A stretch of DNA of 64,000 nt from an uncultured Planctomycetota bacterium (lineage in GTDB: Bacteria; Planctomycetota; Planctomycetia; Isosphaerales; Isosphaeraceae): positions 1,216,001-1,280,000 of the forward strand of contig CAWGMQ010000008.1 in NCBI GenBank assembly GCA_963823665.1, in the 5' to 3' direction. The position numbers were made by a program, and so were the translations under genes. The stretch's first letter is position 1. Each line of letters begins with the position of its first letter. Under the pieces are notes generated by a model. It was not told the origin of the DNA and did not search any database. It saw nothing but the letters and a program-made list of their open reading frames with translations. Positions 1 to 64,000 of this stretch are shown piece by piece.

Positions 1-7
1 TCCGGGC

Positions 8-2965
8 ATGTCGCGACGAATCTGGCTGAGCGCGATCGTGGTGATCATGCCCACGGTGCTCCTGCCTCGCGAGGCTTTCGCGCAAGCAGCTCGTCCCCGC
101 GCGCGCGTTCCCTGGACAAGCTCGCGCTTCGCCGGCACACCCGACCCGCCGCCCCCTTTCACCGTCGCTCTCGCCTTTCCGAAACTGAAATTTGAATTCC
201 CGGTCGTGCTCGTCCCGGCCCAGGGAACGAGCCGGCTGTTCGTGGGTGAGTTGAAGGGACGCGTTTACTCGTTTCTCGATGATCCGGCCGAGCAAACGCC
301 CCGCCTCGCACTCGACTTGAACAAGGTCCATCCCGACTTCTCCGCGCTTTATGGTCTTGTATTTCATCCTCGATTCCAAACAAACCGGTATGTCTACATT
401 TGCTACGTGCGACGGAATGACGTGCCGGATGGATCAGTCGTTTCCCGATTCACCGTGAGCCGTACCGAGCCCCCGGTGATCGATCCGCAGAGTGAACAGG
501 TCATCCTCAACTTCTGGTCCGGAGGCCACAACGGCGGCTGCCTCGTTTTCGGTAAAGACGGATATCTTTATATTTCGACCGGCGACGGCGCGAGCCCGTC
601 GCCGCCGGACCCGAAGATGACAGGGCAGGACTGCTCGGATTTGCTTTCGAGCATCCTGCGGGTGGACGTGGATCGGTCGCAACCGGGCAGTGCGTATTCG
701 ATTCCGGCAGACAATCCGTTCAAGGACCTTGCGGGAGTCAGGCCCGAGATCTGGGCGTTCGGATTCCGGAACCCATGGAGGATGAGCTTCGACCGCAAGA
801 CAGGCGATCTATGGGTGGGTGACGTCGGCTGGGAGCTGTGGGAGCTGGTTGATAAAGTCGAGCGGGGCGGGAATTACGGATGGAGCGTGGTCGAAGGGCC
901 GCAGCCGGTCAACGTCGAAGCCAGGCGCGGGCCGACACCCATCCTGCCCACGACGAAGGCACATCCTCACTCGGAAGCGGCTTCGATCACCGGCGGCTAC
1001 GTCTACCGCGGCACAGGGCTGCCCGAGCTCACAGGTGCCTACATTTACGGCGACTTTCAAACCGGCATCATCTGGGCGCTGCGCGAAACGGGGGGAAAGG
1101 TTACCTGGCAGACCGAGCTGGCGCGGACGCCGCTCCACCTCGTGGCGTTCGCCGAAACGGACGGCGGCGAGCTCTTGCTGGTCGACCATGATCGAACGCA
1201 TCAGATCTACAGGCTGGTTCCTTCTCCTCCCAGCACATCTCGCAACACGTTTCCGCGCAAGCTGAGTGAGAGCGGGCTTTTCGCCTCGATGCGCGAAGGA
1301 AGACCTGCACCGGGTGTGTTGCGCTACGAAATCAACTCCGAGCTCTGGTCGGACGGGGCGGTCGCCGAACGGTTCCTGGCCATTCCGGGAAGCGGAACGA
1401 TCGGCGTCGATGGACAAGGCTTCTGGCAGTTTCCCGAAGGCTCGGTGCTGGCGCGGACGGTGTCACTCGAGCTCGAGCCCGGCAAGCGGGAAAGCCGCCG
1501 CCGGGTCGAAACCCAGATCCTGCACCGCGAATCCGAGGCCTGGCGGCCATATTCGTATCTCTGGAGCGATGGGCAGGACGACGCGGAACTGGTCGACGCA
1601 GGGGGTGCCACTCACACGATTACTGATGGCGCGCCACAGCCGCACAAGCGAACGTACCGGGTTCCCGCGCGGTCCGAGTGTGTCTTGTGCCATAACCCCT
1701 GGGTCGAGAAGAAGACGACGGTTTTCGGCATCCAGTCGGCGTCGCCGCTGGGGGTGAATATCGCCCAGCTCAACAAGCCGATCAAGCACTCCGGCCACGG
1801 AACGAACCAGCTCGCCGTCTTGCATGAGAGCCGGCATTCTGGCGTGGAAGCCGGACGTCGCAAAACTGCCCAGTCTGGTCAACCCGTACGACGAATCGGC
1901 CGATCTCGACCGCCGCGCGCGATCCTATCTCCAGACGAATTGCGCGCACTGCCACCAGTTCAACGCCGGTGGTACAGCGAACATCGCGCTGGGATTCGAA
2001 GTCCCGCTTCCTGCTACGCAGACCGTCGGAATCAGACCGATCCAGGGAACGTTCGGCATCGCTGCGGCCAGGATCATCGCGCCAGGTGATCCCGCGCGGT
2101 CGATTCTGTATTACCGCATGTCCAAGCTGGGCGGCGGACGAATGCCCCGCGCTGGCTCAAATCAGGTCGACGAGCGCGCGACGCGAATGATCGCCGATTG
2201 GATCGAGCGACTGAGCGTCCCTGGCGGAGCACCGGACGGGGCGGCGGTGCTTTCAAAGGAGGACCGCGACGCAATCGCCGCTTTGCGGGACTCCGATCAG
2301 CTTTCAGCCCAGCGCGCACGGCCGCAGTCCGCCGATTGGCCGAAACGACGCGCGGGGCATTGATGCTCCTGGGATTGATCGATCATGGAGCGGCTTCGTC
2401 TCCGCTCAGAAATGATGTCGCGGCGATCGCTCGCACGAGCCCGAGCGTGGAAGTCCGCGACCTGTTCGAACGATTCATTCCCGAGGAAGAGCGAGCAAAA
2501 AGGCTCGGTGACGTGATCGACCGGCCGAGCATCCTGGCGCTGGCCGGCGATGCGGCTCGTGGAAAGCTGGTCTTCACCGCCAATTCGGCCGCCCAGTGCA
2601 AGACATGTCACAAGGCCGGCGAGGTGGGCGAAACGGTGGGCCCGGACCTGAGTAAGATCGGCGCAAAGTACGACAAAGCGAAGCTGCTCGAGCAGATCCT
2701 TGAGCCGTCAAAGTCGATCGACCCAGCCTTCATCACCTATCTGCTCGAAACGAAAGACGGCCAGGTCATCTCGGGCTTGGCCGTCGAAAAGACAGCGACT
2801 GGCGTCGTGCTCAAGGACGCGCAGGGCAAGACGGTACGCCTGGCCAACGGCGAGATCGAGCGGATGGTTCCCCAGTCTCGATCGCTCATGCCCGAGCTGC
2901 TGCTCCGCGACCTCACGGCACAGCAGGTCGCCGACCTGCTCGCATTTCTGGCCGGGCTGCGGTGA
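8..2965 (+). CDS. PQQ-type glucose/sorbosone dehydrogenase beta-propeller fused to c-type cytochrome and heme-binding domains; two frameshifts (~1825, ~2310)
   Basis: HNGGCLVFGKDGYLYISTGDG, GFRNPWRMSFD and SITGGYVYRG propeller motifs; CxxCH motifs CVLCH, CAHCH, CKTCH; GPDLS...ILEPS...SLMP tail; spread over ORFs 8-2089, 1824-2363, 2198-2965. Confidence 0.85.
2822..2965 (+). repeat. Left copy of 144-bp duplicated gene end (island boundary)
   Basis: Aligns without gaps to 32746-32889; 24 mismatches by manual count; 40/47 aa identical. Confidence 0.9.
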
Positions 2966-3082
2966 TCTTCGCTCAGCCCAACTCGGCATTCCAAGCCGGT
3001 CAATCGCCAGCAAGTTCCTCCCCGCGCAAGCTTGCGCTCGCCTTCGTGTCCCAATCGTGGGAACAGCTCGAGCAGACCCCCC

Positions 3083-3205
3083 AAAACGTCGTCATCGTCG
3101 TCATCTCCTTGCAGCAACAGCACTTACGAATGACGACGTTTTTGAGGGCGAAAAGCGACTCGAAGCAACTCCTGAGCCCGTCATCACTTGCGAATGACGA
3201 CGCGG
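3083..3205. repeat. Iteron-like CGTCGTCAT cluster with 13-bp inverted repeat
   Basis: AAAACGTCGTCAT (3083-3095) / ATGACGACGTTTT (3130-3142); further copies near 3096, 3179 (partial) and 3196. Confidence 0.6.
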
Positions 3206-3715
3206 TATCGCTTGATGCGATGGTCGCGATCAAGCCATTCGCCGCCCCCGATCGTGGGCCCGGTACTCTTCGCCGACTCTCGCTCCCCCGACATCGCGCG
3301 CCCCACCTGCCCAAAGATTCCCATTTTTCTCCGGTACCCCCCCGTTCGGTCCCGCGCTCACCGCCGATCATCGCGAGACAGAGAAGAACGACGGCGTTCA
3401 CCAGTGTCATCGAGGGTGTGGAGTTACCTTCACTTCCATTGACCCAGGCCGCAAAGCGTGATCACGCAACATATTGGCACTGAATCCGACACCTGGTGGG
3501 TCCATTTTTCGGGCTCCGCCCAGGGAGGCGTTCGTTTTGTAGATTTGTCGCGCGTCCTTACGCCACAAGGCTTACGGGAACGGACACGCGCACTTTTGAC
3601 CGCGAGCCACGGGTCAAACTCGAACCGTCCCTCGCCCGCACGATCTCCCAGAGACAGAGTTGGTCCCGCGCGCCGACTCAACAGGCCTGGCTGTTTCTTC
3701 GTAGGGTGGGTGCAA

Positions 3716-5262
3716 CTACCCCTGTGAACATGCAGATGCGAAATTAGCTAAACTGTGATTCTACTATGCTTTGATCCCTTTGTTCCCGCGGCAGGGGCTC
3801 CGCGGGACTTGTCCAGGAGCTTCTTGGTGGCAACGTGATGAATCCTGCTCCCGGAAGTCTTTTTGGTCTTCCTGGGCTTCTTCGGGCCCCGTCGCGATCG
3901 GAGCATCCGGTCCACGGGCACCTTGGCGGCCAAGGCGCTGAGCAGTCCGGCCACTTCGCCCGCCACGCAGCCGTCCAGAAACGACCAAACCGACGGTGGT
4001 GCGGCAATCATCATCCCGGGGTAAACCTCGGCGATGTCATTGACCAGGGCGTGATTCGACACCTCATTGACCATCTCGTCGCCGTGGACCGCTCGCAGAT
4101 TCCCCTTCAAGACGGCCAAGCCGTTTCCGGCAATTACAGACATGGAGAAGCCGAACAGAGCTGCTCGAGGGTATCCCAGCGTGGGGATTTCGCAATGCAG
4201 AAGGTCGGTCAACTTCTGGAAGTGCTTCTCAATTTCCCATCGTCCGCAGTAGGCCTGGCAGCACAACTCCGCCGAGGCCGTGTCCGGGAGGTTAGTTATC
4301 AAGATGATCTCGGTCTCCCCGTCGCGGGTGGGTTGGTCCAACCTCAAGACGATCCGTCGCAGGCGATAGCGACGCCCCTCGCATTCCGGATCATCGACCC
4401 AGATTGCTTGCTCAAGAATCTCGCCGGCCTTGCAGCGTCCGACCGACCGCAACGGCTTGATCGCCTGGAACGGCATGGTGGAAGAATGCCAGCGGACCAA
4501 GAAGAACGCTTCGGTTCGCAGGATCCGAAACACGAAGCTCCGGACGCAGAAGTTACGATCCATGATCCAGAGCTGGCCCGGCGCGATGACCACCTGATCC
4601 AGCAGCGAGCGCTCCTGGGTGTGGGCGTTCTCCTCAAGGATGAGGTCGAGCACCAGGCCACTGACCGGCTCGTAAATGGCCAGCGACATGCCCGGCAGGG
4701 CCGCCGAACGAGTCGAGCGCAGTTCATTGATGCGATGATCGGTCCCTGTCAGGATATTGCCGTCGAGGATCCTTGCTGTATATCCCGGGATCGGCTCGGG
4801 CAGGAGGCAATCAGCAGCGGAGATGAGTTCGCGGGCTCGACTGGCGGTCTCTCGTACGATGGCGGCGGCTACGCCAGGTTCCATCCGACCCAGCTTGCGG
4901 TAGAAAGCGGACAGCGAAGCCACGAGGTGCAGTTGGCGCTTCAGGAATGCCTCCCGCGGGGAGCGCCGAAAGCCGCAGGCGACATCACACATCACCTGAA
5001 CGAAATGACCGAGCAAAAATTCTCGCGTGTATTGTCCCTCGGACACCTCATCAAGAATGGGGTCAATCGAAGTGCGTTCGATCATCCAATCCAGGGCGAT
5101 CCGGGCCATGACCGCCGGAGCTGCCTCCTCCGCGAATGGGTCGAGTTTGGATGGGAGAACCATTGGACCTCCTTGTCCGGACGAATTGATCCAGCGCGAA
5201 CCTACCAATCCTTTTCGGCAAAAGAGGTTATGACAATTAAATCTGCATGTTCACAGGGGTAG
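3716..5262 (-). mobile_element. IS4-family insertion sequence, 1547 bp
   Basis: 22-bp terminal inverted repeats CTACCCCTGTGAACATGCAGAT; 10-bp target duplication GTGGGTGCAA at 3706-3715 and 5263-5272. Confidence 0.92.
3748..5163 (-). CDS. IS4-family DDE transposase
   Basis: ILDG, IMDRNF and YCGRWEIEKHFQKL (YREK-like) motifs; GGAGG RBS before ATG at 5163. Confidence 0.92.
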   Translation of the reverse strand: MVLPSKLDPFAEEAAPAVMARIALDWMIERTSIDPILDEVSEGQYTREFLLGHFVQVMCDVACGFRRSPREAFLKRQLHLVASLSAFYRKLGRMEPGVAAAIVRETASRARELISAADCLLPEPIPGYTARILDGNILTGTDHRINELRSTRSAALPGMSLAIYEPVSGLVLDLILEENAHTQERSLLDQVVIAPGQLWIMDRNFCVRSFVFRILRTEAFFLVRWHSSTMPFQAIKPLRSVGRCKAGEILEQAIWVDDPECEGRRYRLRRIVLRLDQPTRDGETEIILITNLPDTASAELCCQAYCGRWEIEKHFQKLTDLLHCEIPTLGYPRAALFGFSMSVIAGNGLAVLKGNLRAVHGDEMVNEVSNHALVNDIAEVYPGMMIAAPPSVWSFLDGCVAGEVAGLLSALAAKVPVDRMLRSRRGPKKPRKTKKTSGSRIHHVATKKLLDKSRGAPAAGTKGSKHSRITV

Positions 5263-5322
5263 GTGGGTGCAACCCACCATCCATACTAACCCGAAGCGTA
5301 AGCGAGGATTCCGGTTAGTCTC
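5263..5322. repeat. REP-like palindromic elements (IS target remainder plus ACTAACCCGAAGCGTAAGCGAGG half-site)
   Basis: Pre-insertion site reconstructs as GTAG-GGTGGGT-GCA-ACCCACC hairpin; adjacent unit at ~5285-5307 resembles a planctomycete REP type. Confidence 0.6.
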
Positions 5323-5740
5323 GCTCCCGCATCGTGCTAGCTCGCGGACGGTGTTACCCCCAATTGAACCACGCCCGGGATTTCGCCATTCCAGACCGCT
5401 TTTCATCAGGCCGGTGTCCCGCGCAATCGAGGCAGACATTCCTTTGAAGCAACGTCGGCCGAGCATAGTGAACAAGACCCCCGATCAAAGGTGGCGCTTT
5501 GATGCAACCCGCGCCACGGGGTAGCCGACGAGCCAAAAAGCCCGTCGCCGACTTCCGATCCTCTTGTATCACTTCGACATGCGGAACGACCTCAACAGCC
5601 GCCGCCCCCCGCGAAGAGTGGCGCAAAATGGCGCGTTTGGGCCGAGTCAAAGCATTCGTACAGTACTGTATGCCTCCCGTCAGGGAGGTGCCGCCGCAGC
5701 CGGCCGAGGGGCGGCCGGGCGCACACGAAAGCCATACTCC

Positions 5741-5792
5741 CTCTCCTGCTCATACTCGTACTTGTACTCGGATTCGTATTCCTACTCCTACT
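5741..5792 (+). repeat. Degenerate hexamer tandem repeat (TACTCG-like)
   Basis: TACTCG TACTTG TACTCG GATTCG TATTCC TACTCC TAC. Confidence 0.6.
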
Positions 5793-6019
5793 GATGGGCC
5801 GGCCAGCGCACACGGAAGCCGCCGGCCCCCGTTGTCGCCGCCCAATCAAGCAAGCTTTCGAGTGAAAATGCCTCAAGGCGATCCAGCTCCGTTTGACATA
5901 AAAAATGACGGTACTCTTGGCCGCTACCCTAGATGATCTACAAACGCTCCGATTTTTTTGCGCAAAACATGTGGTATTCGTCCAATTCGAGCGAGATTTC
6001 TCTGCCCATGCATTGCTCC

Positions 6020-6189
6020 GACATGCCATACGACAGAATACGAACGGGTTGCCGCAGGTGAGCCTCAACCATCACACGCTCGAACGCCGCAAAGTCGGAC
6101 TCCTTGCGGAACATATGCATCAAGCCGACGGATCGGTTCAGGACGTGATAGACAAAGCCTCCAGGTGCCACTCTCGCTGTACTTGGCAT
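6020..6189 (-). pseudogene. N-terminal fragment of REP-associated Y1 tyrosine transposase (RAYT)
   Basis: MPSTARVAPGGFVYHVLNR...FRKESDFAAFERV...VRILSY, breaking off before the HUH motif. Confidence 0.75.
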
Positions 6190-6274
6190 GACAACATCTG
6201 CTCACAGAACTGAACGCTTCCGTCAATACTATTCGCGTCCCTGTTTCCGTCCCCGTAATCTTATTAGGTAGAGA

Positions 6275-9200
6275 GTTTCAATCCTTGTTGTCGTGGATCT
6301 CGGTCAACTGCGGCCGAAGTCACTCAGGCATCTCGTCGCGCCAGAAGGTTTCAATCCTTGTTGTCGTGGATCTCGGTCAACTGCTCGCCGCCCAAAGATC
6401 CTGCCGAATCGCTGCGGAAGAAGTTTCAATCCTTGTTGTCGTGGATCTCGGTCAACTGCAAGAAGATCGCCAACCCTGACGCGCGCCCGGTGATGTTTCA
6501 ATCAGTGTTGTCGTGGATCTCGGTCAACTGCTGCTCGGGATCACTGTTGAGTGTCCGAAACTTGGGAGTTTCAATCCTTGTTGCCGTGGATCTCGGTCAA
6601 CTGCGCCAACGAATCGCAGCTCTCAAGACGACCAGCAGAGTTTCAATCCTTGTTGTCGTGGATCTCGGTCAACTGCACGATGCCGCGATGGCCCAGGCTT
6701 TCTGGGCCTATGTTTCAATCCTTGTTGTCGTGGATCTCGGTCAACTGCTTGCGGCCTTCGGCCTGAATCAGGGCAGCGTGGCGAGTTTCAATCCTTGTTG
6801 TCGTGGATCTCGGTCAACTGCACGCTGCTCGGCAGCAATCAGATTTCCGTAACGTGGTTTCAATCCTTGTTGTCGTGGATCTCGGTCAACTGCCCCGGTC
6901 AAACTCAAGCAAGCCTCTCGAGCCAAGGTGGTTTCAATCCTTGTTGTCGTGGATCTCGGTCAACTGCAATATCCCTCCACTGGTCGGGGAATCGCGGATC
7001 GGGGTTTCAATCCTTGTTGTCGTGGATCTCGGTCAACTGCAGCAAACACGTTGCCGGGGAGATCGCGTGTGCTTGCGAGTTTCAATCCTTGTTGTCGTGG
7101 ATCTCGGTCAACTGCTCGTTCTGCGCCAGGGCCAGGGCGGCCTCCTTGGCGTTTCAATCCTTGTTGTCGTGGATCTCGGTCAACTGCCCGGATCATTGGA
7201 TGCGACGCTCGCGACCCAGTCAGGTTTCAATCCTTGTTGTCGTGGATCTCGGTCAACTGCCTGATTTACATCTCCGAGGGCGAGGACGAATCCAAGTTTC
7301 AATCCTTGTTGTCGTGGATCTCGGTCAACTGCCGGAGAGCTAATCGCCCAGAACATGGCCGGCATCGGGTTTCAATCCTTGTTGTCGTGGATCTCGGTCA
7401 ACTGCGTTCCGGCGCTCCCGTCCGGCCGCTCGAGGGTTTGGTTTCAATCCTTGTTGTCGTGGATCTCGGTCAACTGCACCTGAAGGGGTTTGCCTTCGGG
7501 AAAGCCGCTTGGGTTTCAATCCTTGTTGTCGTGGATCTCGGTCAACTGCAAGGCGACGAGCACTGGATTGACGGCACTCGTAAGAGTTTCAATCCTTGTT
7601 GTCGTGGATCTCGGTCAACTGCCTGTGCCCCTAACCCCGATTGGCCCAGCGCCTCGAGTTTCAATCCTTGTTGTCGTGGATCTCGGTCAACTGCGCGAAG
7701 AAACGGCGGGTGGCACGGAACAGCAGACCGGGTTTCAATCCTTGTTGTCGTGGATCTCGGTCAACTGCCCCGCGCACGCCACCGAAGCGGCTGCCGAATC
7801 AGAAGTTTCAATCCTTGTTGTCGTGGATCTCGGTCAACTGCCTGGCACAGTCGCGGGATGTCCTCTGGTTTCAGGTGTTTCAATCCTTGTTGTCGTGGAT
7901 CTCGGTCAACTGCTCGCATCAGCAGTCAGATCCGAGGAACTCCCAGATGTTTCAATCCTTGTTGTCGTGGATCTCGGTCAACTGCCGCTGCGCCGATCGC
8001 CGTCCATAGACCCGATCCTGAGTTTCAATCCTTGTTGTCGTGGATCTCGGTCAACTGCTTCTCTGCACCTCGCGCGACGAGCTCGCGTTTACCTTGTTTC
8101 AATCCTTGTTGTCGTGGATCTCGGTCAACTGCACGGCCTGCTCGAGATTCGGGCTCACTGGATCACCGGGTTTCAATCCTTGTTGTCGTGGATCTCGGTC
8201 AACTGCGCTCGGAATAAGCTGATTGAGGTCAGAAGAGCCGAGTTTCAATCCTTGTTGTCGTGGATCTCGGTCAACTGCGGGATCTCTGACGCTTTCTGCG
8301 GCAGCTACCCATATGTTTCAATCCTTGTTGTCGTGGATCTCGGTCAACTGCGCTGGACGAACATTAGTCTCTGATGCCCGCACTGGCGTTTCAATCCTTG
8401 TTGTCGTGGATCTCGGTCAACTGCAAGTAATTCGTAATTGTCCGAAAACTTGCATGGAAGTTTCAATCCTTGTTGTCGTGGATCTCGGTCAACTGCCGCC
8501 GCCTCCTCCACCCACTGCCGTTGATCGATCCAGTTTCAATCCTTGTTGTCGTGGATCTCGGTCAACTGCGGCGTCGCCATCGCACGGCCTGACTACGCCT
8601 CCATGATGTTTCAATCCTTGTTGTCGTGGATCTCGGTCAACTGGCGCGGTCACGATCCGGGCCCGGGAGCTGGATGTAGTTTCAATCCTTGTTGTCGTGG
8701 ATCTCGGTCAACTGCCCCGATCACATGCGTCCCTACCGGTAATGGCGTGGGGTTTCAATCCTTGTTGTCGTGGATCTCGGTCAACTGCGCGCGGGCCGCG
8801 CATCGCGAACCCCTACAAGGATCGGTTTCAATCCTTGTTGTCGTGGATCTCGGTCAACTGCCCCAGCAGGCCATGCAACTCGCGATCACCGCCCAGATGT
8901 TTCAATCCTTGTTGTCGTGGATCTCGGTCAACTGCCCGTACAACCACCATTTCTCGACCAGCTTTGTTATGTTTCAATCCTTGTTGTCGTGGATCTCGGT
9001 CAACTGCGCCGGTCAAGCTCCTCCTGCCGGGCCCGTTGCTCGGGTTTCAATCCTTGTTGTCGTGGATCTCGGTCAACTGCCCCTGCCCCATTTGCCTAAC
9101 CCGAGGGGGGAACCCAGTTTCAATCCTTGTTGTCGTGGATCTCGGTCAACTGCACCTGGAACCCCTGCGCCCGAAGCTCGAGCAGATTTTGTTTCAATCC

Positions 9201-12200
9201 TTGTTGTCGTGGATCTCGGTCAACTGCCAGCACAGGGGCGGCAGTGCTCATCTACGACAACGGTTTCAATCCTTGTTGTCGTGGATCTCGGTCAACTGCG
9301 GCGGGCACCGCCCCCGAAGTCGCCAAGGAGAAGCTGTTTCAATCCTTGTTGTCGTGGATCTCGGTCAACTGCGCGCGGCTGACGGTCGCCTCAGGCCTCA
9401 GCGAGCAGTTTCAATCCTTGTTGTCGTGGATCTCGGTCAACTGCCCGAGCGCCGGCACAACGAATGTACTCGTCAACGGGGGTTTCAATCCTTGTTGTCG
9501 TGGATCTCGGTCAACTGCACGTCGGTCGGGGTGAGTGGTCCGCTGCCGATGTCGGGTTTCAATCCTTGTTGTCGTGGATCTCGGTCAACTGCGGCTCTTG
9601 AGGTGCTCGGATCGGCGCAGCTAGATCGGTTTCAATCCTTGTTGTCGTGGATCTCGGTCAACTGCATCGATATCTTCCACCACAAAGAGCGTCCGGTCTG
9701 GGTTTCAATCCTTGTTGTCGTGGATCTCGGTCAACTGCACGTTTGCGGTGTCAGGGCATTCTTTGCGGTTTCGGTTTCAATCCTTGTTGTCGTGGATCTC
9801 GGTCAACTGCACGGCCCGGAAGCAATCGAGCGATGGAACGGCATGGGGTTTCAATCCTTGTTGTCGTGGATCTCGGTCAACTGCCTGCCTGTTCCGCCTT
9901 CCACTTCTCCCACACTTCACGGTGTTTCAATCCTTGTTGTCGTGGATCTCGGTCAACTGCGCTCGCGTGGGGGTGGTTGTGCGGGCCACCGGCACAGGTT
10001 TCAATCCTTGTTGTCGTGGATCTCGGTCAACTGCAGGGGGGATCATCGCTCATCCTCTTCAGGGCGCTTGGTTTCAATCCTTGTTGTCGTGGATCTCGGT
10101 CAACTGCCGACTAACTGACCTTCGTCGTCGTGATCGTGGGAAAGTTTCAATCCTTGTTGTCGTGGATCTCGGTCAACTGCATTCGTCGGCACCTACGCCG
10201 ACTGGCAGGCCCTGAGGTTTCAATCCTTGTTGTCGTGGATCTCGGTCAACTGCCAGATCAAAGTTCATGCTGGCCTCGCTGTTAGGGGGTGTTTCAATCC
10301 TTGTTGTCGTGGATCTCGGTCAACTGCCCGGGGGCGTCCCGTCTCACGCGCACGTTGTCGCCTGGTTTCAATCCTTGTTGTCGTGGATCTCGGTCAACTG
10401 CACGAATGTTTGGTGGTTATCACCGACGCCGGATTCAAGTTTCAATCCTTGTTGTCGTGGATCTCGGTCAACTGCAACTGTCGGAGCCGAATCCCATTTG
10501 CGAGCGGATGAGGTTTCAATCCTTGTTGTCGTGGATCTCGGTCAACTGCCTTGGCTATCTCGATTGCGACGAACGTTGAAAATGGGTTTCAATCCTTGTT
10601 GTCGTGGATCTCGGTCAACTGCACGTGAACCGGCTTTTGGCTGTGGATAAGCCGTTGAGGTTTCAATCCTTGTTGTCGTGGATCTCGGTCAACTGCAACC
10701 TTATCGGCTCGGCACCAGGCCCGGTTTAGGAACGTTTCAATCCTTGTTGTCGTGGATCTCGGTCAACTGCATGAGCGCCGCGAGCCACGGCACTTACTTC
10801 AACCGCGAGTTTCAATCCTTGTTGTCGTGGATCTCGGTCAACTGCTTGCGGGTTCGGTCACGAATGCCATCCATCTCCTTGGGTTTCAATCCTTGTTGTC
10901 GTGGATCTCGGTCAACTGCCGTCGATCGTTTTAATCGAGGATGTCGATGCGTTGTTGTTTCAATCCTTGTTGTCGTGGATCTCGGTCAACTGCAGGTGGA
11001 GCCTACTTCGCTGGCCTGACGCTCAGCTAGTTTCAATCCTTGTTGTCGTGGATCTCGGTCAACTGCTTGACGTGATGATCGGCGACCCGTCGTATTCCGG
11101 GTGTTTCAATCCTTGTTGTCGTGGATCTCGGTCAACTGCCTCATCGGCCAGGCGCAGCAGCTCCCCATACTTGATGTTTCAATCCTTGTTGTCGTGGATC
11201 TCGGTCAACTGCCTTGCGGATTCCGGAAGGTAGGCCGTTACGATCGGGGTTTCAATCCTTGTTGTCGTGGATCTCGGTCAACTGCCGCTGTAGCAGGTTC
11301 CTGGCGTCCCTCCGTTATTCGGAGTTTCAATCCTTGTTGTCGTGGATCTCGGTCAACTGCCAGACCCAGGCAGCACGGGCCATGATTGGCCCAAATAGTT
11401 TCAATCCTTGTTGTCGTGGATCTCGGTCAACTGCAAATGGGCCCATCCACCCCAAGACGGGGAGGCCAGTGTTTCAATCCTTGTTGTCGTGGATCTCGGT
11501 CAACTGCTTCCGCCAGCTCCCCCGAGTCCGCCCCTGCCCCAGGGGTTTCAATCCTTGTTGTCGTGGATCTCGGTCAACTGCTGGATGTACTCAGCGACCG
11601 TGAGCGCACGCTCTTGATGTTTCAATCCTTGTTGTCGTGGATCTCGGTCAACTGCCGGACCCGTCCGCCTCGGCGTTGACATCGCCCTGGGGTTTCAATC
11701 CTTGTTGTCGTGGATCTCGGTCAACTGCCCGGGCGAGCGCGTAGAGCTCGAGCCGGGATATGTGGAGTTTCAATCCTTGTTGTCGTGGATCTCGGTCAAC
11801 TGCGCCCCATTGGAGCTCCACAATGACGCCACCGAATAGGTTTCAATCCTTGTTGTCGTGGATCTCGGTCAACTGCTGGAGGAACTGATTGATGAGCGAC
11901 GAGAGCGAGAGGTTTCAATCCTTGTTGTCGTGGATCTCGGTCAACTGCGAAATCGGACGCCGCGCGGCACAGGCTGGCGATTGCGTTTCAATCCTTGTTG
12001 TCGTGGATCTCGGTCAACTGCGATTATCTCGTTCCATTCCTTGCCCGAAGAGAAAAGGTTTCAATCCTTGTTGTCGTGGATCTCGGTCAACTGCATCGAC
12101 TCCATCGAGCCTTACGGCGAAGCGCAAAATGTTTCAATCCTTGTTGTCGTGGATCTCGGTCAACTGCACGACCACGTTCTCGCCCCAAAATGAGCGTAGT

Positions 12201-15200
12201 TGCTGTTTCAATCCTTGTTGTCGTGGATCTCGGTCAACTGCCAGTCGCCCACGCGACGTCACCAAGCCAGCGCTCAGGTTTCAATCCTTGTTGTCGTGGA
12301 TCTCGGTCAACTGCGATCGGACCGCGCAAGGGGAAGGTGACATACGTCGGGTTTCAATCCTTGTTGTCGTGGATCTCGGTCAACTGCAAAACGCATCTGG
12401 CTCGTCGAGGACCTGGTGCTGATGTTTCAATCCTTGTTGTCGTGGATCTCGGTCAACTGCTGCTCGCGTAGGCTGTAACAGGGCTCCCATCGGTTGGTTT
12501 CAATCCTTGTTGTCGTGGATCTCGGTCAACTGCGCCCAGTGTAAGAACGTGGGCGATCTCATTGCCAAAGGTTTCAATCCTTGTTGTCGTGGATCTCGGT
12601 CAACTGCATCAAGTGCCCGCTGCCTGACTGCGGTCAGACGAGGTTTCAATCCTTGTTGTCGTGGATCTCGGTCAACTGCCTGACTGGCGGGCTCGCCAGC
12701 AGCGGCGTCACGCCCGTTTCAATCCTTGTTGTCGTGGATCTCGGTCAACTGCCCCGCCCAGCAAGAGCCCGATCGTCGGGCCCAGGTAGTTTCAATCCTT
12801 GTTGTCGTGGATCTCGGTCAACTGCTCGCCTGGGGTTCCTACACCAACACGCAAGCGAAGAAGTTTCAATCCTTGTTGTCGTGGATCTCGGTCAACTGCG
12901 TGAGGCTGGGCCTGCTCTAACTCGTCGCACGTAAGAGTTTCAATCCTTGTTGTCGTGGATCTCGGTCAACTGCAACAGCACGTCGGGTGTCCCGACTGTC
13001 GGTTCAGTCGGTTTCAATCCTTGTTGTCGTGGATCTCGGTCAACTGCCCGTGATCAAGACGCTGATGGACATCATCCACGACGAGTTTCAATCCTTGTTG
13101 TCGTGGATCTCGGTCAACTGCAGGCAAGAAAGCACAGCCTGGCGAGATACGATGGATGTTTCAATCCTTGTTGTCGTGGATCTCGGTCAACTGCTTGAAA
13201 AACGATTACCTGATCACGATCACCTGAGAGAGTTTCAATCCTTGTTGTCGTGGATCTCGGTCAACTGCTTTCGAACGTCACTCGGAAGACCATGTCAGGA
13301 TTAGGTTTCAATCCTTGTTGTCGTGGATCTCGGTCAACTGCGGCTGTCCGGTATGTGGTGACGGAGTCCGTGAACCAGTTTCAATCCTTGTTGTCGTGGA
13401 TCTCGGTCAACTGCGTGAGCGACCTGGGCGACACCGTCTGGCGACTCGTGTTTCAATCCTTGTTGTCGTGGATCTCGGTCAACTGCGCGACTTACCGAAC
13501 CACGAGCTCCAGCGAGTGATCGGGTTTCAATCCTTGTTGTCGTGGATCTCGGTCAACTGCCGTGGCGATGCGGGCGCCGGCCAGGGCTATGGTTAGGTTT
13601 CAATCCTTGTTGTCGTGGATCTCGGTCAACTGCACGCCGGGATGGGCTCACATACCCCATACGGCACACGGGTTTCAATCCTTGTTGTCGTGGATCTCGG
13701 TCAACTGCCGGAGTGTTCGCCACCATTGCTACCGAAGGAATGTTGTTTCAATCCTTGTTGTCGTGGATCTCGGTCAACTGCAATCGGGATGTTCGCCACA
13801 CCAGTCGGATGGATATTGATGTTTCAATCCTTGTTGTCGTGGATCTCGGTCAACTGCACGAGGATCGCAGTGTCATCGGCCATCCGCTGTACAGTTTCAA
13901 TCCTTGTTGTCGTGGATCTCGGTCAACTGCCGCCAAAGTTCAGACAGGCGCGCGGCCGGACGCAGGTTTCAATCCTTGTTGTCGTGGATCTCGGTCAACT
14001 GCCAGCTCCAGCTTGCGGGCTTCGGCCATCCGCACGATGTTTCAATCCTTGTTGTCGTGGATCTCGGTCAACTGCCGGCAGAGCCAATCTGGTTGCGGCT
14101 GCGAAGTCTGGGTTTCAATCCTTGTTGTCGTGGATCTCGGTCAACTGCCACGTCCAAGAACATCGTCCTGAACACCGGCGCGAAGTTTCAATCCTTGTTG
14201 TCGTGGATCTCGGTCAACTGCCGTTTACAACTGGTATCCGGCGGCGGCGGCGGCCAAGTTTCAATCCTTGTTGTCGTGGATCTCGGTCAACTGCGCGCAC
14301 CAGAAAGACGGGATCGAAATCGCGTGGGTGTTTCAATCCTTGTTGTCGTGGATCTCGGTCAACTGCCAAGCCCGATTGGAAACTTTCTTCGGATTCTTTT
14401 TGGTTTCAATCCTTGTTGTCGTGGATCTCGGTCAACTGCATTGCGGCGGTCATCTGCTATCACATTCGCATTTTTGTTTCAATCCTTGTTGTCGTGGATC
14501 TCGGTCAACTGCTCTTTTCGGCCATCCTAGCGGCGATTCCGTGGACGAGTTTCAATCCTTGTTGTCGTGGATCTCGGTCAACTGCGAGTCCAGCCACCTT
14601 GCCGCCCACGCCTCCTTTGGGTTTCAATCCTTGTTGTCGTGGATCTCGGTCAACTGCGACCCGCTGTAACGGGCCATCTAGAGTATGTATCGAGTTTCAA
14701 TCCTTGTTGTCGTGGATCTCGGTCAACTGCCTGGGGATCGGTGACCGGGCTTCGTGGGCAGGAACTGGTTTCAATCCTTGTTGTCGTGGATCTCGGTCAA
14801 CTGCAGCCGTTGGGGAGCAGGGAGAGTTGCTCCAGATGAACGTTTCAATCCTTGTTGTCGTGGATCTCGGTCAACTGCGCGAATAGCACCAGTCGACGCA
14901 AGAGCTGGTGGAGTTTCAATCCTTGTTGTCGTGGATCTCGGTCAACTGCGGAACGAAACTTGATGCCCGTGCGCACGGGCGCCGCGTTTCAATCCTTGTT
15001 GTCGTGGATCTCGGTCAACTGCTCGCTCCGATAACGAACGCGGCCCCCACACAGATCCAGTTTCAATCCTTGTTGTCGTGGATCTCGGTCAACTGCGCCG
15101 TCCGAGGAGCTCAGCGGGGCCGATGAAGACAATGTTTCAATCCTTGTTGTCGTGGATCTCGGTCAACTGCATTCGGATCAATGATCGGTATTCACGGCTC

Positions 15201-15392
15201 GATGAATGTTTCAATCCTTGTTGTCGTGGATCTCGGTCAATTGCGCGCTCTTCGTCCACCGGGCAAAGGCAGAGGATGGAATGTTTCAATCCTTGTTGTC
15301 GTGGATCTCGGTCAACTGCACCTTGACCGATGCTGAACGACTAGCGCTTGTGGAGGTTTCAATCCTTGTTGTCGTGGATCTCGGTCAACTGC
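6275..15392 (-). CRISPR. CRISPR array, 125 repeats of 37 bp and 124 spacers of ~34-39 bp (manual count)
   Basis: Minus-strand repeat GCAGTTGACCGAGATCCACGACAACAAGGATTGAAAC; ATTGAAAC 3' end and cas orientation give direction; variant repeats at ~6495, ~6568, ~8608, ~15208. Confidence 0.99.
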
Positions 15393-15564
15393 CGCCCTCT
15401 GGCCCCAAGTCGACTTGCCATCTGGGATATCGAGTCCATCTTGTGAGGCGATAACGAGCCATCTGGGTACCTGTAAGGCGATCGTTGGGGGCGGTTTCAT
15501 AACCTTTCGCGCAAGTTTACTCGGTCGTAAGTGCCTTTTCAACAGGCCGGTTACGCCGAAGTGC
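15393..15564 (-). promoter_or_regulatory. CRISPR leader
   Basis: Non-coding gap between cas4 stop and first repeat; direct repeats GCCATCTGGG x2 and TGT(G/A)AGGCGAT x2; CGTAA...TTACG inverted arms. Confidence 0.8.
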
Positions 15565-16200
15565 CTACTTGATGCAAATATTTCGGTAGCAGCAGTCGCG
15601 GCAACTGGACTTCCAGGAGGTTGCACGCGGGAAGCAGCCGGTCTGGATCACTTGCAGGATCTCACGGAGCACGGCCTCGGCCTCGGCGAAGTCGGCGTCG
15701 CTGAATTCGACGGGCACCACCTTGTGCTTGGAGCGAATGTAGCAGAGGAAGCCCCGGTGCACGGCGCACTGAAAGGTTTCGCGGATCAACAGGGCATAGA
15801 GCACCGATTGCATCTTCTGGTTGTGGTAGACCCGGCCTCGATCCAGCGCGAACTTGTAGTCGAAGGGAGCCCTCGACCCGTCGGCCAGTGTGAAGACCTC
15901 GTCCACCGATCCGCGCACGCCCAGCCGGACCGAGGAAAGCGGCACGTCGAACTGGCGCTGGACCACCCCGAGCTTCTTGCGCAGATAATTCGGATTGATC
16001 CGCCGCCGCTCCTCATGCGCCTGTCGGCCCTTCTGAACCAGAAGCCGCCGCTCCTGCCGTTCCGGCACCGCCAGGACGTGCTCGAAGTATGTGAACCGCG
16101 GGCAGAACAAGTGCTCGAGCACATGGGTGACCGTCAGCGGAAGCGGTGGCGGCTCAGGCCAAGCGGCCGCCGACTGGGCCAAAGTCGCGATCTCGTTCAT
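15565..16200 (-). CDS. cas4: CRISPR-associated protein Cas4
   Basis: FCPR plus C-terminal CRDCCYRNIC Fe-S cysteines; RecB-like VDE...DYK...Q motif; start approximate. Confidence 0.93.
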   Translation of the reverse strand: MNEIATLAQSAAAWPEPPPLPLTVTHVLEHLFCPRFTYFEHVLAVPERQERRLLVQKGRQAHEERRRINPNYLRKKLGVVQRQFDVPLSSVRLGVRGSVDEVFTLADGSRAPFDYKFALDRGRVYHNQKMQSVLYALLIRETFQCAVHRGFLCYIRSKHKVVPVEFSDADFAEAEAVLREILQVIQTGCFPRATSWKSSCRDCCYRNICIK

Positions 16201-16352
16201 GACAGGAATCTCCCCGGTCAACGGCGTCGTCCCGCTCGATCCAGCCGTAACCATGACTGACCGCGCGGCCCAAGGCGAAACCATTCGGCAAGTCGAGGTT
16301 GGTCAAGAGGCGGCCGCGAAACCAAAGGAATGGGGACGTCTAACTGCATCCT

Positions 16353-18852
16353 TCAGAAGACCTCGCAAGACGGTTCTGGATGACCAGGGACAGAAGAGAA
16401 AAGGCCACCATATTTCGCGCCGTACTTCATCGCGCAGAAAGGAATCCCGTCTGAATCCCGCAGGTTGTGACGAGTGTACCAGATGGGCATCTTCAATTCG
16501 TAACGACGGCGGTCACGTGGACGGAGCTTCTTTACCCGATCGGCGAACACCTCAGGAATGACACTACGCTGCGGATAGTCATCGGGCCGGGTTTTCAGGA
16601 GCGCGTCGTCCTCCCAAGGCCGTGGAGCGTCAAGCACGCCGGCGAGACGATTCTGATGGTCTTTGATCGTGCTCTGGATTCGCAGGAAGGCGTCGTCGTT
16701 CTCTAGTGCAAATCCCTGATAAACCTCCTCAACCAGCTCAACAAGCCGGCGTTCAGTCAGGGGTCCCTGACTACGGGAGAGCAAAGTCCACGTGGAACCA
16801 AGGATTCCGGCCGGTCGAGCGTAGACCCGCTCGCTTTTCTCTTCATGTCGATGGACAATTACACGACCACATTTCAAGAGGCGGGCTCGATTCACTCGCC
16901 CTGCCCGCTGGACGAGTGCGTCGAAGGGTGCGCACTCGGTCAGCAGTATGTCGTAATCGATGTCGAGCGACACCTCTACCACCTGCGTGGCTATGAGTAA
17001 GCGGGGACTACATTCGTTGATCTGTCTTTCCTTCTCCTCTCGGTGCTTGAAGATAAACTTGGAGTGATAGCAAATCGGCTTGAATTGGCGCAGGGCCTTG
17101 GCAACGGTCTGACATTGCTGGACAGTGTTGACGACGACTAGGACGCGAATTGGCTTCCCGTGGTCATTGCATTCGTTCCAAAGCTCGCGGAATCGCTGCG
17201 ATGGTCTGGGATCGTCGGTTCGCAAACCTTCAAGAAGCCATTCGCTCAGTGGCGTTTCGCAAACCTTCCAGTCGTTCCTAGCCTGCTCAAGCAGCGTCTT
17301 CTCCTCGATGACCGAGACGCCAGGTCGTTCGTGGGTAGACGCTCCAAGGGCCTCGAGCATGACAGCGCGGAGATTCGATGGCATCGTCGCGCTCATGATG
17401 AAGAAACGAGAGCCCCAATGGCAAAGGCGTCGGATCATCATTACCATCAAGCCCAGGGTGTGAGGCTCGTAGGCATGAACCTCGTCGATGATGATCGCCG
17501 CATCCGCGGCCGCGAACTCTTTCAGGGCCCAACGGCCGGCATGGAGCTGAGGAACGAGCAACTGATCCACAGTGCCGACGGTCACCGGAAAGAAGAAGTG
17601 GGATTCTTGCAGCACCCCGGCACGTACGTCAGCTCGGTCGGCCTCGGATTCCGCCTCAATTCCTGTGTCGCGCACAAGGTCCGCCGTGGAGTGAACGAGA
17701 ACCGACTTCGTGACCATGATCGTCGAAAAACTCCTTCATTCGGTCGTGAATGCTATTGGCCGTAACCATCGTGGGCAAGAGGAAAAGAATCTTTCGAGCG
17801 TGCCCGCGCTGGATTTGACGCAAGGCCCATCCAAGCGCCGCCTCGGTCTTACCGCTCCCAGTGGGAGCGATGCCGAGCACGTGCCCGACGACCGCGTCGC
17901 ACTCACTCTGAAACGGCGTGAATCCTCCGTACTCCGGAAGATTGGGATTGTTGGAGCGCCTTTCCTCGTGGCGGTTGCGTAGGTAATCGGGCACGAGTTC
18001 CGGCCCGACGCGGACGACACCCCGTTCCACGTCGTCGGTTGGGTCCTCGCACCGGGCGCCGCTCGCCATCCAATCGGCGGTCATCAGGAGGCCCTTCAGA
18101 AGGGTGAACAGGTCGTGGAATGCTTCCTTTCGCGCGTAGGTTTTCACCTGGTTTTTGACGAGTTCCAAGCAATTGTATGGGTAATTTCCATTCGGTCCGT
18201 TGCTCAGCTCCCGACGTACGTCCTCTGGGATTATTTTGTAGCGCGGCAAGGTCCAACCCTGCATTGCGAACATCGCCCTGGCTAGGTCTTGCGCCGCGGC
18301 AGCCACGACTTCAGGCTCGGCGATCCAGGCGATCGCGTTCACGAATTGATCCTCAGAAGGGAGGTCGTGCGAGACGAATCGGTGGTGCCCTGCCACGGCC
18401 ATTACTTCCAAGAGGCCCCCACCGGGAATCTTGGTCATCTGGTCCAGCGCTCGCGACGCCTCCTTGACGACCCAGATGCCGGCGATCTCATGGCGATAGT
18501 TAAGCCGAGTCGCCCTTTTGTAGGCGCTGTCATCCTGCGCCCTCATCATGTCTTGAAAGTTCGTCGTCAGCTTTCCCACATCGTGAAGCGCCACGGTCAG
18601 GAGACTCGATTTCAGGAAACGCTGCGGACTGATGTTGCAACGGGCCGCGACAGCCTCAATCAAGGCAGCGTGCTGCCGCACGAGCCCACACCAGGCGCGA
18701 TGAACAGCAACTATGTGCTCACGGTAGGTTTGTCGTCTTTGCCCTTTTTTGGCGTCTTCCCGCTTGGCGAGGGCCTCGTCGAGGAGCCGCCCTCCAGCGG
18801 TTTCGATTCGTAGCGGTGCACGGGGATCGTCCAAGGTAGCTCTCCATTCCAA
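16353..18852 (-). CDS. cas3: Cas3 HD nuclease-helicase; one frameshift at ~17700; start uncertain
   Basis: REH, LHDVGK, RHE, GHH, ADWMAS (HD); APTGSGKT, DEVH, MSAT, ATQVVEVSLDID, QRAGRVNR; removing one T restores EVGLVHST. Confidence 0.93.
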
Positions 18853-19598
18853 GACGAGATTGCCGGGCTGGATCGAAGGGGCTCCGATTGAGGCTCGATC
18901 TGATAACCGACGACGGGCGCCTCGGTTTCATCCAGCACGATTGGATCGGCCACGAATGTTACGATCGAGCGCCCGTTGAGACGACGAGGGCCGTCGGAGG
19001 CGAATTCGAAGCCGGTGGGAATGCGTTCGACCCTGGGTGCACGGATCACGCGGCTAAGGGGAACCCTGGCAATGTCCTCGTATAACCCATAACGTGGGCT
19101 GATCTCCCCGAACACCAGAACATGTGCCAAGCGCCGCTCAGCCGTGAGCGAAGCGTCCTTCACCCGCACGGCGACCGCCTTCATGAGGGCGTCGCTTGGC
19201 CCGGCAGTGAGAGGAAACGCCGGACGGCGAAAAGCACCAGCCAGTTCCTCAGCTCCGCGCGCATCAGGTGATTCGAAGACAAGGACAAGACGAGTTTCGG
19301 TCCAGTACTCCCGGAGCAAGACGTCGGTCTTGCTCTCTTTGCCTTCTTCGACCAGCTCGAGTTTCTGGAACTTCCACAGGTCGCGCATCCGGCCCTCGTG
19401 CGAGCCGCCAACCCCCAAGCGCAGGTTACGATCGACGACATAGCGGTACGCCCCAGGCAAGTCCACGCCCAATGATGCGCCCAATAGACCGACGAGGGAC
19501 GTATAGGGTGGGAGTGGGAACGTCCGGTGATAGGTCAGTGCCTCAGGGGGCCGCCAACTGGACACGGGGGCGATTGCTTCGACGACCACGATCGGCAT
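18711..19598 (-). CDS. cas5: Cas5 (type I-B)
   Basis: SSWRPP...RTFPLPPYTSLVGLLGASLG N-terminal Cas5 motif. Confidence 0.92.
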   Translation of the reverse strand: MPIVVVEAIAPVSSWRPPEALTYHRTFPLPPYTSLVGLLGASLGVDLPGAYRYVVDRNLRLGVGGSHEGRMRDLWKFQKLELVEEGKESKTDVLLREYWTETRLVLVFESPDARGAEELAGAFRRPAFPLTAGPSDALMKAVAVRVKDASLTAERRLAHVLVFGEISPRYGLYEDIARVPLSRVIRAPRVERIPTGFEFASDGPRRLNGRSIVTFVADPIVLDETEAPVVGYQIEPQSEPLRSSPAISSWNGELPWTIPVHRYESKPLEGGSSTRPSPSGKTPKKGKDDKPTVST

Positions 19599-20530
19599 TA
19601 CAAAGCCCCCTTCACTCCGAAGTGGAGGTTAACCCACCCCCGGATGGTTTCGAACGCCTCGCCGATCGTGAGAGTGCCCTCGGGAAGATTAGTGAACAAA
19701 CCGGCGCGGGCGCCGAAGCAGTGGTTCACCAAGATATCCCTGGAATCACTCACCGACTGCGCCAGGGCATCCACGTCGATGCACTCGTCATCACGCACCC
19801 CCGAGCGTCGGACCGACTCGAGGAAAAGTGGCACCTTGGCCGTCGTGACCGCCGCGGCGATGAACTTGGGACTGATGTCCGCCAGAAACCGCGACTGCCG
19901 GCCGCTGGACCAGAGATGCTGAAGCGCCCCTAGGAGAGAATTGACGCGGCGAGCCTTCTCCGCTGATTTTAGGTCCCAATCTTTCTTCGGCTCCTTGGCC
20001 GAGATCCCCTCACCGGGTCGATTCTTGCCGACGGCATCGAGCTCGATCAAGACGGTCCCGCGGTAGAGGCCGCCGTGGATCTCCGTCTCGAAGATGTTCG
20101 GCGTGCCCCCGGCCTCGACACCCATGTAGTTCGTGCCGAAATCAAGATCTCCCTCGTAGGGGTCGATCGCCAATAGAGGAGCAACCCGCACTGGGCTCGT
20201 CCGTTTATGTGTCCCGCCCTTTGAGGCATCCATGAACCCGAACAGATCGTCGTCGATGAATTTCTCCGGCAAGCACGCAGTGATCGCCGCCCCCTTTTTC
20301 TCTTTGGCGGCCGCGCCCTCGGAAAGTTCATGATTGAGAGTTCCGAGCTGATCCCTGAGAGCGCGACGAACAGCCTGGCTCGAGACATAAGGAAAAGTTT
20401 TCGAGCCACGGGTTAGTTTCTTGATGTTACTGACGTTGTCTGCCTCCTTGTCGCTCCCGTTGAGGGAGCCAAGCGACACCGGTGTGAGAAACGTTATGGT
20501 TAGGGATTTGGCGTCCTGAAGAGTTGGCAT
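19598..20530 (-). CDS. cas7: Cas7/Cst2/DevR (type I-B)
   Basis: SLNGS...IKKL...YVSSQAVRRALR, DDDLFGFM, KRTSPVRV, NIFETEIH; AAGGAG RBS. Confidence 0.93.
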   Translation of the reverse strand: MPTLQDAKSLTITFLTPVSLGSLNGSDKEADNVSNIKKLTRGSKTFPYVSSQAVRRALRDQLGTLNHELSEGAAAKEKKGAAITACLPEKFIDDDLFGFMDASKGGTHKRTSPVRVAPLLAIDPYEGDLDFGTNYMGVEAGGTPNIFETEIHGGLYRGTVLIELDAVGKNRPGEGISAKEPKKDWDLKSAEKARRVNSLLGALQHLWSSGRQSRFLADISPKFIAAAVTTAKVPLFLESVRRSGVRDDECIDVDALAQSVSDSRDILVNHCFGARAGLFTNLPEGTLTIGEAFETIRGWVNLHFGVKGAL

Positions 20531-20543
20531 CGGATCGTTCTCC

Positions 20544-20891
20544 TTAAGAAGTTGTGGTGGCGACGTTCTTGGTTTCACGAGTTCCGTAAAGGAAGCGGCT
20601 CAAGGCTGACACGACGCAGAACCCCCGAAACTCCTCGAATGTTTCCCGGTTGAAGACGGCCCCATCGAGTACGTCGCGAGGTATGTCGATGTCATAGCGG
20701 AATTGCAGCCTCGCCAGCTCATTCATGAAGTCGGCGGTCGTCCGCGTCTTTCGCAAGCGGAACAAAGCGCCACGCGCTCTCCCTCGCGATTCATTCTCAT
20801 CCTTGTCGTTGACCTTATCTGAGACGGCTTTGCCGATCTCACCCCCGAGCCAAGTCGCAGTCTTGACCATTCTCTGGTACATCTCATCCAT
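20544..20891 (-). CDS. cas11: Putative internally translated Cas11
   Basis: In-frame ATG (MDEMYQRM...) preceded by AAGGGG-N6; 115-aa helical C-terminal domain. Confidence 0.55.
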   Translation of the reverse strand: MDEMYQRMVKTATWLGGEIGKAVSDKVNDKDENESRGRARGALFRLRKTRTTADFMNELARLQFRYDIDIPRDVLDGAVFNRETFEEFRGFCVVSALSRFLYGTRETKNVATTTS

Positions 20892-22493
20892 CGGCGTCCC
20901 CTTCTGGCGTTCCACCTCGTAGAGCATGACGAAATCGAGGAGCGGCCGAACCGACCTCGCCTTGCCCGCTTCGGTGTGAGGGTTGATGTGAAATGCGTGC
21001 TGCTCCAGCAACGCGAGCACGCTCTCGCGCCGCAGGATAGCTGAGCACACCCGGTCTCGGACGAGCGTTCGGCCCTCGTCCTTGGCTTCAAAATCGACGA
21101 GCGTTGCGAAGAGTTTTTTGGGAGAACAAACCATCTTATTGCGTCGCGGAGCAGTTTCTTCGACGCTCTGCATCCGTTCGAAGAGGCGCGCCAGGTACAC
21201 CACGTCCCTGACCGACCAGAAGTCGCGGGCAAGCCACACATTCCCTTTCTTCGCCGCAGAGATGACGGCAAAACTGACGTGTCCTTGCTGCTCTGTAGCC
21301 CGGAACACCTCTTCCGCTGAAATTGGGGCTTCCGGTTCCTCCGCCTCCGACGCTTCGGGGACTTCAGCATCTTCGCTGTCAACCGGCTCCAGTTCTGATC
21401 TCGCTTCTTGCGCGGCCACCCGAGCGCGCTCCCGCAATACCTTTTCCTCTCGGCTGAGCTCGACCAAGGCGCGATGCAAGAATGCCAGAGCGACCTCGGA
21501 TCGTCCGCGGAAAAGAAAGGCGAGCTTTCGACCGCCAAGCAAAAGGTCGAAATTGCGATAGAGATTTGGATCGAGCTGAATCATGCTGCCCAGCGTCTCC
21601 ACAAGAGCGTTAGTGCGCCGAAGGTCCGATGACTCGGGGAAAAACACGTGCAGGTCGTCGTCTTGTTGATGAAAAAAGGCCACGGCTGGAACAAATTTGC
21701 CGACGAAGTCGGCCCTCCACCCGAGTCGAGGCCAATTCGAATTCCCGCTGATGAACGACCGACTTCCTCCCATGAGCGGAAAGGCGGTCTCCTTAGCCTC
21801 GACGACGGAACTCTCGGGCATCCCTGTAAGAAAGCAATTCCAGTCGTGTCGATTGGCGCCGACGCGAATCTCTACCTTGGGACGAACCTGATTGGGGCCG
21901 TCGATGAGCAGGCCAGCCGGGGGTCCCGGCTTTAGGCCGTTTTTCGCCAGGAAATCGTCGAGTTGCGCCTGGAGGTGCTTGAGTTCCGGGGGCAAGCGGC
22001 CTGGCGCTCGCACCTCTTTACCGTGATCGTCAGTGATCGATCCCCATGTCACCTGCTCGCGGGAGGGGCGTGCCGCCTTGTCAAAAAGGAGCGAGGCCAC
22101 CCCGGTCGCTCTAACCTTGGGGAATGTGACAAAGTCCTTCCTTGAGCGATCGTAGTAGAAGTTGTAGCTTGACGTCTCCCTGCGTTGTTTCTGGCTCGAC
22201 TTGTTGAAGTAGAGATCGACAAGCCGGTCGTAGGCCCACTCCAGGCAAGCCTGAACGCGGCTGGCGGCTCCGCTGACGACCAGGCGGTCGGCCCGGAGGT
22301 CGTCACGTTTCACATCACGAAACGAAGCGTCCACGCCACCCTTCAGTCCGCAGGCCCCAGAAGAATCCGTGTAGTTGGGCAATTCGTTCAAGATGCGATA
22401 GAGTCCAACTATTCCCGCATCGATCCAAGAATTTCCTGTGCGGAGAAACTCCACGGCCAAGATCTCGTCAGCCTTGGCTTTCGCTTTCGCCAT
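20544..22493 (-). CDS. cas8: Cas8 large subunit (Cst1/Cas8a1-Cas8b-like)
   Basis: N-terminal GNSWIDAGIVGL motif; 649 aa between cas6 and cas7; helical C-terminal domain. Confidence 0.8.
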   Translation of the reverse strand: MAKAKAKADEILAVEFLRTGNSWIDAGIVGLYRILNELPNYTDSSGACGLKGGVDASFRDVKRDDLRADRLVVSGAASRVQACLEWAYDRLVDLYFNKSSQKQRRETSSYNFYYDRSRKDFVTFPKVRATGVASLLFDKAARPSREQVTWGSITDDHGKEVRAPGRLPPELKHLQAQLDDFLAKNGLKPGPPAGLLIDGPNQVRPKVEIRVGANRHDWNCFLTGMPESSVVEAKETAFPLMGGSRSFISGNSNWPRLGWRADFVGKFVPAVAFFHQQDDDLHVFFPESSDLRRTNALVETLGSMIQLDPNLYRNFDLLLGGRKLAFLFRGRSEVALAFLHRALVELSREEKVLRERARVAAQEARSELEPVDSEDAEVPEASEAEEPEAPISAEEVFRATEQQGHVSFAVISAAKKGNVWLARDFWSVRDVVYLARLFERMQSVEETAPRRNKMVCSPKKLFATLVDFEAKDEGRTLVRDRVCSAILRRESVLALLEQHAFHINPHTEAGKARSVRPLLDFVMLYEVERQKGTPMDEMYQRMVKTATWLGGEIGKAVSDKVNDKDENESRGRARGALFRLRKTRTTADFMNELARLQFRYDIDIPRDVLDGAVFNRETFEEFRGFCVVSALSRFLYGTRETKNVATTTS

Positions 22494-22494
22494 G

Positions 22495-23199
22495 TCATGC
22501 CTCCAGTCTCACGACCGTGCCGAAGCCTCTTGCGCTGCTCTTACCGATTCCCCAGTGGTCCGGAATCAGAAAGTTGACCCTGAAGGTTCCGCTAAATCCC
22601 AACAGACTCAAGCCCGGCTTCAGTTCCTCGAAGCCCGTGAACTCCAGGCAGGTTTCTGCCACCAAGCGAGTCGTGACGTTCAGGTCGACGCTCTTGCTCA
22701 AGGAGAGGAGATTGCCGATGAGGATTCTCTTCAGCAAGGCCGACCTCTCCGAGGCATCAACTCGTGACCAAACCTCGTGGTTCTCTTGGTTCAGCGCCAA
22801 ATAGGGCGTCAAGAATTCATATCGGATCATCTCAGCACATGGTCCGACCAGCACCCGGCTTGCGGTCACGGATTGATTCGTTACAACAAGCTCGTCCGGT
22901 CCCAGCCGGAGGTGGTCCGTGGCGGGTAGACCGCGCACAAGCACTGCCCCCGCTGCGAGCCCCATCACGGCGGCGTCTCCTCGGCTCGTGTCGTATCGAA
23001 TAAGCGGATGCTGGTAGAAAAAGCCGTTTCCGCTGTGATTGTGGAAATCTTTTCGAGATGTTAGGCCAATTATCGCTCCCCTAAGCCAGCGCGATTGTTG
23101 AAAGCCGAGTGGCTTACTCAGGGTAAGCCGGACGTCGCCGTGTTCAATGATCGCCGCAGTGTCGAAGGAAGCCGGGTGGAGTGCGACGCCAATGCTCAT
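22495..23199 (-). CDS. cas6: Cas6 crRNA-processing endoribonuclease
   Basis: C-terminal GIGKSSARGFG glycine loop; FHNH...HPLIRY; FLTPYLALNQEN. Confidence 0.92.
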   Translation of the reverse strand: MSIGVALHPASFDTAAIIEHGDVRLTLSKPLGFQQSRWLRGAIIGLTSRKDFHNHSGNGFFYQHPLIRYDTSRGDAAVMGLAAGAVLVRGLPATDHLRLGPDELVVTNQSVTASRVLVGPCAEMIRYEFLTPYLALNQENHEVWSRVDASERSALLKRILIGNLLSLSKSVDLNVTTRLVAETCLEFTGFEELKPGLSLLGFSGTFRVNFLIPDHWGIGKSSARGFGTVVRLEA

Positions 23200-23210
23200 T
23201 TACGCGCTCC

Positions 23211-23319
23211 GTTCATTTGCACGAGGGAAGCCGTCATCGTGGTAAAAGAATCCGTCGAGGAATGTGGCTCGAAAACACCAACATTTCAATCCTTGTTGTC
23301 TTGGACATCCGCATCGCCC
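23211..23319 (-). ncRNA. crRNA-like regulatory RNA (pseudo-repeat 23283-23319, spacer from 23282 downward; 3' end uncertain)
   Basis: TCCAAGACAACAAGGATTGAAAT matches 21 of the last 23 nt of the array repeat; spacer GTTGGTGTTTTCGAG matches 23832-23846. Confidence 0.85.
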
Positions 23320-23335
23320 GACGGATCCTCAGTTC

Positions 23336-23821
23336 TCAATATTCCGCGAATATCTTGCGCGCTCGCCGAATCTCGGAGTAGTATCGCCGCTCACTGATAT
23401 TGATCCTTTTCCGAAACTGCTCCCGGGTCAAACCTTCCCGCTCCGCGATGAGCAATTGGCGAAACAGCGGGATGCGATCGCACAGCTCTTTTGCATCCAA
23501 CTTCGAGATCATTGTCTCGCAATCCCGACTCGCGCTCTCATCTACGGCACTGATCGGGAGGGACTCATCGAGCTGAATCAATGGCGACCTCATGGCGCGG
23601 GCTCTCGCCCGTGCCCGTCTCCACAGCAAGCCAGGAATGTCCCCACCTTGAATGGTTGCACCACTCATTTTGAGAAATTGCTGAGTGGAGGAATGTCGCC
23701 GGATCTCACAGTAAAGATCGTGAGCGACGTCATCGGCGAACTCGGCGTAACGTGTCCTCCTGATGCGACTCGCGATCAGTTCGGTCAGGCGGACAACCGG
23801 GTCAGAGGTGCTCTCAGACAT
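23336..23821 (-). CDS. Divergent ECF sigma-factor-like protein inside the cas operon (161 aa)
   Basis: ADDVAHDLYCEI and GLLWRRAR resemble sigma2; EGLTREQFRKRINISERRYYSEIRRARKIF resembles sigma4 HTH; GGAG RBS 10 nt before ATG. Confidence 0.65.
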   Translation of the reverse strand: MSESTSDPVVRLTELIASRIRRTRYAEFADDVAHDLYCEIRRHSSTQQFLKMSGATIQGGDIPGLLWRRARARARAMRSPLIQLDESLPISAVDESASRDCETMISKLDAKELCDRIPLFRQLLIAEREGLTREQFRKRINISERRYYSEIRRARKIFAEY

Positions 23822-23831
23822 TTCACGGTCA

Positions 23832-23849
23832 CTCCAAAACCCCAACCAA
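23832..23849 (-). promoter_or_regulatory. Protospacer-like target of the crRNA-like RNA with TTG PAM
   Basis: TTG-GTTGGGGTTTTGGAG versus spacer GTTGGTGTTTTCGAG; mismatches only at positions 6 and 12. Confidence 0.85.
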
Positions 23850-23860
23850 CTTGCGCTCTA

Positions 23861-23904
23861 CCTTCGTTATGACGCCAGTCGGGGCTCCGTCCTTCGTTTT
23901 TTTT
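23861..23904 (-). promoter_or_regulatory. Putative ECF-type promoter of the sigma-cas6 operon
   Basis: A8 tract, then CGAAGG-N16-CGTCAT; AACGAAGG repeated 30 bp apart. Confidence 0.45.
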
Positions 23905-23989
23905 GGATTTTCGGCGCTCTGGCGAGCACTGCCACGTACGCATGCATGGTGACGCGTCACCACGCGATCGTCCTTCAATGAGTGCGGCG

Positions 23990-24280
23990 TCAGATCACTC
24001 TGGTCAGCACCTCGTCCGCCACCATCTCCCTATCAAACCCCTGCCCAACAATGCGGACCTTTGCGAAGTCGTCTCGGCACATGGGGAAGACATAGACCGC
24101 GTCCGTTTCGAGATTGAGAAGCTCCATGCTGAACTGAATGATTTCTTCAACGCGGCTGCCTGCGACCTCGCCCAGGTAGACGCTCTTTTGGACACGCTGG
24201 AGTCCATAATCGAGGCATCGGTCACCTATTCTTTTGCGCGTTCGATCCTTTGAAATGTCGTAGACGACCCAAGTCAGCAT
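23990..24280 (-). CDS. cas2: Cas2
   Basis: VVYDIS...GLQRVQKSVY; 96 aa; overlaps cas1 stop. Confidence 0.96.
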   Translation of the reverse strand: MLTWVVYDISKDRTRKRIGDRCLDYGLQRVQKSVYLGEVAGSRVEEIIQFSMELLNLETDAVYVFPMCRDDFAKVRIVGQGFDREMVADEVLTRVI

Positions 24281-25398
24281 GATTCGGCCTCCCCGGGCGG
24301 CTGTTCTGAGACGACGTCCTCTTCGTCATTGGGCAGCTCGTCGGCGGGCGGCGCGTCAGTGAACTCGTCCCAGAGTTGGCGGGTCGCGACGACACGAGGT
24401 AGGTCGTTCTTGCCCAGCAGACGATTCGCCAGCGCGTGTGCCTCGTGGGCAATTGTGTCGCGACGCTTGATCTTGCGGAACTTACCTGGCTTCGATTGCA
24501 CCGGGTACTTTACCGGCCGGTCGAGCCGCTGGTTGTAGTAAGGTATGAACTCGGCGCGGCCGGCTTTACTCAATGCAACCCCGCCAGGCACGTGCTCGAA
24601 AAACTCGGCGCGAACTCGGCGGCCCGTGAACAAAAGCAGCGTCGCCCGCTCGGCCAGGATACGGAACGGCTCGATCAAATCAAAAACAAGCGAAGGCTTG
24701 TTGTAATTGTCAGTGTGAAGATACCCCAGAAATGGGTCAAGGCCAGCACATATGCAAGCGCGATCGACCATTGAATAGAGGACGCCGTACGAGTAGTTGA
24801 GCATCGCGTTGAAGCCATCGTGAGCGGGCTGGCGGCTGCGTCCGTCGAAGCGGTAAGCCTCGGGGACGAGCTGGCCCAGGCAGGCGAAATAGGCGCGGCC
24901 CGCGCTCCCTTCCAGGCCGAGCAGCCGCCCACGTTGTTGCTCAAGCGTGCCATCGATTTTATCGACCTGCGCCAGGCTCGAGCGAATCGACTCGATCGCC
25001 GTCGCGAAGATCGTGCGCTGGCCAGACCTGCGCTGCGACAGCTCGTCAAGAAACTCAGCCTGGTTGCGGATTTTGGCGGCGACCCATTCGCGAGCAAAGG
25101 CCAGTCCTTCAGGACCCTCCGCCGTCTCGAGCTGCCGCCGCCGTATGGCCGCCGTCGAACCCATTCGCGGCGGCCAGACCCGCGCGTAAGGGTCGCCGAA
25201 CTTGTCCAGGAAGATGACGTCGATATTGTGCGCAATGGCCAGCACGATCACATCGGAGGAGAGGTGCACGGCCGTGGTCACCAGAATGCTCTGGACCTTA
25301 TGCGCCGAGACCGTCATCTTGTTCGACCCGGCCCGGACCACGAACCGGTCGCCCTTGCGCTTGAGACTCGCCCCAAAGGTGTTGATCACCAATTGCAC
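24274..25398 (-). CDS. cas1: Cas1 with acidic C-terminal tail
   Basis: LLGLEGSAGRAYF, FNAMLNYSYGVL, GLDPFLGYLH, SLVFDLIEPFR. Confidence 0.97.
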   Translation of the reverse strand: MQLVINTFGASLKRKGDRFVVRAGSNKMTVSAHKVQSILVTTAVHLSSDVIVLAIAHNIDVIFLDKFGDPYARVWPPRMGSTAAIRRRQLETAEGPEGLAFAREWVAAKIRNQAEFLDELSQRRSGQRTIFATAIESIRSSLAQVDKIDGTLEQQRGRLLGLEGSAGRAYFACLGQLVPEAYRFDGRSRQPAHDGFNAMLNYSYGVLYSMVDRACICAGLDPFLGYLHTDNYNKPSLVFDLIEPFRILAERATLLLFTGRRVRAEFFEHVPGGVALSKAGRAEFIPYYNQRLDRPVKYPVQSKPGKFRKIKRRDTIAHEAHALANRLLGKNDLPRVVATRQLWDEFTDAPPADELPNDEEDVVSEQPPGEAESC

Positions 25399-25419
25399 TG
25401 TAGCCGCCCATCAAACCGC

Positions 25420-26110
25420 GCCGCGGACACGAAACCTAACCATCTCTCTCGACTCGCGCCGCAGCATCCTGTAAGCGACTTGCTTCGGCGCCTTCGGCTG
25501 CTTGGGTTGCCACATCCCGATCGCCGCGCCTCCGCAGCCCGCTTGCCGGCCCGGCCTTCCGCCATCTGTCCGAGGCTATCACGGAATGCTCATCGCGAGA
25601 CCTTGCACAAGCCATCCATCGACCTGAGCCGTGCGTGAACGGATCGATACTACATTCGCTCCGGTAACTGGTCAAGCGGCTACTGTGGACAAATTTCCCG
25701 TTCAAGTACCGAGCGGGCGGAGGACACATGCGAGGACATGGCGAGTGCTGTGTCACGAAGCACATCTCGCCCGGCTTCGCGATCGCCTGTCGCAGGTCGG
25801 GCTCAAATGGCGTCCCTCGAAACTGGCGCGCCACCCGCTCGGTCCGGAAGAGTGGCAGCAGCTCACCCTGGATCAACTGCCGGAAGGTCAAGTGAAACGT
25901 AGGCTCGGTGTAGTAATATCCCCCTCGGGCCCTGTCGAATGCGATCGGGGCCTTGCACTGGCCGCGCAAGATCTCGAGATCGCGCCGGATCGTGCGAGGA
26001 TCGACCTCGAGATCAAGGGCGAACGTCTTGTCGGTCGGCCATTTCGTCGCCCCGCAGCGCCCGCTCGATCGCCTGCACCCGCCTCAAAGTTGGCCGCACG
26101 GCGTGATACC
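25420..26110 (-). pseudogene. Decayed HTH-WYL (YafY-like) regulator
   Basis: ALDLEVDPRTIRRDLEILR...APIAFDRARGGYYYTEP N-terminus; disrupted start; WYL domain not visible; limits approximate. Confidence 0.7.
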
Positions 26111-26289
26111 GCGTCGCTCGCGGGGGAGGGAAACAGGGTCGCGATTAGTTAGTCTATGAATCTGACCGCTGGATATTGGAAACGTGGTCAGGTCCGGATT
26201 GCTCATAGAGCGCCCCCAAGGACACAGCCCAGCTTATGGACGCTCCATAAGACCTGTTCCTCAACTTGATGACCCGGTGTTTGACGGAC

Positions 26290-26636
26290 TCGATCTACGA
26301 CACGGTCGACGAGCGAGTGCGGGCCGAGGGTCGAGACTGGCCGGCCCGGGCGCACACGATGATCGGCTTCAAACGGTTGGCTAATATTCGAACGTGCGTC
26401 GAGGCGGTTCTGGACGACGGCGTCCCAGGCGATTTGATCGAGACCGGCGTCTGGCGCGGCGGGGCGGCGATCTTCATGCGGGCGATCCTCAAGGCACGCG
26501 CGGTCACCAACCGCGTCGTGTGGGTCGCCGACTCGTTCTCCGGGCTTCCACCACCAGACACAGCCCGGTATCCGCAAGACGAGGGCATCACCCTTCACCA
26601 ATCTCCCCAGTTGGCCGTGCCGCTCGAACGCGTGCA
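26290..26636 (+). pseudogene. Internal fragment of TylF/MycF O-methyltransferase
   Basis: EGRDWP...HTMIG...GVPGDLIETGVWRGG...VADSFSGLP; C-terminal half replaced by unrelated sequence. Confidence 0.8.
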
Positions 26637-26928
26637 TCTTAGCCTGACAATTTCCCCGGCCATCCCGCCGGCGGCGACCATCGCCCGACGTGCGGAAAGT
26701 CTCTCCCAGCGCGGGCCGATGGTTGAAAGAGCTGCATTCCCCAAATTCGATTCCTCCCCTCCCAGTACTTCAGAACCGCCGCCAAGGCACGCCAACGCGA
26801 TGAACGCGTTCCTCACCGGCCCCCCGTTGTCGCCCCCATTTGCGACGGCGCAACGCGGCCCTTTACCCATATGAGCTGCAAACCCGCTAATCCTGATCGG
26901 GCTCCGGCGGAATCCGTCCCGGCTTCTG

Positions 26929-28815
26929 TCAATTGGAGTCGGAATTGGCATGGTCCGCACCCAGGTGCCGGCGGACCACCTCCGCCTCTCGCCCAAGCTC
27001 GCGGGCATGGTTCGTCTCGCCAAGGGCGCGCGCCGTTTCGCTCGAGTTGCTGAGGACGTCCGCCAGCTCTTTCTGCGACCGAGCGTCGCCGGCCTCGAGT
27101 TGGATGCATCGCCGCAGATGCTTGACGGCCCTCTCATACGCCCACTCGGCCTCCGGCAACCGGTCTGTATTCACAAAAAGGTCACCGAGCCGGTGGTACG
27201 CTCCGGCGAGCGATTGCAGGCTGTCATGCCGGTCGGGTTGTGCGCGAACGGTTGCATCGCCCGCCTGCACGGCCCGTCGAAGCTCTGCCTCAGCCGAACG
27301 ATTGACGGCGAGACGAAGCACCCGGCGATTCTCTCCATCGAGAGCCGCCACCGGTGCATTCCCGGAAAGGGGCCCAATTCTGCCGTAGCGAATTGCCAGT
27401 AGAGCTGCTGACGCACCCACCGCCGAGGCCGTGACTGCGAGAAAAGCCATGAGGAACACCAACCGATGGCGGCGACAAAAGCGAGTTACATGCGCCCACG
27501 CCCCCGGCGCACGGGCGGAAATCGGGCTGCCACTCTGGAATCGACGGAGGTCGTCCGCCATGTCTCGGGCCGTGGCGTAGCGTTTGCGAGGGTCTCTCGC
27601 CATCGCCGTGAGACAAACGGTTTCGAGGTCGCGCGGGACCGTGGGATTCAACCGCCTGGGAGGCACTGGCTCGGCGGTCCTGAGGAGCTGCATCGTCTCG
27701 AAGACATCGGGGCCAGGGAACGGGGCCTCTCCGGTAAGAAGCGCGTAGAGCGTTGCACCAAGGCTATAAACATCGGTGGCAGGACCGACCGCGTCGAGTC
27801 GCCCTTCTGCCTGCTCCGGGCTCATGTAGCTCGGGGTACCAACGATCTGGCCGGCATGGGAAAGCGTTGCCTCGGCACTATCAACCCAGGAACGAGCCAG
27901 GCCGAAATCGATCAGGTGCGGCCATAGTTCCTGGTCGATCAAGATGTTCGATGGTTTGACGTCGCGATGGACGATGCCCAAGCTGTGCGCGTAATGAATG
28001 GCGTCGGCAACACGCGCGATGATCCCAGCCAGATCATTGGGGGCAAGCCGACCGTGCGGTCGTGCGTACTCGGAGAAACTCTTGCCCTCAACGAACTCGC
28101 TGACGATGTAAGGCATGCCATTGACCTGGCCGATGTTGTAGATCTGTGCGATCGATGGATGCTTGAGACTGGCCGAGATCCGGGCCTCACGGAAGAGCCG
28201 GTTCATGCGGTCATCATGTACACTGCCGAACTCGCGAATGATCTTGATGGCAACAATCCGGTCGAGCGCGACATCGCGCACCTTGAATACGACTCCCATG
28301 CCGCCGGTCCCGATCCGTTGGATGATCTGATAATCGCCGAAAGTGGCCGGCACGTCAGACCAGCTTCCGGCCGTACTCACTCCGAGATCAAGCGGGCGCG
28401 TGGAACCGGCTGACGGGTACGAGCCAACCGTGTCTGCTGGATCGGCGATACTGTCGGCCATCCAGGCCTGGGAGGCCAATAGGGCGTTCGGGGCATGGGA
28501 CCTCGTGGATTGGGAATCCACGCGGAGACCAATCCCAGTAACGGACGCCTCCGAGACTGAAACGCTATCGGGGACGGGCCTGTCCACGGAGTTTTGCTCG
28601 ACGTCTTCGAGCGTTTCCTCGTTCTTCCAGCCCGTCGGCTCCGGTTCCTCGACCGCGCGCCCGACGACATGGCCAATCGCACGCTCGGCGGCCTGGCACT
28701 GAGGGCATGACGCGATGTGCAGGCGCTCGCGGGCTCGCCAGGAGTCGCCTCCGGCGACCTCCCAGAACCGGCTGGGCGCAGGGCACGGTGGTGTGTCACC
28801 CGTTTCGGAAGTCAT
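26929..28815 (-). CDS. Hanks-type Ser/Thr kinase with N-terminal HxxxCxxC motif, TM segment and TPR-like C-terminus
   Basis: GTGGMGVVFK, VAIK, HRDVKPSN, DFG, GTPSYMSPE; HIASCPQC. Confidence 0.92.
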   Translation of the reverse strand: MTSETGDTPPCPAPSRFWEVAGGDSWRARERLHIASCPQCQAAERAIGHVVGRAVEEPEPTGWKNEETLEDVEQNSVDRPVPDSVSVSEASVTGIGLRVDSQSTRSHAPNALLASQAWMADSIADPADTVGSYPSAGSTRPLDLGVSTAGSWSDVPATFGDYQIIQRIGTGGMGVVFKVRDVALDRIVAIKIIREFGSVHDDRMNRLFREARISASLKHPSIAQIYNIGQVNGMPYIVSEFVEGKSFSEYARPHGRLAPNDLAGIIARVADAIHYAHSLGIVHRDVKPSNILIDQELWPHLIDFGLARSWVDSAEATLSHAGQIVGTPSYMSPEQAEGRLDAVGPATDVYSLGATLYALLTGEAPFPGPDVFETMQLLRTAEPVPPRRLNPTVPRDLETVCLTAMARDPRKRYATARDMADDLRRFQSGSPISARAPGAWAHVTRFCRRHRLVFLMAFLAVTASAVGASAALLAIRYGRIGPLSGNAPVAALDGENRRVLRLAVNRSAEAELRRAVQAGDATVRAQPDRHDSLQSLAGAYHRLGDLFVNTDRLPEAEWAYERAVKHLRRCIQLEAGDARSQKELADVLSNSSETARALGETNHARELGREAEVVRRHLGADHANSDSN

Positions 28816-29419
28816 GGCCGTTGTGCGATTCCCCGTCACGCCCGCGAACTTTCAAGATCAGGCGCTTGAGCTCCTTGCGGGCACGATTGAGACGACTGTT
28901 GAACGCAGCAAGGGAGATTTCCAGTGCTTGCGCGATATCGTACTGGGTTCCTTCCTTCCGGAGGTAGTATCGCTCGAGGACGTCTCGCTCCTCATCCGAC
29001 AGTAAACTCAGCGCGAGATCAAGCTTGCGACTCCTCTCCGCCTCGATCATCGCGCCCAACGGATCGCGGGCCTTATGATCGACCGGCACCGCCGAATGCG
29101 ATCCCCGCGAGCTCTCCCTCTCCGCTCGCGCGCTCAAGTCATCGAGGCTGATCGAGTTACTCTCCTTCGCCCGCCAGCAATCAAGAATGAGCCGACGTGC
29201 AGTCGTGAACACCCACGCACGGGCGTGAGGATGCCTGGGATCGAATTTCTCGTCGGTCCAGGCTTGCAAGAACGTCGCCTGCACAATGTCCTGGGTTAGA
29301 TGGTCGGACCCGACCCGGCTCCGGACAAAACCGCGGAGCTCGTTTTCGTGAGTGCGCACGAACGCCACAAATGCCTGCTGCCTCTCCGGTTGGGGAAAAG
29401 CCGCGCCGTTGAGCCCCAT
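28796..29419 (-). CDS. ECF RNA polymerase sigma factor, overlapping the kinase start
   Basis: QDIVQATFLQAW, AWVFTTARRLILD, TQYDIAQALEISLAAFNSRLNRARKEL. Confidence 0.9.
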   Translation of the reverse strand: MGLNGAAFPQPERQQAFVAFVRTHENELRGFVRSRVGSDHLTQDIVQATFLQAWTDEKFDPRHPHARAWVFTTARRLILDCWRAKESNSISLDDLSARAERESSRGSHSAVPVDHKARDPLGAMIEAERSRKLDLALSLLSDEERDVLERYYLRKEGTQYDIAQALEISLAAFNSRLNRARKELKRLILKVRGRDGESHNGHDFRNG

Positions 29420-30010
29420 CGTTGAGTTCCCCTCGAGGTGCCGAGATCGCGGTGTGACCGCGAACCATCAATCCTGCGCGAGTATAGGGTCGAGTGCGCA
29501 ATTCCTTTCCGATTATTTTCCCGAAGCTCAAAAAATATAGCTTCGGCGAACCCGCCCGGTTCACTGTCCATTCACAGTTCAGAAAAAAGAAAGGCTCCAC
29601 GCGTTCGACCATATTCAGTGGTGTTGAACGGAGTGGTCCGGCCGGATCGAGTTTTCAGACCTGACCGGACGCGGCACGAGGCGAGGCTCCATGCCCGCAG
29701 GTGCACCACATTCCGTGCACTCGATCGCTTTTTGACCGGTTTTCAGTCCATTGTACGGAGATCAACCCATGCGCGACCATTCGGATACGCACATCGATCG
29801 GGGCCCAGATCAGACCTCATATTGCGACTGGTCCAACCCGATGCCCTGGGAGCTACCCACATCGACCGACAACCGTGACAGGTCTGCGCCGACGCCGACC
29901 ATGCCGCGTGATGCGACGAAAAGCTGGCCAGGTTCCCCTTCCGAGCCGATTCGCAGATTCCAAGCCGATGGATCGATCACACAGACCGAGTACCGCACGC
30001 CCGAGCCGGA

Positions 30011-30658
30011 GTGCGCCCCACGCCTTCGCAACGAAGCGCGACCAGGTCTCGCGTCATTTCCCTCGTCGGGAACACGTCGACGGCACTTGGATTGGCGATC
30101 TTGCTCGGTTTGTTCGTCGGACCGCGCACCGTGATGCGGAGAGCCGAAGAGGCTGCGTTCGCCTCGTGGAGAGCGGTTGGCGATGCACTCGCGAACCGCG
30201 AGCTTGGCGAGATTTCAGAACAACTGGACCGCGATCGGCACGATGCAGAGTGTCTTCGTTCCTTGCGAGACTCCCTCTGGGCGCGATTGGAATCGCTCGC
30301 GATGCAGCGCGAGCGTGTCGTGCTCGAACTCAGAACCCGCGGACCGCGGCTTGCTTGCGATTCCGATTGTGAATTGCCGCGCCTGGACGCCGCGATTGCC
30401 CTGGTGAATTCCGCGATTGCACGCGCCGACCGTGCGCTGGACGGGACCAGAGAAGATCTGCGCGGGCGCGAGGTCGAGTTGATCACGCTCCAGGCCGAGG
30501 CGGACTTGAACCGCGCAAACCTCGTGCTAGCCAAACCGATTGGCGACCCGATGCTGTGGTCGACCCGGATCGCGCGCGTCCGCGACCTGCTCGGGACCCC
30601 GCTCGACGATCGCGACGTGCGCCGCAGCGCTCTCGAATCGCCTATCAGCGGCGAGTGA
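30011..30658 (+). CDS. Hypothetical membrane-anchored coiled-coil protein
   Basis: Hydrophobic LGLAILLGLFVG followed by long helical R/E/L-rich region; start uncertain. Confidence 0.5.
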   Translation: MRPTPSQRSATRSRVISLVGNTSTALGLAILLGLFVGPRTVMRRAEEAAFASWRAVGDALANRELGEISEQLDRDRHDAECLRSLRDSLWARLESLAMQRERVVLELRTRGPRLACDSDCELPRLDAAIALVNSAIARADRALDGTREDLRGREVELITLQAEADLNRANLVLAKPIGDPMLWSTRIARVRDLLGTPLDDRDVRRSALESPISGE

Positions 30659-30765
30659 CATCCTCGACAAGTGTGGCGTTGGGTCCGACCGACTTCAACC
30701 TGCGCGACACAACCCACTTCGGCTGGCTCCGCCACGCCGCCGCGAAGTCGTGTTCCTCCGCGCCC
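30655..30765 (-). pseudogene. Short fragment of dihydrofolate reductase/RibD_C-family gene
   Basis: EHDFAAAWRSQPKWVVSRRLKSVGPNATLVEDV. Confidence 0.6.
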
Positions 30766-30819
30766 CAACGCCTCTCGTGAAGGGAGGGTCTACGCACACC
30801 ACGATTCCCGCTCTCAGTC

Positions 30820-31150
30820 CTACTCGAGTCGAGCCACACCATTCCCCGGCTTCGGGAACCGGACGAACACCTCCGGGTCGTGTCCCGGGATGATCAATCG
30901 AGGGTTGGTCGCGAGCTGCTTCATCCGGTCCTGCGCAGCCAGGTTTGACTTGGCGTCGAGCGTAACCGCGATCGGCACGTGCTTGTCGAGGTTCTCGTAC
31001 AGATAGACGTTGTCCGACGCCACCACCATGCGGCCCGACTTCGTATTTACGCCCACGTACTGCGACGCGAACGTGTGCTTCCCTCCGGCGTAAACCGTCA
31101 CTCCCAGTATGATCTCCTTGGCATCGCCGTCGACCAGACGAACACGGCTC
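30820..31150 (-). pseudogene. C-terminal fragment of AHL-lactonase-like metallo-beta-lactamase
   Basis: VDGD...GGKHTFASQ...VVASDNVYLYENL...IIPGHDP; HxHxDH half absent. Confidence 0.7.
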
Positions 31151-31236
31151 GAGCGGTGTGTTGACACTGTCGATCGCCGGTGTCGATACACTCCGCCGGC
31201 GGAGCAGCTTGGCGGCAGCAGCCGGGAAATATGAGA

Positions 31237-31266
31237 TTGCATTTTATGCCGTACGCGGTATATTCT
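31237..31266 (+). promoter_or_regulatory. Sigma70-like promoter with internal palindrome, TA operon
   Basis: TTGCAT followed by TATATT/TATTCT at 16-18 bp; imperfect palindrome ATGCCG-TACG-CGGTAT; ATG follows within a few nt. Confidence 0.55.
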
Positions 31267-31270
31267 ACTA

Positions 31271-31618
31271 ATGGCAAAAGCGCCCGCTCAGAAGCCCGTG
31301 TTTTGGCTTAAGACTGAAGTCAAGACGCCTCCGTACTCGAAAGCGGCCAGGGTGGAAGCGGGGATGCTGCTTCGTCGTCTCCAGAGGGGCGAGTCACTCG
31401 GGATGCCGCACTCGCGTCCCATGTCGACTATCGGCACGCGTTGCCACGAACTTCGGGTGCGCGACGAGAACCGGGGTTGGCTGCTCATTTACCGGATCGA
31501 CCCTGACGCAATCGTTGTCGCGGTGGGATTCTTGAAGACAACCGAGCAGACGCCTGATTCGGTTATAGACAAGGCGAAAAAGCGCCTGCGGGAGTACGAC
31601 GACGTTGAATCAAAATAA
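31271..31618 (+). CDS. RelE/ParE-superfamily (HigB/Gp49-like) toxin
   Basis: LGMPHSRPM...CHELRVRD...IYRID...FLKTTEQTP. Confidence 0.88.
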   Translation: MAKAPAQKPVFWLKTEVKTPPYSKAARVEAGMLLRRLQRGESLGMPHSRPMSTIGTRCHELRVRDENRGWLLIYRIDPDAIVVAVGFLKTTEQTPDSVIDKAKKRLREYDDVESK

Positions 31619-31632
31619 TAGGAAATATAATT

Positions 31633-32133
31633 ATGAATGCGCGGAAGAAAAAGGCGCTCGCTGCGGCCGGATGGGTCTCAGGCGACGCCGAAGACTACCT
31701 CGAGCTCAGCGCGGAGGAACGTTGTCTGGTTGAATTGCGCCTCGCGGTCAGCCAGGCTATGCACTATCGACGCAAACAGGGCAACCTCACCCAGCAGGAT
31801 GTGGCCAAGAAATTAGGGACGAGTCAGTCGCGCGTCGCGAGGATGGAAGCTGCATCCTCGGACGTGTCACTCGACTCGCTGTTTACGGGGCTGTTTGCTC
31901 TTGGCGGAAGCATGAAGGATCTCGCGGGAGGGCCCCCGAGCGGGAATGTCTTACCGCCCAGCACGCCCAGCACGCGCGGCGTGAAATATAGGATCAAAGG
32001 GACCGTGAAAGCCAAGTCGACGGCTCGCGACAGCGGGATCTACAGGATGGTCGAGACCGCGAAAGGTAAAGCCATGAAGACAGGATCATCGGCCCGTGCC
32101 GCGCGCGGGGGAAAACTCTTTCCGAAGAAATAG
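31633..32133 (+). CDS. XRE-HTH antitoxin with basic C-terminal extension
   Basis: LTQQDVAKKLGTSQSRVARMEA HTH directly after the toxin. Confidence 0.85.
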   Translation: MNARKKKALAAAGWVSGDAEDYLELSAEERCLVELRLAVSQAMHYRRKQGNLTQQDVAKKLGTSQSRVARMEAASSDVSLDSLFTGLFALGGSMKDLAGGPPSGNVLPPSTPSTRGVKYRIKGTVKAKSTARDSGIYRMVETAKGKAMKTGSSARAARGGKLFPKK

Positions 32134-32178
32134 CGGGCGATCGGCTCGCGGGCGGCAGCTCGGCGGCCGGGCAGGGGG

Positions 32179-32760
32179 TCAGGCGACCGGACAGGCGAGG
32201 ATCTGGTGGATCGCCCCGGGGCGCCAAACGGCGCCCGTCTTGGTTTCAATGCCCAGCTCCTCGAGTTGCGAAACCATATCGCGGTACGTTTTGTCCTGCG
32301 CCTTCCATCGCTTCATGAAGTCGATCGCTCGTTGCTCGACCGGATCGGGAACGAGCGTCTTCCCGTCCGCGGCGAGGACGTATCCGAATCGGACGCGGCC
32401 GCATCGCTCGCCTCGGGCGATCTTCCCCTGCAGCGCGTTCGCGGGGCGGTACGCGGTTTCCCCCCGCTCCCATTGCGCGACGGTGATGATCATGTTGAGA
32501 ACCATCCGGCCCGACGGCGTGCGGGTGTCGATCGAGTCGTTGAGGCTGAAGAGACGTCTGCCCGCCTTGTCGCTGAAGAAACGCTGGATCAGATCGTCCC
32601 AATCCCGCAGTGACCTGGTCAGACGGTCAAGCTTCATGATCACCACGCCGTCGACCGTCCCGCGCTCGAGCTCGTCGATAACGACCCCGAGGGCCTCGCG
32701 GTCGAGCGTCTTCGCCGACACTCCCGCGTCCCGCTCGATCCGCGCCAGGGCAAGACGGTA
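32179..32760 (-). pseudogene. 5'-truncated serine recombinase (resolvase family)
   Basis: DAGVSAKTLDR, KLDRLTRS, IDTRTPSGRMVLN, GRVRFGY; catalytic YxRVS N-terminus missing at the duplicated-gene junction. Confidence 0.85.
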
Positions 32761-32889
32761 CGGTGGTCAAACTGCGAGATCGAGCGGTTGGTTCCTCAAT
32801 CGCGATCGCTGATGCCGGAGCTGTTGCTGCGCAACCTGACGGCGCAGCAGGTTGGGGATCTGCTCGAGTTTCTGGCGGGGCTGCGGTGA
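32746..32889 (+). repeat. Right copy of duplicated gene end (orphan 47 codons plus stop)
   Basis: QGKTVRWSNCEIERLVPQSRSLMPELLLRNLTAQQVGDLLEFLAGLR*. Confidence 0.9.
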
Positions 32890-33011
32890 ATTGGGGTAAG
32901 CCGTTGTTGTGGCATTTTTCGGCCTTGGGGTTCCAGTGCGAAGCTGGGCGGATGCCCAGGAACGCGGCGCGGCTCATTCAGACCGAGAGTTTCTCGCCAA
33001 AGAGGTCTTAC

Positions 33012-33350
33012 GTGACTAACTCATTGAAAACGAACAATGCTGCCTCAAGCGACGCGAACCCGCGTCTCAAAACGCAACTTAAGCTTCTGTGCAAGACTCG
33101 AGTCGACAAACTTCATGCCGTCACTTTTTTGCTTCAAGACCTTCTCAAGGGACAACCACAAGACGTGGAATGGGCATTAACTGACCCAGATGGGAAAGTC
33201 TATGCGTATATCACGCACGCTGGGGCTTGGCAGCGAAAGCGTCTGAACGCATCACGCGCGGCGGAACTCACGTCACGCGGTCGAGCCGCTATTGCATTCA
33301 GAAAGCAGAAGTCAAACTACAGTACGCGCGAGAAAAGGCAGACAATGTAG
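33012..33350 (+). CDS. Hypothetical protein
   Basis: GTG start after AAGAGG; lower GC; no recognised motif. Confidence 0.4.
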   Translation: MTNSLKTNNAASSDANPRLKTQLKLLCKTRVDKLHAVTFLLQDLLKGQPQDVEWALTDPDGKVYAYITHAGAWQRKRLNASRAAELTSRGRAAIAFRKQKSNYSTREKRQTM

Positions 33351-33375
33351 ACAAGTCGGGCGATCTCTGGATTGA

Positions 33376-33546
33376 CACGATGTCGTACATTGGGCAGTCT
33401 CGCGCGGGTTGGTGGATGGCGACTACCCGATTTACTATTACGCCCACGATTCTCGCCCGCCATCGATTCGGAAGCTTTCCGAGAACTTCGCGAACTGGCT
33501 CGGAGAGTTCTTGCTGTACACGGAGTTTGCTTCCGGCGACGAATGA
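33376..33546 (+). pseudogene. C-terminal fragment of SMI1/KNR4 (SUKH)-like immunity protein
   Basis: Manual translation DGDYPIYYYAHDSRPPSIRKLSENFANWLGEFL; in-frame stop upstream. Confidence 0.55.
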
Positions 33547-33740
33547 ATTCTTGCCAGCCGCAGGGCGTGCCCCCAACGCCTCAAGAACGTTGCCGGCGAG
33601 CCGCAGAATTACCCGGGGAACGTCTAATTGGCTTGCGGCCGAAGTCTCGCTTACCGCTTAACATTTCTGAAATTGTCGACGGCGACATGCCCAGCGTCCG
33701 GGCCAACTCGGCTTGACGTTTCCCTCTTGGGATACGGCCA

Positions 33741-34328
33741 TCATTTCTTGGTTGGGTTCATCGAATCGATGCGCTTCCCGCACGCGCAGTCGGCGATGAG
33801 CCGTTCGAGCCGCCGGAGCCGGGTTTCATCCTTCTTCGCGCTCATGACCCACCAGCCGACGACTTTCTGGTACCCGGGGGGCTGTGCTTTGAAGAACTGC
33901 CAGGCCGCGGGATTGGCCTTCAGTTTGTCTTCGTATTCACCGACGAGCTTCGCCCCTTGCTGCTCGTAGGAGTAGCGACGTGAGCGGTCTTCTGTTCGCT
34001 TTTTGAACGCCTCGAGGCCGGCGGGCTTCATCCGCTCAAGCTCGATCAGCTCGCCGGCACGCTTGATGTTGACGGCACTCCAGATGCTGCCGTTCTTGCG
34101 CCGGGTGAAGCGAATCGTGTAGCTGGTTTCATCCAGGTTCTTGCGAATACCGTCGATCCAGCCGACGCACAGCGCTTCATCGACTGATTCGGGCCAGGTG
34201 ATGCTGGCATGGCCGGAGCCTTTCTTGTGAAACCCTACCCACAGCTCCTGCGCGGTGCCGTGGTGTTTTAGAAGCCACTTGCGAAACTCGGCGGGCGTCT
34301 TGAAGAAGGTGACGTTTGACGCGATCAT
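33741..34328 (-). CDS. YdeI/OmpD-associated family protein
   Basis: FRKWL...ELWVGFHKK...EALCVGWIDG...SIWSAVN...SAKKDETRLRRL. Confidence 0.9.
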   Translation of the reverse strand: MIASNVTFFKTPAEFRKWLLKHHGTAQELWVGFHKKGSGHASITWPESVDEALCVGWIDGIRKNLDETSYTIRFTRRKNGSIWSAVNIKRAGELIELERMKPAGLEAFKKRTEDRSRRYSYEQQGAKLVGEYEDKLKANPAAWQFFKAQPPGYQKVVGWWVMSAKKDETRLRRLERLIADCACGKRIDSMNPTKK

Positions 34329-34342
34329 CGGCCTAGAGCCTC

Positions 34343-35641
34343 TCACGAGTCCACATTCCGAGGCCCGATTGCAAGCGCGTTCTGGATCGGAGTTATCTTG
34401 AGGATGAAGTGTCGAAAAACATAGAACGAGCAGCCGATGGCCACGGCGGCGACGGCGTTGATCGAGACCACGGCGGCGGCGGTGGCGAGGAACGCCATTG
34501 CATCCAGCCGGCGCATGCGGGGCAGTCGCCGCCAGGTGCTCCACTCCAGGAGCCCTAAGCCCACGTAGGCCGTCACGCCGGACAAGGCCGCCAGGGGGAT
34601 TCGCGCGATCAGGCTTGCGCCGAAGCCCGCCAGCATCAGCAGAAACACGGCATGCAGCAGGTTCGAGAGCCGGGTGGTTCCTCCGCAACGGAGGTTGGCC
34701 AGGCTACGAGCGGGAATGCCGACGGAGAGGGGTGCTCCGAAGACGCCGGCGCAGAGGTTGGCCATACCGTAGGCGCCCAGCTCGGCGTCGGCATCGGCAG
34801 CGCGGAGGGGTCTGTGCCGGCCTTGAAAGTGCTCGACAACACGTGACGTGATCAGGATGTTGATCGAAGCGACGAAGGCCAGGCCGAGTGCGGCGGGCAC
34901 GACCTGGGTGATGTCGGCGGGGCCCCACGTGAACTCGGCGAACGCGGGTAGAGACAGGGACACGGCCCCGAGCACCGTCTCGTGCCAGCCAAGCAGTCCT
35001 GCACCGGCGACGGCCAGCACAACGCCAAGCAAGGGTGCCGGCGAACGCGGCCAACGACGGGCGGCAACCACCGCACCGACGACGACCAGCAGGCCGAGCA
35101 CGAACGGCTGCGAACGCATCTGGGGGAGAATTCTCCCAACCTGCACCAGCTCGACCAGTGAGATTTCGGAGCGGCTGCCGCGCGGGGACGGCAAACCGAG
35201 GAGCGTGCGGAGTTGGAGAATCACCATCATCGCACCGACGCCACACGAGAATCCCGAGACGACCGCATGAGGCACCTTGGCCACGTAACGGCCGAGGCGC
35301 AGCATGCAGAAGATCATCATGAAGACCGCCGCCGCCAGACAGACCTTGGCGGCGCCGCCCGTGCCCTGAGAGGCGACGGCGGCGGTGATGAAGGGAACGG
35401 TGGCGCTGGCTGTTCCGCCGATCAAGACCGGATTGCGGCCGAGCAAGGACGTGACCGGCGCGGTGAGGATGGAGGTGAAGAGCCCCAGCTCGGGCGGAAG
35501 CCCCATCATCCGCGCCAGGGCCAAGCCGTACGGGAGCGCAACCAGCGCGGCGATCGCGCCGCCCATTGTGTCTCCTGCCAGATCGTGCCAGCCGTAGCCT
35601 TCACTGCGCGGCCGCGCCGGCCGCTTCGGCAGCTCAAACAT
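34343..35641 (-). CDS. SulP-family anion transporter (no obvious STAS domain)
   Basis: DLAGDTMGGAIAALVALPYGLA, GLPPELGL, VPHAVVSGF, ARSLANLRCGG. Confidence 0.88.
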   Translation of the reverse strand: MFELPKRPARPRSEGYGWHDLAGDTMGGAIAALVALPYGLALARMMGLPPELGLFTSILTAPVTSLLGRNPVLIGGTASATVPFITAAVASQGTGGAAKVCLAAAVFMMIFCMLRLGRYVAKVPHAVVSGFSCGVGAMMVILQLRTLLGLPSPRGSRSEISLVELVQVGRILPQMRSQPFVLGLLVVVGAVVAARRWPRSPAPLLGVVLAVAGAGLLGWHETVLGAVSLSLPAFAEFTWGPADITQVVPAALGLAFVASINILITSRVVEHFQGRHRPLRAADADAELGAYGMANLCAGVFGAPLSVGIPARSLANLRCGGTTRLSNLLHAVFLLMLAGFGASLIARIPLAALSGVTAYVGLGLLEWSTWRRLPRMRRLDAMAFLATAAAVVSINAVAAVAIGCSFYVFRHFILKITPIQNALAIGPRNVDS

Positions 35642-36790
35642 TCATCACATGCTCGAAGGCGGTCCGGAACTTCGCCATCTCTTCACGCGTGCCGATCGTG
35701 ACCCGGACATGTTGCGGCATCGACTGCCAGGTACGGCCGATGACGACCTTCTCCTTGAGCAGGGCCTGGAAAACCTGGCGGCCCGGCTTGCGCACGTCGA
35801 CCATGATCATGTTGGCTTCCGAGGGCAACACCGAGTAGCCTTTCTTGACGAGCCACCTCGCCGTCTCCTCACGGATGTCAGCGATCAGGTCCCGGCGCTC
35901 TTTGACCAGATTCTTGTCCTTGAGACTGGCGATGGCGCCGACCATGCCCGTGACCGGCAGCGCGCCGGCTCCATAGTTCCGCAGCTTGGCCAGCAAGTCC
36001 GGCCGGCCCAGAGCAGCGCCGGCACGCAGGCCGGCCATGCCGTAAATCTTGGAGAACGTCCGGAGGATGATCACAGTCCTTGCCGGCCGCGACCAGCGCG
36101 GAAGCCGGTTCGGCATTTTTCGAGAGGTGGATATAGGCCTCGTCTAGCAGCACGATCGTGTCTTTCGGCTTGTGCGCGACCAGGTATTCGATGTCTTCCT
36201 TGGAGGTGATCGAGCCGGTGGGATTGTTGGGGTTGCAGACGTAGATCAAGCCGGCTTCGGGGTCGGCCTGCGCCATGGCATTGACGTCGTGCGAGTAGTC
36301 TTTGCGCAGCGGGACCGAAATCGTCTTGGCTCCGACGAAGCGTGCAGCCCGCTCGCCCGCTTCGTAACCGGGATCGGCCGTGACATAGCTCTTGCCTGGC
36401 CCGGTGTAGGCCAGCACGGCGCGATGGAGGGGATCGCTCGACCCGGCGAACGGCATGACGTGACTCGCGCGGAATCCCTTCGACCTCGGCCATCGTCGCT
36501 GAGAATACGCCCGTCTCTTGATAAAGGTATCGGCCGCCCTGCGGGACGATTTTCTGAATGGCCTCGATCGCCGCGGGGCAGGGGCCCATCGGGTTTTCGT
36601 TGGCGTTGATCCGAACGGCGTCGGGAGGAAGATTCGGCAGGGCCGAAAGCCCCTGCGCCAGGGCTGCCTCGTTGTAAAAGGGCAGGGCCGCGCCCGCGGT
36701 CAAGAGGGCTGCCAGCTTGCCGAAATCGCGACGGCTGAATCCGCGGCGGATGAGATCTCGACGTGACTCGGGGCTGAAGGGTTCGTACAT
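35634..36790 (-). CDS. Tat-signal PLP aminotransferase class I/II (HisC-like); two frameshifts
   Basis: SRRDFGK, INANENPMGP, YVCNPNNPTG, LDEAY, RTFSKIYGMAGLRAG. Confidence 0.85.
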
Positions 36791-37141
36791 CGCTCCTCCT
36801 CCATCGTTGTGAGGGACTGCGCCGCACGCGATCGTCTGAGCGGGCTTGCGCGTCGAAGGTAAGTAATATAACAACGCCACCAAGAATCTGCTGACGAGCC
36901 GAACGCTCGGGAGAGAGGAGACACCCGAGTCACGATCCATCAGACTCACCCGCGCCGCCCTTGGCCGGCCTCCAGGCAGCGAACCATTATAGACCTGCGC
37001 ACATTCTGCGTAAACGGTGCAGTTGCGATCCAATTTGCGTCAGGATCGAATGACGAGGCGAGTGGAAGCGACGAACCGCCCGTGTCATGCTTGTGTGGGG
37101 AGCGGGCGGCACACGGAGTGTGCCTGCTGCGACGGATTCGA

Positions 37142-38113
37142 TTAGCCTACCCCGCAGGCGGCCCGGGCGCGGTCGAGGACTCTGCGGGCGGTCGACCGAG
37201 CTCGCACAGCCGCGGCAGCCCGAACTTCGGCGACGCGCTCGGGATGGGCGATCCAATCGGCGCGTTTTTCCCTCGCCTCGCTGAAGCGCGCGATCATTGC
37301 CTGGGCCAGGCGCGATTTCACCTCGCCGTAGCCGATGCCGCCCTGGCGGTATCGCCGCTCGACATCGGCGAGCTCATCACCCGAAGCAAACAGCCGGTAC
37401 AGGTTGAAGAGGGGGCAGGTGTCGGGGTTCTTGGGTGCCTCGACCGGCGTGCTGTCGGTGACGATTTTCTTTACCTTCTTGGTTATCGTTGCGGGCTCGT
37501 CGAAGATGTCGATCGTGTTGTTGTAGCTCTTGGACATCTTCTGGCCGTCCAGGCCGGGGACGACGGCGACGGCTTCGAGAATGTGCGGCTTGGGGAGCCG
37601 GAAGACGTCGCTCCCGGCGCCATAGACGCGGTTGAACCGCTCGGCGATGTCACGAGTGACTTCCAGATGCTGCTTCTGGTCCTGGCCCACGGGAACCAGG
37701 TCGGCGTCGTAGAGCAGGATATCGGCAGCCTGCAAGACGGGATACGCAAAGAGCCCATGCTCGGCAGAGAGGCCTTGCTGCACTTTATCTTTATAACTCA
37801 CGCATTTCTCTAGCCAACCCATGGGAGTGACCGTCGAGAGCAGCCATGCCAGCTCGGTTGTTTCGGGAACGTCCGACTGAACGAAGAGGGTTGCCCTGGC
37901 CGGGTCGAGGCCGAGCGCCAGCATCGAAACGAACACGTCATACACGTAAGACTGGAGCTGGCGGGCATCGCGGACACTCGTGAGCGCATGATAGTCGGCG
38001 ACGAAATAGTAGGCGTCGTTGCCGTCCTGGAGATCGATGAACTGCTTGAGCGCGCCGAAGTAGTTTCCGATGTGCAACGGGCCCGAAGGCTGGATTCCCG
38101 ATAGAATTCGCAT
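37142..38113 (-). CDS. trpS: Tryptophanyl-tRNA synthetase
   Basis: SGIQPSG-HIGN, YPVLQAADIL, VPVGQDQKQH, KMSKS. Confidence 0.97.
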   Translation of the reverse strand: MRILSGIQPSGPLHIGNYFGALKQFIDLQDGNDAYYFVADYHALTSVRDARQLQSYVYDVFVSMLALGLDPARATLFVQSDVPETTELAWLLSTVTPMGWLEKCVSYKDKVQQGLSAEHGLFAYPVLQAADILLYDADLVPVGQDQKQHLEVTRDIAERFNRVYGAGSDVFRLPKPHILEAVAVVPGLDGQKMSKSYNNTIDIFDEPATITKKVKKIVTDSTPVEAPKNPDTCPLFNLYRLFASGDELADVERRYRQGGIGYGEVKSRLAQAMIARFSEAREKRADWIAHPERVAEVRAAAAVRARSTARRVLDRARAACGVG

Positions 38114-38318
38114 GATCCACCAATTTGCGGGACGCGGGTCAAAACAACTTACCAGCTTATCACGGAATCGTCCAAGGCGCACGGATCGGAAGAATGGCTC
38201 AACACAGAGCGGCCGGCATTGGCAGGCGAATACGGCCGACGCTACCATCAAGCTGGTCCAACGGCTTGTCTGCCGGCGATCAGGGATCGTCACAACTTGT
38301 CTGACCACAGGCTTCACG

Positions 38319-38754
38319 ATGGCAGCGACCTTATTCGACGACCACGATGTTCGATTCGAATATCCTTCGGAATGGTCGATGGAGGTCACGGATAGCGATC
38401 CGCTGTTGACCATCAATCTGGAACACCCAGCGGGCATTGCGTTCGTCATCATCACGATCGATCGATCTTGTCCAGACCCGGGCGAAGTCGCGGACTCCAT
38501 TGTCGAAGCTCTGCGCGAGGAGTACGCCGACCTCGAGGATGATCCGTTCGAGGAGGTCGTCAACAAGCGACTGGTCTCCGGGCTACGACGTTCAGTTCTT
38601 CGCGCTTGACCTCCCGAACACAGCCCGCATCCGTTCTTTCTGCACGTTCACGCGCACGCTCACGATTTATGGGCAATGGTCGGATCTTGTCGAAGACGAG
38701 GCCTCGGATCTCGCCGAGACGATCATCCGCTCGGTTGAAGACAGCGAGGATTGA
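38319..38754 (+). CDS. Hypothetical protein (possible PsbP/DcrB-like fold); frameshift ~38580
   Basis: MAATLFDDHDVRFEYPSEW... continues in a second frame as GYDVQFFALDL. Confidence 0.65.
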
Positions 38755-38772
38755 ACACGCGGGTATCGTTGA

Positions 38773-39900
38773 TCATCCCGTGCCATCCGCCGCCTCTGAG
38801 CCGGCGGCTTCGGCGAGGATTCTTGCGATCTGGTCGAGCAGCACCTCGCCTCCCTTGTCGACGACGTCGATGTGTTTGGCGCCGGCGACATCGAACCAGT
38901 GCGGAGGCGATGGGAATGCTTCGGCCAGGCGGCGCGCTTCCCGCATCGGGACGATCGGGTCGTCCGTACCGTGAAGGATCAGGGTCCTACAGCCTACGCT
39001 CGAGGCAACTTCCACAGGGCCTGGTCGATCGATGCGCATGCCCGCAACCTTGCCCGCGCGGCGGATGATCTGCCGTGCCAGGAACATTGGAAACGGAATC
39101 CGGCGTCGGCGCAGGACGACCGCTGTCGCATCGACGATGTCCACCATCGGCGCTTCAAGCACGAGAGCGACGGCTCGCGGATCAAGAGACGCGGCCCGTA
39201 GCGCGATGGCCGCGCCCATCGAGCGGCCCCACAGGACGGGCTGGAATGAAACTCCCGGGGCGGTTCGCGCCAGGCGCGCCGCAAGCTCATCGAGCCACGT
39301 CTGGATATCATGCGCCTCGACGCCGCCGAACGTCGAGAAATGACCCTCACTCCGGCCGTGGCCGCGAGAATCGAGCGCCGCGACATTCCAGCCGTGGCGG
39401 TTCAAGGCGGCCGCCCGGGCTGCCTCGAGGGCGCGCGATGTTTCTGCGAACCCATGCAGCAAGAGGACGGTGCGCCCCGTCGAGGAAAGTCCGGTTGCCG
39501 GAAACCAGCGGCCCGCCAGGCGCGAACCGTCACCGGCTCTGGCCACGATTGCTTCGACATCACCGCAGGACTCTGCGTCTCCTGAGCTGCCTGTTGAGCT
39601 AGCCGCCAACGATCGGTACGGCATCACGAGCGCCCAGGCGCCGATCTCCGTCACCGCGAGGACCAGGCACGCGAACAGCCCCAGGATGAAGCCTGTCAGT
39701 CCCAGCAGGAGCTTCAGGCCGGCAGTGAGCGAGCTGGGGGGCGGCGTGTCGATGCCGCGCAATGCGGCAGACTGGGCGGGCACCACTTCGACGCGAGTAT
39801 CACCGGACCGAGATTTCGCACGCTGATCGTCGTTCTGGTCCAGGAATGCCGTTGCAATCACACCGTCGCGCGTCCAGGAAATGCGGATGGCGCCCTGCGC
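38773..39900 (-). CDS. Alpha/beta hydrolase, probably the C-terminal part of a ComEC fusion
   Basis: VLLLHGF, DSRGHGRSEG, GRSMG, ILHGTDDPIVP, GAKH. Confidence 0.85.
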   Translation of the reverse strand, partial: AQGAIRISWTRDGVIATAFLDQNDDQRAKSRSGDTRVEVVPAQSAALRGIDTPPPSSLTAGLKLLLGLTGFILGLFACLVLAVTEIGAWALVMPYRSLAASSTGSSGDAESCGDVEAIVARAGDGSRLAGRWFPATGLSSTGRTVLLLHGFAETSRALEAARAAALNRHGWNVAALDSRGHGRSEGHFSTFGGVEAHDIQTWLDELAARLARTAPGVSFQPVLWGRSMGAAIALRAASLDPRAVALVLEAPMVDIVDATAVVLRRRRIPFPMFLARQIIRRAGKVAGMRIDRPGPVEVASSVGCRTLILHGTDDPIVPMREARRLAEAFPSPPHWFDVAGAKHIDVVDKGGEVLLDQIARILAEAAGSEAADGTG

Positions 39901-42467
39901 CACGTCCTGAGAACTGGGTTTCCCATCCGTTCGACTGCGGCAAGCGGATCGTTGGCGGGCACGGAGGGAGGCCGCTGGCTGGCGATGACGATCCGTGGCC
40001 TCGCCCATTCGTACAGCCACTCCGGGTTGGCAGCCCTGCCGCCATGGTGGGGAGCGAGAATCGCCTCGGGCGGAGGGTCTGGCCGGGACTGCGCGACGAG
40101 CGCACCCAAGCCGGAGAGCTCGAGGTCGCCCGTCAAGAGAATGTGGCGTCCGGCGAAGGCGACGTCGAGCACGATGCTGCGGGCGTTGTCAGTTGACGCC
40201 GGATCCCAGCCCGACGGTGGATGCCGGACCGTGAACGAAACGCCGGCTCTTTGCCACGACTCGGGCGCGGTCACAGGCTGAATGGGAATCCCGCGGGACT
40301 TGATCTTTGCGAGCAGATCGTTGGCCGCAGGGTTGGCGTCACCGCCGAAGTGCGGCGTGATGCGCACCACGCCGATCGGGAAGCGGTCGAGGAGGTCAAG
40401 AAGGCCGTCGTAGTGATCCTGATCGGCGTGGCTCAGAAAGACGGCGTCGATCCGGCCCACGCCGCGTTTCCAGAGCGCGGGCGCGACGATTCTGCGGCCG
40501 ACGCTCGGGTCACCGAGGCGGCCGCAGTCGTAGAGATAGGCAGCGCCGTCCGGCGTGCGGATCAGAACTGCCAGGCCATGCCCGACCGCCAGAAACTCGG
40601 CTAGGGCGGTCGGGGCAGGGGGCGTGAGTGCAGCCGGAAACAGCCAGCCCGGTACGACCCAGACCGCCAGGAGCCACGCCGGGATGCTCCTCTGCCATCG
40701 TGGGAAAGTGAACCGCCCGAAGGAAAGGCCTCCCCTCCCGGCAAGAACGGCCAGAACCAACAGAATGTAGAAGATCAGCACCCAACCCCATGCCGGCCCG
40801 ACGACGAAACGGTGCCCCCACTTCTGGTCGACTCCCCAGAGAACACTGGCTTTCGTGGCATAGAGGAACCCGGCAGCGCACCAGGCCAGCGGTGCACCGA
40901 GCGGCCCCCAGATTGACGAAGCTGCAAGGCCGAGGCCGCCCAGGAGCAGGGCCGCGGTCGTGAAGGGAATCAAGGGCATGTTCAGGAGGATTCCGATCGG
41001 CGAGATCAGATGAAAGCGCATGGCCACGAGCGGGAGAGCCGCAACAAAGACCACGGCGGAAGCGACCAGGCTCTCGAGCATGAGCACTCCGGCGCGCTGT
41101 AGTGCCGCGCGCCACGCTGGGTCGAAGTCGCGCTCCAGCAGATCCAGCGGGGTGACGCGACCGAGTAAGCGGTCGCGCAGCTCACCGATGCCGGCGCGAA
41201 CCCGCGCGGCCGAGGGGGGCACGATCCAGATCAGGGTGCCGATCGCCAGGAAAGAAAGCTGGCAGCCCACGTCGAAAAGATAGGAGGGATTGACGGCCAG
41301 GGTGCCGATCGCAGCCAGGGCAAGCGTATTGGCCGGCCGATTCAACCGCTGTGAAATCGAGGCCAGGCAGAAGGCCGCCGTCATCACGGTTGCCCGCACG
41401 ACGGAGGGAGCCGGGCCGACCACGACGGCGTAGACAATCATCGAAATTGCAACGCTCACATACGCTGGCCGGCGAGCGACCCCTACCAATCGAAACACCG
41501 CCAACAAGGCGAATGCGAGTGCTTGCAACTGGAGACCTGAGATTGCGAGCAAGTGAGTCGTGCCGGTGCGCGCGAAGGCGTCGTTGACTTCGGGCTCGAT
41601 TCCCTCGCGCTGACCCAGCAGGAGTGCAGCGGCCAGCGGCGCGACCGAGGGATCGAGCCTGTCGAAGAGGCGGGCCCTCGTCCACGATCGAATTCGACCG
41701 AGCAATTCCCGCGGCCAGAGGCTCCTTCCGGCCGGCCTGCGCCAGAAGCTCTGCGGATCGGCGATCGTGAAACGAAGCCGGACGCCCTCGACTCGTTCGA
41801 ACGCACGATAGTCGAACTCGCCGGGATTCATGGGAGGTGGGATCAGGCCCAGAAGCCCCGCCGCCTCGATCGACTGGCCGGAAAGGATCTCGCTCCGGTC
41901 GCCCGTGACGATCGTGATGGCACGCCCGGAGGTCTTGTGCCACTGCCGGCCGTCGCTCAACTCGGTCAAGTCGAGCACGAACCGGGTCGAGACACGGGCC
42001 GCGGTCTGATCGCCGAAGCCGAATCCCTCGCTCGCTCGAACGCCGAGCGTGTCGCGCACGACGCCACGGACCCAGACCGGACGGGCGGCATCCGTGAGGC
42101 GAAGTGCGAGGTCGTCCGGGGCCAGGTCCGAATAGCGAGCGTGATGCCAGGCGCCACCCAGCGCGGCGACCGCTGCCAGAACCAGAGCGACACTGATCAA
42201 AGCCCTTCGAGCCAAGAATACAGCGATCGCCGCGAAGGCGAGCGCCACGCCGACCCACTTCTGGGTCCCCCAGGGCTCGAGGTATCGATCGAGGATGATT
42301 CCCGCCGCCATCGCTGCGATCACGGGCACACAAGGCGCGATCAGGAGACTCGGCGCAACTCCGCGGTTTCGGCTGGCGGCGGACTGGGGGCTCGAGTTCA
42401 CGAGCGGCGCGGCGGTGCGCTCGTGAAGCTGGGGAGACTGAGATCGAGCAACACCGGGCGCAGGCAC
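39858..42467 (-). CDS. comEC: ComEC/Rec2 competence protein with MBL domain
   Basis: NPGEFDY, TGTTHLLAISG, PSVVRA, GCQLSF, SHADQDH, LLTGD, PHHG. Confidence 0.92.
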   Translation of the reverse strand: MPAPGVARSQSPQLHERTAAPLVNSSPQSAASRNRGVAPSLLIAPCVPVIAAMAAGIILDRYLEPWGTQKWVGVALAFAAIAVFLARRALISVALVLAAVAALGGAWHHARYSDLAPDDLALRLTDAARPVWVRGVVRDTLGVRASEGFGFGDQTAARVSTRFVLDLTELSDGRQWHKTSGRAITIVTGDRSEILSGQSIEAAGLLGLIPPPMNPGEFDYRAFERVEGVRLRFTIADPQSFWRRPAGRSLWPRELLGRIRSWTRARLFDRLDPSVAPLAAALLLGQREGIEPEVNDAFARTGTTHLLAISGLQLQALAFALLAVFRLVGVARRPAYVSVAISMIVYAVVVGPAPSVVRATVMTAAFCLASISQRLNRPANTLALAAIGTLAVNPSYLFDVGCQLSFLAIGTLIWIVPPSAARVRAGIGELRDRLLGRVTPLDLLERDFDPAWRAALQRAGVLMLESLVASAVVFVAALPLVAMRFHLISPIGILLNMPLIPFTTAALLLGGLGLAASSIWGPLGAPLAWCAAGFLYATKASVLWGVDQKWGHRFVVGPAWGWVLIFYILLVLAVLAGRGGLSFGRFTFPRWQRSIPAWLLAVWVVPGWLFPAALTPPAPTALAEFLAVGHGLAVLIRTPDGAAYLYDCGRLGDPSVGRRIVAPALWKRGVGRIDAVFLSHADQDHYDGLLDLLDRFPIGVVRITPHFGGDANPAANDLLAKIKSRGIPIQPVTAPESWQRAGVSFTVRHPPSGWDPASTDNARSIVLDVAFAGRHILLTGDLELSGLGALVAQSRPDPPPEAILAPHHGGRAANPEWLYEWARPRIVIASQRPPSVPANDPLAAVERMGNPVLRTWRRAPSAFPGRATV

Positions 42468-42676
42468 GTGCGAGCTCCAGACGACGGTCGCTTCGCCAGA
42501 GAATCAAGCGAATATCAAGTTATCACTCCGGCGGGGTGATGAGATAGCACGCGCCGCGAACCGCATTCGAGGATTTTCTGCTGGACAGCGCGAGAACAAT
42601 CGCGGATTCTGAACGGTGCTTCGAGAATTGAAGCGCCAGGTTCAGTCGAGTGCCACGCCGGAGAGGGCCATTCGCC

Positions 42677-43918
42677 ATGCAAGGTTCTTGTCCGTTCGGA
42701 TTTCCCAATCGCAGGCAATTCCTGGGTGCTTCGGCCGCGGCCGTGCCGCTCATCTCGGCAATTCCGAGAATCGCACGGGCGCAAGCTCAAACAGTAACCG
42801 GCAGCGCCGCGCATCACGGCGGTGACGTGAAATCGCTCGGCAAGCTGGCCGCGCCGGGTCTCTATCCGGGCCAGGTTGTTGAGGCGAGGAACCCGGCGAT
42901 GTGCAACAGCGGCAGCCGTGATCGGGCGGCCATTCGATCCACGCTCGACAAAGGCATGAAAGAATTGACCGGCGCCACCGATGCTGTGGAAGCCTGGAAG
43001 CACTTCTTCGAGCCGGGCGATGTAGTGGGCATCAAGGTTGTTCCCAACGGGCAGCCCGAAGCGCATTCCTCGTTTGAAATCGTTCTCGAGGTCATCGAAA
43101 AGCTACGGGCCTGCGGGGTGAAAACAGGCGACATCTTCGTCTACGACCGCTATCGCCGCGAATTCATGGACGCCGGGTACCAGAAGATCCTGCCCGACGG
43201 CATCCGCTGGGGTGGCCTGGACCCGGTGTCGAACCAGTTCCAGATGGACTTTGCCGATTTCGCCACGGATCCCATCGCCGGGTTTGACCCTGATGCGTTC
43301 GTCTGGATGGACCTGGTTCCGTACGGCGACGACCCCAAGGACGACCGCAAGTACCGCTCGCATCTCGGCAAGCTGGTGACGAAGACGCTCAACAAGATCG
43401 TGGCAATTCCGGTGCTCAAAGACCACGGCTCGGCGGGAGTCACCGGCGCGCTCAAGAACATGAGCCACGGCACTGTCAACAACGTGGCGCGCTCACACAG
43501 TAATTCGTTTGCGAATGTGTGCAATCAATTCATTCCCCAGGTGATCACACACCCGGTCATTCGCCAGAAGTTCGTGCTGCACATCATGGACGGCATCCGC
43601 GGGGTCTATCACGGAGGGCCGTTCTCGCGCGAGCACGGGAAATGGACGTGGGAGAACAACGCGATCCTGTTTGCGACCGACCCGGTCGCGCTCGACCACA
43701 TCGAATGGACCTTGATCGATGCCCAGCGAGCGAAGATGAACCTGCCGCCAGTGGCCGCTTCGGGCAACAAGGCGATGGACCCGCTGAAAATGGAAGGGTT
43801 CGATGTGCGGCAGCCGCAGCACATCGCGCTGGCGGGAGCCCTGGGCATGGGCTACTTCGACTTCAAGTCGAACAAAGGGCAGCGGTTCTCGATTAAACAT
43901 AGGGTTGTGAACGTCTGA
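42677..43918 (+). CDS. Tat-exported DUF362-like protein
   Basis: NRRQFLG; PGDVVGIKV; IPVLKDH...GVTGALKN; TDPVALD. Confidence 0.82.
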   Translation: MQGSCPFGFPNRRQFLGASAAAVPLISAIPRIARAQAQTVTGSAAHHGGDVKSLGKLAAPGLYPGQVVEARNPAMCNSGSRDRAAIRSTLDKGMKELTGATDAVEAWKHFFEPGDVVGIKVVPNGQPEAHSSFEIVLEVIEKLRACGVKTGDIFVYDRYRREFMDAGYQKILPDGIRWGGLDPVSNQFQMDFADFATDPIAGFDPDAFVWMDLVPYGDDPKDDRKYRSHLGKLVTKTLNKIVAIPVLKDHGSAGVTGALKNMSHGTVNNVARSHSNSFANVCNQFIPQVITHPVIRQKFVLHIMDGIRGVYHGGPFSREHGKWTWENNAILFATDPVALDHIEWTLIDAQRAKMNLPPVAASGNKAMDPLKMEGFDVRQPQHIALAGALGMGYFDFKSNKGQRFSIKHRVVNV

Positions 43919-43955
43919 GGAAGCGCACCCGATCTCGTCGCGGCAGTGGACGTTC

Positions 43956-44116
43956 TGTTCCCGATTGGGAATGCCGTGCTGGATACTCGATCGCGAGAGG
44001 CATATCTTGTTCCTGATCGGGAATGGCAACAAGCCCATGATCCCGATCAGGCACAAAGACTGCCTTGACGGCACGGCGTTGGGGGACTAACATTCATTTT
44101 GTTCCCGATCGGGAAT
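43956..44116 (+). promoter_or_regulatory. hipBST promoter with 3-4 palindromic operators
   Basis: TTCCCGATCGGGAA-like sites at 43958, 44010, 44040 (degenerate), 44102; TTGACG-N17-TAACAT at 44065-44093. Confidence 0.8.
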
Positions 44117-44154
44117 TTCATTTGGCGTTGCGCTGGTCTGAAGTCGTGGATCCG

Positions 44155-44393
44155 ATGAACAGCAGCGTGAAGAAGAGCCCCGAGCGAGTTGGTCAATTTG
44201 TGCGCGCCGGCGCCGGGCGAACAAAATGACTCAGCGGCAACTCGGCGAACTTGCCGGTGTCGGCACGCGGGTCGTTTCGGAGCTCGAGCGTGGGAAGCCG
44301 ACGTTGCGCATGGACGTCGTGAACCGAGTGCTCGAGGTCTTCGGTCAGATGCTGGGACATATCGAATCGCCTCGTGAAGAAATTGAAATATGA
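44155..44393 (+). CDS. hipB: HipB-like HTH regulator (frameshift ~44208; absent from the ORF track)
   Basis: Manual translation VGQFVRA/RRRANKMTQRQLGELAGVGTRVVSELERGKPTLRMDVVNRVL. Confidence 0.8.
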
Positions 44394-44734
44394 AACCACG
44401 GCGTGGTCGCGTGATGCTGAGCGGGGAGACGGTGGGAACGCTTGAAGAAACCGGAAGAACCATTGCCTTCCAGTACAATGAAGAATGGTTGCGGCGACCC
44501 GGCGCGGTGCCAATCTCGCTCACCATGCCGCTCGGGCCGGAGCCCTTCGTCACCGAGGGTTTGCATCCGTTCTTCGAGAATCTGCTGCCGGAAGGTTGGC
44601 TCCTTGAGGTTTCGTCGAAGAAGTTGAAGATATCGAAGGACGACGCATTCGGCCTGCTGCTTGCCACATGCGGCGACTGCATCGGGGCTGTCGAGATCGA
44701 GCCGATCGAGTCCGAAACGAATGAGAAGGGTTAG
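44390..44734 (+). CDS. hipS: HipA N-terminal domain protein (HipS-like)
   Basis: FQY...PISLTMP...LHPFFENLLPEGW...DCIGAV. Confidence 0.85.
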   Translation: MKPRRGRVMLSGETVGTLEETGRTIAFQYNEEWLRRPGAVPISLTMPLGPEPFVTEGLHPFFENLLPEGWLLEVSSKKLKISKDDAFGLLLATCGDCIGAVEIEPIESETNEKG

Positions 44735-44736
44735 CG

Positions 44737-45657
44737 ATGCCTTCATGCCTGATTTGCCTGGAGGATTCCAGGACGGCATCGGACTATCACCCAGGTTGCC
44801 TGAGAGAGCTGTTTGGAACCGCGCAGTTGCCCTCCCTTGATCTGGAGCTTGCGAATCTCTACGCCGTCGCCGCAACGATGGCCGGGAAAATGTCGATTTC
44901 AGGCGTTCAAGCAAAGGTTTCACTCGTCTTGTCCCAAGACAAGCGGAAGCTCGAGGTCGCCGCGCGCGGCGGGCGATACATTCTCAAGCCGGAGACCTTG
45001 CGGTTTTCGTCCGTTCCAGAAAATGAGCATGTGACTATGGTATTAGCACATCTGGTCTCCATCGAGCTGCCGCAATGCGGGCTGATCCGCCTCCGGGACC
45101 TCTCGATCGCTTATATCGTGAAGCGGTTTGATCGCCTTGATGGCGGCGAGAAACTGCGGGTCGAAGACTTCTGCCAATTGTCTGGAAAGCCGACGCGCGA
45201 TAAGTACGAGGGATCGATGGAGCTTTGCGTCCGGATCTTGAGAAAATACGCCACGGAGCCGCTGGTTGAGATTCAAAAGCTGTTTCGCCTGCTCTTGTTC
45301 AGTTGGTGGACGGCCAACGGAGATATGCATTTGAAGAACTTCTCCATGCTGACGACTCGCGATGGCGTGCATCGGTTATCGCCAGCGTACGATCTGGTCT
45401 GTACGCGGCTTGTTCTTCCCGACGACAAACTCGCACTTCCGGTCGGTGGCCGCGACAAGAACCTCACACGCCGGACCTGGCTCGATCTCGCGACATTCTG
45501 CGGCTTGCGTGAACCGGTGGCGAAGCGCTTGCTCGAGGAGCAGATCGACGTGACGGATGCGTCGATCGACTTCATCAATCGGTCCTATCTCGGAAAAGAA
45601 GCGAAGGACCGGTACGAGCAGATACTGCGCGAGAACACGGCGATCCTGGCTGGCTGA
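44737..45657 (+). CDS. hipT: HipA-family kinase toxin (HipT-like)
   Basis: MSISGVQAK, YILKP, NEH, KRFDR, EDFCQL, NGDMHLKNFS, LSPAYD. Confidence 0.88.
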   Translation: MPSCLICLEDSRTASDYHPGCLRELFGTAQLPSLDLELANLYAVAATMAGKMSISGVQAKVSLVLSQDKRKLEVAARGGRYILKPETLRFSSVPENEHVTMVLAHLVSIELPQCGLIRLRDLSIAYIVKRFDRLDGGEKLRVEDFCQLSGKPTRDKYEGSMELCVRILRKYATEPLVEIQKLFRLLLFSWWTANGDMHLKNFSMLTTRDGVHRLSPAYDLVCTRLVLPDDKLALPVGGRDKNLTRRTWLDLATFCGLREPVAKRLLEEQIDVTDASIDFINRSYLGKEAKDRYEQILRENTAILAG

Positions 45658-45760
45658 GGGCCTGCGCCGAGGCATCGGCCCTTGAAATCCATCACACCTT
45701 GTGTTTTCCTGAGACAAGCGTCGTTGGATAACGTCTTGCGCCTGGCAACCAACAGGATCG

Positions 45761-46474
45761 ATGGTGCTCAGCAACTCAACTACCGCTGAACACCGCAACG
45801 GGATCGCCGTTCGGGTCGAGGAAGTGACCAAGACGTATGGCTCGCCGCGGTCGGAGGTCAGCGCGCTTTGCGGCGTGTCGCTCGACGTGCGGCGCGGGGA
45901 ACGGGTGGCGCTCCTGGGAAAGTCGGGCTCAGGCAAATCGACGCTGCTCAACTTGATCGGAGGGCTCGACCGGCCGAGCTCGGGTCGCATCGAGGCCGGG
46001 GGCCGAGACCTTGCCGCGATGACCGACAAGGAGCTGGCGGCGTACCGGCTGACGACGGTCGGGATGATCTTCCAGGCATACAATCTGATCCTATCGCGGA
46101 CGGCGGTCGAGAATGTCGAGCTGCCGATGATCCTGGCCGGGCGTGAGAAGAAAGACCGGCGGGCAGCCGCACGCGCGGCGCTCGAAGCAGTCGGCCTGGG
46201 CCAGAGGCTTGGGCACCGGCCGAGCGAGCTTTCGGGCGGTGAGCACCAGCGGGTGGCGATCGCCCGGGCACTGGTTAACCGTCCGGAAATCCTGCTGGCG
46301 GATGAGCCGACGGGCAACCTCGACTCGGCCACTTCGGCCGAAATCATCGCTCTACTCGTCAGGGAGATCAGTCAAGCGGGGACCACGCTGATCATGGTCA
46401 CGCACGACGAAGAGCTGGCGCGGAACACCGCGGACCGGATTGTGTTCTTCAAGGATGGGCGGGTGATGGCATGA
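45761..46474 (+). CDS. ABC transporter ATPase (LolD/MacB type)
   Basis: GKSGSGKST, LSGGE, LADEPTGNLD. Confidence 0.95.
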   Translation: MVLSNSTTAEHRNGIAVRVEEVTKTYGSPRSEVSALCGVSLDVRRGERVALLGKSGSGKSTLLNLIGGLDRPSSGRIEAGGRDLAAMTDKELAAYRLTTVGMIFQAYNLILSRTAVENVELPMILAGREKKDRRAAARAALEAVGLGQRLGHRPSELSGGEHQRVAIARALVNRPEILLADEPTGNLDSATSAEIIALLVREISQAGTTLIMVTHDEELARNTADRIVFFKDGRVMA

Positions 46475-48060
46475 CCACCACGACTCGCGGAACGCATGGC
46501 ACCAAAGCGACCGACGTTGTCGGGCTCTCGTTTTCTGCGCTCTGGCAGCAGAAAGTGCGGACGATACTGACCGTTACCGGCGTGGTGATCGGTACGTTTG
46601 CACTCGTCCTTAGTCTCTCGGTGGGCCAGGGCGTGGACCATGCGATTGTCTCCCTTTTTCACGAAGACGGCCGCCTGCGAATGATCATCGTGAACGAGAA
46701 GTACGGTCAGACGGACGAAGATGTGCCCGTTGCCGAGCGCGAGCCGAAGGGCACGATGAGCGACGCGAAACGCAAAAGGATCAGCAAGGCCCTGGTGCGC
46801 GAATGGGGGCGAACCCACCCCCGCAAGCAGCGAAACTCGCTCAATCCCACGGCCATCAAGACCTTGAGCGTGATGGACCATGTCGAACGCGTCGAGCCGG
46901 CCGTGTGGTTCGATGGACAGTCGGCTCTGAATGGCAAGACCGAGAAATCACAGGCCATGTCTGTGACGCTGAAGGCTTCGTACCTGCGTAAGCTGCTCCT
47001 CGCCGGGCGTCTCTTTGCCGCCGGAGACGGCCGGGCGGCAATCGTCCATGAATTCCTCCTCTACCGCGTGGGACTGACCGGCGACGACGCAGCCGCACAG
47101 GCGCTGGGACAGACAATCCGTTTCGAGTACGACGTGGGGCGGAATGAGCAGGTCGACCTGGTGAGGATGATGAGTTTCGGGTCCAGGCCCCTTTCCGACA
47201 AAGAGGCAGAAACGCTCAATTCTGCGCTAAAAAGGCTGGCGGTTCTGGCGCGGCTGCTGCCGATGCCGGCTGAAGAACGCGCGGCGCTGGGACGAGTTTT
47301 CGACCGCCTCACAACCACCACCGCCGCGAAAGGGCAAACTTATGCCGAAGAATTCACGATTGTGGGCGTCGTCCGCGAGCAGAGCGAAGAAGACGAGAAA
47401 CCCGCGCCATTCGGCAACTGGCTGCCCCTGGACGCTGACATCCTCGTGCCGAGTGCGTTCGCGGGGGAGTATTACTTCCGGGCGCCCGAGCACGTGGAGG
47501 CCGGCGCTGGCTCCGTGGTCGTCACGGTCGATCAAGAGGAGCACGTGAAGGATGTTGAGAAACGGATCGGCACGCTCGGGTTCAACGTGTGGTCGCTCGT
47601 GCAGTTTATCGACACGGTTCGATTGAATGCGATGATGATCACGTTCGCGACGGCATTCGTGGCGCTTGTGGCGTTGATCGTTGCCGCGGTGGGGATCACC
47701 AACACGATGATCATGAGCGTGCTGGAGCGGTCGCACGAGATCGGGGTGATGAAGGCGCTCGGTGCGCGCGAGCGGCATATCCTGCTCATCTTCCTGATCG
47801 AAGGCACCGTGATCGGCGTTGCCGGCAGCTTGATCGGGCTGGCCCTGGCGTGGCTGGCGTCGATACCCGGCGATTCGATCGCCAGATCAATCATGGAGCC
47901 GCAGTCTCAATGGACTGTGAAGGAAACGCTCTTTTTGTTTCCTCTCTGGCTGGTCGCGGGCGTGCCGGCACTGGTGAGTGTGATCACCACGCTGGCCGCG
48001 CTTTACCCGGCACGGCGGGCGGCGCGGGTGGACCCGGTGACGTCGCTAAGGCACGAGTGA
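46471..48060 (+). CDS. ABC permease (MacB/FtsX type)
   Basis: RTILTVTGVVIG; GITNTMIMSVLER...EIGVMKALGA; PARRAARVDPV. Confidence 0.93.
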   Translation: MTTTTRGTHGTKATDVVGLSFSALWQQKVRTILTVTGVVIGTFALVLSLSVGQGVDHAIVSLFHEDGRLRMIIVNEKYGQTDEDVPVAEREPKGTMSDAKRKRISKALVREWGRTHPRKQRNSLNPTAIKTLSVMDHVERVEPAVWFDGQSALNGKTEKSQAMSVTLKASYLRKLLLAGRLFAAGDGRAAIVHEFLLYRVGLTGDDAAAQALGQTIRFEYDVGRNEQVDLVRMMSFGSRPLSDKEAETLNSALKRLAVLARLLPMPAEERAALGRVFDRLTTTTAAKGQTYAEEFTIVGVVREQSEEDEKPAPFGNWLPLDADILVPSAFAGEYYFRAPEHVEAGAGSVVVTVDQEEHVKDVEKRIGTLGFNVWSLVQFIDTVRLNAMMITFATAFVALVALIVAAVGITNTMIMSVLERSHEIGVMKALGARERHILLIFLIEGTVIGVAGSLIGLALAWLASIPGDSIARSIMEPQSQWTVKETLFLFPLWLVAGVPALVSVITTLAALYPARRAARVDPVTSLRHE

Positions 48061-48084
48061 GACACGCGATGACGAGCGATCGGC

Positions 48085-49752
48085 TTACCTGGCCTGAACC
48101 GCCGGTTCGGTCACGGGCACGATCTTGAAGAGAAGCTGGTTGGGTTGGACCTGCCAACCCATTTCGATGGGCGGCTCCCCTGGCTTGCGGGGTTCCGGCC
48201 CGTAGGCGTAGACGAGTTTTCCATCGCGTGGCGCGTTGATCTTGCAGGCCGCGATCTCTCGCTCAAGTTGTTTCTCTTTCGAACTCTCGAGCTCCCAGAT
48301 CTCCTTGCTGGCTTGTAGCTCGGCTTTTGCAACTTCGATGGCCAGATTCAATTCCTTGATTCGTTTCGCTTTCGTGTAGTGAAGAAGGACGTCCTTTCTG
48401 CGTTGAGCGAGCTCAAGCTCCGTTCGGGCATCGCTGCGAGCCGCGGCGTCTTTGTCCGTTTTCTTGGCGGCGAATTGACTGTCGGCTATCGCGAGGCTGG
48501 CTTCGGCCTTCTTGACGGCGGCCTCCGTTTCTTGCTCCTGCAGCAGGACGAGGCCGCTCTGGTATTCGGCGAGACTGAGCTCGGCGATTTCCAGTGCGGT
48601 TTCGTTCCTCCGATGCGACGTTCGCGCATGGATCATGGTGATTCTCTGGTTGGTCAAAGTTTCCGCGCCTTCCCCTGTATCAAGTTCGCAAACCACTTCG
48701 CCCTTCTTCACAATCGAGCCGTTGGGAACAAGTGTGAGAATCGAGCGCGCCTCGCGTGACATGGAGTGCAAGAGGGCAGTTCCTGGTGGATCCTTGGGCG
48801 ATTCTGGACCGGATGACTGAGCTGCAGCCGTGACCTGAGCTCGGCCCTGACGCCCGTTGAAGAGGACGATGCCCGTACCGATTCCCAGCAAGGCGACCAG
48901 GGCCACGCCCACCGCCGCAGTCTTGATCTTGATCATCACCATGCTCCAGAGCACTCGTTGGACCAGGGACGCAGTTGCGCCCGACACAATGTAGGAAAGA
49001 GCTTCTCCCGAAGCCGCGGCGGCCGAAGCCTGGAGTGTTTGTTTCACCAGGGCCGGCGGCACCGCGGAAAGTGTTGAGGAAGAGGCAGTGGAACCATCAA
49101 AAGCGGTGGTCACGAGCGCGGCCAGCGGCGCCAGGCCGCGGCGCGTGAGCCGCCGGTGCAGGAGCCTGCGCGCCCGGGCCAGCCGACTCCGTACTGTTCC
49201 CAGCGGACAGCCGAGCTGGGCGGCTGCCTGATCGTGCGTGAGCGATTGCCAGTAACAGAGCACGACGACAGCGCGGTACTTTTCAGGCAAGCGCCGGACT
49301 TCCTCTTGCACTGCCGGGCCGAAGTCTCTGGTCATCGAAATGTCTTCCACGGGACTGACGGCTTCGACGACTCGGAGCGCGGCTCGTTGTTCGACCTTCT
49401 GTCGCCGGGCCGCATCAACTCGCGCACGTGCCGCGACCCGGCAGGCCACGCCGTAGAGCCAGCCACCGACCGATTCGAGCGATTGAACGGCTTCGCGGCG
49501 GCGCACGAGTACCAGGAAGGTCGCTTGGAACGCATCGGCAACGTCGGCCTCGTCGCGAAGCATGTTGCGGCAGACTCGCAGGACCATCGGGCCGTGGCGC
49601 AGGATCAGCACCTCGAATGCAGCGTCCGACGAATCATCGCGGCGGTTTGCAAATCGTTCGAGCAACTGGCGGTCCGTCAGCCCGCCGGCTGTTCCGATGT
49701 CGAACAGCGTTTGAATGTCGCGCAGAATGGCAACGGACGAAATACCGGCCAT
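48085..49752 (-). CDS. ECF sigma factor with TM segment and HlyD/MFP-like C-terminal domain
   Basis: RHGPMVLRVCR...DAFQATFLVL; TM; VPNGSIVKKGEVVCELD, coiled coil, INAPRDGKLVY. Confidence 0.85.
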   Translation of the reverse strand: MAGISSVAILRDIQTLFDIGTAGGLTDRQLLERFANRRDDSSDAAFEVLILRHGPMVLRVCRNMLRDEADVADAFQATFLVLVRRREAVQSLESVGGWLYGVACRVAARARVDAARRQKVEQRAALRVVEAVSPVEDISMTRDFGPAVQEEVRRLPEKYRAVVVLCYWQSLTHDQAAAQLGCPLGTVRSRLARARRLLHRRLTRRGLAPLAALVTTAFDGSTASSSTLSAVPPALVKQTLQASAAAASGEALSYIVSGATASLVQRVLWSMVMIKIKTAAVGVALVALLGIGTGIVLFNGRQGRAQVTAAAQSSGPESPKDPPGTALLHSMSREARSILTLVPNGSIVKKGEVVCELDTGEGAETLTNQRITMIHARTSHRRNETALEIAELSLAEYQSGLVLLQEQETEAAVKKAEASLAIADSQFAAKKTDKDAAARSDARTELELAQRRKDVLLHYTKAKRIKELNLAIEVAKAELQASKEIWELESSKEKQLEREIAACKINAPRDGKLVYAYGPEPRKPGEPPIEMGWQVQPNQLLFKIVPVTEPAVQAR

Positions 49753-49896
49753 CGATGGATCGCTCCCGGGGCTTTGGCTCGATTGGGGTGTCTATCAGTA
49801 TGTGCCGGGAGACGGTGCGGGCAATCCCTGATCTTTTGGGTTATCCCTCGATCACAGAGCGCCAGCGCCTGGGGACGGCTTCCCAGGCGGGCAAAG

Positions 49897-50771
49897 TCAC
49901 GCCGCTCCGTCTCGCGCGATGTTTGCAGCCGGGGCTTCCGTGCACGCCGGCAGAATGATTGTGAAAATCGAGCCCTGGCCGGGGCGGCTTTCGGCGCGGA
50001 TGCGGCCGTGGTGGGCTTCGACGATGTCGCGGCAGACTGCCAGGCCCAGGCCGGTGCCACCTTGTCCGGCTGAATCGGGGCGCTCTTGGTTGAGTAGAAG
50101 GGCTCGAAAATGCGCCTCAGATCGGCTGGGGCGATTCCAACCCCATTGTCGGACACGCTGATCTCGACGCGGCGGCCGGTTGGGGCTGCGCCCACGCGCA
50201 GCCGCACGACGCCCCCTTGGGGCATTGCCTGGCGGGCGTTGATCAGGAGGTTGATGAGCACTTGCTGGATCTGGGCCGGCTCAACCCGCGCTTTCGGGTT
50301 GCCTGATATCTTCACCTCCAGGCGCACGCGGTGCTTGGCCAGATCTTTGTTGACCAGGAGCACCACTTCCTCGACGAGCTGGGACAGGTCGGCCGGCTCG
50401 CGCTCGATCTGACCTGTACCGAGCCGTGCCAGGCCCAGCATGCCGCGCGAGATGGTGGTGGCTCGCTCGGCACTCTCGATGATTTGCTTGAGGGCGCGCT
50501 CGCGATAAGCCGGATCGGGGTTTCGGAGGCCGAGTTTGGCATAGTTGAGGATCGGGGTCAGCGCGTTGTTGAGCTCGTGGAAAACACCGCCGGCCAGCAC
50601 GCCCAGGCTGCTGATCCGCTGGAGTGCGATCACCTGCTTGCGCAGTTGTTCACTGGTTGGCTCGGGAGCCGCGGGCAAAACGATCGGCGTCGATCGATCG
50701 CGGGCGGACGTCGAACCTTCTTCCGGCTGCCGCCTTGCAGGTTCAGCCGGGACTCCCCGTGTGGTCGCCAT
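49897..50771 (-). CDS. Cytoplasmic histidine kinase (HisKA + HATPase); frameshift ~50075
   Basis: [29 protein letters not shown], then GTGLGL in the other frame. Confidence 0.88.
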
Positions 50772-50939
50772 CGAACGTCGAACCCTCCCTGCGGTGAGCC
50801 CGTCTGAATTGCTCGTTCAATTCAGGGTATCGGACGCAACGAGAGCCGGATTGAGCCCGAAGGCCGGACGGTTGCTGATCGAGTGCGACTCAGAGGATTG
50901 GTGGGGATCGGGAGGGTTTCGATCAAAACAACGGCTCGG

Positions 50940-52109
50940 TCACTTGCGCGTTTCGCCGTCGACGGCGGCTTTCGGCTTGGCAGACAGACCCCAGGGGAAG
51001 AGACGCAAGCCGTTGCCGGGGATAACGCGGGGAATCAACTCAAGGTCGACCCCGACGATGGGCTGGGTGACTTTCCGGCCGTCGCTCCAGAACCCCAGGT
51101 GCCGAAACTGCTCTTCGTCGCGAATGCCGTCGTCCAGGGTCTTGCCCTTGTCGGCGATTTCCATGACGTGATCGGCCATGCGCCAGAATCCCGCGCGGTC
51201 GAGCGCGTTTACCTCGGCCAGACTCATCTGGAATCCGCGCAGGACGCCCTCGCCATTATCGAGACGGGAGTGCATACCGCTGGGCGCTGTGTGTTCCGCG
51301 ATCAGGGGGGGGTGACCATGTCGGTCCGACCGAAAAAAGACGTATCGCTTCCGCGAGAGAGGGATGGCCGTCGCCTGTGTGAAGATCTGTCGCGCTCGCA
51401 AGTCGCCGACGAGCACGTCCTCTTCGCCGACCATGACGATCATGAGGGTTGTCGCGGGGATACTGGATAGGTTGGGCTCGCGCATCGGGACGATCTCGCC
51501 AGGCATCGTGATGATCAGCGCCTTGGGAAACGGCAATCCGGTGTGCGGGTCAGCCGCGACAGCCGCGATCTGCGCTGCCAGGTTGCCACCGGCGGAATGG
51601 CCGATCAATGTAAAACGGCTCAGGTCTGCGTGGACGTGCTTTTCGCCGTTGGCCAGCACCCCGAGAGCATCGCGCAGGGCTGCGAGGGCGTTCGGCAATA
51701 GTTCCTGCGGAGGGGTGAAGACATCGTTCTGGTAGCGCGGAAAGATCACGATCCTGCCGTCGCGCACCAGATGATCGATCCACGCTCCATAAAACCCGGG
51801 ATTGACGGCGAACCAGCCGTGGAGGAACAAGACCACGGGGGCGCGGGCTTCCGGCTTGGGTTCATCGGGCTCGAAGATCCAGTACGACCGGGGCCCTTCG
51901 CCGATTTCGTAGCGTTTGAACGATTGATGGGGCGAGGTGGACTTCTCGGGCGAGGCCGGGTCGGCGCTCGACGATTTTGCCGCCGGCTCATCGTCGGCCC
52001 GAAGAACCCCGGCGAGGGCCAGGCTCAAGACGGCGAGCGGGCCCAGACAGCGCAGGAGCGCACAGTGGCCCATTCCATGGCACGAGCGGCGCAGCATAAA
52101 TTGACCCAC
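50940..52109 (-). CDS. Secreted alpha/beta hydrolase
   Basis: Signal peptide; VVLFLHGW; GHSAGG; start uncertain. Confidence 0.85.
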   Translation of the reverse strand: MGQFMLRRSCHGMGHCALLRCLGPLAVLSLALAGVLRADDEPAAKSSSADPASPEKSTSPHQSFKRYEIGEGPRSYWIFEPDEPKPEARAPVVLFLHGWFAVNPGFYGAWIDHLVRDGRIVIFPRYQNDVFTPPQELLPNALAALRDALGVLANGEKHVHADLSRFTLIGHSAGGNLAAQIAAVAADPHTGLPFPKALIITMPGEIVPMREPNLSSIPATTLMIVMVGEEDVLVGDLRARQIFTQATAIPLSRKRYVFFRSDRHGHPPLIAEHTAPSGMHSRLDNGEGVLRGFQMSLAEVNALDRAGFWRMADHVMEIADKGKTLDDGIRDEEQFRHLGFWSDGRKVTQPIVGVDLELIPRVIPGNGLRLFPWGLSAKPKAAVDGETRK

Positions 52110-52314
52110 CCCTCAACATCCGTGTTCGAGGCCGCCTTCCTAGCGGAAGGTGGCACAGTTTCTCTTTCTTGTGGGTTTTGTCAATGGCGCCTGGGCGCTC
52201 ACGGGCGCAAGACGTGCTGGGGCCGGATGTCAGGCTGAAGCTTGACCTACTTGGGGCGGGTGTCGCGCTCACGGTGATCGTTCGGTCCGCGGAGGCGATC
52301 TAGCTCCTGGGTGA

Positions 52315-54724
52315 CTACGGCTCGGGGACGAGCCCGGAGGGCCCGTTACCTTTCTCGAGCTTGAAGTCGAGGACAACCTCGTGCTCGCCCGGGATGATGG
52401 CCCGTGAAACGGACGGTCGATAACCGTCGGCCGTGATTTGAACGAAGAAGGCAATACCGGCCCAATCGTAGGTAAATGGTGCGACCTCGAAGCGGCCGTT
52501 CTGGGCAGGTTTTCCGCCGCGCTCGAAAATCGGGCCGTTATGCCCGCGCACGCCTGTGATCACTTTAAAGGCGGGTATGGGCTGCCCGCTCTTTGCATCG
52601 GTCACAGACCCTCGAATCCGGATCTCGGGATTGAGGGTGATCTTGATGGCGCCCGTCTGCGCGGCGGCCTGGCGCTCGCGCCATCAGGCACCCGGTCTTG
52701 GCGACGTGAAACTTAATTTCCCCCTCCGTCGGGGCGCTCAGCCAGAGGAATCGGCCCTCGCTGTCAGTCGTGGCTTTCCAGTCGAAGACGTGACACTCCT
52801 GCCATCGCGGCTCGACGTGAGCGCCGGCGACCGGCGTGCCCTGCGAATCGACCACTTGACCACTGAAAGGCCGCCCGGGAGCGAGCTCAAAGTCGAGCAC
52901 GGGAATGGCGTCGCCGGGCACGAGCATTTTCCAGGCCGGCGAGAAACCGACCGCTTCGACGCTCAGGCAGAACCGCCCCAGCGTGGGCTTGTCATCCGCG
53001 TGGGCGAACAGGAATCGCCCAGCCTGGTCAGTCTTGGTGCGGAGAAAGTCACCGGAGTTTGCCGAGTAGGCCAGAACAACCGTCGCGCCAGAAACGGCCT
53101 TCCCGTGAGCATCATGGGCTTGACCGGAAATTTGGACGCCGCTTCTCAGCATGAACGCTTCGGTCATGGCGCGGGCCGTCTTGAGAGTGAGCCGCCGCGA
53201 GTATCCTCGTGAGTCGCTGACGTGATCGGGATGTGAGACATAGAACCAAAGGCGCGTCGTTTGCTCTGCGTCCTCTGGCAAGGCCGAACAGCGCCACCGG
53301 CCATTTTCGTCGGTCTTGACGGCGATCGACGGAAAACCGGCATAGATCGACCTATTGTCTCCCTGCGGAAGGTCGATGTCGGGTTCCACGGTCTTCCTCC
53401 GATCGAGTGCGACCTCCACAAGGGCGCCGGCGACTGGCCGGCCTTCTTCATCCCTCACGAATCCGCCGATTGGAGACCCGGGCTCGAGCTGGCGCAGCCA
53501 TGTCGCAGGTAGAACCTGCCTCAACTCGCCTTGCGGCCAGGAATCGGCGATCGGCACGAAACCGTCCTTACCGGCGAAAATGGTCACTATCGCAACGCCC
53601 TGCGGAAGGTCGAACTTGCATGAGCCCTGAGCGTCAGTCGGGCCTTTCTGCTCCTGCCGCGTGCCATCGCGCAAGATCGAGACTTCGACCGCCGCGCCGA
53701 CGATTGGCTGTTTGGAGGAGCGGCTTACCAAGCGCACTTCGAGGTGCTGCAAACCGGATTTTTCAGCCGTCTGGGTGCGCTCGCTCACAGGCGCTGCCGC
53801 TGCCGCTTGCTTTTGTTGTTCGGCGAGGGTTGCGGAGATGCCCGCACGGACCAGGCCGAGGATGACCAATCCCGCGGCGATTGTAAGGAAAGCCATCGCC
53901 AGAGACGCGGCTCCAGACACGGTCATGGCGCGGGTGACGCTTTGCGCGAGCGCGACGGCGGAGGCTGAGATCACCGTGGTGGCCGAAGGCGCCGCTCGAC
54001 CGGCCAGAAGCGTGGCCATTCCGGCCCTGGTCGTGGACTCAAGAAGGGCTGGCGGAACAACTGGCGGGAGAGCTTGCTCGAGCGCCGGGCCAGCCAGAGG
54101 AAGAACGGCTGGGGCGACTCCGCGGCGGATCAGGCGCTTGCGGAGGGCGGCGCGGGCGCGGGCGAGCCGGCCTCGCACGGCGTCCTCGCTCCAGCCGAGT
54201 CGCTGCGCCGCGCTGCGTTGCGACTCGCCTTCCAGGTCGACGAGCACGATGACGGATCGCTGGGCGGCGGGGAGCTGCGCGATTTCCTGATCGACCACGG
54301 CGCATTGCTCATTCCTGGCGACGAAGCAATCGGGCGCCTCGGCCACTGTGCCGCATTCCGGCTTTGCCGCGGATTGCTCGAGCGCTCGCCGCCGGGCCGC
54401 GTCGGAGCGGGCACGCGCGGCAACTCGATAGGCAACGCCATGAAGCCAGGGGCCCAGTCGATGCCGATCACCGAGTGTTCTGGCCCTCTGTACCAGGACC
54501 AGGAACGTCGCCTGGAACGCGTCGTCGACGTCATGCGGGCTGACGAGCAGGCGGCGGCAAACGCCCAGAACCATCGGCCCATGCCGTTCGACGAGTGCCT
54601 CGAGCGCCGGCTCTTCACGGCTGGAGACGACTCGCGAGAGCAAGGCGTTCTCATCCAGCCCGAGGGTTGTGCCTTCCTCAAAAAGCCGGTCGATTTCTCG
54701 GACGTAGCGATGGTCGCTCGGCAT
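52315..54724 (-). CDS. ECF sigma factor with TM segment and carboxypeptidase-regulatory-like repeats; frameshift ~52675
   Basis: RHGPMVLGVCRR...DAFQATFLVL; repeated GxVxDxxGxPVxGAxV...TDxxGR units. Confidence 0.85.
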
Positions 54725-54925
54725 GTGGTCATCCCCGTGGCAGGCCGCGTAAGCTGGTTCTGTCATACATACTGCACGAAATCGCGCGGACCGCACGAGG
54801 GAGCGAGCGTTTTTTTGGGGAATCGCGCGCCGCGGCCTCCCTTCAGCTCGCCCCATTGACCGCGAACCGTTGCCCGGTCTAGAATTGTCTGTGTGGGAAC
54901 GCACTGTGTGCGTGGGGGTTGTGTC

Positions 54926-55003
54926 ATGCGATTGTCGGCGGCGAGCCTTCGGCTACACCTTAACCTTCTTGCCCTTATTATCGGGGCGGGGAGGGCTTCT
55001 TAG
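54926..55003 (+). CDS. Leucine-rich leader peptide (25 aa)
   Basis: MRLSAASLRLHLNLLALIIGAGRAS*; 7 Leu codons (TTG, CTA, 5x CTT). Confidence 0.75.
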   Translation: MRLSAASLRLHLNLLALIIGAGRAS

Positions 55004-55040
55004 GGTTCGTCGACTGCTTGCTCCAATGCGAAACAACGAC

Positions 55041-55081
55041 GCCCCGAGAGCCGCCCGCAGGTGGATCTCGGGGCTTTTTTT
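55041..55081 (+). terminator. Attenuator terminator upstream of leuA
   Basis: GCCCCGAGA...TCTCGGGGC stem plus T7; antiterminator TCGGGGCG (54981-54988) pairs with 55040-55047. Confidence 0.85.
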
Positions 55082-55174
55082 CGGCCTCGGCCTCCGGCGG
55101 ACTGGCCGCCAGTCGGTTCCGGCCATGCGTGACGTGTGACCCGACCAGCAACATTCTGAGGAAAGGGCCGATTC

Positions 55175-56794
55175 ATGAGCGAAGCGAACACGACCGAGTC
55201 ATCGCCGGCTTCACCGGCCTACCCGTCCGATTCGAACCGGGTGAAGATCTTCGATACCACGCTGCGTGACGGCGAACAATCGCCGGGCGCGAGCATGGTG
55301 ATGGCCGAGAAGATTGAAGTTGCCCGGGCGCTGGCGGCGCTCGGCGTGGATGTGATCGAAGCGGGGTTTCCGATCGCCTCAGTCGGCGACTTCGAGGCCG
55401 TGCGGGCCATCGCGGCGGAAGTCACCGGCTCGTCGGTCTGTGGACTGGCGCGGTGCAACGATCGCGATATCGACCGTGCCTGGGAAGCCATCCAGTACGC
55501 TCAGAAACCGCGGATTCACGTCTTTCTCGCCACGTCGGCGATTCACCGCGAGCACAAGCTGCGAATGAGCAAAACGCAGATCATCGAGAAGGCGGTCGCC
55601 AGCGTGCGCCGGGCCAAGGGATATTGCCCCGACATCGAATTCAGCCCCGAGGACTCAGCCCGTACCGAGATTGACTTTCTTTGCGAAGTGGTCGAAGCGG
55701 CGATCGAAGCCGGGGCCACGACTGTGAACATTCCGGACACCGTCGGTTACGCCACGCCGATGCAGTATGGCAACCTGATCCGCACTTTGAAACAGCGCGT
55801 GACAAACATCGACCGTGCGGTCATCAGCACTCACTGCCACGACGACCTGGGCCTGGCGGTGGCCAACAGCCTGGCTGGGTGTGAGGCAGGCGCGCGCCAG
55901 GTGGAGTGTACGATCAACGGCATCGGCGAGCGGGCCGGGAATGCGGCGCTCGAGGAAGTCGTGATGGCGCTGGCGACTCGCTTTGACTACTACGGACTGA
56001 CGACCGGCATCAAGACCGAGCGGCTCTATCCGATGAGCCGGATGCTTTCGGCCGTGACCGGGCTGGCCGTGCAGCGGAACAAGGCGATCGTGGGTCGAAA
56101 TGCGTTTGCGCACGAGTCGGGCATCCATCAAGACGGGATGCTCAAGGAGCGGTCGACGTATGAGATCATGCGGCCGGAAGACGTCGGTGTGCCGCGCACC
56201 GACCTGGTGCTGGGGAAGCATTCCGGCCGGCATGCGCTACGCGATCGCGTCTCGGAGATGGGATACACCTTGACCGACGAGATGTTCGAGAACGTGTTTA
56301 ACGACTTCAAGGCGCTCGCCGACAAGAAGAAGGAGATCTACGACGAAGACCTGGTGGTGCTGATCGAGAACCACCTCGAGACGACGCCGGCGCACTGGCA
56401 GCTTGTTGGCTTGCACACGACGGCGGGCCTCTCCGTTCTGCCGACGGCGACGGTGGCGATTCGACGGCCCGACGGCGAGATCGTTCAGGACGCCGCGATT
56501 GGCGACGGCCCGGTCGATGCAATTTTCAAGGCAGTCGAGCGGGTGACGGGCGTGCGTGCGAACCTGAAAGAGTTCGTCGTTCGCAGCGTTTCGCAGGGCA
56601 AAGATGCGCAGGGCGAGGTGACGCTCGAGCTGGAAGTGGAGAGCAACGACCGCGCGTTCCGCGGACGGGCGGCATCGACGGACATTATCGAGGCGTCGGC
56701 ACAGGCTTATATCAACGCCGTCAATGCAATTGCGACGCACCGGGAGCGGGGGCTGGTGCGCGAGGTGGTGGGGAGACCGGGGGCGGGGGCGTGA
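55175..56794 (+). CDS. leuA: 2-isopropylmalate synthase
   Basis: [40 protein letters not shown]. Confidence 0.97.
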
Positions 56795-56888
56795 GGAATG
56801 CTGCCGTTGAATCGCCCCGGGCACCAGAAGTAGACTGGTATCGAGGATTTGAACGAACGGAACACGACGGCGGTTGGTGCATTCGGCC

Positions 56889-57194
56889 ATGAGTGATGTT
56901 GATACGCTCCCCGCGCCTGATTTTGCTCGCAAGCAGGGCGCGTACCCCGCATGGGAAGAGGAACGTCGCGCGTTCCTCCGTCTCCTGCCGACGCTGTTTC
57001 CGACCTACGCCGGCAAGTACGTCGCGATTCACCACGCATCCGTTATCGCGGAGGGTTGGGATCAGATCGATGTCGCAAAGCAAGCTTACGCTCGAGCGGG
57101 ATACGTTCCGATCTATGTCGGCTTGGTGACCAGCGAACCGCCTGAGCCAGTCCGATTGCCATCTCCGAGGCTGCTGCCTCGCGGGCAGCACTGA
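56889..57194 (+). CDS. DUF5678-like small protein
   Basis: WEEERRAFLRLLPTL...YAGKYVAIH...PIYVGLV. Confidence 0.7.
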   Translation: MSDVDTLPAPDFARKQGAYPAWEEERRAFLRLLPTLFPTYAGKYVAIHHASVIAEGWDQIDVAKQAYARAGYVPIYVGLVTSEPPEPVRLPSPRLLPRGQH

Positions 57195-57577
57195 TGGTCC
57201 GGTACGCGTACAATCGGCAGGTGACGCCACCAGCGCCTTTCGTTCATGTTTCGGTGCGAGCACCGTATGATGGATCCGCCGGAGTCGAGATTCCTGGCCA
57301 ACTCGATATAGGCGCTGATGTGGCGGTGATCCCCAGCAGCCTGATCGACGCGCTCAAACTCATGCCGCTCGACTCGATCTTGGCTGTCGGATTCGGCGGA
57401 CAAGTCCTCACAGTCCCAACTTACTTGGTCGAACTATGCATCCGGGGTTTGAGTCCAGTCACCATCAAGGTGATCGCAAGCCCCGATGAGGAGCGTTACG
57501 CGCTGCTCGGTAGAGATTTACTCAATCGGTTCAGGATCTCTCTCGATGGACCAAATCTCGCTGTCGAGCTGTCCTGA
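57194..57577 (+). CDS. Retropepsin-like (clan AA) aspartic protease
   Basis: PPAP...LDIGAD...IP; ALLGRDLLN. Confidence 0.78.
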   Translation: MVRYAYNRQVTPPAPFVHVSVRAPYDGSAGVEIPGQLDIGADVAVIPSSLIDALKLMPLDSILAVGFGGQVLTVPTYLVELCIRGLSPVTIKVIASPDEERYALLGRDLLNRFRISLDGPNLAVELS

Positions 57578-57616
57578 AGCACTGCGATTCTTCAGATCGC
57601 GCTGAGGGAGCTGAAA

Positions 57617-58276
57617 GTGCTTCCAACCGAGCTTTACGTTGAACAAGCGAGACACTGGCCGAAAGAAGGCCGGCACATCCTCGCACATTACGAAGACGAA
57701 AGCATCATCGTGTATCAGGCGTATCGCCCTGCCATCGGCAGCTTCGCGGCCAAACACGGCAAGTTCGGCGGGGAGTTCAGTTACTCGCGGATGAGCTGGG
57801 TGAAGCCGAACTTCCTGTGGATGATGTATCGGTCCGGCTGGGGCACCAAGGAGGGTCAAGAAATTACGTTGGCGCTTCGCCTGAGCAGGCGGTTCTTCGA
57901 GTCTCTACTGGCTCAAGCCATTCGATCCTCATGGGACCGAAGCATGTTCGCCACGGAAGAGCTATGGTCACAGGCCGTGGACCGATCATCGGTCCGTATG
58001 CAGTGGGACCCTGACCACGACCCAGCGGGGACAGCGCTCGAGCGGCGGGCGATCCAACTGGGGTTGCGTCGGGAAGTGCTCGAGGCGTTCGGTCAGCGCG
58101 AATTGTTGGAGGTCATCGATCTGTCGGAGTTCGTGGCCGAGCAACGGGCGCGGTTGTCATCTGTGGGCGTCAGCGCGCTCGCGCCACCGCGCGAGCGAGT
58201 GTATCTGCCGAATGATCCGGCAGTGGTCGCTCGGCTCAGACTCGATGTCCCCGCATCAGAATCCCGGCGCATGTGA
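57617..58276 (+). CDS. DUF4291-family protein
   Basis: IIVYQAY, RMSWVKPNFLWMMYRSGWG, QWDPDH, RRAIQLGL. Confidence 0.85.
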   Translation: MLPTELYVEQARHWPKEGRHILAHYEDESIIVYQAYRPAIGSFAAKHGKFGGEFSYSRMSWVKPNFLWMMYRSGWGTKEGQEITLALRLSRRFFESLLAQAIRSSWDRSMFATEELWSQAVDRSSVRMQWDPDHDPAGTALERRAIQLGLRREVLEAFGQRELLEVIDLSEFVAEQRARLSSVGVSALAPPRERVYLPNDPAVVARLRLDVPASESRRM

Positions 58277-58396
58277 CCGGATCTCGCGCACGCCCTGCAC
58301 GATGCTCATTCGCTTTTGCTTGACGACGCGGCTTGACGGGGGCACCGACGTATCACGACAATAACAAACGAACCGTCCTGTTTTGTGAGAAGACCA

Positions 58397-59023
58397 ATGA
58401 AAGCCGTCACGCAGCCGCGAGCATTCGAGACACGGAAGAAGATCCTCCGGGCGGCGGCCCGCCTGTTTGCCCTGAAGGGATATCACGACTCCAAGCTGGA
58501 GGAGGTCCTGGACACCGCCCAGGTGTCCAAGGGCGCGTTCTTCCACCAATTCCGCGACCGGGAGGATCTGGGTTTCGCGGTTCTGGACTGGCACATGGAG
58601 CAGCGCCGACGACTGCTCGACGCCATCGAGGGAGAATTTCCGCTCGCCAAGCAGGCTGATCCGCTTCAGAAAGTCTTTCGGCGGCTGGATGCTATCCAGG
58701 AAATGGTCCGGCGCCGGGAGGGCCGCAAGGGGGGCTGCATCATCGGCAACATGAGCACGGCTCTCAGTGATTGCCACGACAGTTTCCGGAAACGACTGGC
58801 CGAGTGTTTCGACGAAATGGCGAACGAGTTCCTCCCCCACTTGCAGGAAGCGGCACGGCAGGCACGCGTGAGGAGGCGCACGAACACCACCGAGCTGGCA
58901 CGGTATATCATCACCGTCGTCGAGGGGGCGATCATGCAGGCGCGCACGCTCGGCGACGCTGAGCTTATCCCCCGTCAGTTGGCGTATCTGAAAGAACACT
59001 TGAAGAAATGTCTTGAGGCGTGA
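58397..59023 (+). CDS. TetR-family regulator
   Basis: ILRAAARLF...VSKGAFFHQF; GGCIIGN. Confidence 0.9.
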   Translation: MKAVTQPRAFETRKKILRAAARLFALKGYHDSKLEEVLDTAQVSKGAFFHQFRDREDLGFAVLDWHMEQRRRLLDAIEGEFPLAKQADPLQKVFRRLDAIQEMVRRREGRKGGCIIGNMSTALSDCHDSFRKRLAECFDEMANEFLPHLQEAARQARVRRRTNTTELARYIITVVEGAIMQARTLGDAELIPRQLAYLKEHLKKCLEA

Positions 59024-59192
59024 AACCTGGCGGTTCTGGTGGGGTATTAGCAGACAGACTGGTTGGTTTGTTTTTTCCAAACAGACACCCGTGACCTGCA
59101 GTGTGTCGCCGTTTCCGTCTTAGTGGATCAGGCATTCCTTGGTCGAGGCTGTCACGCCGGACGAGCGGCATGAGGAGAACGTGGAGAAACCG

Positions 59193-60642
59193 ATGCACCG
59201 CGAGCAACCACGATGGGAAGACGGCTTTCTGACGCGCCGGAACTTACTCTGTCGCGGTGGTATGGGCATGGGTGCGCTTGCACTGGCAGGTATCATGGGG
59301 GATGCGCTCGGGAGAGCGACGTGCTCGGCGAGCAGCGTCGACTCGCCGCTTCAGCCGAAGCAACCACACTTTGCCGCCAAGGCCAAGCGGGTGATTCACC
59401 TGTTCCTGAACGGCGGTCCGTCCCACGTCGATACCTTCGACCACAAACCGGCCCTCGAGCAATACCACGGCCAGGAACTCCCTAAAAGCATGCATCTGGT
59501 AACCGAACGGCGAACCGGCACCGTTATGAGGTCGCCCTTCAAGTTCCAGCGCTACGGTCAGAGCGGGATCGAAGTCAGTGAGATTTTTTCGCACATCGGG
59601 GAGTGCATCGACGACATCGCAGTGATCCGTTCCATGCAGGCGGACGTGCCAAACCATATACCGTCGATCCTGCTGATGAACTGCGGGGACGGGCGGTTGG
59701 TGCGGCCCAGTCTCGGGTCGTGGGTGACGTATGGTCTGGGTAGTGAGAACCAAAACCTACCCGGGTTTGTCGCCATGCGTCCCGGCGGATACCCGAACAA
59801 CGGCGGTGCCCAGAACTTTCGGGCGGGATTTCTGCCGGGCGCTTACCAGGGAACCTATATCGACACCCAGCATACGGCCATCGAAAGACTGATCGAGAAC
59901 ACCACCAACCGTCGTGTCTCAAACGCGGACCAGCGCCGGCAACTCGAACTACTACGGGAACTCAATGAAAGACACCGCAAGGAGCGCGACAAGAACGCGC
60001 AGATCGAGGCCCGCATCCAGTCCTTCGAGCTGGGCTCGCGCATGCAACTGGAAGCTGCGGAGGCGTTCGACATCAGTCGGGAACCCGAGTCGATCCGCCG
60101 AATGTACGGGTCAGGCACCGACGCCCGGACGATCCTGATCGCGCCGACTGGTGGAGCGTGGAGTCCGCTTCGTGCAGGCCTGGATCGGCAGCGATTGGGA
60201 CCACCACCAGAACCTGGAAGAAGGCCACCGCAATCTGGCCAGGCAGTGCGATCGGGCGATCGGCGCTTTACTGAAGGACCTTAAACAGCGGGGCATGCTT
60301 GACGACACCCTGGTCATCTGGGGAGGGGAATTCGGCCGCACCCCGACCGTGGAATTGCCGATGGGACTGCCCAACAACTTGAGGGGCAAGGGCCGCGACC
60401 ACAACCATCACGGTTTCACGATGTGGCTGGCGGGCGGCGGCGTCAAGGGCGGGTACGTACACGGCGCCACTGACGAATTCGGCTTCCGGGCGGTCGAGCA
60501 GAAGGTCCATGTACACGACCTGCACGCCACGATTCTGCACTTGCTCGGTTTTGATCACACCAGGCTGACGTACCGCCACGCCAGCCGGGATTTTCGCCTC
60601 ACCGACGTGTACGGTGAAGTGGTGAACGAACTGATTGCCTGA
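59193..60642 (+). CDS. DUF1501 protein with Tat-like signal; frameshift ~60145
   Basis: [42 protein letters not shown]. Confidence 0.9.
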
Positions 60643-60691
60643 CATCCCGGCGACGGCGGCGAGGGGCCCGCTGGATATTCCGAGGTTAAGG

Positions 60692-63529
60692 ATGAATCCC
60701 GTGCGAAGATCCTTCCTGAGCAACGCGAGCCGACTGTTGCTGGCGCTTTTGTTGGTTGCCGGTACGTCTCCCATGCTCCGCGCCGCTCCTGTTGACGCTA
60801 GCGATGCCAAGGGCGCTCAGTTCTTCGAAAAGAAGATTCGCCCGATACTGGCAAACACGTGTTATCAGTGCCACAGCCGCCAAAGCAAGAAGGTAAAGGG
60901 AGGACTGCTACTCGACAGCCACGAGGGGCTGCTCAAAGGAGGCGATTCCGGCCCAGTTTTTGTGACCGGCGATCCCGAGAAAAGTCTCCTGATCAAGGCC
61001 GTGCGATACAAGGATGAAGACCTGCGCATGCCGCCGGACGGCAAGAAGCTGACCGGGGACCAGGTTGCCGATCTCGAAGCTTGGGTGAAGATGGAAGCGC
61101 CTCTACCGCGAGCGGGCGCCCAGGAAGACAAGATCACTTCGAGTGCGCGCACGCATTGGGCCTTCCAACCGGTGAAGCGACCTGCCGTTCCCGCGGTCAA
61201 GAACGAGCGCTGGGTGCAATCACCGGTTGATGCGTTTATCCTGGCCAAGCTTGAAGCCACTGGAACGCAGCCGGCGCAAGCTGCGGACAAACGAACATTG
61301 ATTCGGCGGGCTACTTATGACTTGATCGGTTTGCCGCCGACACCCGAGGAGGTAGCGGCCTTCGTGGCGGACGAATCCTCGGACGCGTTCGCAACCGTCG
61401 TGGATCGTTTGCTCGCCTCGCGGCATTACGGCGAACGCTGGGGCCGTCACTGGCTGGATGTGGCCCGATACGCCAGTACCGACAGTCCCTATGCCTTTAC
61501 CTATCGCGATTACGTGATTCGCGCGTTCAATGACGATCTGCCTTACGATGAATTCCTTCTTCAACAACTTGCCGCGGATCAGCTTGAACTTGGCGAGAAC
61601 AAACAAGCGCTCGCCGCGCTTGGGTTCCTGACCTGCGGCCGGCAGTTCGAGAACAACGTCCACGACACGATTGACGACCGGATTGATGCGGTTTCGCGGG
61701 GGATGATGGCGCTTTCCGTGAGCTGCGCTCGCTGCCACGACCACAAATATGATCCGATTCCCACCCGCGATTATTACGCGCTGCACGGTGTGTTCGCCAG
61801 CTCCGTGGAGCCGGAGGAGATGCCCACCCTCGGCATTGCTCCCGATCCGAAAGCGTATGCGGATTATCTGTCGAAGCGCAAGCCGATGCAGTCGCGGTGG
61901 GACAACTTCATTCGCAAGCAAGAGGCGGAGGTACTCAAGCAGCACCGCAAGCAGACAGCCCAGTACCTGTTGCTCTCCCGGGAACCGGCCAAGCTGGCCG
62001 AGCTCGCCGGCGAGGATTTCGGGTTGAGCGACCGGAAAATACTGCGGACCGGCGCCGCGCGCTGGGTGACGGCGCTGGAAAGACTGAACCCGGAATCCGA
62101 TCCGATCTTCGCTCCCTGGTTCGCGTTTGCGGCGCTGCCGACCTCAGAATTCGCCGACCGCGCGAAGGTATTGTCGGCCAGAATCGCGGCGACTTCTCCG
62201 GGGCGGCCCCTGAACACCCTGGTGGTCCGGGCCTTTGCGGACGAACCACCGACCTCCTTGAAAGACGTCGCGCAGCGGTACGGCAAATTGTTCGAAGACG
62301 CCGACAAACGATGGCAAGAAACGCTGCACAGCGACGCCGCAAGCCGGGCACTGCTCGAACCCGACCAGGAAGCGCTACGCCAGGTGTTCTACGGCGCGGG
62401 CAGCCCTGGAAACTTACCGGCCGAGTTGATCCGGAGCCTATATAACGTACCGGCGCTCATGCAGATTTTGCCGCTCCGTGCAGAACTAACGCGCCTTGAC
62501 GCCAGTCATCCAGGCGCTCCCCAGCGTGCCATGGTGCTTGTGGACAGTCCGCAGCCGAAGAACAGCCGAGTCTTCATCCGTGGGAACCCGAATCGTCTGG
62601 GTGACGAGGTTCCCCGCCAGTTTCTCGCGATCCTGGCGGGGGACAAACGAAAGCCGTTCACCCGTGGCAGCGGTCGACTTGAGCTGGCCAGAGCCATCGC
62701 CAGCCGGGAGAATCCCCTTACAGCCCGGGTGATGGTCAACCGCCTCTGGCTCCATCATTTTGGCGCCGGTCTGGTGACTACTGCCGACGATTTTGGGTTG
62801 CGCTGCGACCCACCGAGCCATCCCGAATTGCTGGACTACCTCGCTTGGCGGTTCATGCAAGACGGCTGGTCGCTGAAGAAACTGCACCGTTTGTTGATGC
62901 TCTCCAGCGTCTACCAACAAAAGAGCGATGATGACCTTCGTGATGAGAAGCTCGATCCGGACAACCGGCTGCTGGCGAAAGCGAACGTCCGTCGGCTCGA
63001 CTTCGAATCGATGCGGGATACGCTGCTGTTTGTCGCGGGCGATCTTGACCCTTCCTTCGGGGGTCGTCCGGTCGATCTGCTCAAGCGCGGGACAGCGAGC
63101 CAGCAACCTTACTCCAATCGCCGCACGGTCTATGGAGTCATCGATCGCAATGACTTGCTTGCTTTGTTCCGCACCTTCGATTTTGCCAACCCGGATATTA
63201 CCACGGCCCAGCGTGACGCCACCACCGTGCCGCAACAATCGCTCTTTTTTCTGAACAGTCCATTCGTCATGGAACAAGCTTCCAAGCTGGTTAACCGGCC
63301 AGCCTTGCAACGGCTCGATGACGAAACGAAGCGGATTCGCCGCCTTTACCAACTTGTCTATCAACGCGAACCAAAGGCGGACGAAATCCAACTGGGACTT
63401 CGTTTCCTCGAGGCCAAGTCGGCTTCGACGGACTTCAAGGAGCAGACCCATGCGCAGCGGCCGCTTGAGCCCTGGGAACGCTATTGCCAGGTTCTGCTGA
63501 TGTCGAATGAACTGATGTTTGTGGATTAA
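60692..63529 (+). CDS. Planctomycete cytochrome c / DUF1549 / DUF1553 (PSD1) protein
   Basis: CYQCH, HWAF, YGERWGRHWLD, CARCHDHKYDP, PSHPELLD. Confidence 0.93.
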   Translation: MNPVRRSFLSNASRLLLALLLVAGTSPMLRAAPVDASDAKGAQFFEKKIRPILANTCYQCHSRQSKKVKGGLLLDSHEGLLKGGDSGPVFVTGDPEKSLLIKAVRYKDEDLRMPPDGKKLTGDQVADLEAWVKMEAPLPRAGAQEDKITSSARTHWAFQPVKRPAVPAVKNERWVQSPVDAFILAKLEATGTQPAQAADKRTLIRRATYDLIGLPPTPEEVAAFVADESSDAFATVVDRLLASRHYGERWGRHWLDVARYASTDSPYAFTYRDYVIRAFNDDLPYDEFLLQQLAADQLELGENKQALAALGFLTCGRQFENNVHDTIDDRIDAVSRGMMALSVSCARCHDHKYDPIPTRDYYALHGVFASSVEPEEMPTLGIAPDPKAYADYLSKRKPMQSRWDNFIRKQEAEVLKQHRKQTAQYLLLSREPAKLAELAGEDFGLSDRKILRTGAARWVTALERLNPESDPIFAPWFAFAALPTSEFADRAKVLSARIAATSPGRPLNTLVVRAFADEPPTSLKDVAQRYGKLFEDADKRWQETLHSDAASRALLEPDQEALRQVFYGAGSPGNLPAELIRSLYNVPALMQILPLRAELTRLDASHPGAPQRAMVLVDSPQPKNSRVFIRGNPNRLGDEVPRQFLAILAGDKRKPFTRGSGRLELARAIASRENPLTARVMVNRLWLHHFGAGLVTTADDFGLRCDPPSHPELLDYLAWRFMQDGWSLKKLHRLLMLSSVYQQKSDDDLRDEKLDPDNRLLAKANVRRLDFESMRDTLLFVAGDLDPSFGGRPVDLLKRGTASQQPYSNRRTVYGVIDRNDLLALFRTFDFANPDITTAQRDATTVPQQSLFFLNSPFVMEQASKLVNRPALQRLDDETKRIRRLYQLVYQREPKADEIQLGLRFLEAKSASTDFKEQTHAQRPLEPWERYCQVLLMSNELMFVD

Positions 63530-63556
63530 CCGACCCTCGCGAAGGGAGAGAAAGCC

Positions 63557-64000
63557 ATGCGGAGAGCGACATTCAATGTAGGAGTGTTGGTGCTCGTCGG
63601 CCTCGTGTGCGGACAGGCTGCCGCCCAGGGTATTCCCGAGGAGGCGCTCAAAAAGCTGCGGCACGACTTGGGCGGCTCCTTCCTGGTATCCCGCGACAAG
63701 GTACAGGAGGAACTGAAGCTGACCGAGGAGCAGAAAGAAAAGCTTGAGCAACACCTTCGGGAAGTGCTTCCGGAGGCCATGCAGTTTTTCCAGAAGATCC
63801 ACGACCTCAAGCCGGAGGAGCGAAAGAGAGAACTCGCAGCATACCGACCGAAGGCGCAGGAGAAACTGGCAGCGGTGCTGAAGGAGACCTTGAGCGACGG
63901 CCAGCGTAAGCGCCTGCACCAACTTGAGCTGCAACGGGAGGGGCTTCGGGACGGAAAGGTCTGGAGAGACCTGCAAATCACCGACGAGCAGCGGAAACAA
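63557..64000 (+). CDS. Secreted helical-repeat protein (Spy/LTxxQ-like), runs off the window
   Basis: Manual translation: signal peptide, then VQEELKLTEEQKEKL, LSDGQRKRL, LQITDEQRK. Confidence 0.7.
   Translation, partial: MRRATFNVGVLVLVGLVCGQAAAQGIPEEALKKLRHDLGGSFLVSRDKVQEELKLTEEQKEKLEQHLREVLPEAMQFFQKIHDLKPEERKRELAAYRPKAQEKLAAVLKETLSDGQRKRLHQLELQREGLRDGKVWRDLQITDEQRKQ

Follow-up and report, generated by a model that had tools for sequence, protein, structure and literature searches.

The right border of the accessory region between a heme-protein gene and ydeI-sulP in this Isosphaeraceae genome is a join of two gene fragments, in which a serine recombinase gene that has lost its start runs into a second, orphan copy of the 3' end of the heme-protein gene (Table 1). 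The locus is an insertion hotspot, of which two haplotypes from the same genus were probably joined by homology-facilitated illegitimate recombination; this is an event of an already known kind and involves no new mechanism. The original prediction had read the same map as a single 30-kb island inserted in a gene 3' end, with identity over the first 17 bp of the repeat. That reading fails: a kinase cluster inside the unit is syntenic in a congener, no intact integrase is present, the junction is a broken recombinase gene that at 0 of 100 loci is accompanied by a host-gene piece, and ~850 bp of the host gene, more than the 144 nt of the repeat, are over-diverged. The window, meaning the whole stretch of DNA that was analyzed, is 64,000 nucleotides long.

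Table 1. Features of the window around the duplicated gene end.
Feature	Position (nt)	Strand	Remarks
Host gene, glucose/sorbosone-dehydrogenase family, C-terminal heme-binding (CxxCH) domains	1..2965	+	Pfam GSDH, Cytochrom_C; TIGR02603
Over-diverged 3' tract of host gene	2127..2965	+	Fourfold-site differences to congener G001
Copy A of 144-nt gene end	2822..2965	+	In place, completes host gene
Short dispersed repeat, MITE-like	3022..3251		Many copies here and in congener
IS4-family element	3713..5265	-	25-nt terminal inverted repeats
Genome-resident repeated segment	5376..6256		With 3471-3716, matches contig C10 at 92-94%
CRISPR array	6275..15392		37-nt repeat in 125 copies (4 variants); 124 spacers, all different, 34-39 nt long
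Type I-B cas genes	15565..25398	-	
cas4	15565-16284	-	
cas3	16353-18852	-	Two ORFs
cas5	18711-19598	-	
cas7b	19598-20578	-	
cas8b	20544-22493	-	
cas6b	22495-23199	-	
cas2	23990-24280	-	
cas1	24274-25398	-	
TylF-family methyltransferase fragment	26222..26636	+	83% to congener locus elsewhere
Kinase cluster: Ser/Thr kinase, ECF sigma factor, unknown gene	26939..30655		Synteny with congener
Lactonase-like cassette piece, 493 nt	30656..31148	-	1.3-kb cassette cut at both ends
Gp49/RelE-like + HTH toxin-antitoxin pair	31271..32133	+	80% to congener locus on another contig
Serine recombinase gene, Resolvase + Recombinase domains	32179..32760	-	Without first ~50 codons
10-bp perfect inverted repeat across junction	32731..32787		Arms 32731-32740 and 32778-32787, one per parent (putative)
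17-nt core	32746..32762	+	Start of copy B; other strand = recombinase codons
Copy B, orphan gene end with natural 3' flank	32746..32910	+	Repeat part 32746-32889
Orphan ORF, 112 aa	33012..33350	+	
ydeI/OmdA + sulP, conserved downstream backbone	33741..35641	-	

Two copies of the host gene end

The host gene encodes about 1000 aa and starts just before the window. It reads in three frames, and alignment blocks with the congener show 1-nt indels near 1828 and 2312; the congener orthologue is an intact ORF of 1007 aa, and the indels are possibly assembly errors. The last 144 nt of the gene (47 codons plus the stop) recur in frame as copy B. Our recount returned the figures of the original prediction, namely 24 mismatches, 13 synonymous and 7 non-synonymous codon differences, and identity over the first 17 nt, which we call the core. 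The mismatches fall 6/3/15 at codon positions 1/2/3, and none of 5000 neutral simulations of 24 random changes gave at least 13 synonymous codons (mean 4.8), so the synonymous excess is not due to chance. This bears out the earlier claim of coding evolution in both copies and supports the view that A and B both evolved as coding DNA, in different lineages. The identical start is mildly unusual given 24 mismatches (P = 0.037, a value that ignores that the repeat boundary is picked where matching begins), and further identical runs of 14 and 12 lie deeper inside the repeat. The pair is the sole long non-CRISPR direct repeat of the window (blastn E 4e-37), and a genome search with 2600-3200 as the query returned no third copy among the 40 of 130 candidates scored. 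Downstream, the stop codon and flank of copy B match the native flank of an orthologue in another relative (G062) at 21 of 24 nt.

Phylogenetic analysis placed A, B, and the congener gene end in one clade (98/98). The first tree, of 21 rows, grouped B with the congener at 89/64, which fell to 71/33 once a frameshifted row (G073) was dropped. No grouping within the clade was rejected by AU tests (p 0.51 and 0.45), and fourfold sites bring A no nearer to the congener than B, with 11 of 25 sites differing for A and 8 of 24 for B. The tree was consequently set aside as a guide to direction; the proposed phylogeny of the copies agrees with an origin in different lineages and allows either copy to be the newcomer.

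The host gene itself is unevenly diverged. Fourfold differences to the congener amount to 122/366 before the 3' tract and 69/138 within it (permutation p 0.017), and the tract without its last 144 nt still shows 58/113 (Fisher p 0.0008 at the chosen break). The over-divergence covers the last ~850 bp of the gene and starts ~700 nt upstream of the core. The tract may be a homologous anchor that came from a third lineage of the genus, either in this genome or in the congener; the change point is modest and may have its place in the history of the congener. Outgroups and base composition were both tried for assigning the tract to one genome, and neither gave a clear side.

The right junction and the broken recombinase gene

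The part missing from the recombinase includes the catalytic YxRxS motif, which is present in the closest homologue (91%, 244 aa) and in 108 of 120 homologues overall. Homology to the recombinase continues 15 nt into copy B, and the open frame ends right after the core, whose other strand encodes Y-R-L-A-L where the homologue has Y-G-L-D-L. The core may thus be the microhomology of the join. A 75%-identical homologue (L076), which is not the parent DNA, matches 11 of 15 core bases. Over a wider patch of 35 nt the match to L076 is 21/35, no better than chance, where the best matches reach 25/35, and microhomology extending beyond the core was rejected on this account. The inverted repeat across the junction reaches a length found in 0 of 300 random 120-nt windows (a post hoc comparison). 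The break inside the recombinase gene was absent from the original prediction.

The missing N-terminus is absent from the left junction, and a genome search with a full-length homologue recovered no separate piece of it. A recombinase N-terminus antisense to copy A, which a circle would restore, was also rejected: the frame there is open and is not a recombinase start. The other half of the gene, expected at the opposite border for a split integrase, was not found. The break codon is not recurrent, with 1 of 120 proteins and 1 of 100 loci beginning at residues 50-59 of the full-length homologue, and a piece of the host gene occurs at 0 of 100 loci with a recombinase of this family (most are 30-55% alike and some flanks are short). 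Viral contigs yielded no relative of the recombinase. The interval holds no intact integrase, and 0 of the 20 Phage_integrase matches of the genome fall in the window.

In run X1 (record 7), a short-read contig of 386 nt spans 32641-33026 with one different letter and no gap, and because it bridges the right junction, that junction is not a chimera. Run X1 possibly comes from the source sample, in which case it represents another assembly and not a second strain, and it speaks for the right junction only. An assembly chimera, joining two strains within a metagenome bin built from long reads, which the original prediction had named as grounds for rejection and which single-base errors (an extra base at 30015 in 3 of 4 runs), several split window genes, and a contamination estimate of 3.48% (completeness 91.9%) might suggest, is scarcely credible against this contig and the exact pieces of the kinase cluster and recombinase in run X1. 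Among the pieces listed for runs X2, X3, and X5, none crosses the right junction, which carries no weight either way. The matches in small-share runs are mostly to the widespread cassette.

Contents of the interval and comparison with relatives

In 8 of 19 orthologous family loci, sulP lies at most 1.5 kb from the gene end, which is the empty site that the original prediction anticipated; this arrangement occurs in other genera only. The interval content is not wholly absent from the orthologous site in relatives, since the 3.7-kb kinase cluster is present in the congener in the same place and orientation (77.8% over 3716 nt). Its fourfold divergence (127/370) equals that of 10 flanking segments (902/2632, p 1.0), and the cluster is ancestral synteny common to this genome and the congener, at orthologue-level divergence. 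Ancestral synteny, which had been named as evidence against an island, accordingly applies to part of the interval, about 26939-30643. The congener locus as fetched contains no second host-gene end.

The type I-B set is complete, and it resembles known systems (Cas7b/Cst2/DevR, Cas8b, Cas5, Cas6b, Cas3, Cas4, Cas1, Cas2) in having all genes, cas8b, cas7b, cas5, cas6, cas3, cas1, cas2, and cas4, together with a 125-repeat array. It differs in its two-ORF cas3 (possibly an assembly error) and in the position of cas1-cas2 upstream of cas6. Related systems are scattered through the family at 65-82% DNA identity (two candidates scored per genome), and none of those that could be placed lies beside an orthologue of the host gene. 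Spacers compared with the window gave nothing beyond about 20 nt with mismatches, and none of these matches was meaningful. The CRISPR-Cas system, absent from the congener's copy of the locus, was probably acquired as one among several insertions; the block probably had an arrival of its own, for which the 850-bp diverged tract of the host gene may have provided the anchor. Horizontal acquisition at a non-tRNA site agrees with the congener locus without the system and with 0 tRNA or tmRNA genes in the window; integration of the whole interval as one unit at the 17-nt core is not supported.

Two more copies of the IS4-family element occur elsewhere in the genome at 100% identity and therefore indicate a recent local insertion. 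The lactonase-like cassette is 95-98% identical across genera, and the piece found here is fused to the stop codon of the last kinase-cluster gene by a few-base fusion. The orphan ORF has no match in 120 other family genomes. GC content and skew were too weak for setting borders (58.9% in the cas region, 62-64% in the flanks).

A probable splice of two haplotypes and its alternatives

Under the preferred reading, whose mechanism and parents we infer from this map, the DNA that separates the heme/GSDH gene from ydeI-sulP would be an insertion hotspot with contents that vary by lineage. Haplotype 1 would have carried gene end A, the IS and repeats, CRISPR-Cas, the kinase cluster, the cassette piece, the toxin-antitoxin pair, and the recombinase element, and haplotype 2 gene end B, the orphan ORF, and ydeI. 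Ordinary RecA recombination in the conserved backbone would have operated on one side; on the other, the crossover would have used ~15 nt of microhomology shared by the recombinase gene, read antisense, and the host gene at a point 144 nt short of the host stop codon, and it would have taken away the recombinase N-terminus and stranded B as an orphan. The recombinase frame ending just past the core, the flank-like divergence of the cluster, and the native-type flank of B all speak for a splice, as does the adjacent join of cluster stop and cassette, which is likewise a few-base fusion. ComEC and DprA genes are present (genes alone are no proof of competence), and Ku, for NHEJ, was not found in the 91.9%-complete genome. 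Against the splice, L076 matches the core at 11 of 15 bases only and stays at chance level over the 35-nt patch, and the change point in the host gene is modest. Neither of the parental haplotypes turned up, with the orphan ORF missing from all 120 other family genomes, and the splice accounts neither for the identity over 17 nt nor for the inverted repeat of 10 bp.

The splice could have run in two directions. Either ~30 kb would have entered, left-anchored, with B native and the C terminus displaced, or ~1 kb (B and the orphan ORF) would have entered, anchored in ydeI/sulP. Inserts from homology-facilitated illegitimate recombination usually measure a few kb, and a left-anchored insert of ~30 kb is far above that length. 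According to the cited part of PMC12359135, short fragments dominate transformation, which weighs against the 30-kb direction. We regard entry of the whole ~30-kb block, CRISPR-Cas included, in one integrase-free C-terminal displacement as possible but doubtful.

An island with a replacement 3' end of the icd/tRNA type could have integrated at the core in the genus ancestor, with later loss of the integrase, gain of CRISPR, and loss of the right end in the congener. The attL/attR-like geometry with a long block of identity (such blocks reach ~250 bp at icd in the portion of PMC10111431 cited), the longest identity at the very start of the repeat, the empty family loci, and the unrejected grouping of A with the congener (p-AU 0.51) agree with this. 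We nevertheless consider it unlikely, as no tyrosine integrase lies in the window, the arm beside the right core consists of mid-gene coding sequence from a different recombinase, the congener locus as fetched has no second gene end, and A is not nearer to the congener than B. The diverged tract, moreover, reaches ~700 nt past the core and is not predicted by a 144-nt replacement end. Similarly unlikely is a full second gene copy, an old tandem paralogue or foreign, once located ahead of the orphan ORF, which a subsequent microhomology deletion would have shortened and fused to the recombinase gene. It shares the junction evidence with the splice and suits the coding history and native-type flank of B, yet none of the family loci retrieved for comparison with the window contains two nearby copies, and it needs two events where one is otherwise enough.

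A 30-kb circle, formed in a donor by microhomology deletion between recombinase and host gene and moved to a congener, might have entered through a single RecA crossover at the longest identical run of the 144-nt homeology. This gives an equal final map and accounts for the 17-nt run sitting at the junction, but it is improbable. It needs transfer, while a Pfam scan of interval ORFs found no replication or transfer gene; it requires a crossover in 83%-identical DNA and leaves the upstream diverged tract unexplained; and a donor as diverged as A predicts a cluster above the flanks, whereas the cluster (127/370) lies below the tract (69/138, p 0.0015). It is very improbable that the recombinase performed the join at a site within its own coding sequence, using the inverted repeat as binding arms, as a self-splitting element that targets the heme-protein gene and whose left end was subsequently replaced when the 850-bp tract repaired that gene and carried in CRISPR-Cas.

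Comparison with known systems

The haplotype splice has its nearest counterpart in homology-facilitated illegitimate recombination of Acinetobacter, Streptococcus, and Pseudomonas, whose mechanism is given in the cited sections of PMC4437187 and PMC2884548. As in those sections and in that of PMC6382021, conserved homology on one side would be combined here with a putative microhomology join on the other and with DNA lost at the join; here, however, the join lies in a recombinase gene, antisense to the host gene end. The same mechanism is proposed for displaced orphan 3' ends in the part of PMC5361080 cited, and that part and PMC6382021's describe the process as rare in experiments. In the C-terminal displacement of Rhs and Vibrio T6SS effector-immunity arrays, as that part of PMC5361080 presents it, a new 3' end and genes behind a conserved 5' gene orphan the old end downstream without an integrase, as may be the case here. 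Our locus differs in that the gene is a metabolic heme-protein gene, its ends are 83% alike and not different toxin tips, and there is a single orphan with no immunity genes. If the left-anchored direction is true, this would be a natural case in which a planctomycete gained a complete CRISPR-Cas locus without an integrase, through C-terminal displacement at an ordinary metabolic gene.

Integrative elements with a replacement sequence in attP (icd, tRNA; PMC10111431, in the portion cited) likewise leave a 3'-end direct repeat around an accessory block and an intact gene. In contrast, the present interval has no intact integrase, its inner arm is a broken serine recombinase gene, and part of its content is shared vertically with the congener. 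The locus calls for caution in island calling, as a synonymously diverged duplicate of a gene end around accessory genes mimics attL/attR and can be the scar of illegitimate recombination between relatives.

Structure of the locus

The last 144 nt of the host gene (copy A) recur downstream as an orphan gene end (copy B), and the original prediction read the DNA between them as one horizontally acquired 30-kb CRISPR island with a replacement end. The repeat itself proved to be as first described, with 24 mismatches over 144 nt, synonymous changes in 13 codons and non-synonymous ones in 7, and an identical first 17 nt. The proposal that both copies evolved as coding sequence also held, since at least 13 synonymous codons were reached in 0 of 5000 neutral simulations, and most of the divergence therefore accumulated as coding DNA. 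By itself, the identical run (P = 0.037) is weak support for an att core.

Features of the locus in order along the window
Feature	Position	Remarks
Host gene	1-2965 (+)	glucose/sorbosone-dehydrogenase-family heme protein; frameshifts at 1828 and 2312
Copy A	2822-2965	in-place gene end
Dispersed repeat		
IS4 element		two identical copies elsewhere in genome
Genome-resident repeat		
Repeated segment	6048-6256	beside array end
CRISPR array, type I-B cas genes		125 repeats
cas3	16353-18852	frameshifted
Degenerate CRISPR repeat	~23283-23305	single, between cas6 and cas2; spotted by eye
TylF fragment		
Kinase/ECF-sigma/unknown cluster	26939-30643	
Cassette piece	30656-31148	493-nt cut piece; widespread, lactonase-like
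Toxin-antitoxin pair		
Serine recombinase gene	(-)	
Inverted repeat	32731-32740, 32778-32787	perfect, 10 bp
17-nt core	32746-32762	start of copy B
Copy B	32746-32889	
Orphan ORF	33012-33350	112 aa
ydeI-sulP		
Aminotransferase gene	35634-37033	frameshifted
ComEC/Rec2 gene	39858-42467	DNA uptake

The genome spans 16.5 Mb and carries planctomycete marker families; both genomes of the genus, at ~16 Mb, are very large for bacteria. The orphan ORF matched nothing in Pfam or NCBIfam and had no relative among 120 family genomes. The segment beside the array is repeated in this genome and its congener, adjoins the cassette copy on contig C6, and may represent the beginning of a REP-associated tyrosine transposase. 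The complete cassette (~1.3 kb; loci L142-L152) is 92-99% identical across genomes of several family genera and has a second copy here; the first ~110 nt of the cut piece are very abundant in soil runs and may be part of a dihydrofolate-reductase-like gene.

Comparison with related genomes

In G001, the only congener (84% complete), the gene is followed by 2.3 kb of that genome's own genes, an equivalent of the kinase cluster (77.8%, same orientation) and, ~67 nt further, ydeI; the locus retrieved contained neither a second gene end nor any cas gene or recombinase. Fourfold-site divergence from G001 is the same in the cluster (127/370) as in 10 hand-picked flanking segments (902/2632; p = 1.0), which makes the cluster a stretch of vertical synteny within the proposed 30-kb island. 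An empty arrangement was recovered in relatives, with sulP no more than 1.5 kb downstream in 8 of 19 orthologous family loci, which makes the gap a hotspot that was ancestrally empty. Cas-like DNA (65-82%; two candidates per genome scored) occurs in several family genomes; in the three for which the host gene could be placed as well (G062, G065 and G066), the two are on different contigs or 300 kb apart. Acquisition of the CRISPR-Cas system is likely, but not as a single island that includes the vertically shared cluster. Alternatively, the system may have been lost in G001 rather than gained here.

Copies A and B and the G001 gene end form one clade (support 98/98), but the order within it (p-AU 0.51 and 0.45) does not assign the newcomer. 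The stop and flank of copy B agree at 21 of 24 nt with the native flank in the G062 orthologue, so that B is a natural gene end carried along with its context. Within the host gene, fourfold differences change near 2127, from 122/366 before to 69/138 after (permutation p = 0.017), suggesting that homologous recombination replaced the final ~850 bp of the gene in this genome or G001; outgroups favor neither.

The right junction

The recombinase frame continues across the core and stops directly beyond it. Relative to its closest homologue (91%, 244 aa), the recombinase lacks ~50 N-terminal residues including the catalytic motif, which is kept in 108 of 120 homologues, and the antisense codons of the core (Y-R-L-A-L) align to Y-G-L-D-L of that protein. 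The missing N terminus was absent from the antisense of copy A and was not found elsewhere in the genome. A start near the same codon occurs in 1/120 homologous proteins and 1/100 recombinase loci, and 0/100 loci contain host-gene, cas1, ydeI or sulP pieces; the junction is therefore best read as an accidental join within the recombinase gene. A microhomology at the join is inferred, with 11 of 15 core bases matching in a 75% homologue and, over a wider patch of 35 nt, similarity no better than expected by chance. The inverted repeat, seen in 0 of 300 random windows, straddles the junction with one arm in the recombinase and the other in copy B. Intact recombinase homologues have as neighbours either another resolvase together with a terminase gene (L077) or a toxin-antitoxin pair of the HigB type (L078), suggesting that they stem from phage-related elements.

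Possible mechanisms

The simplest account, which we consider reasonably probable, is that two congeneric haplotypes were spliced together by homology-facilitated illegitimate recombination, described in PMC4437187, PMC2884548 and PMC6382021 as a homologous anchor on one side and a microhomology join on the other. With such an anchor and join here, the incoming DNA would have been either ~30 kb at the left side or ~1 kb at the right. Entry of the shorter piece is consistent with the predominance of short fragments that PMC12359135 notes for transformation, and the diverged tract with a left-anchored event at some time. ComEC and DprA genes are present, and Ku was not found in this genome. The ComEC/Rec2 gene belongs to the conserved backbone and is 7 kb distant from the hotspot.

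The other explanations fare less well. A decayed replacement-end island would fit the pattern in PMC10111431 and the confirmed duplication of the gene end, but is unlikely; three of the features tested for an integrase island were lacking, and 0 of 20 tyrosine integrase matches in the genome fall in the window. Overall, the original interpretation is partly supported. We find it just as doubtful that a full second copy of the gene was trimmed later, and a circle joined by single crossover is marginally less plausible again. A chimera is highly improbable, since a short-read contig from run X1, possibly the source sample, covers 32641-33026 with one difference, and the right junction is therefore real beyond the long-read assembly. 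At least some of the frameshifts are assembly errors, because 3 of 4 runs carry an extra base at 30015.

The locus behaves like C-terminal displacement by illegitimate recombination, and the homology-facilitated form has been proposed, in PMC5361080, for displaced orphan 3' ends at Vibrio T6SS and Rhs loci; the event here is of an already known kind.
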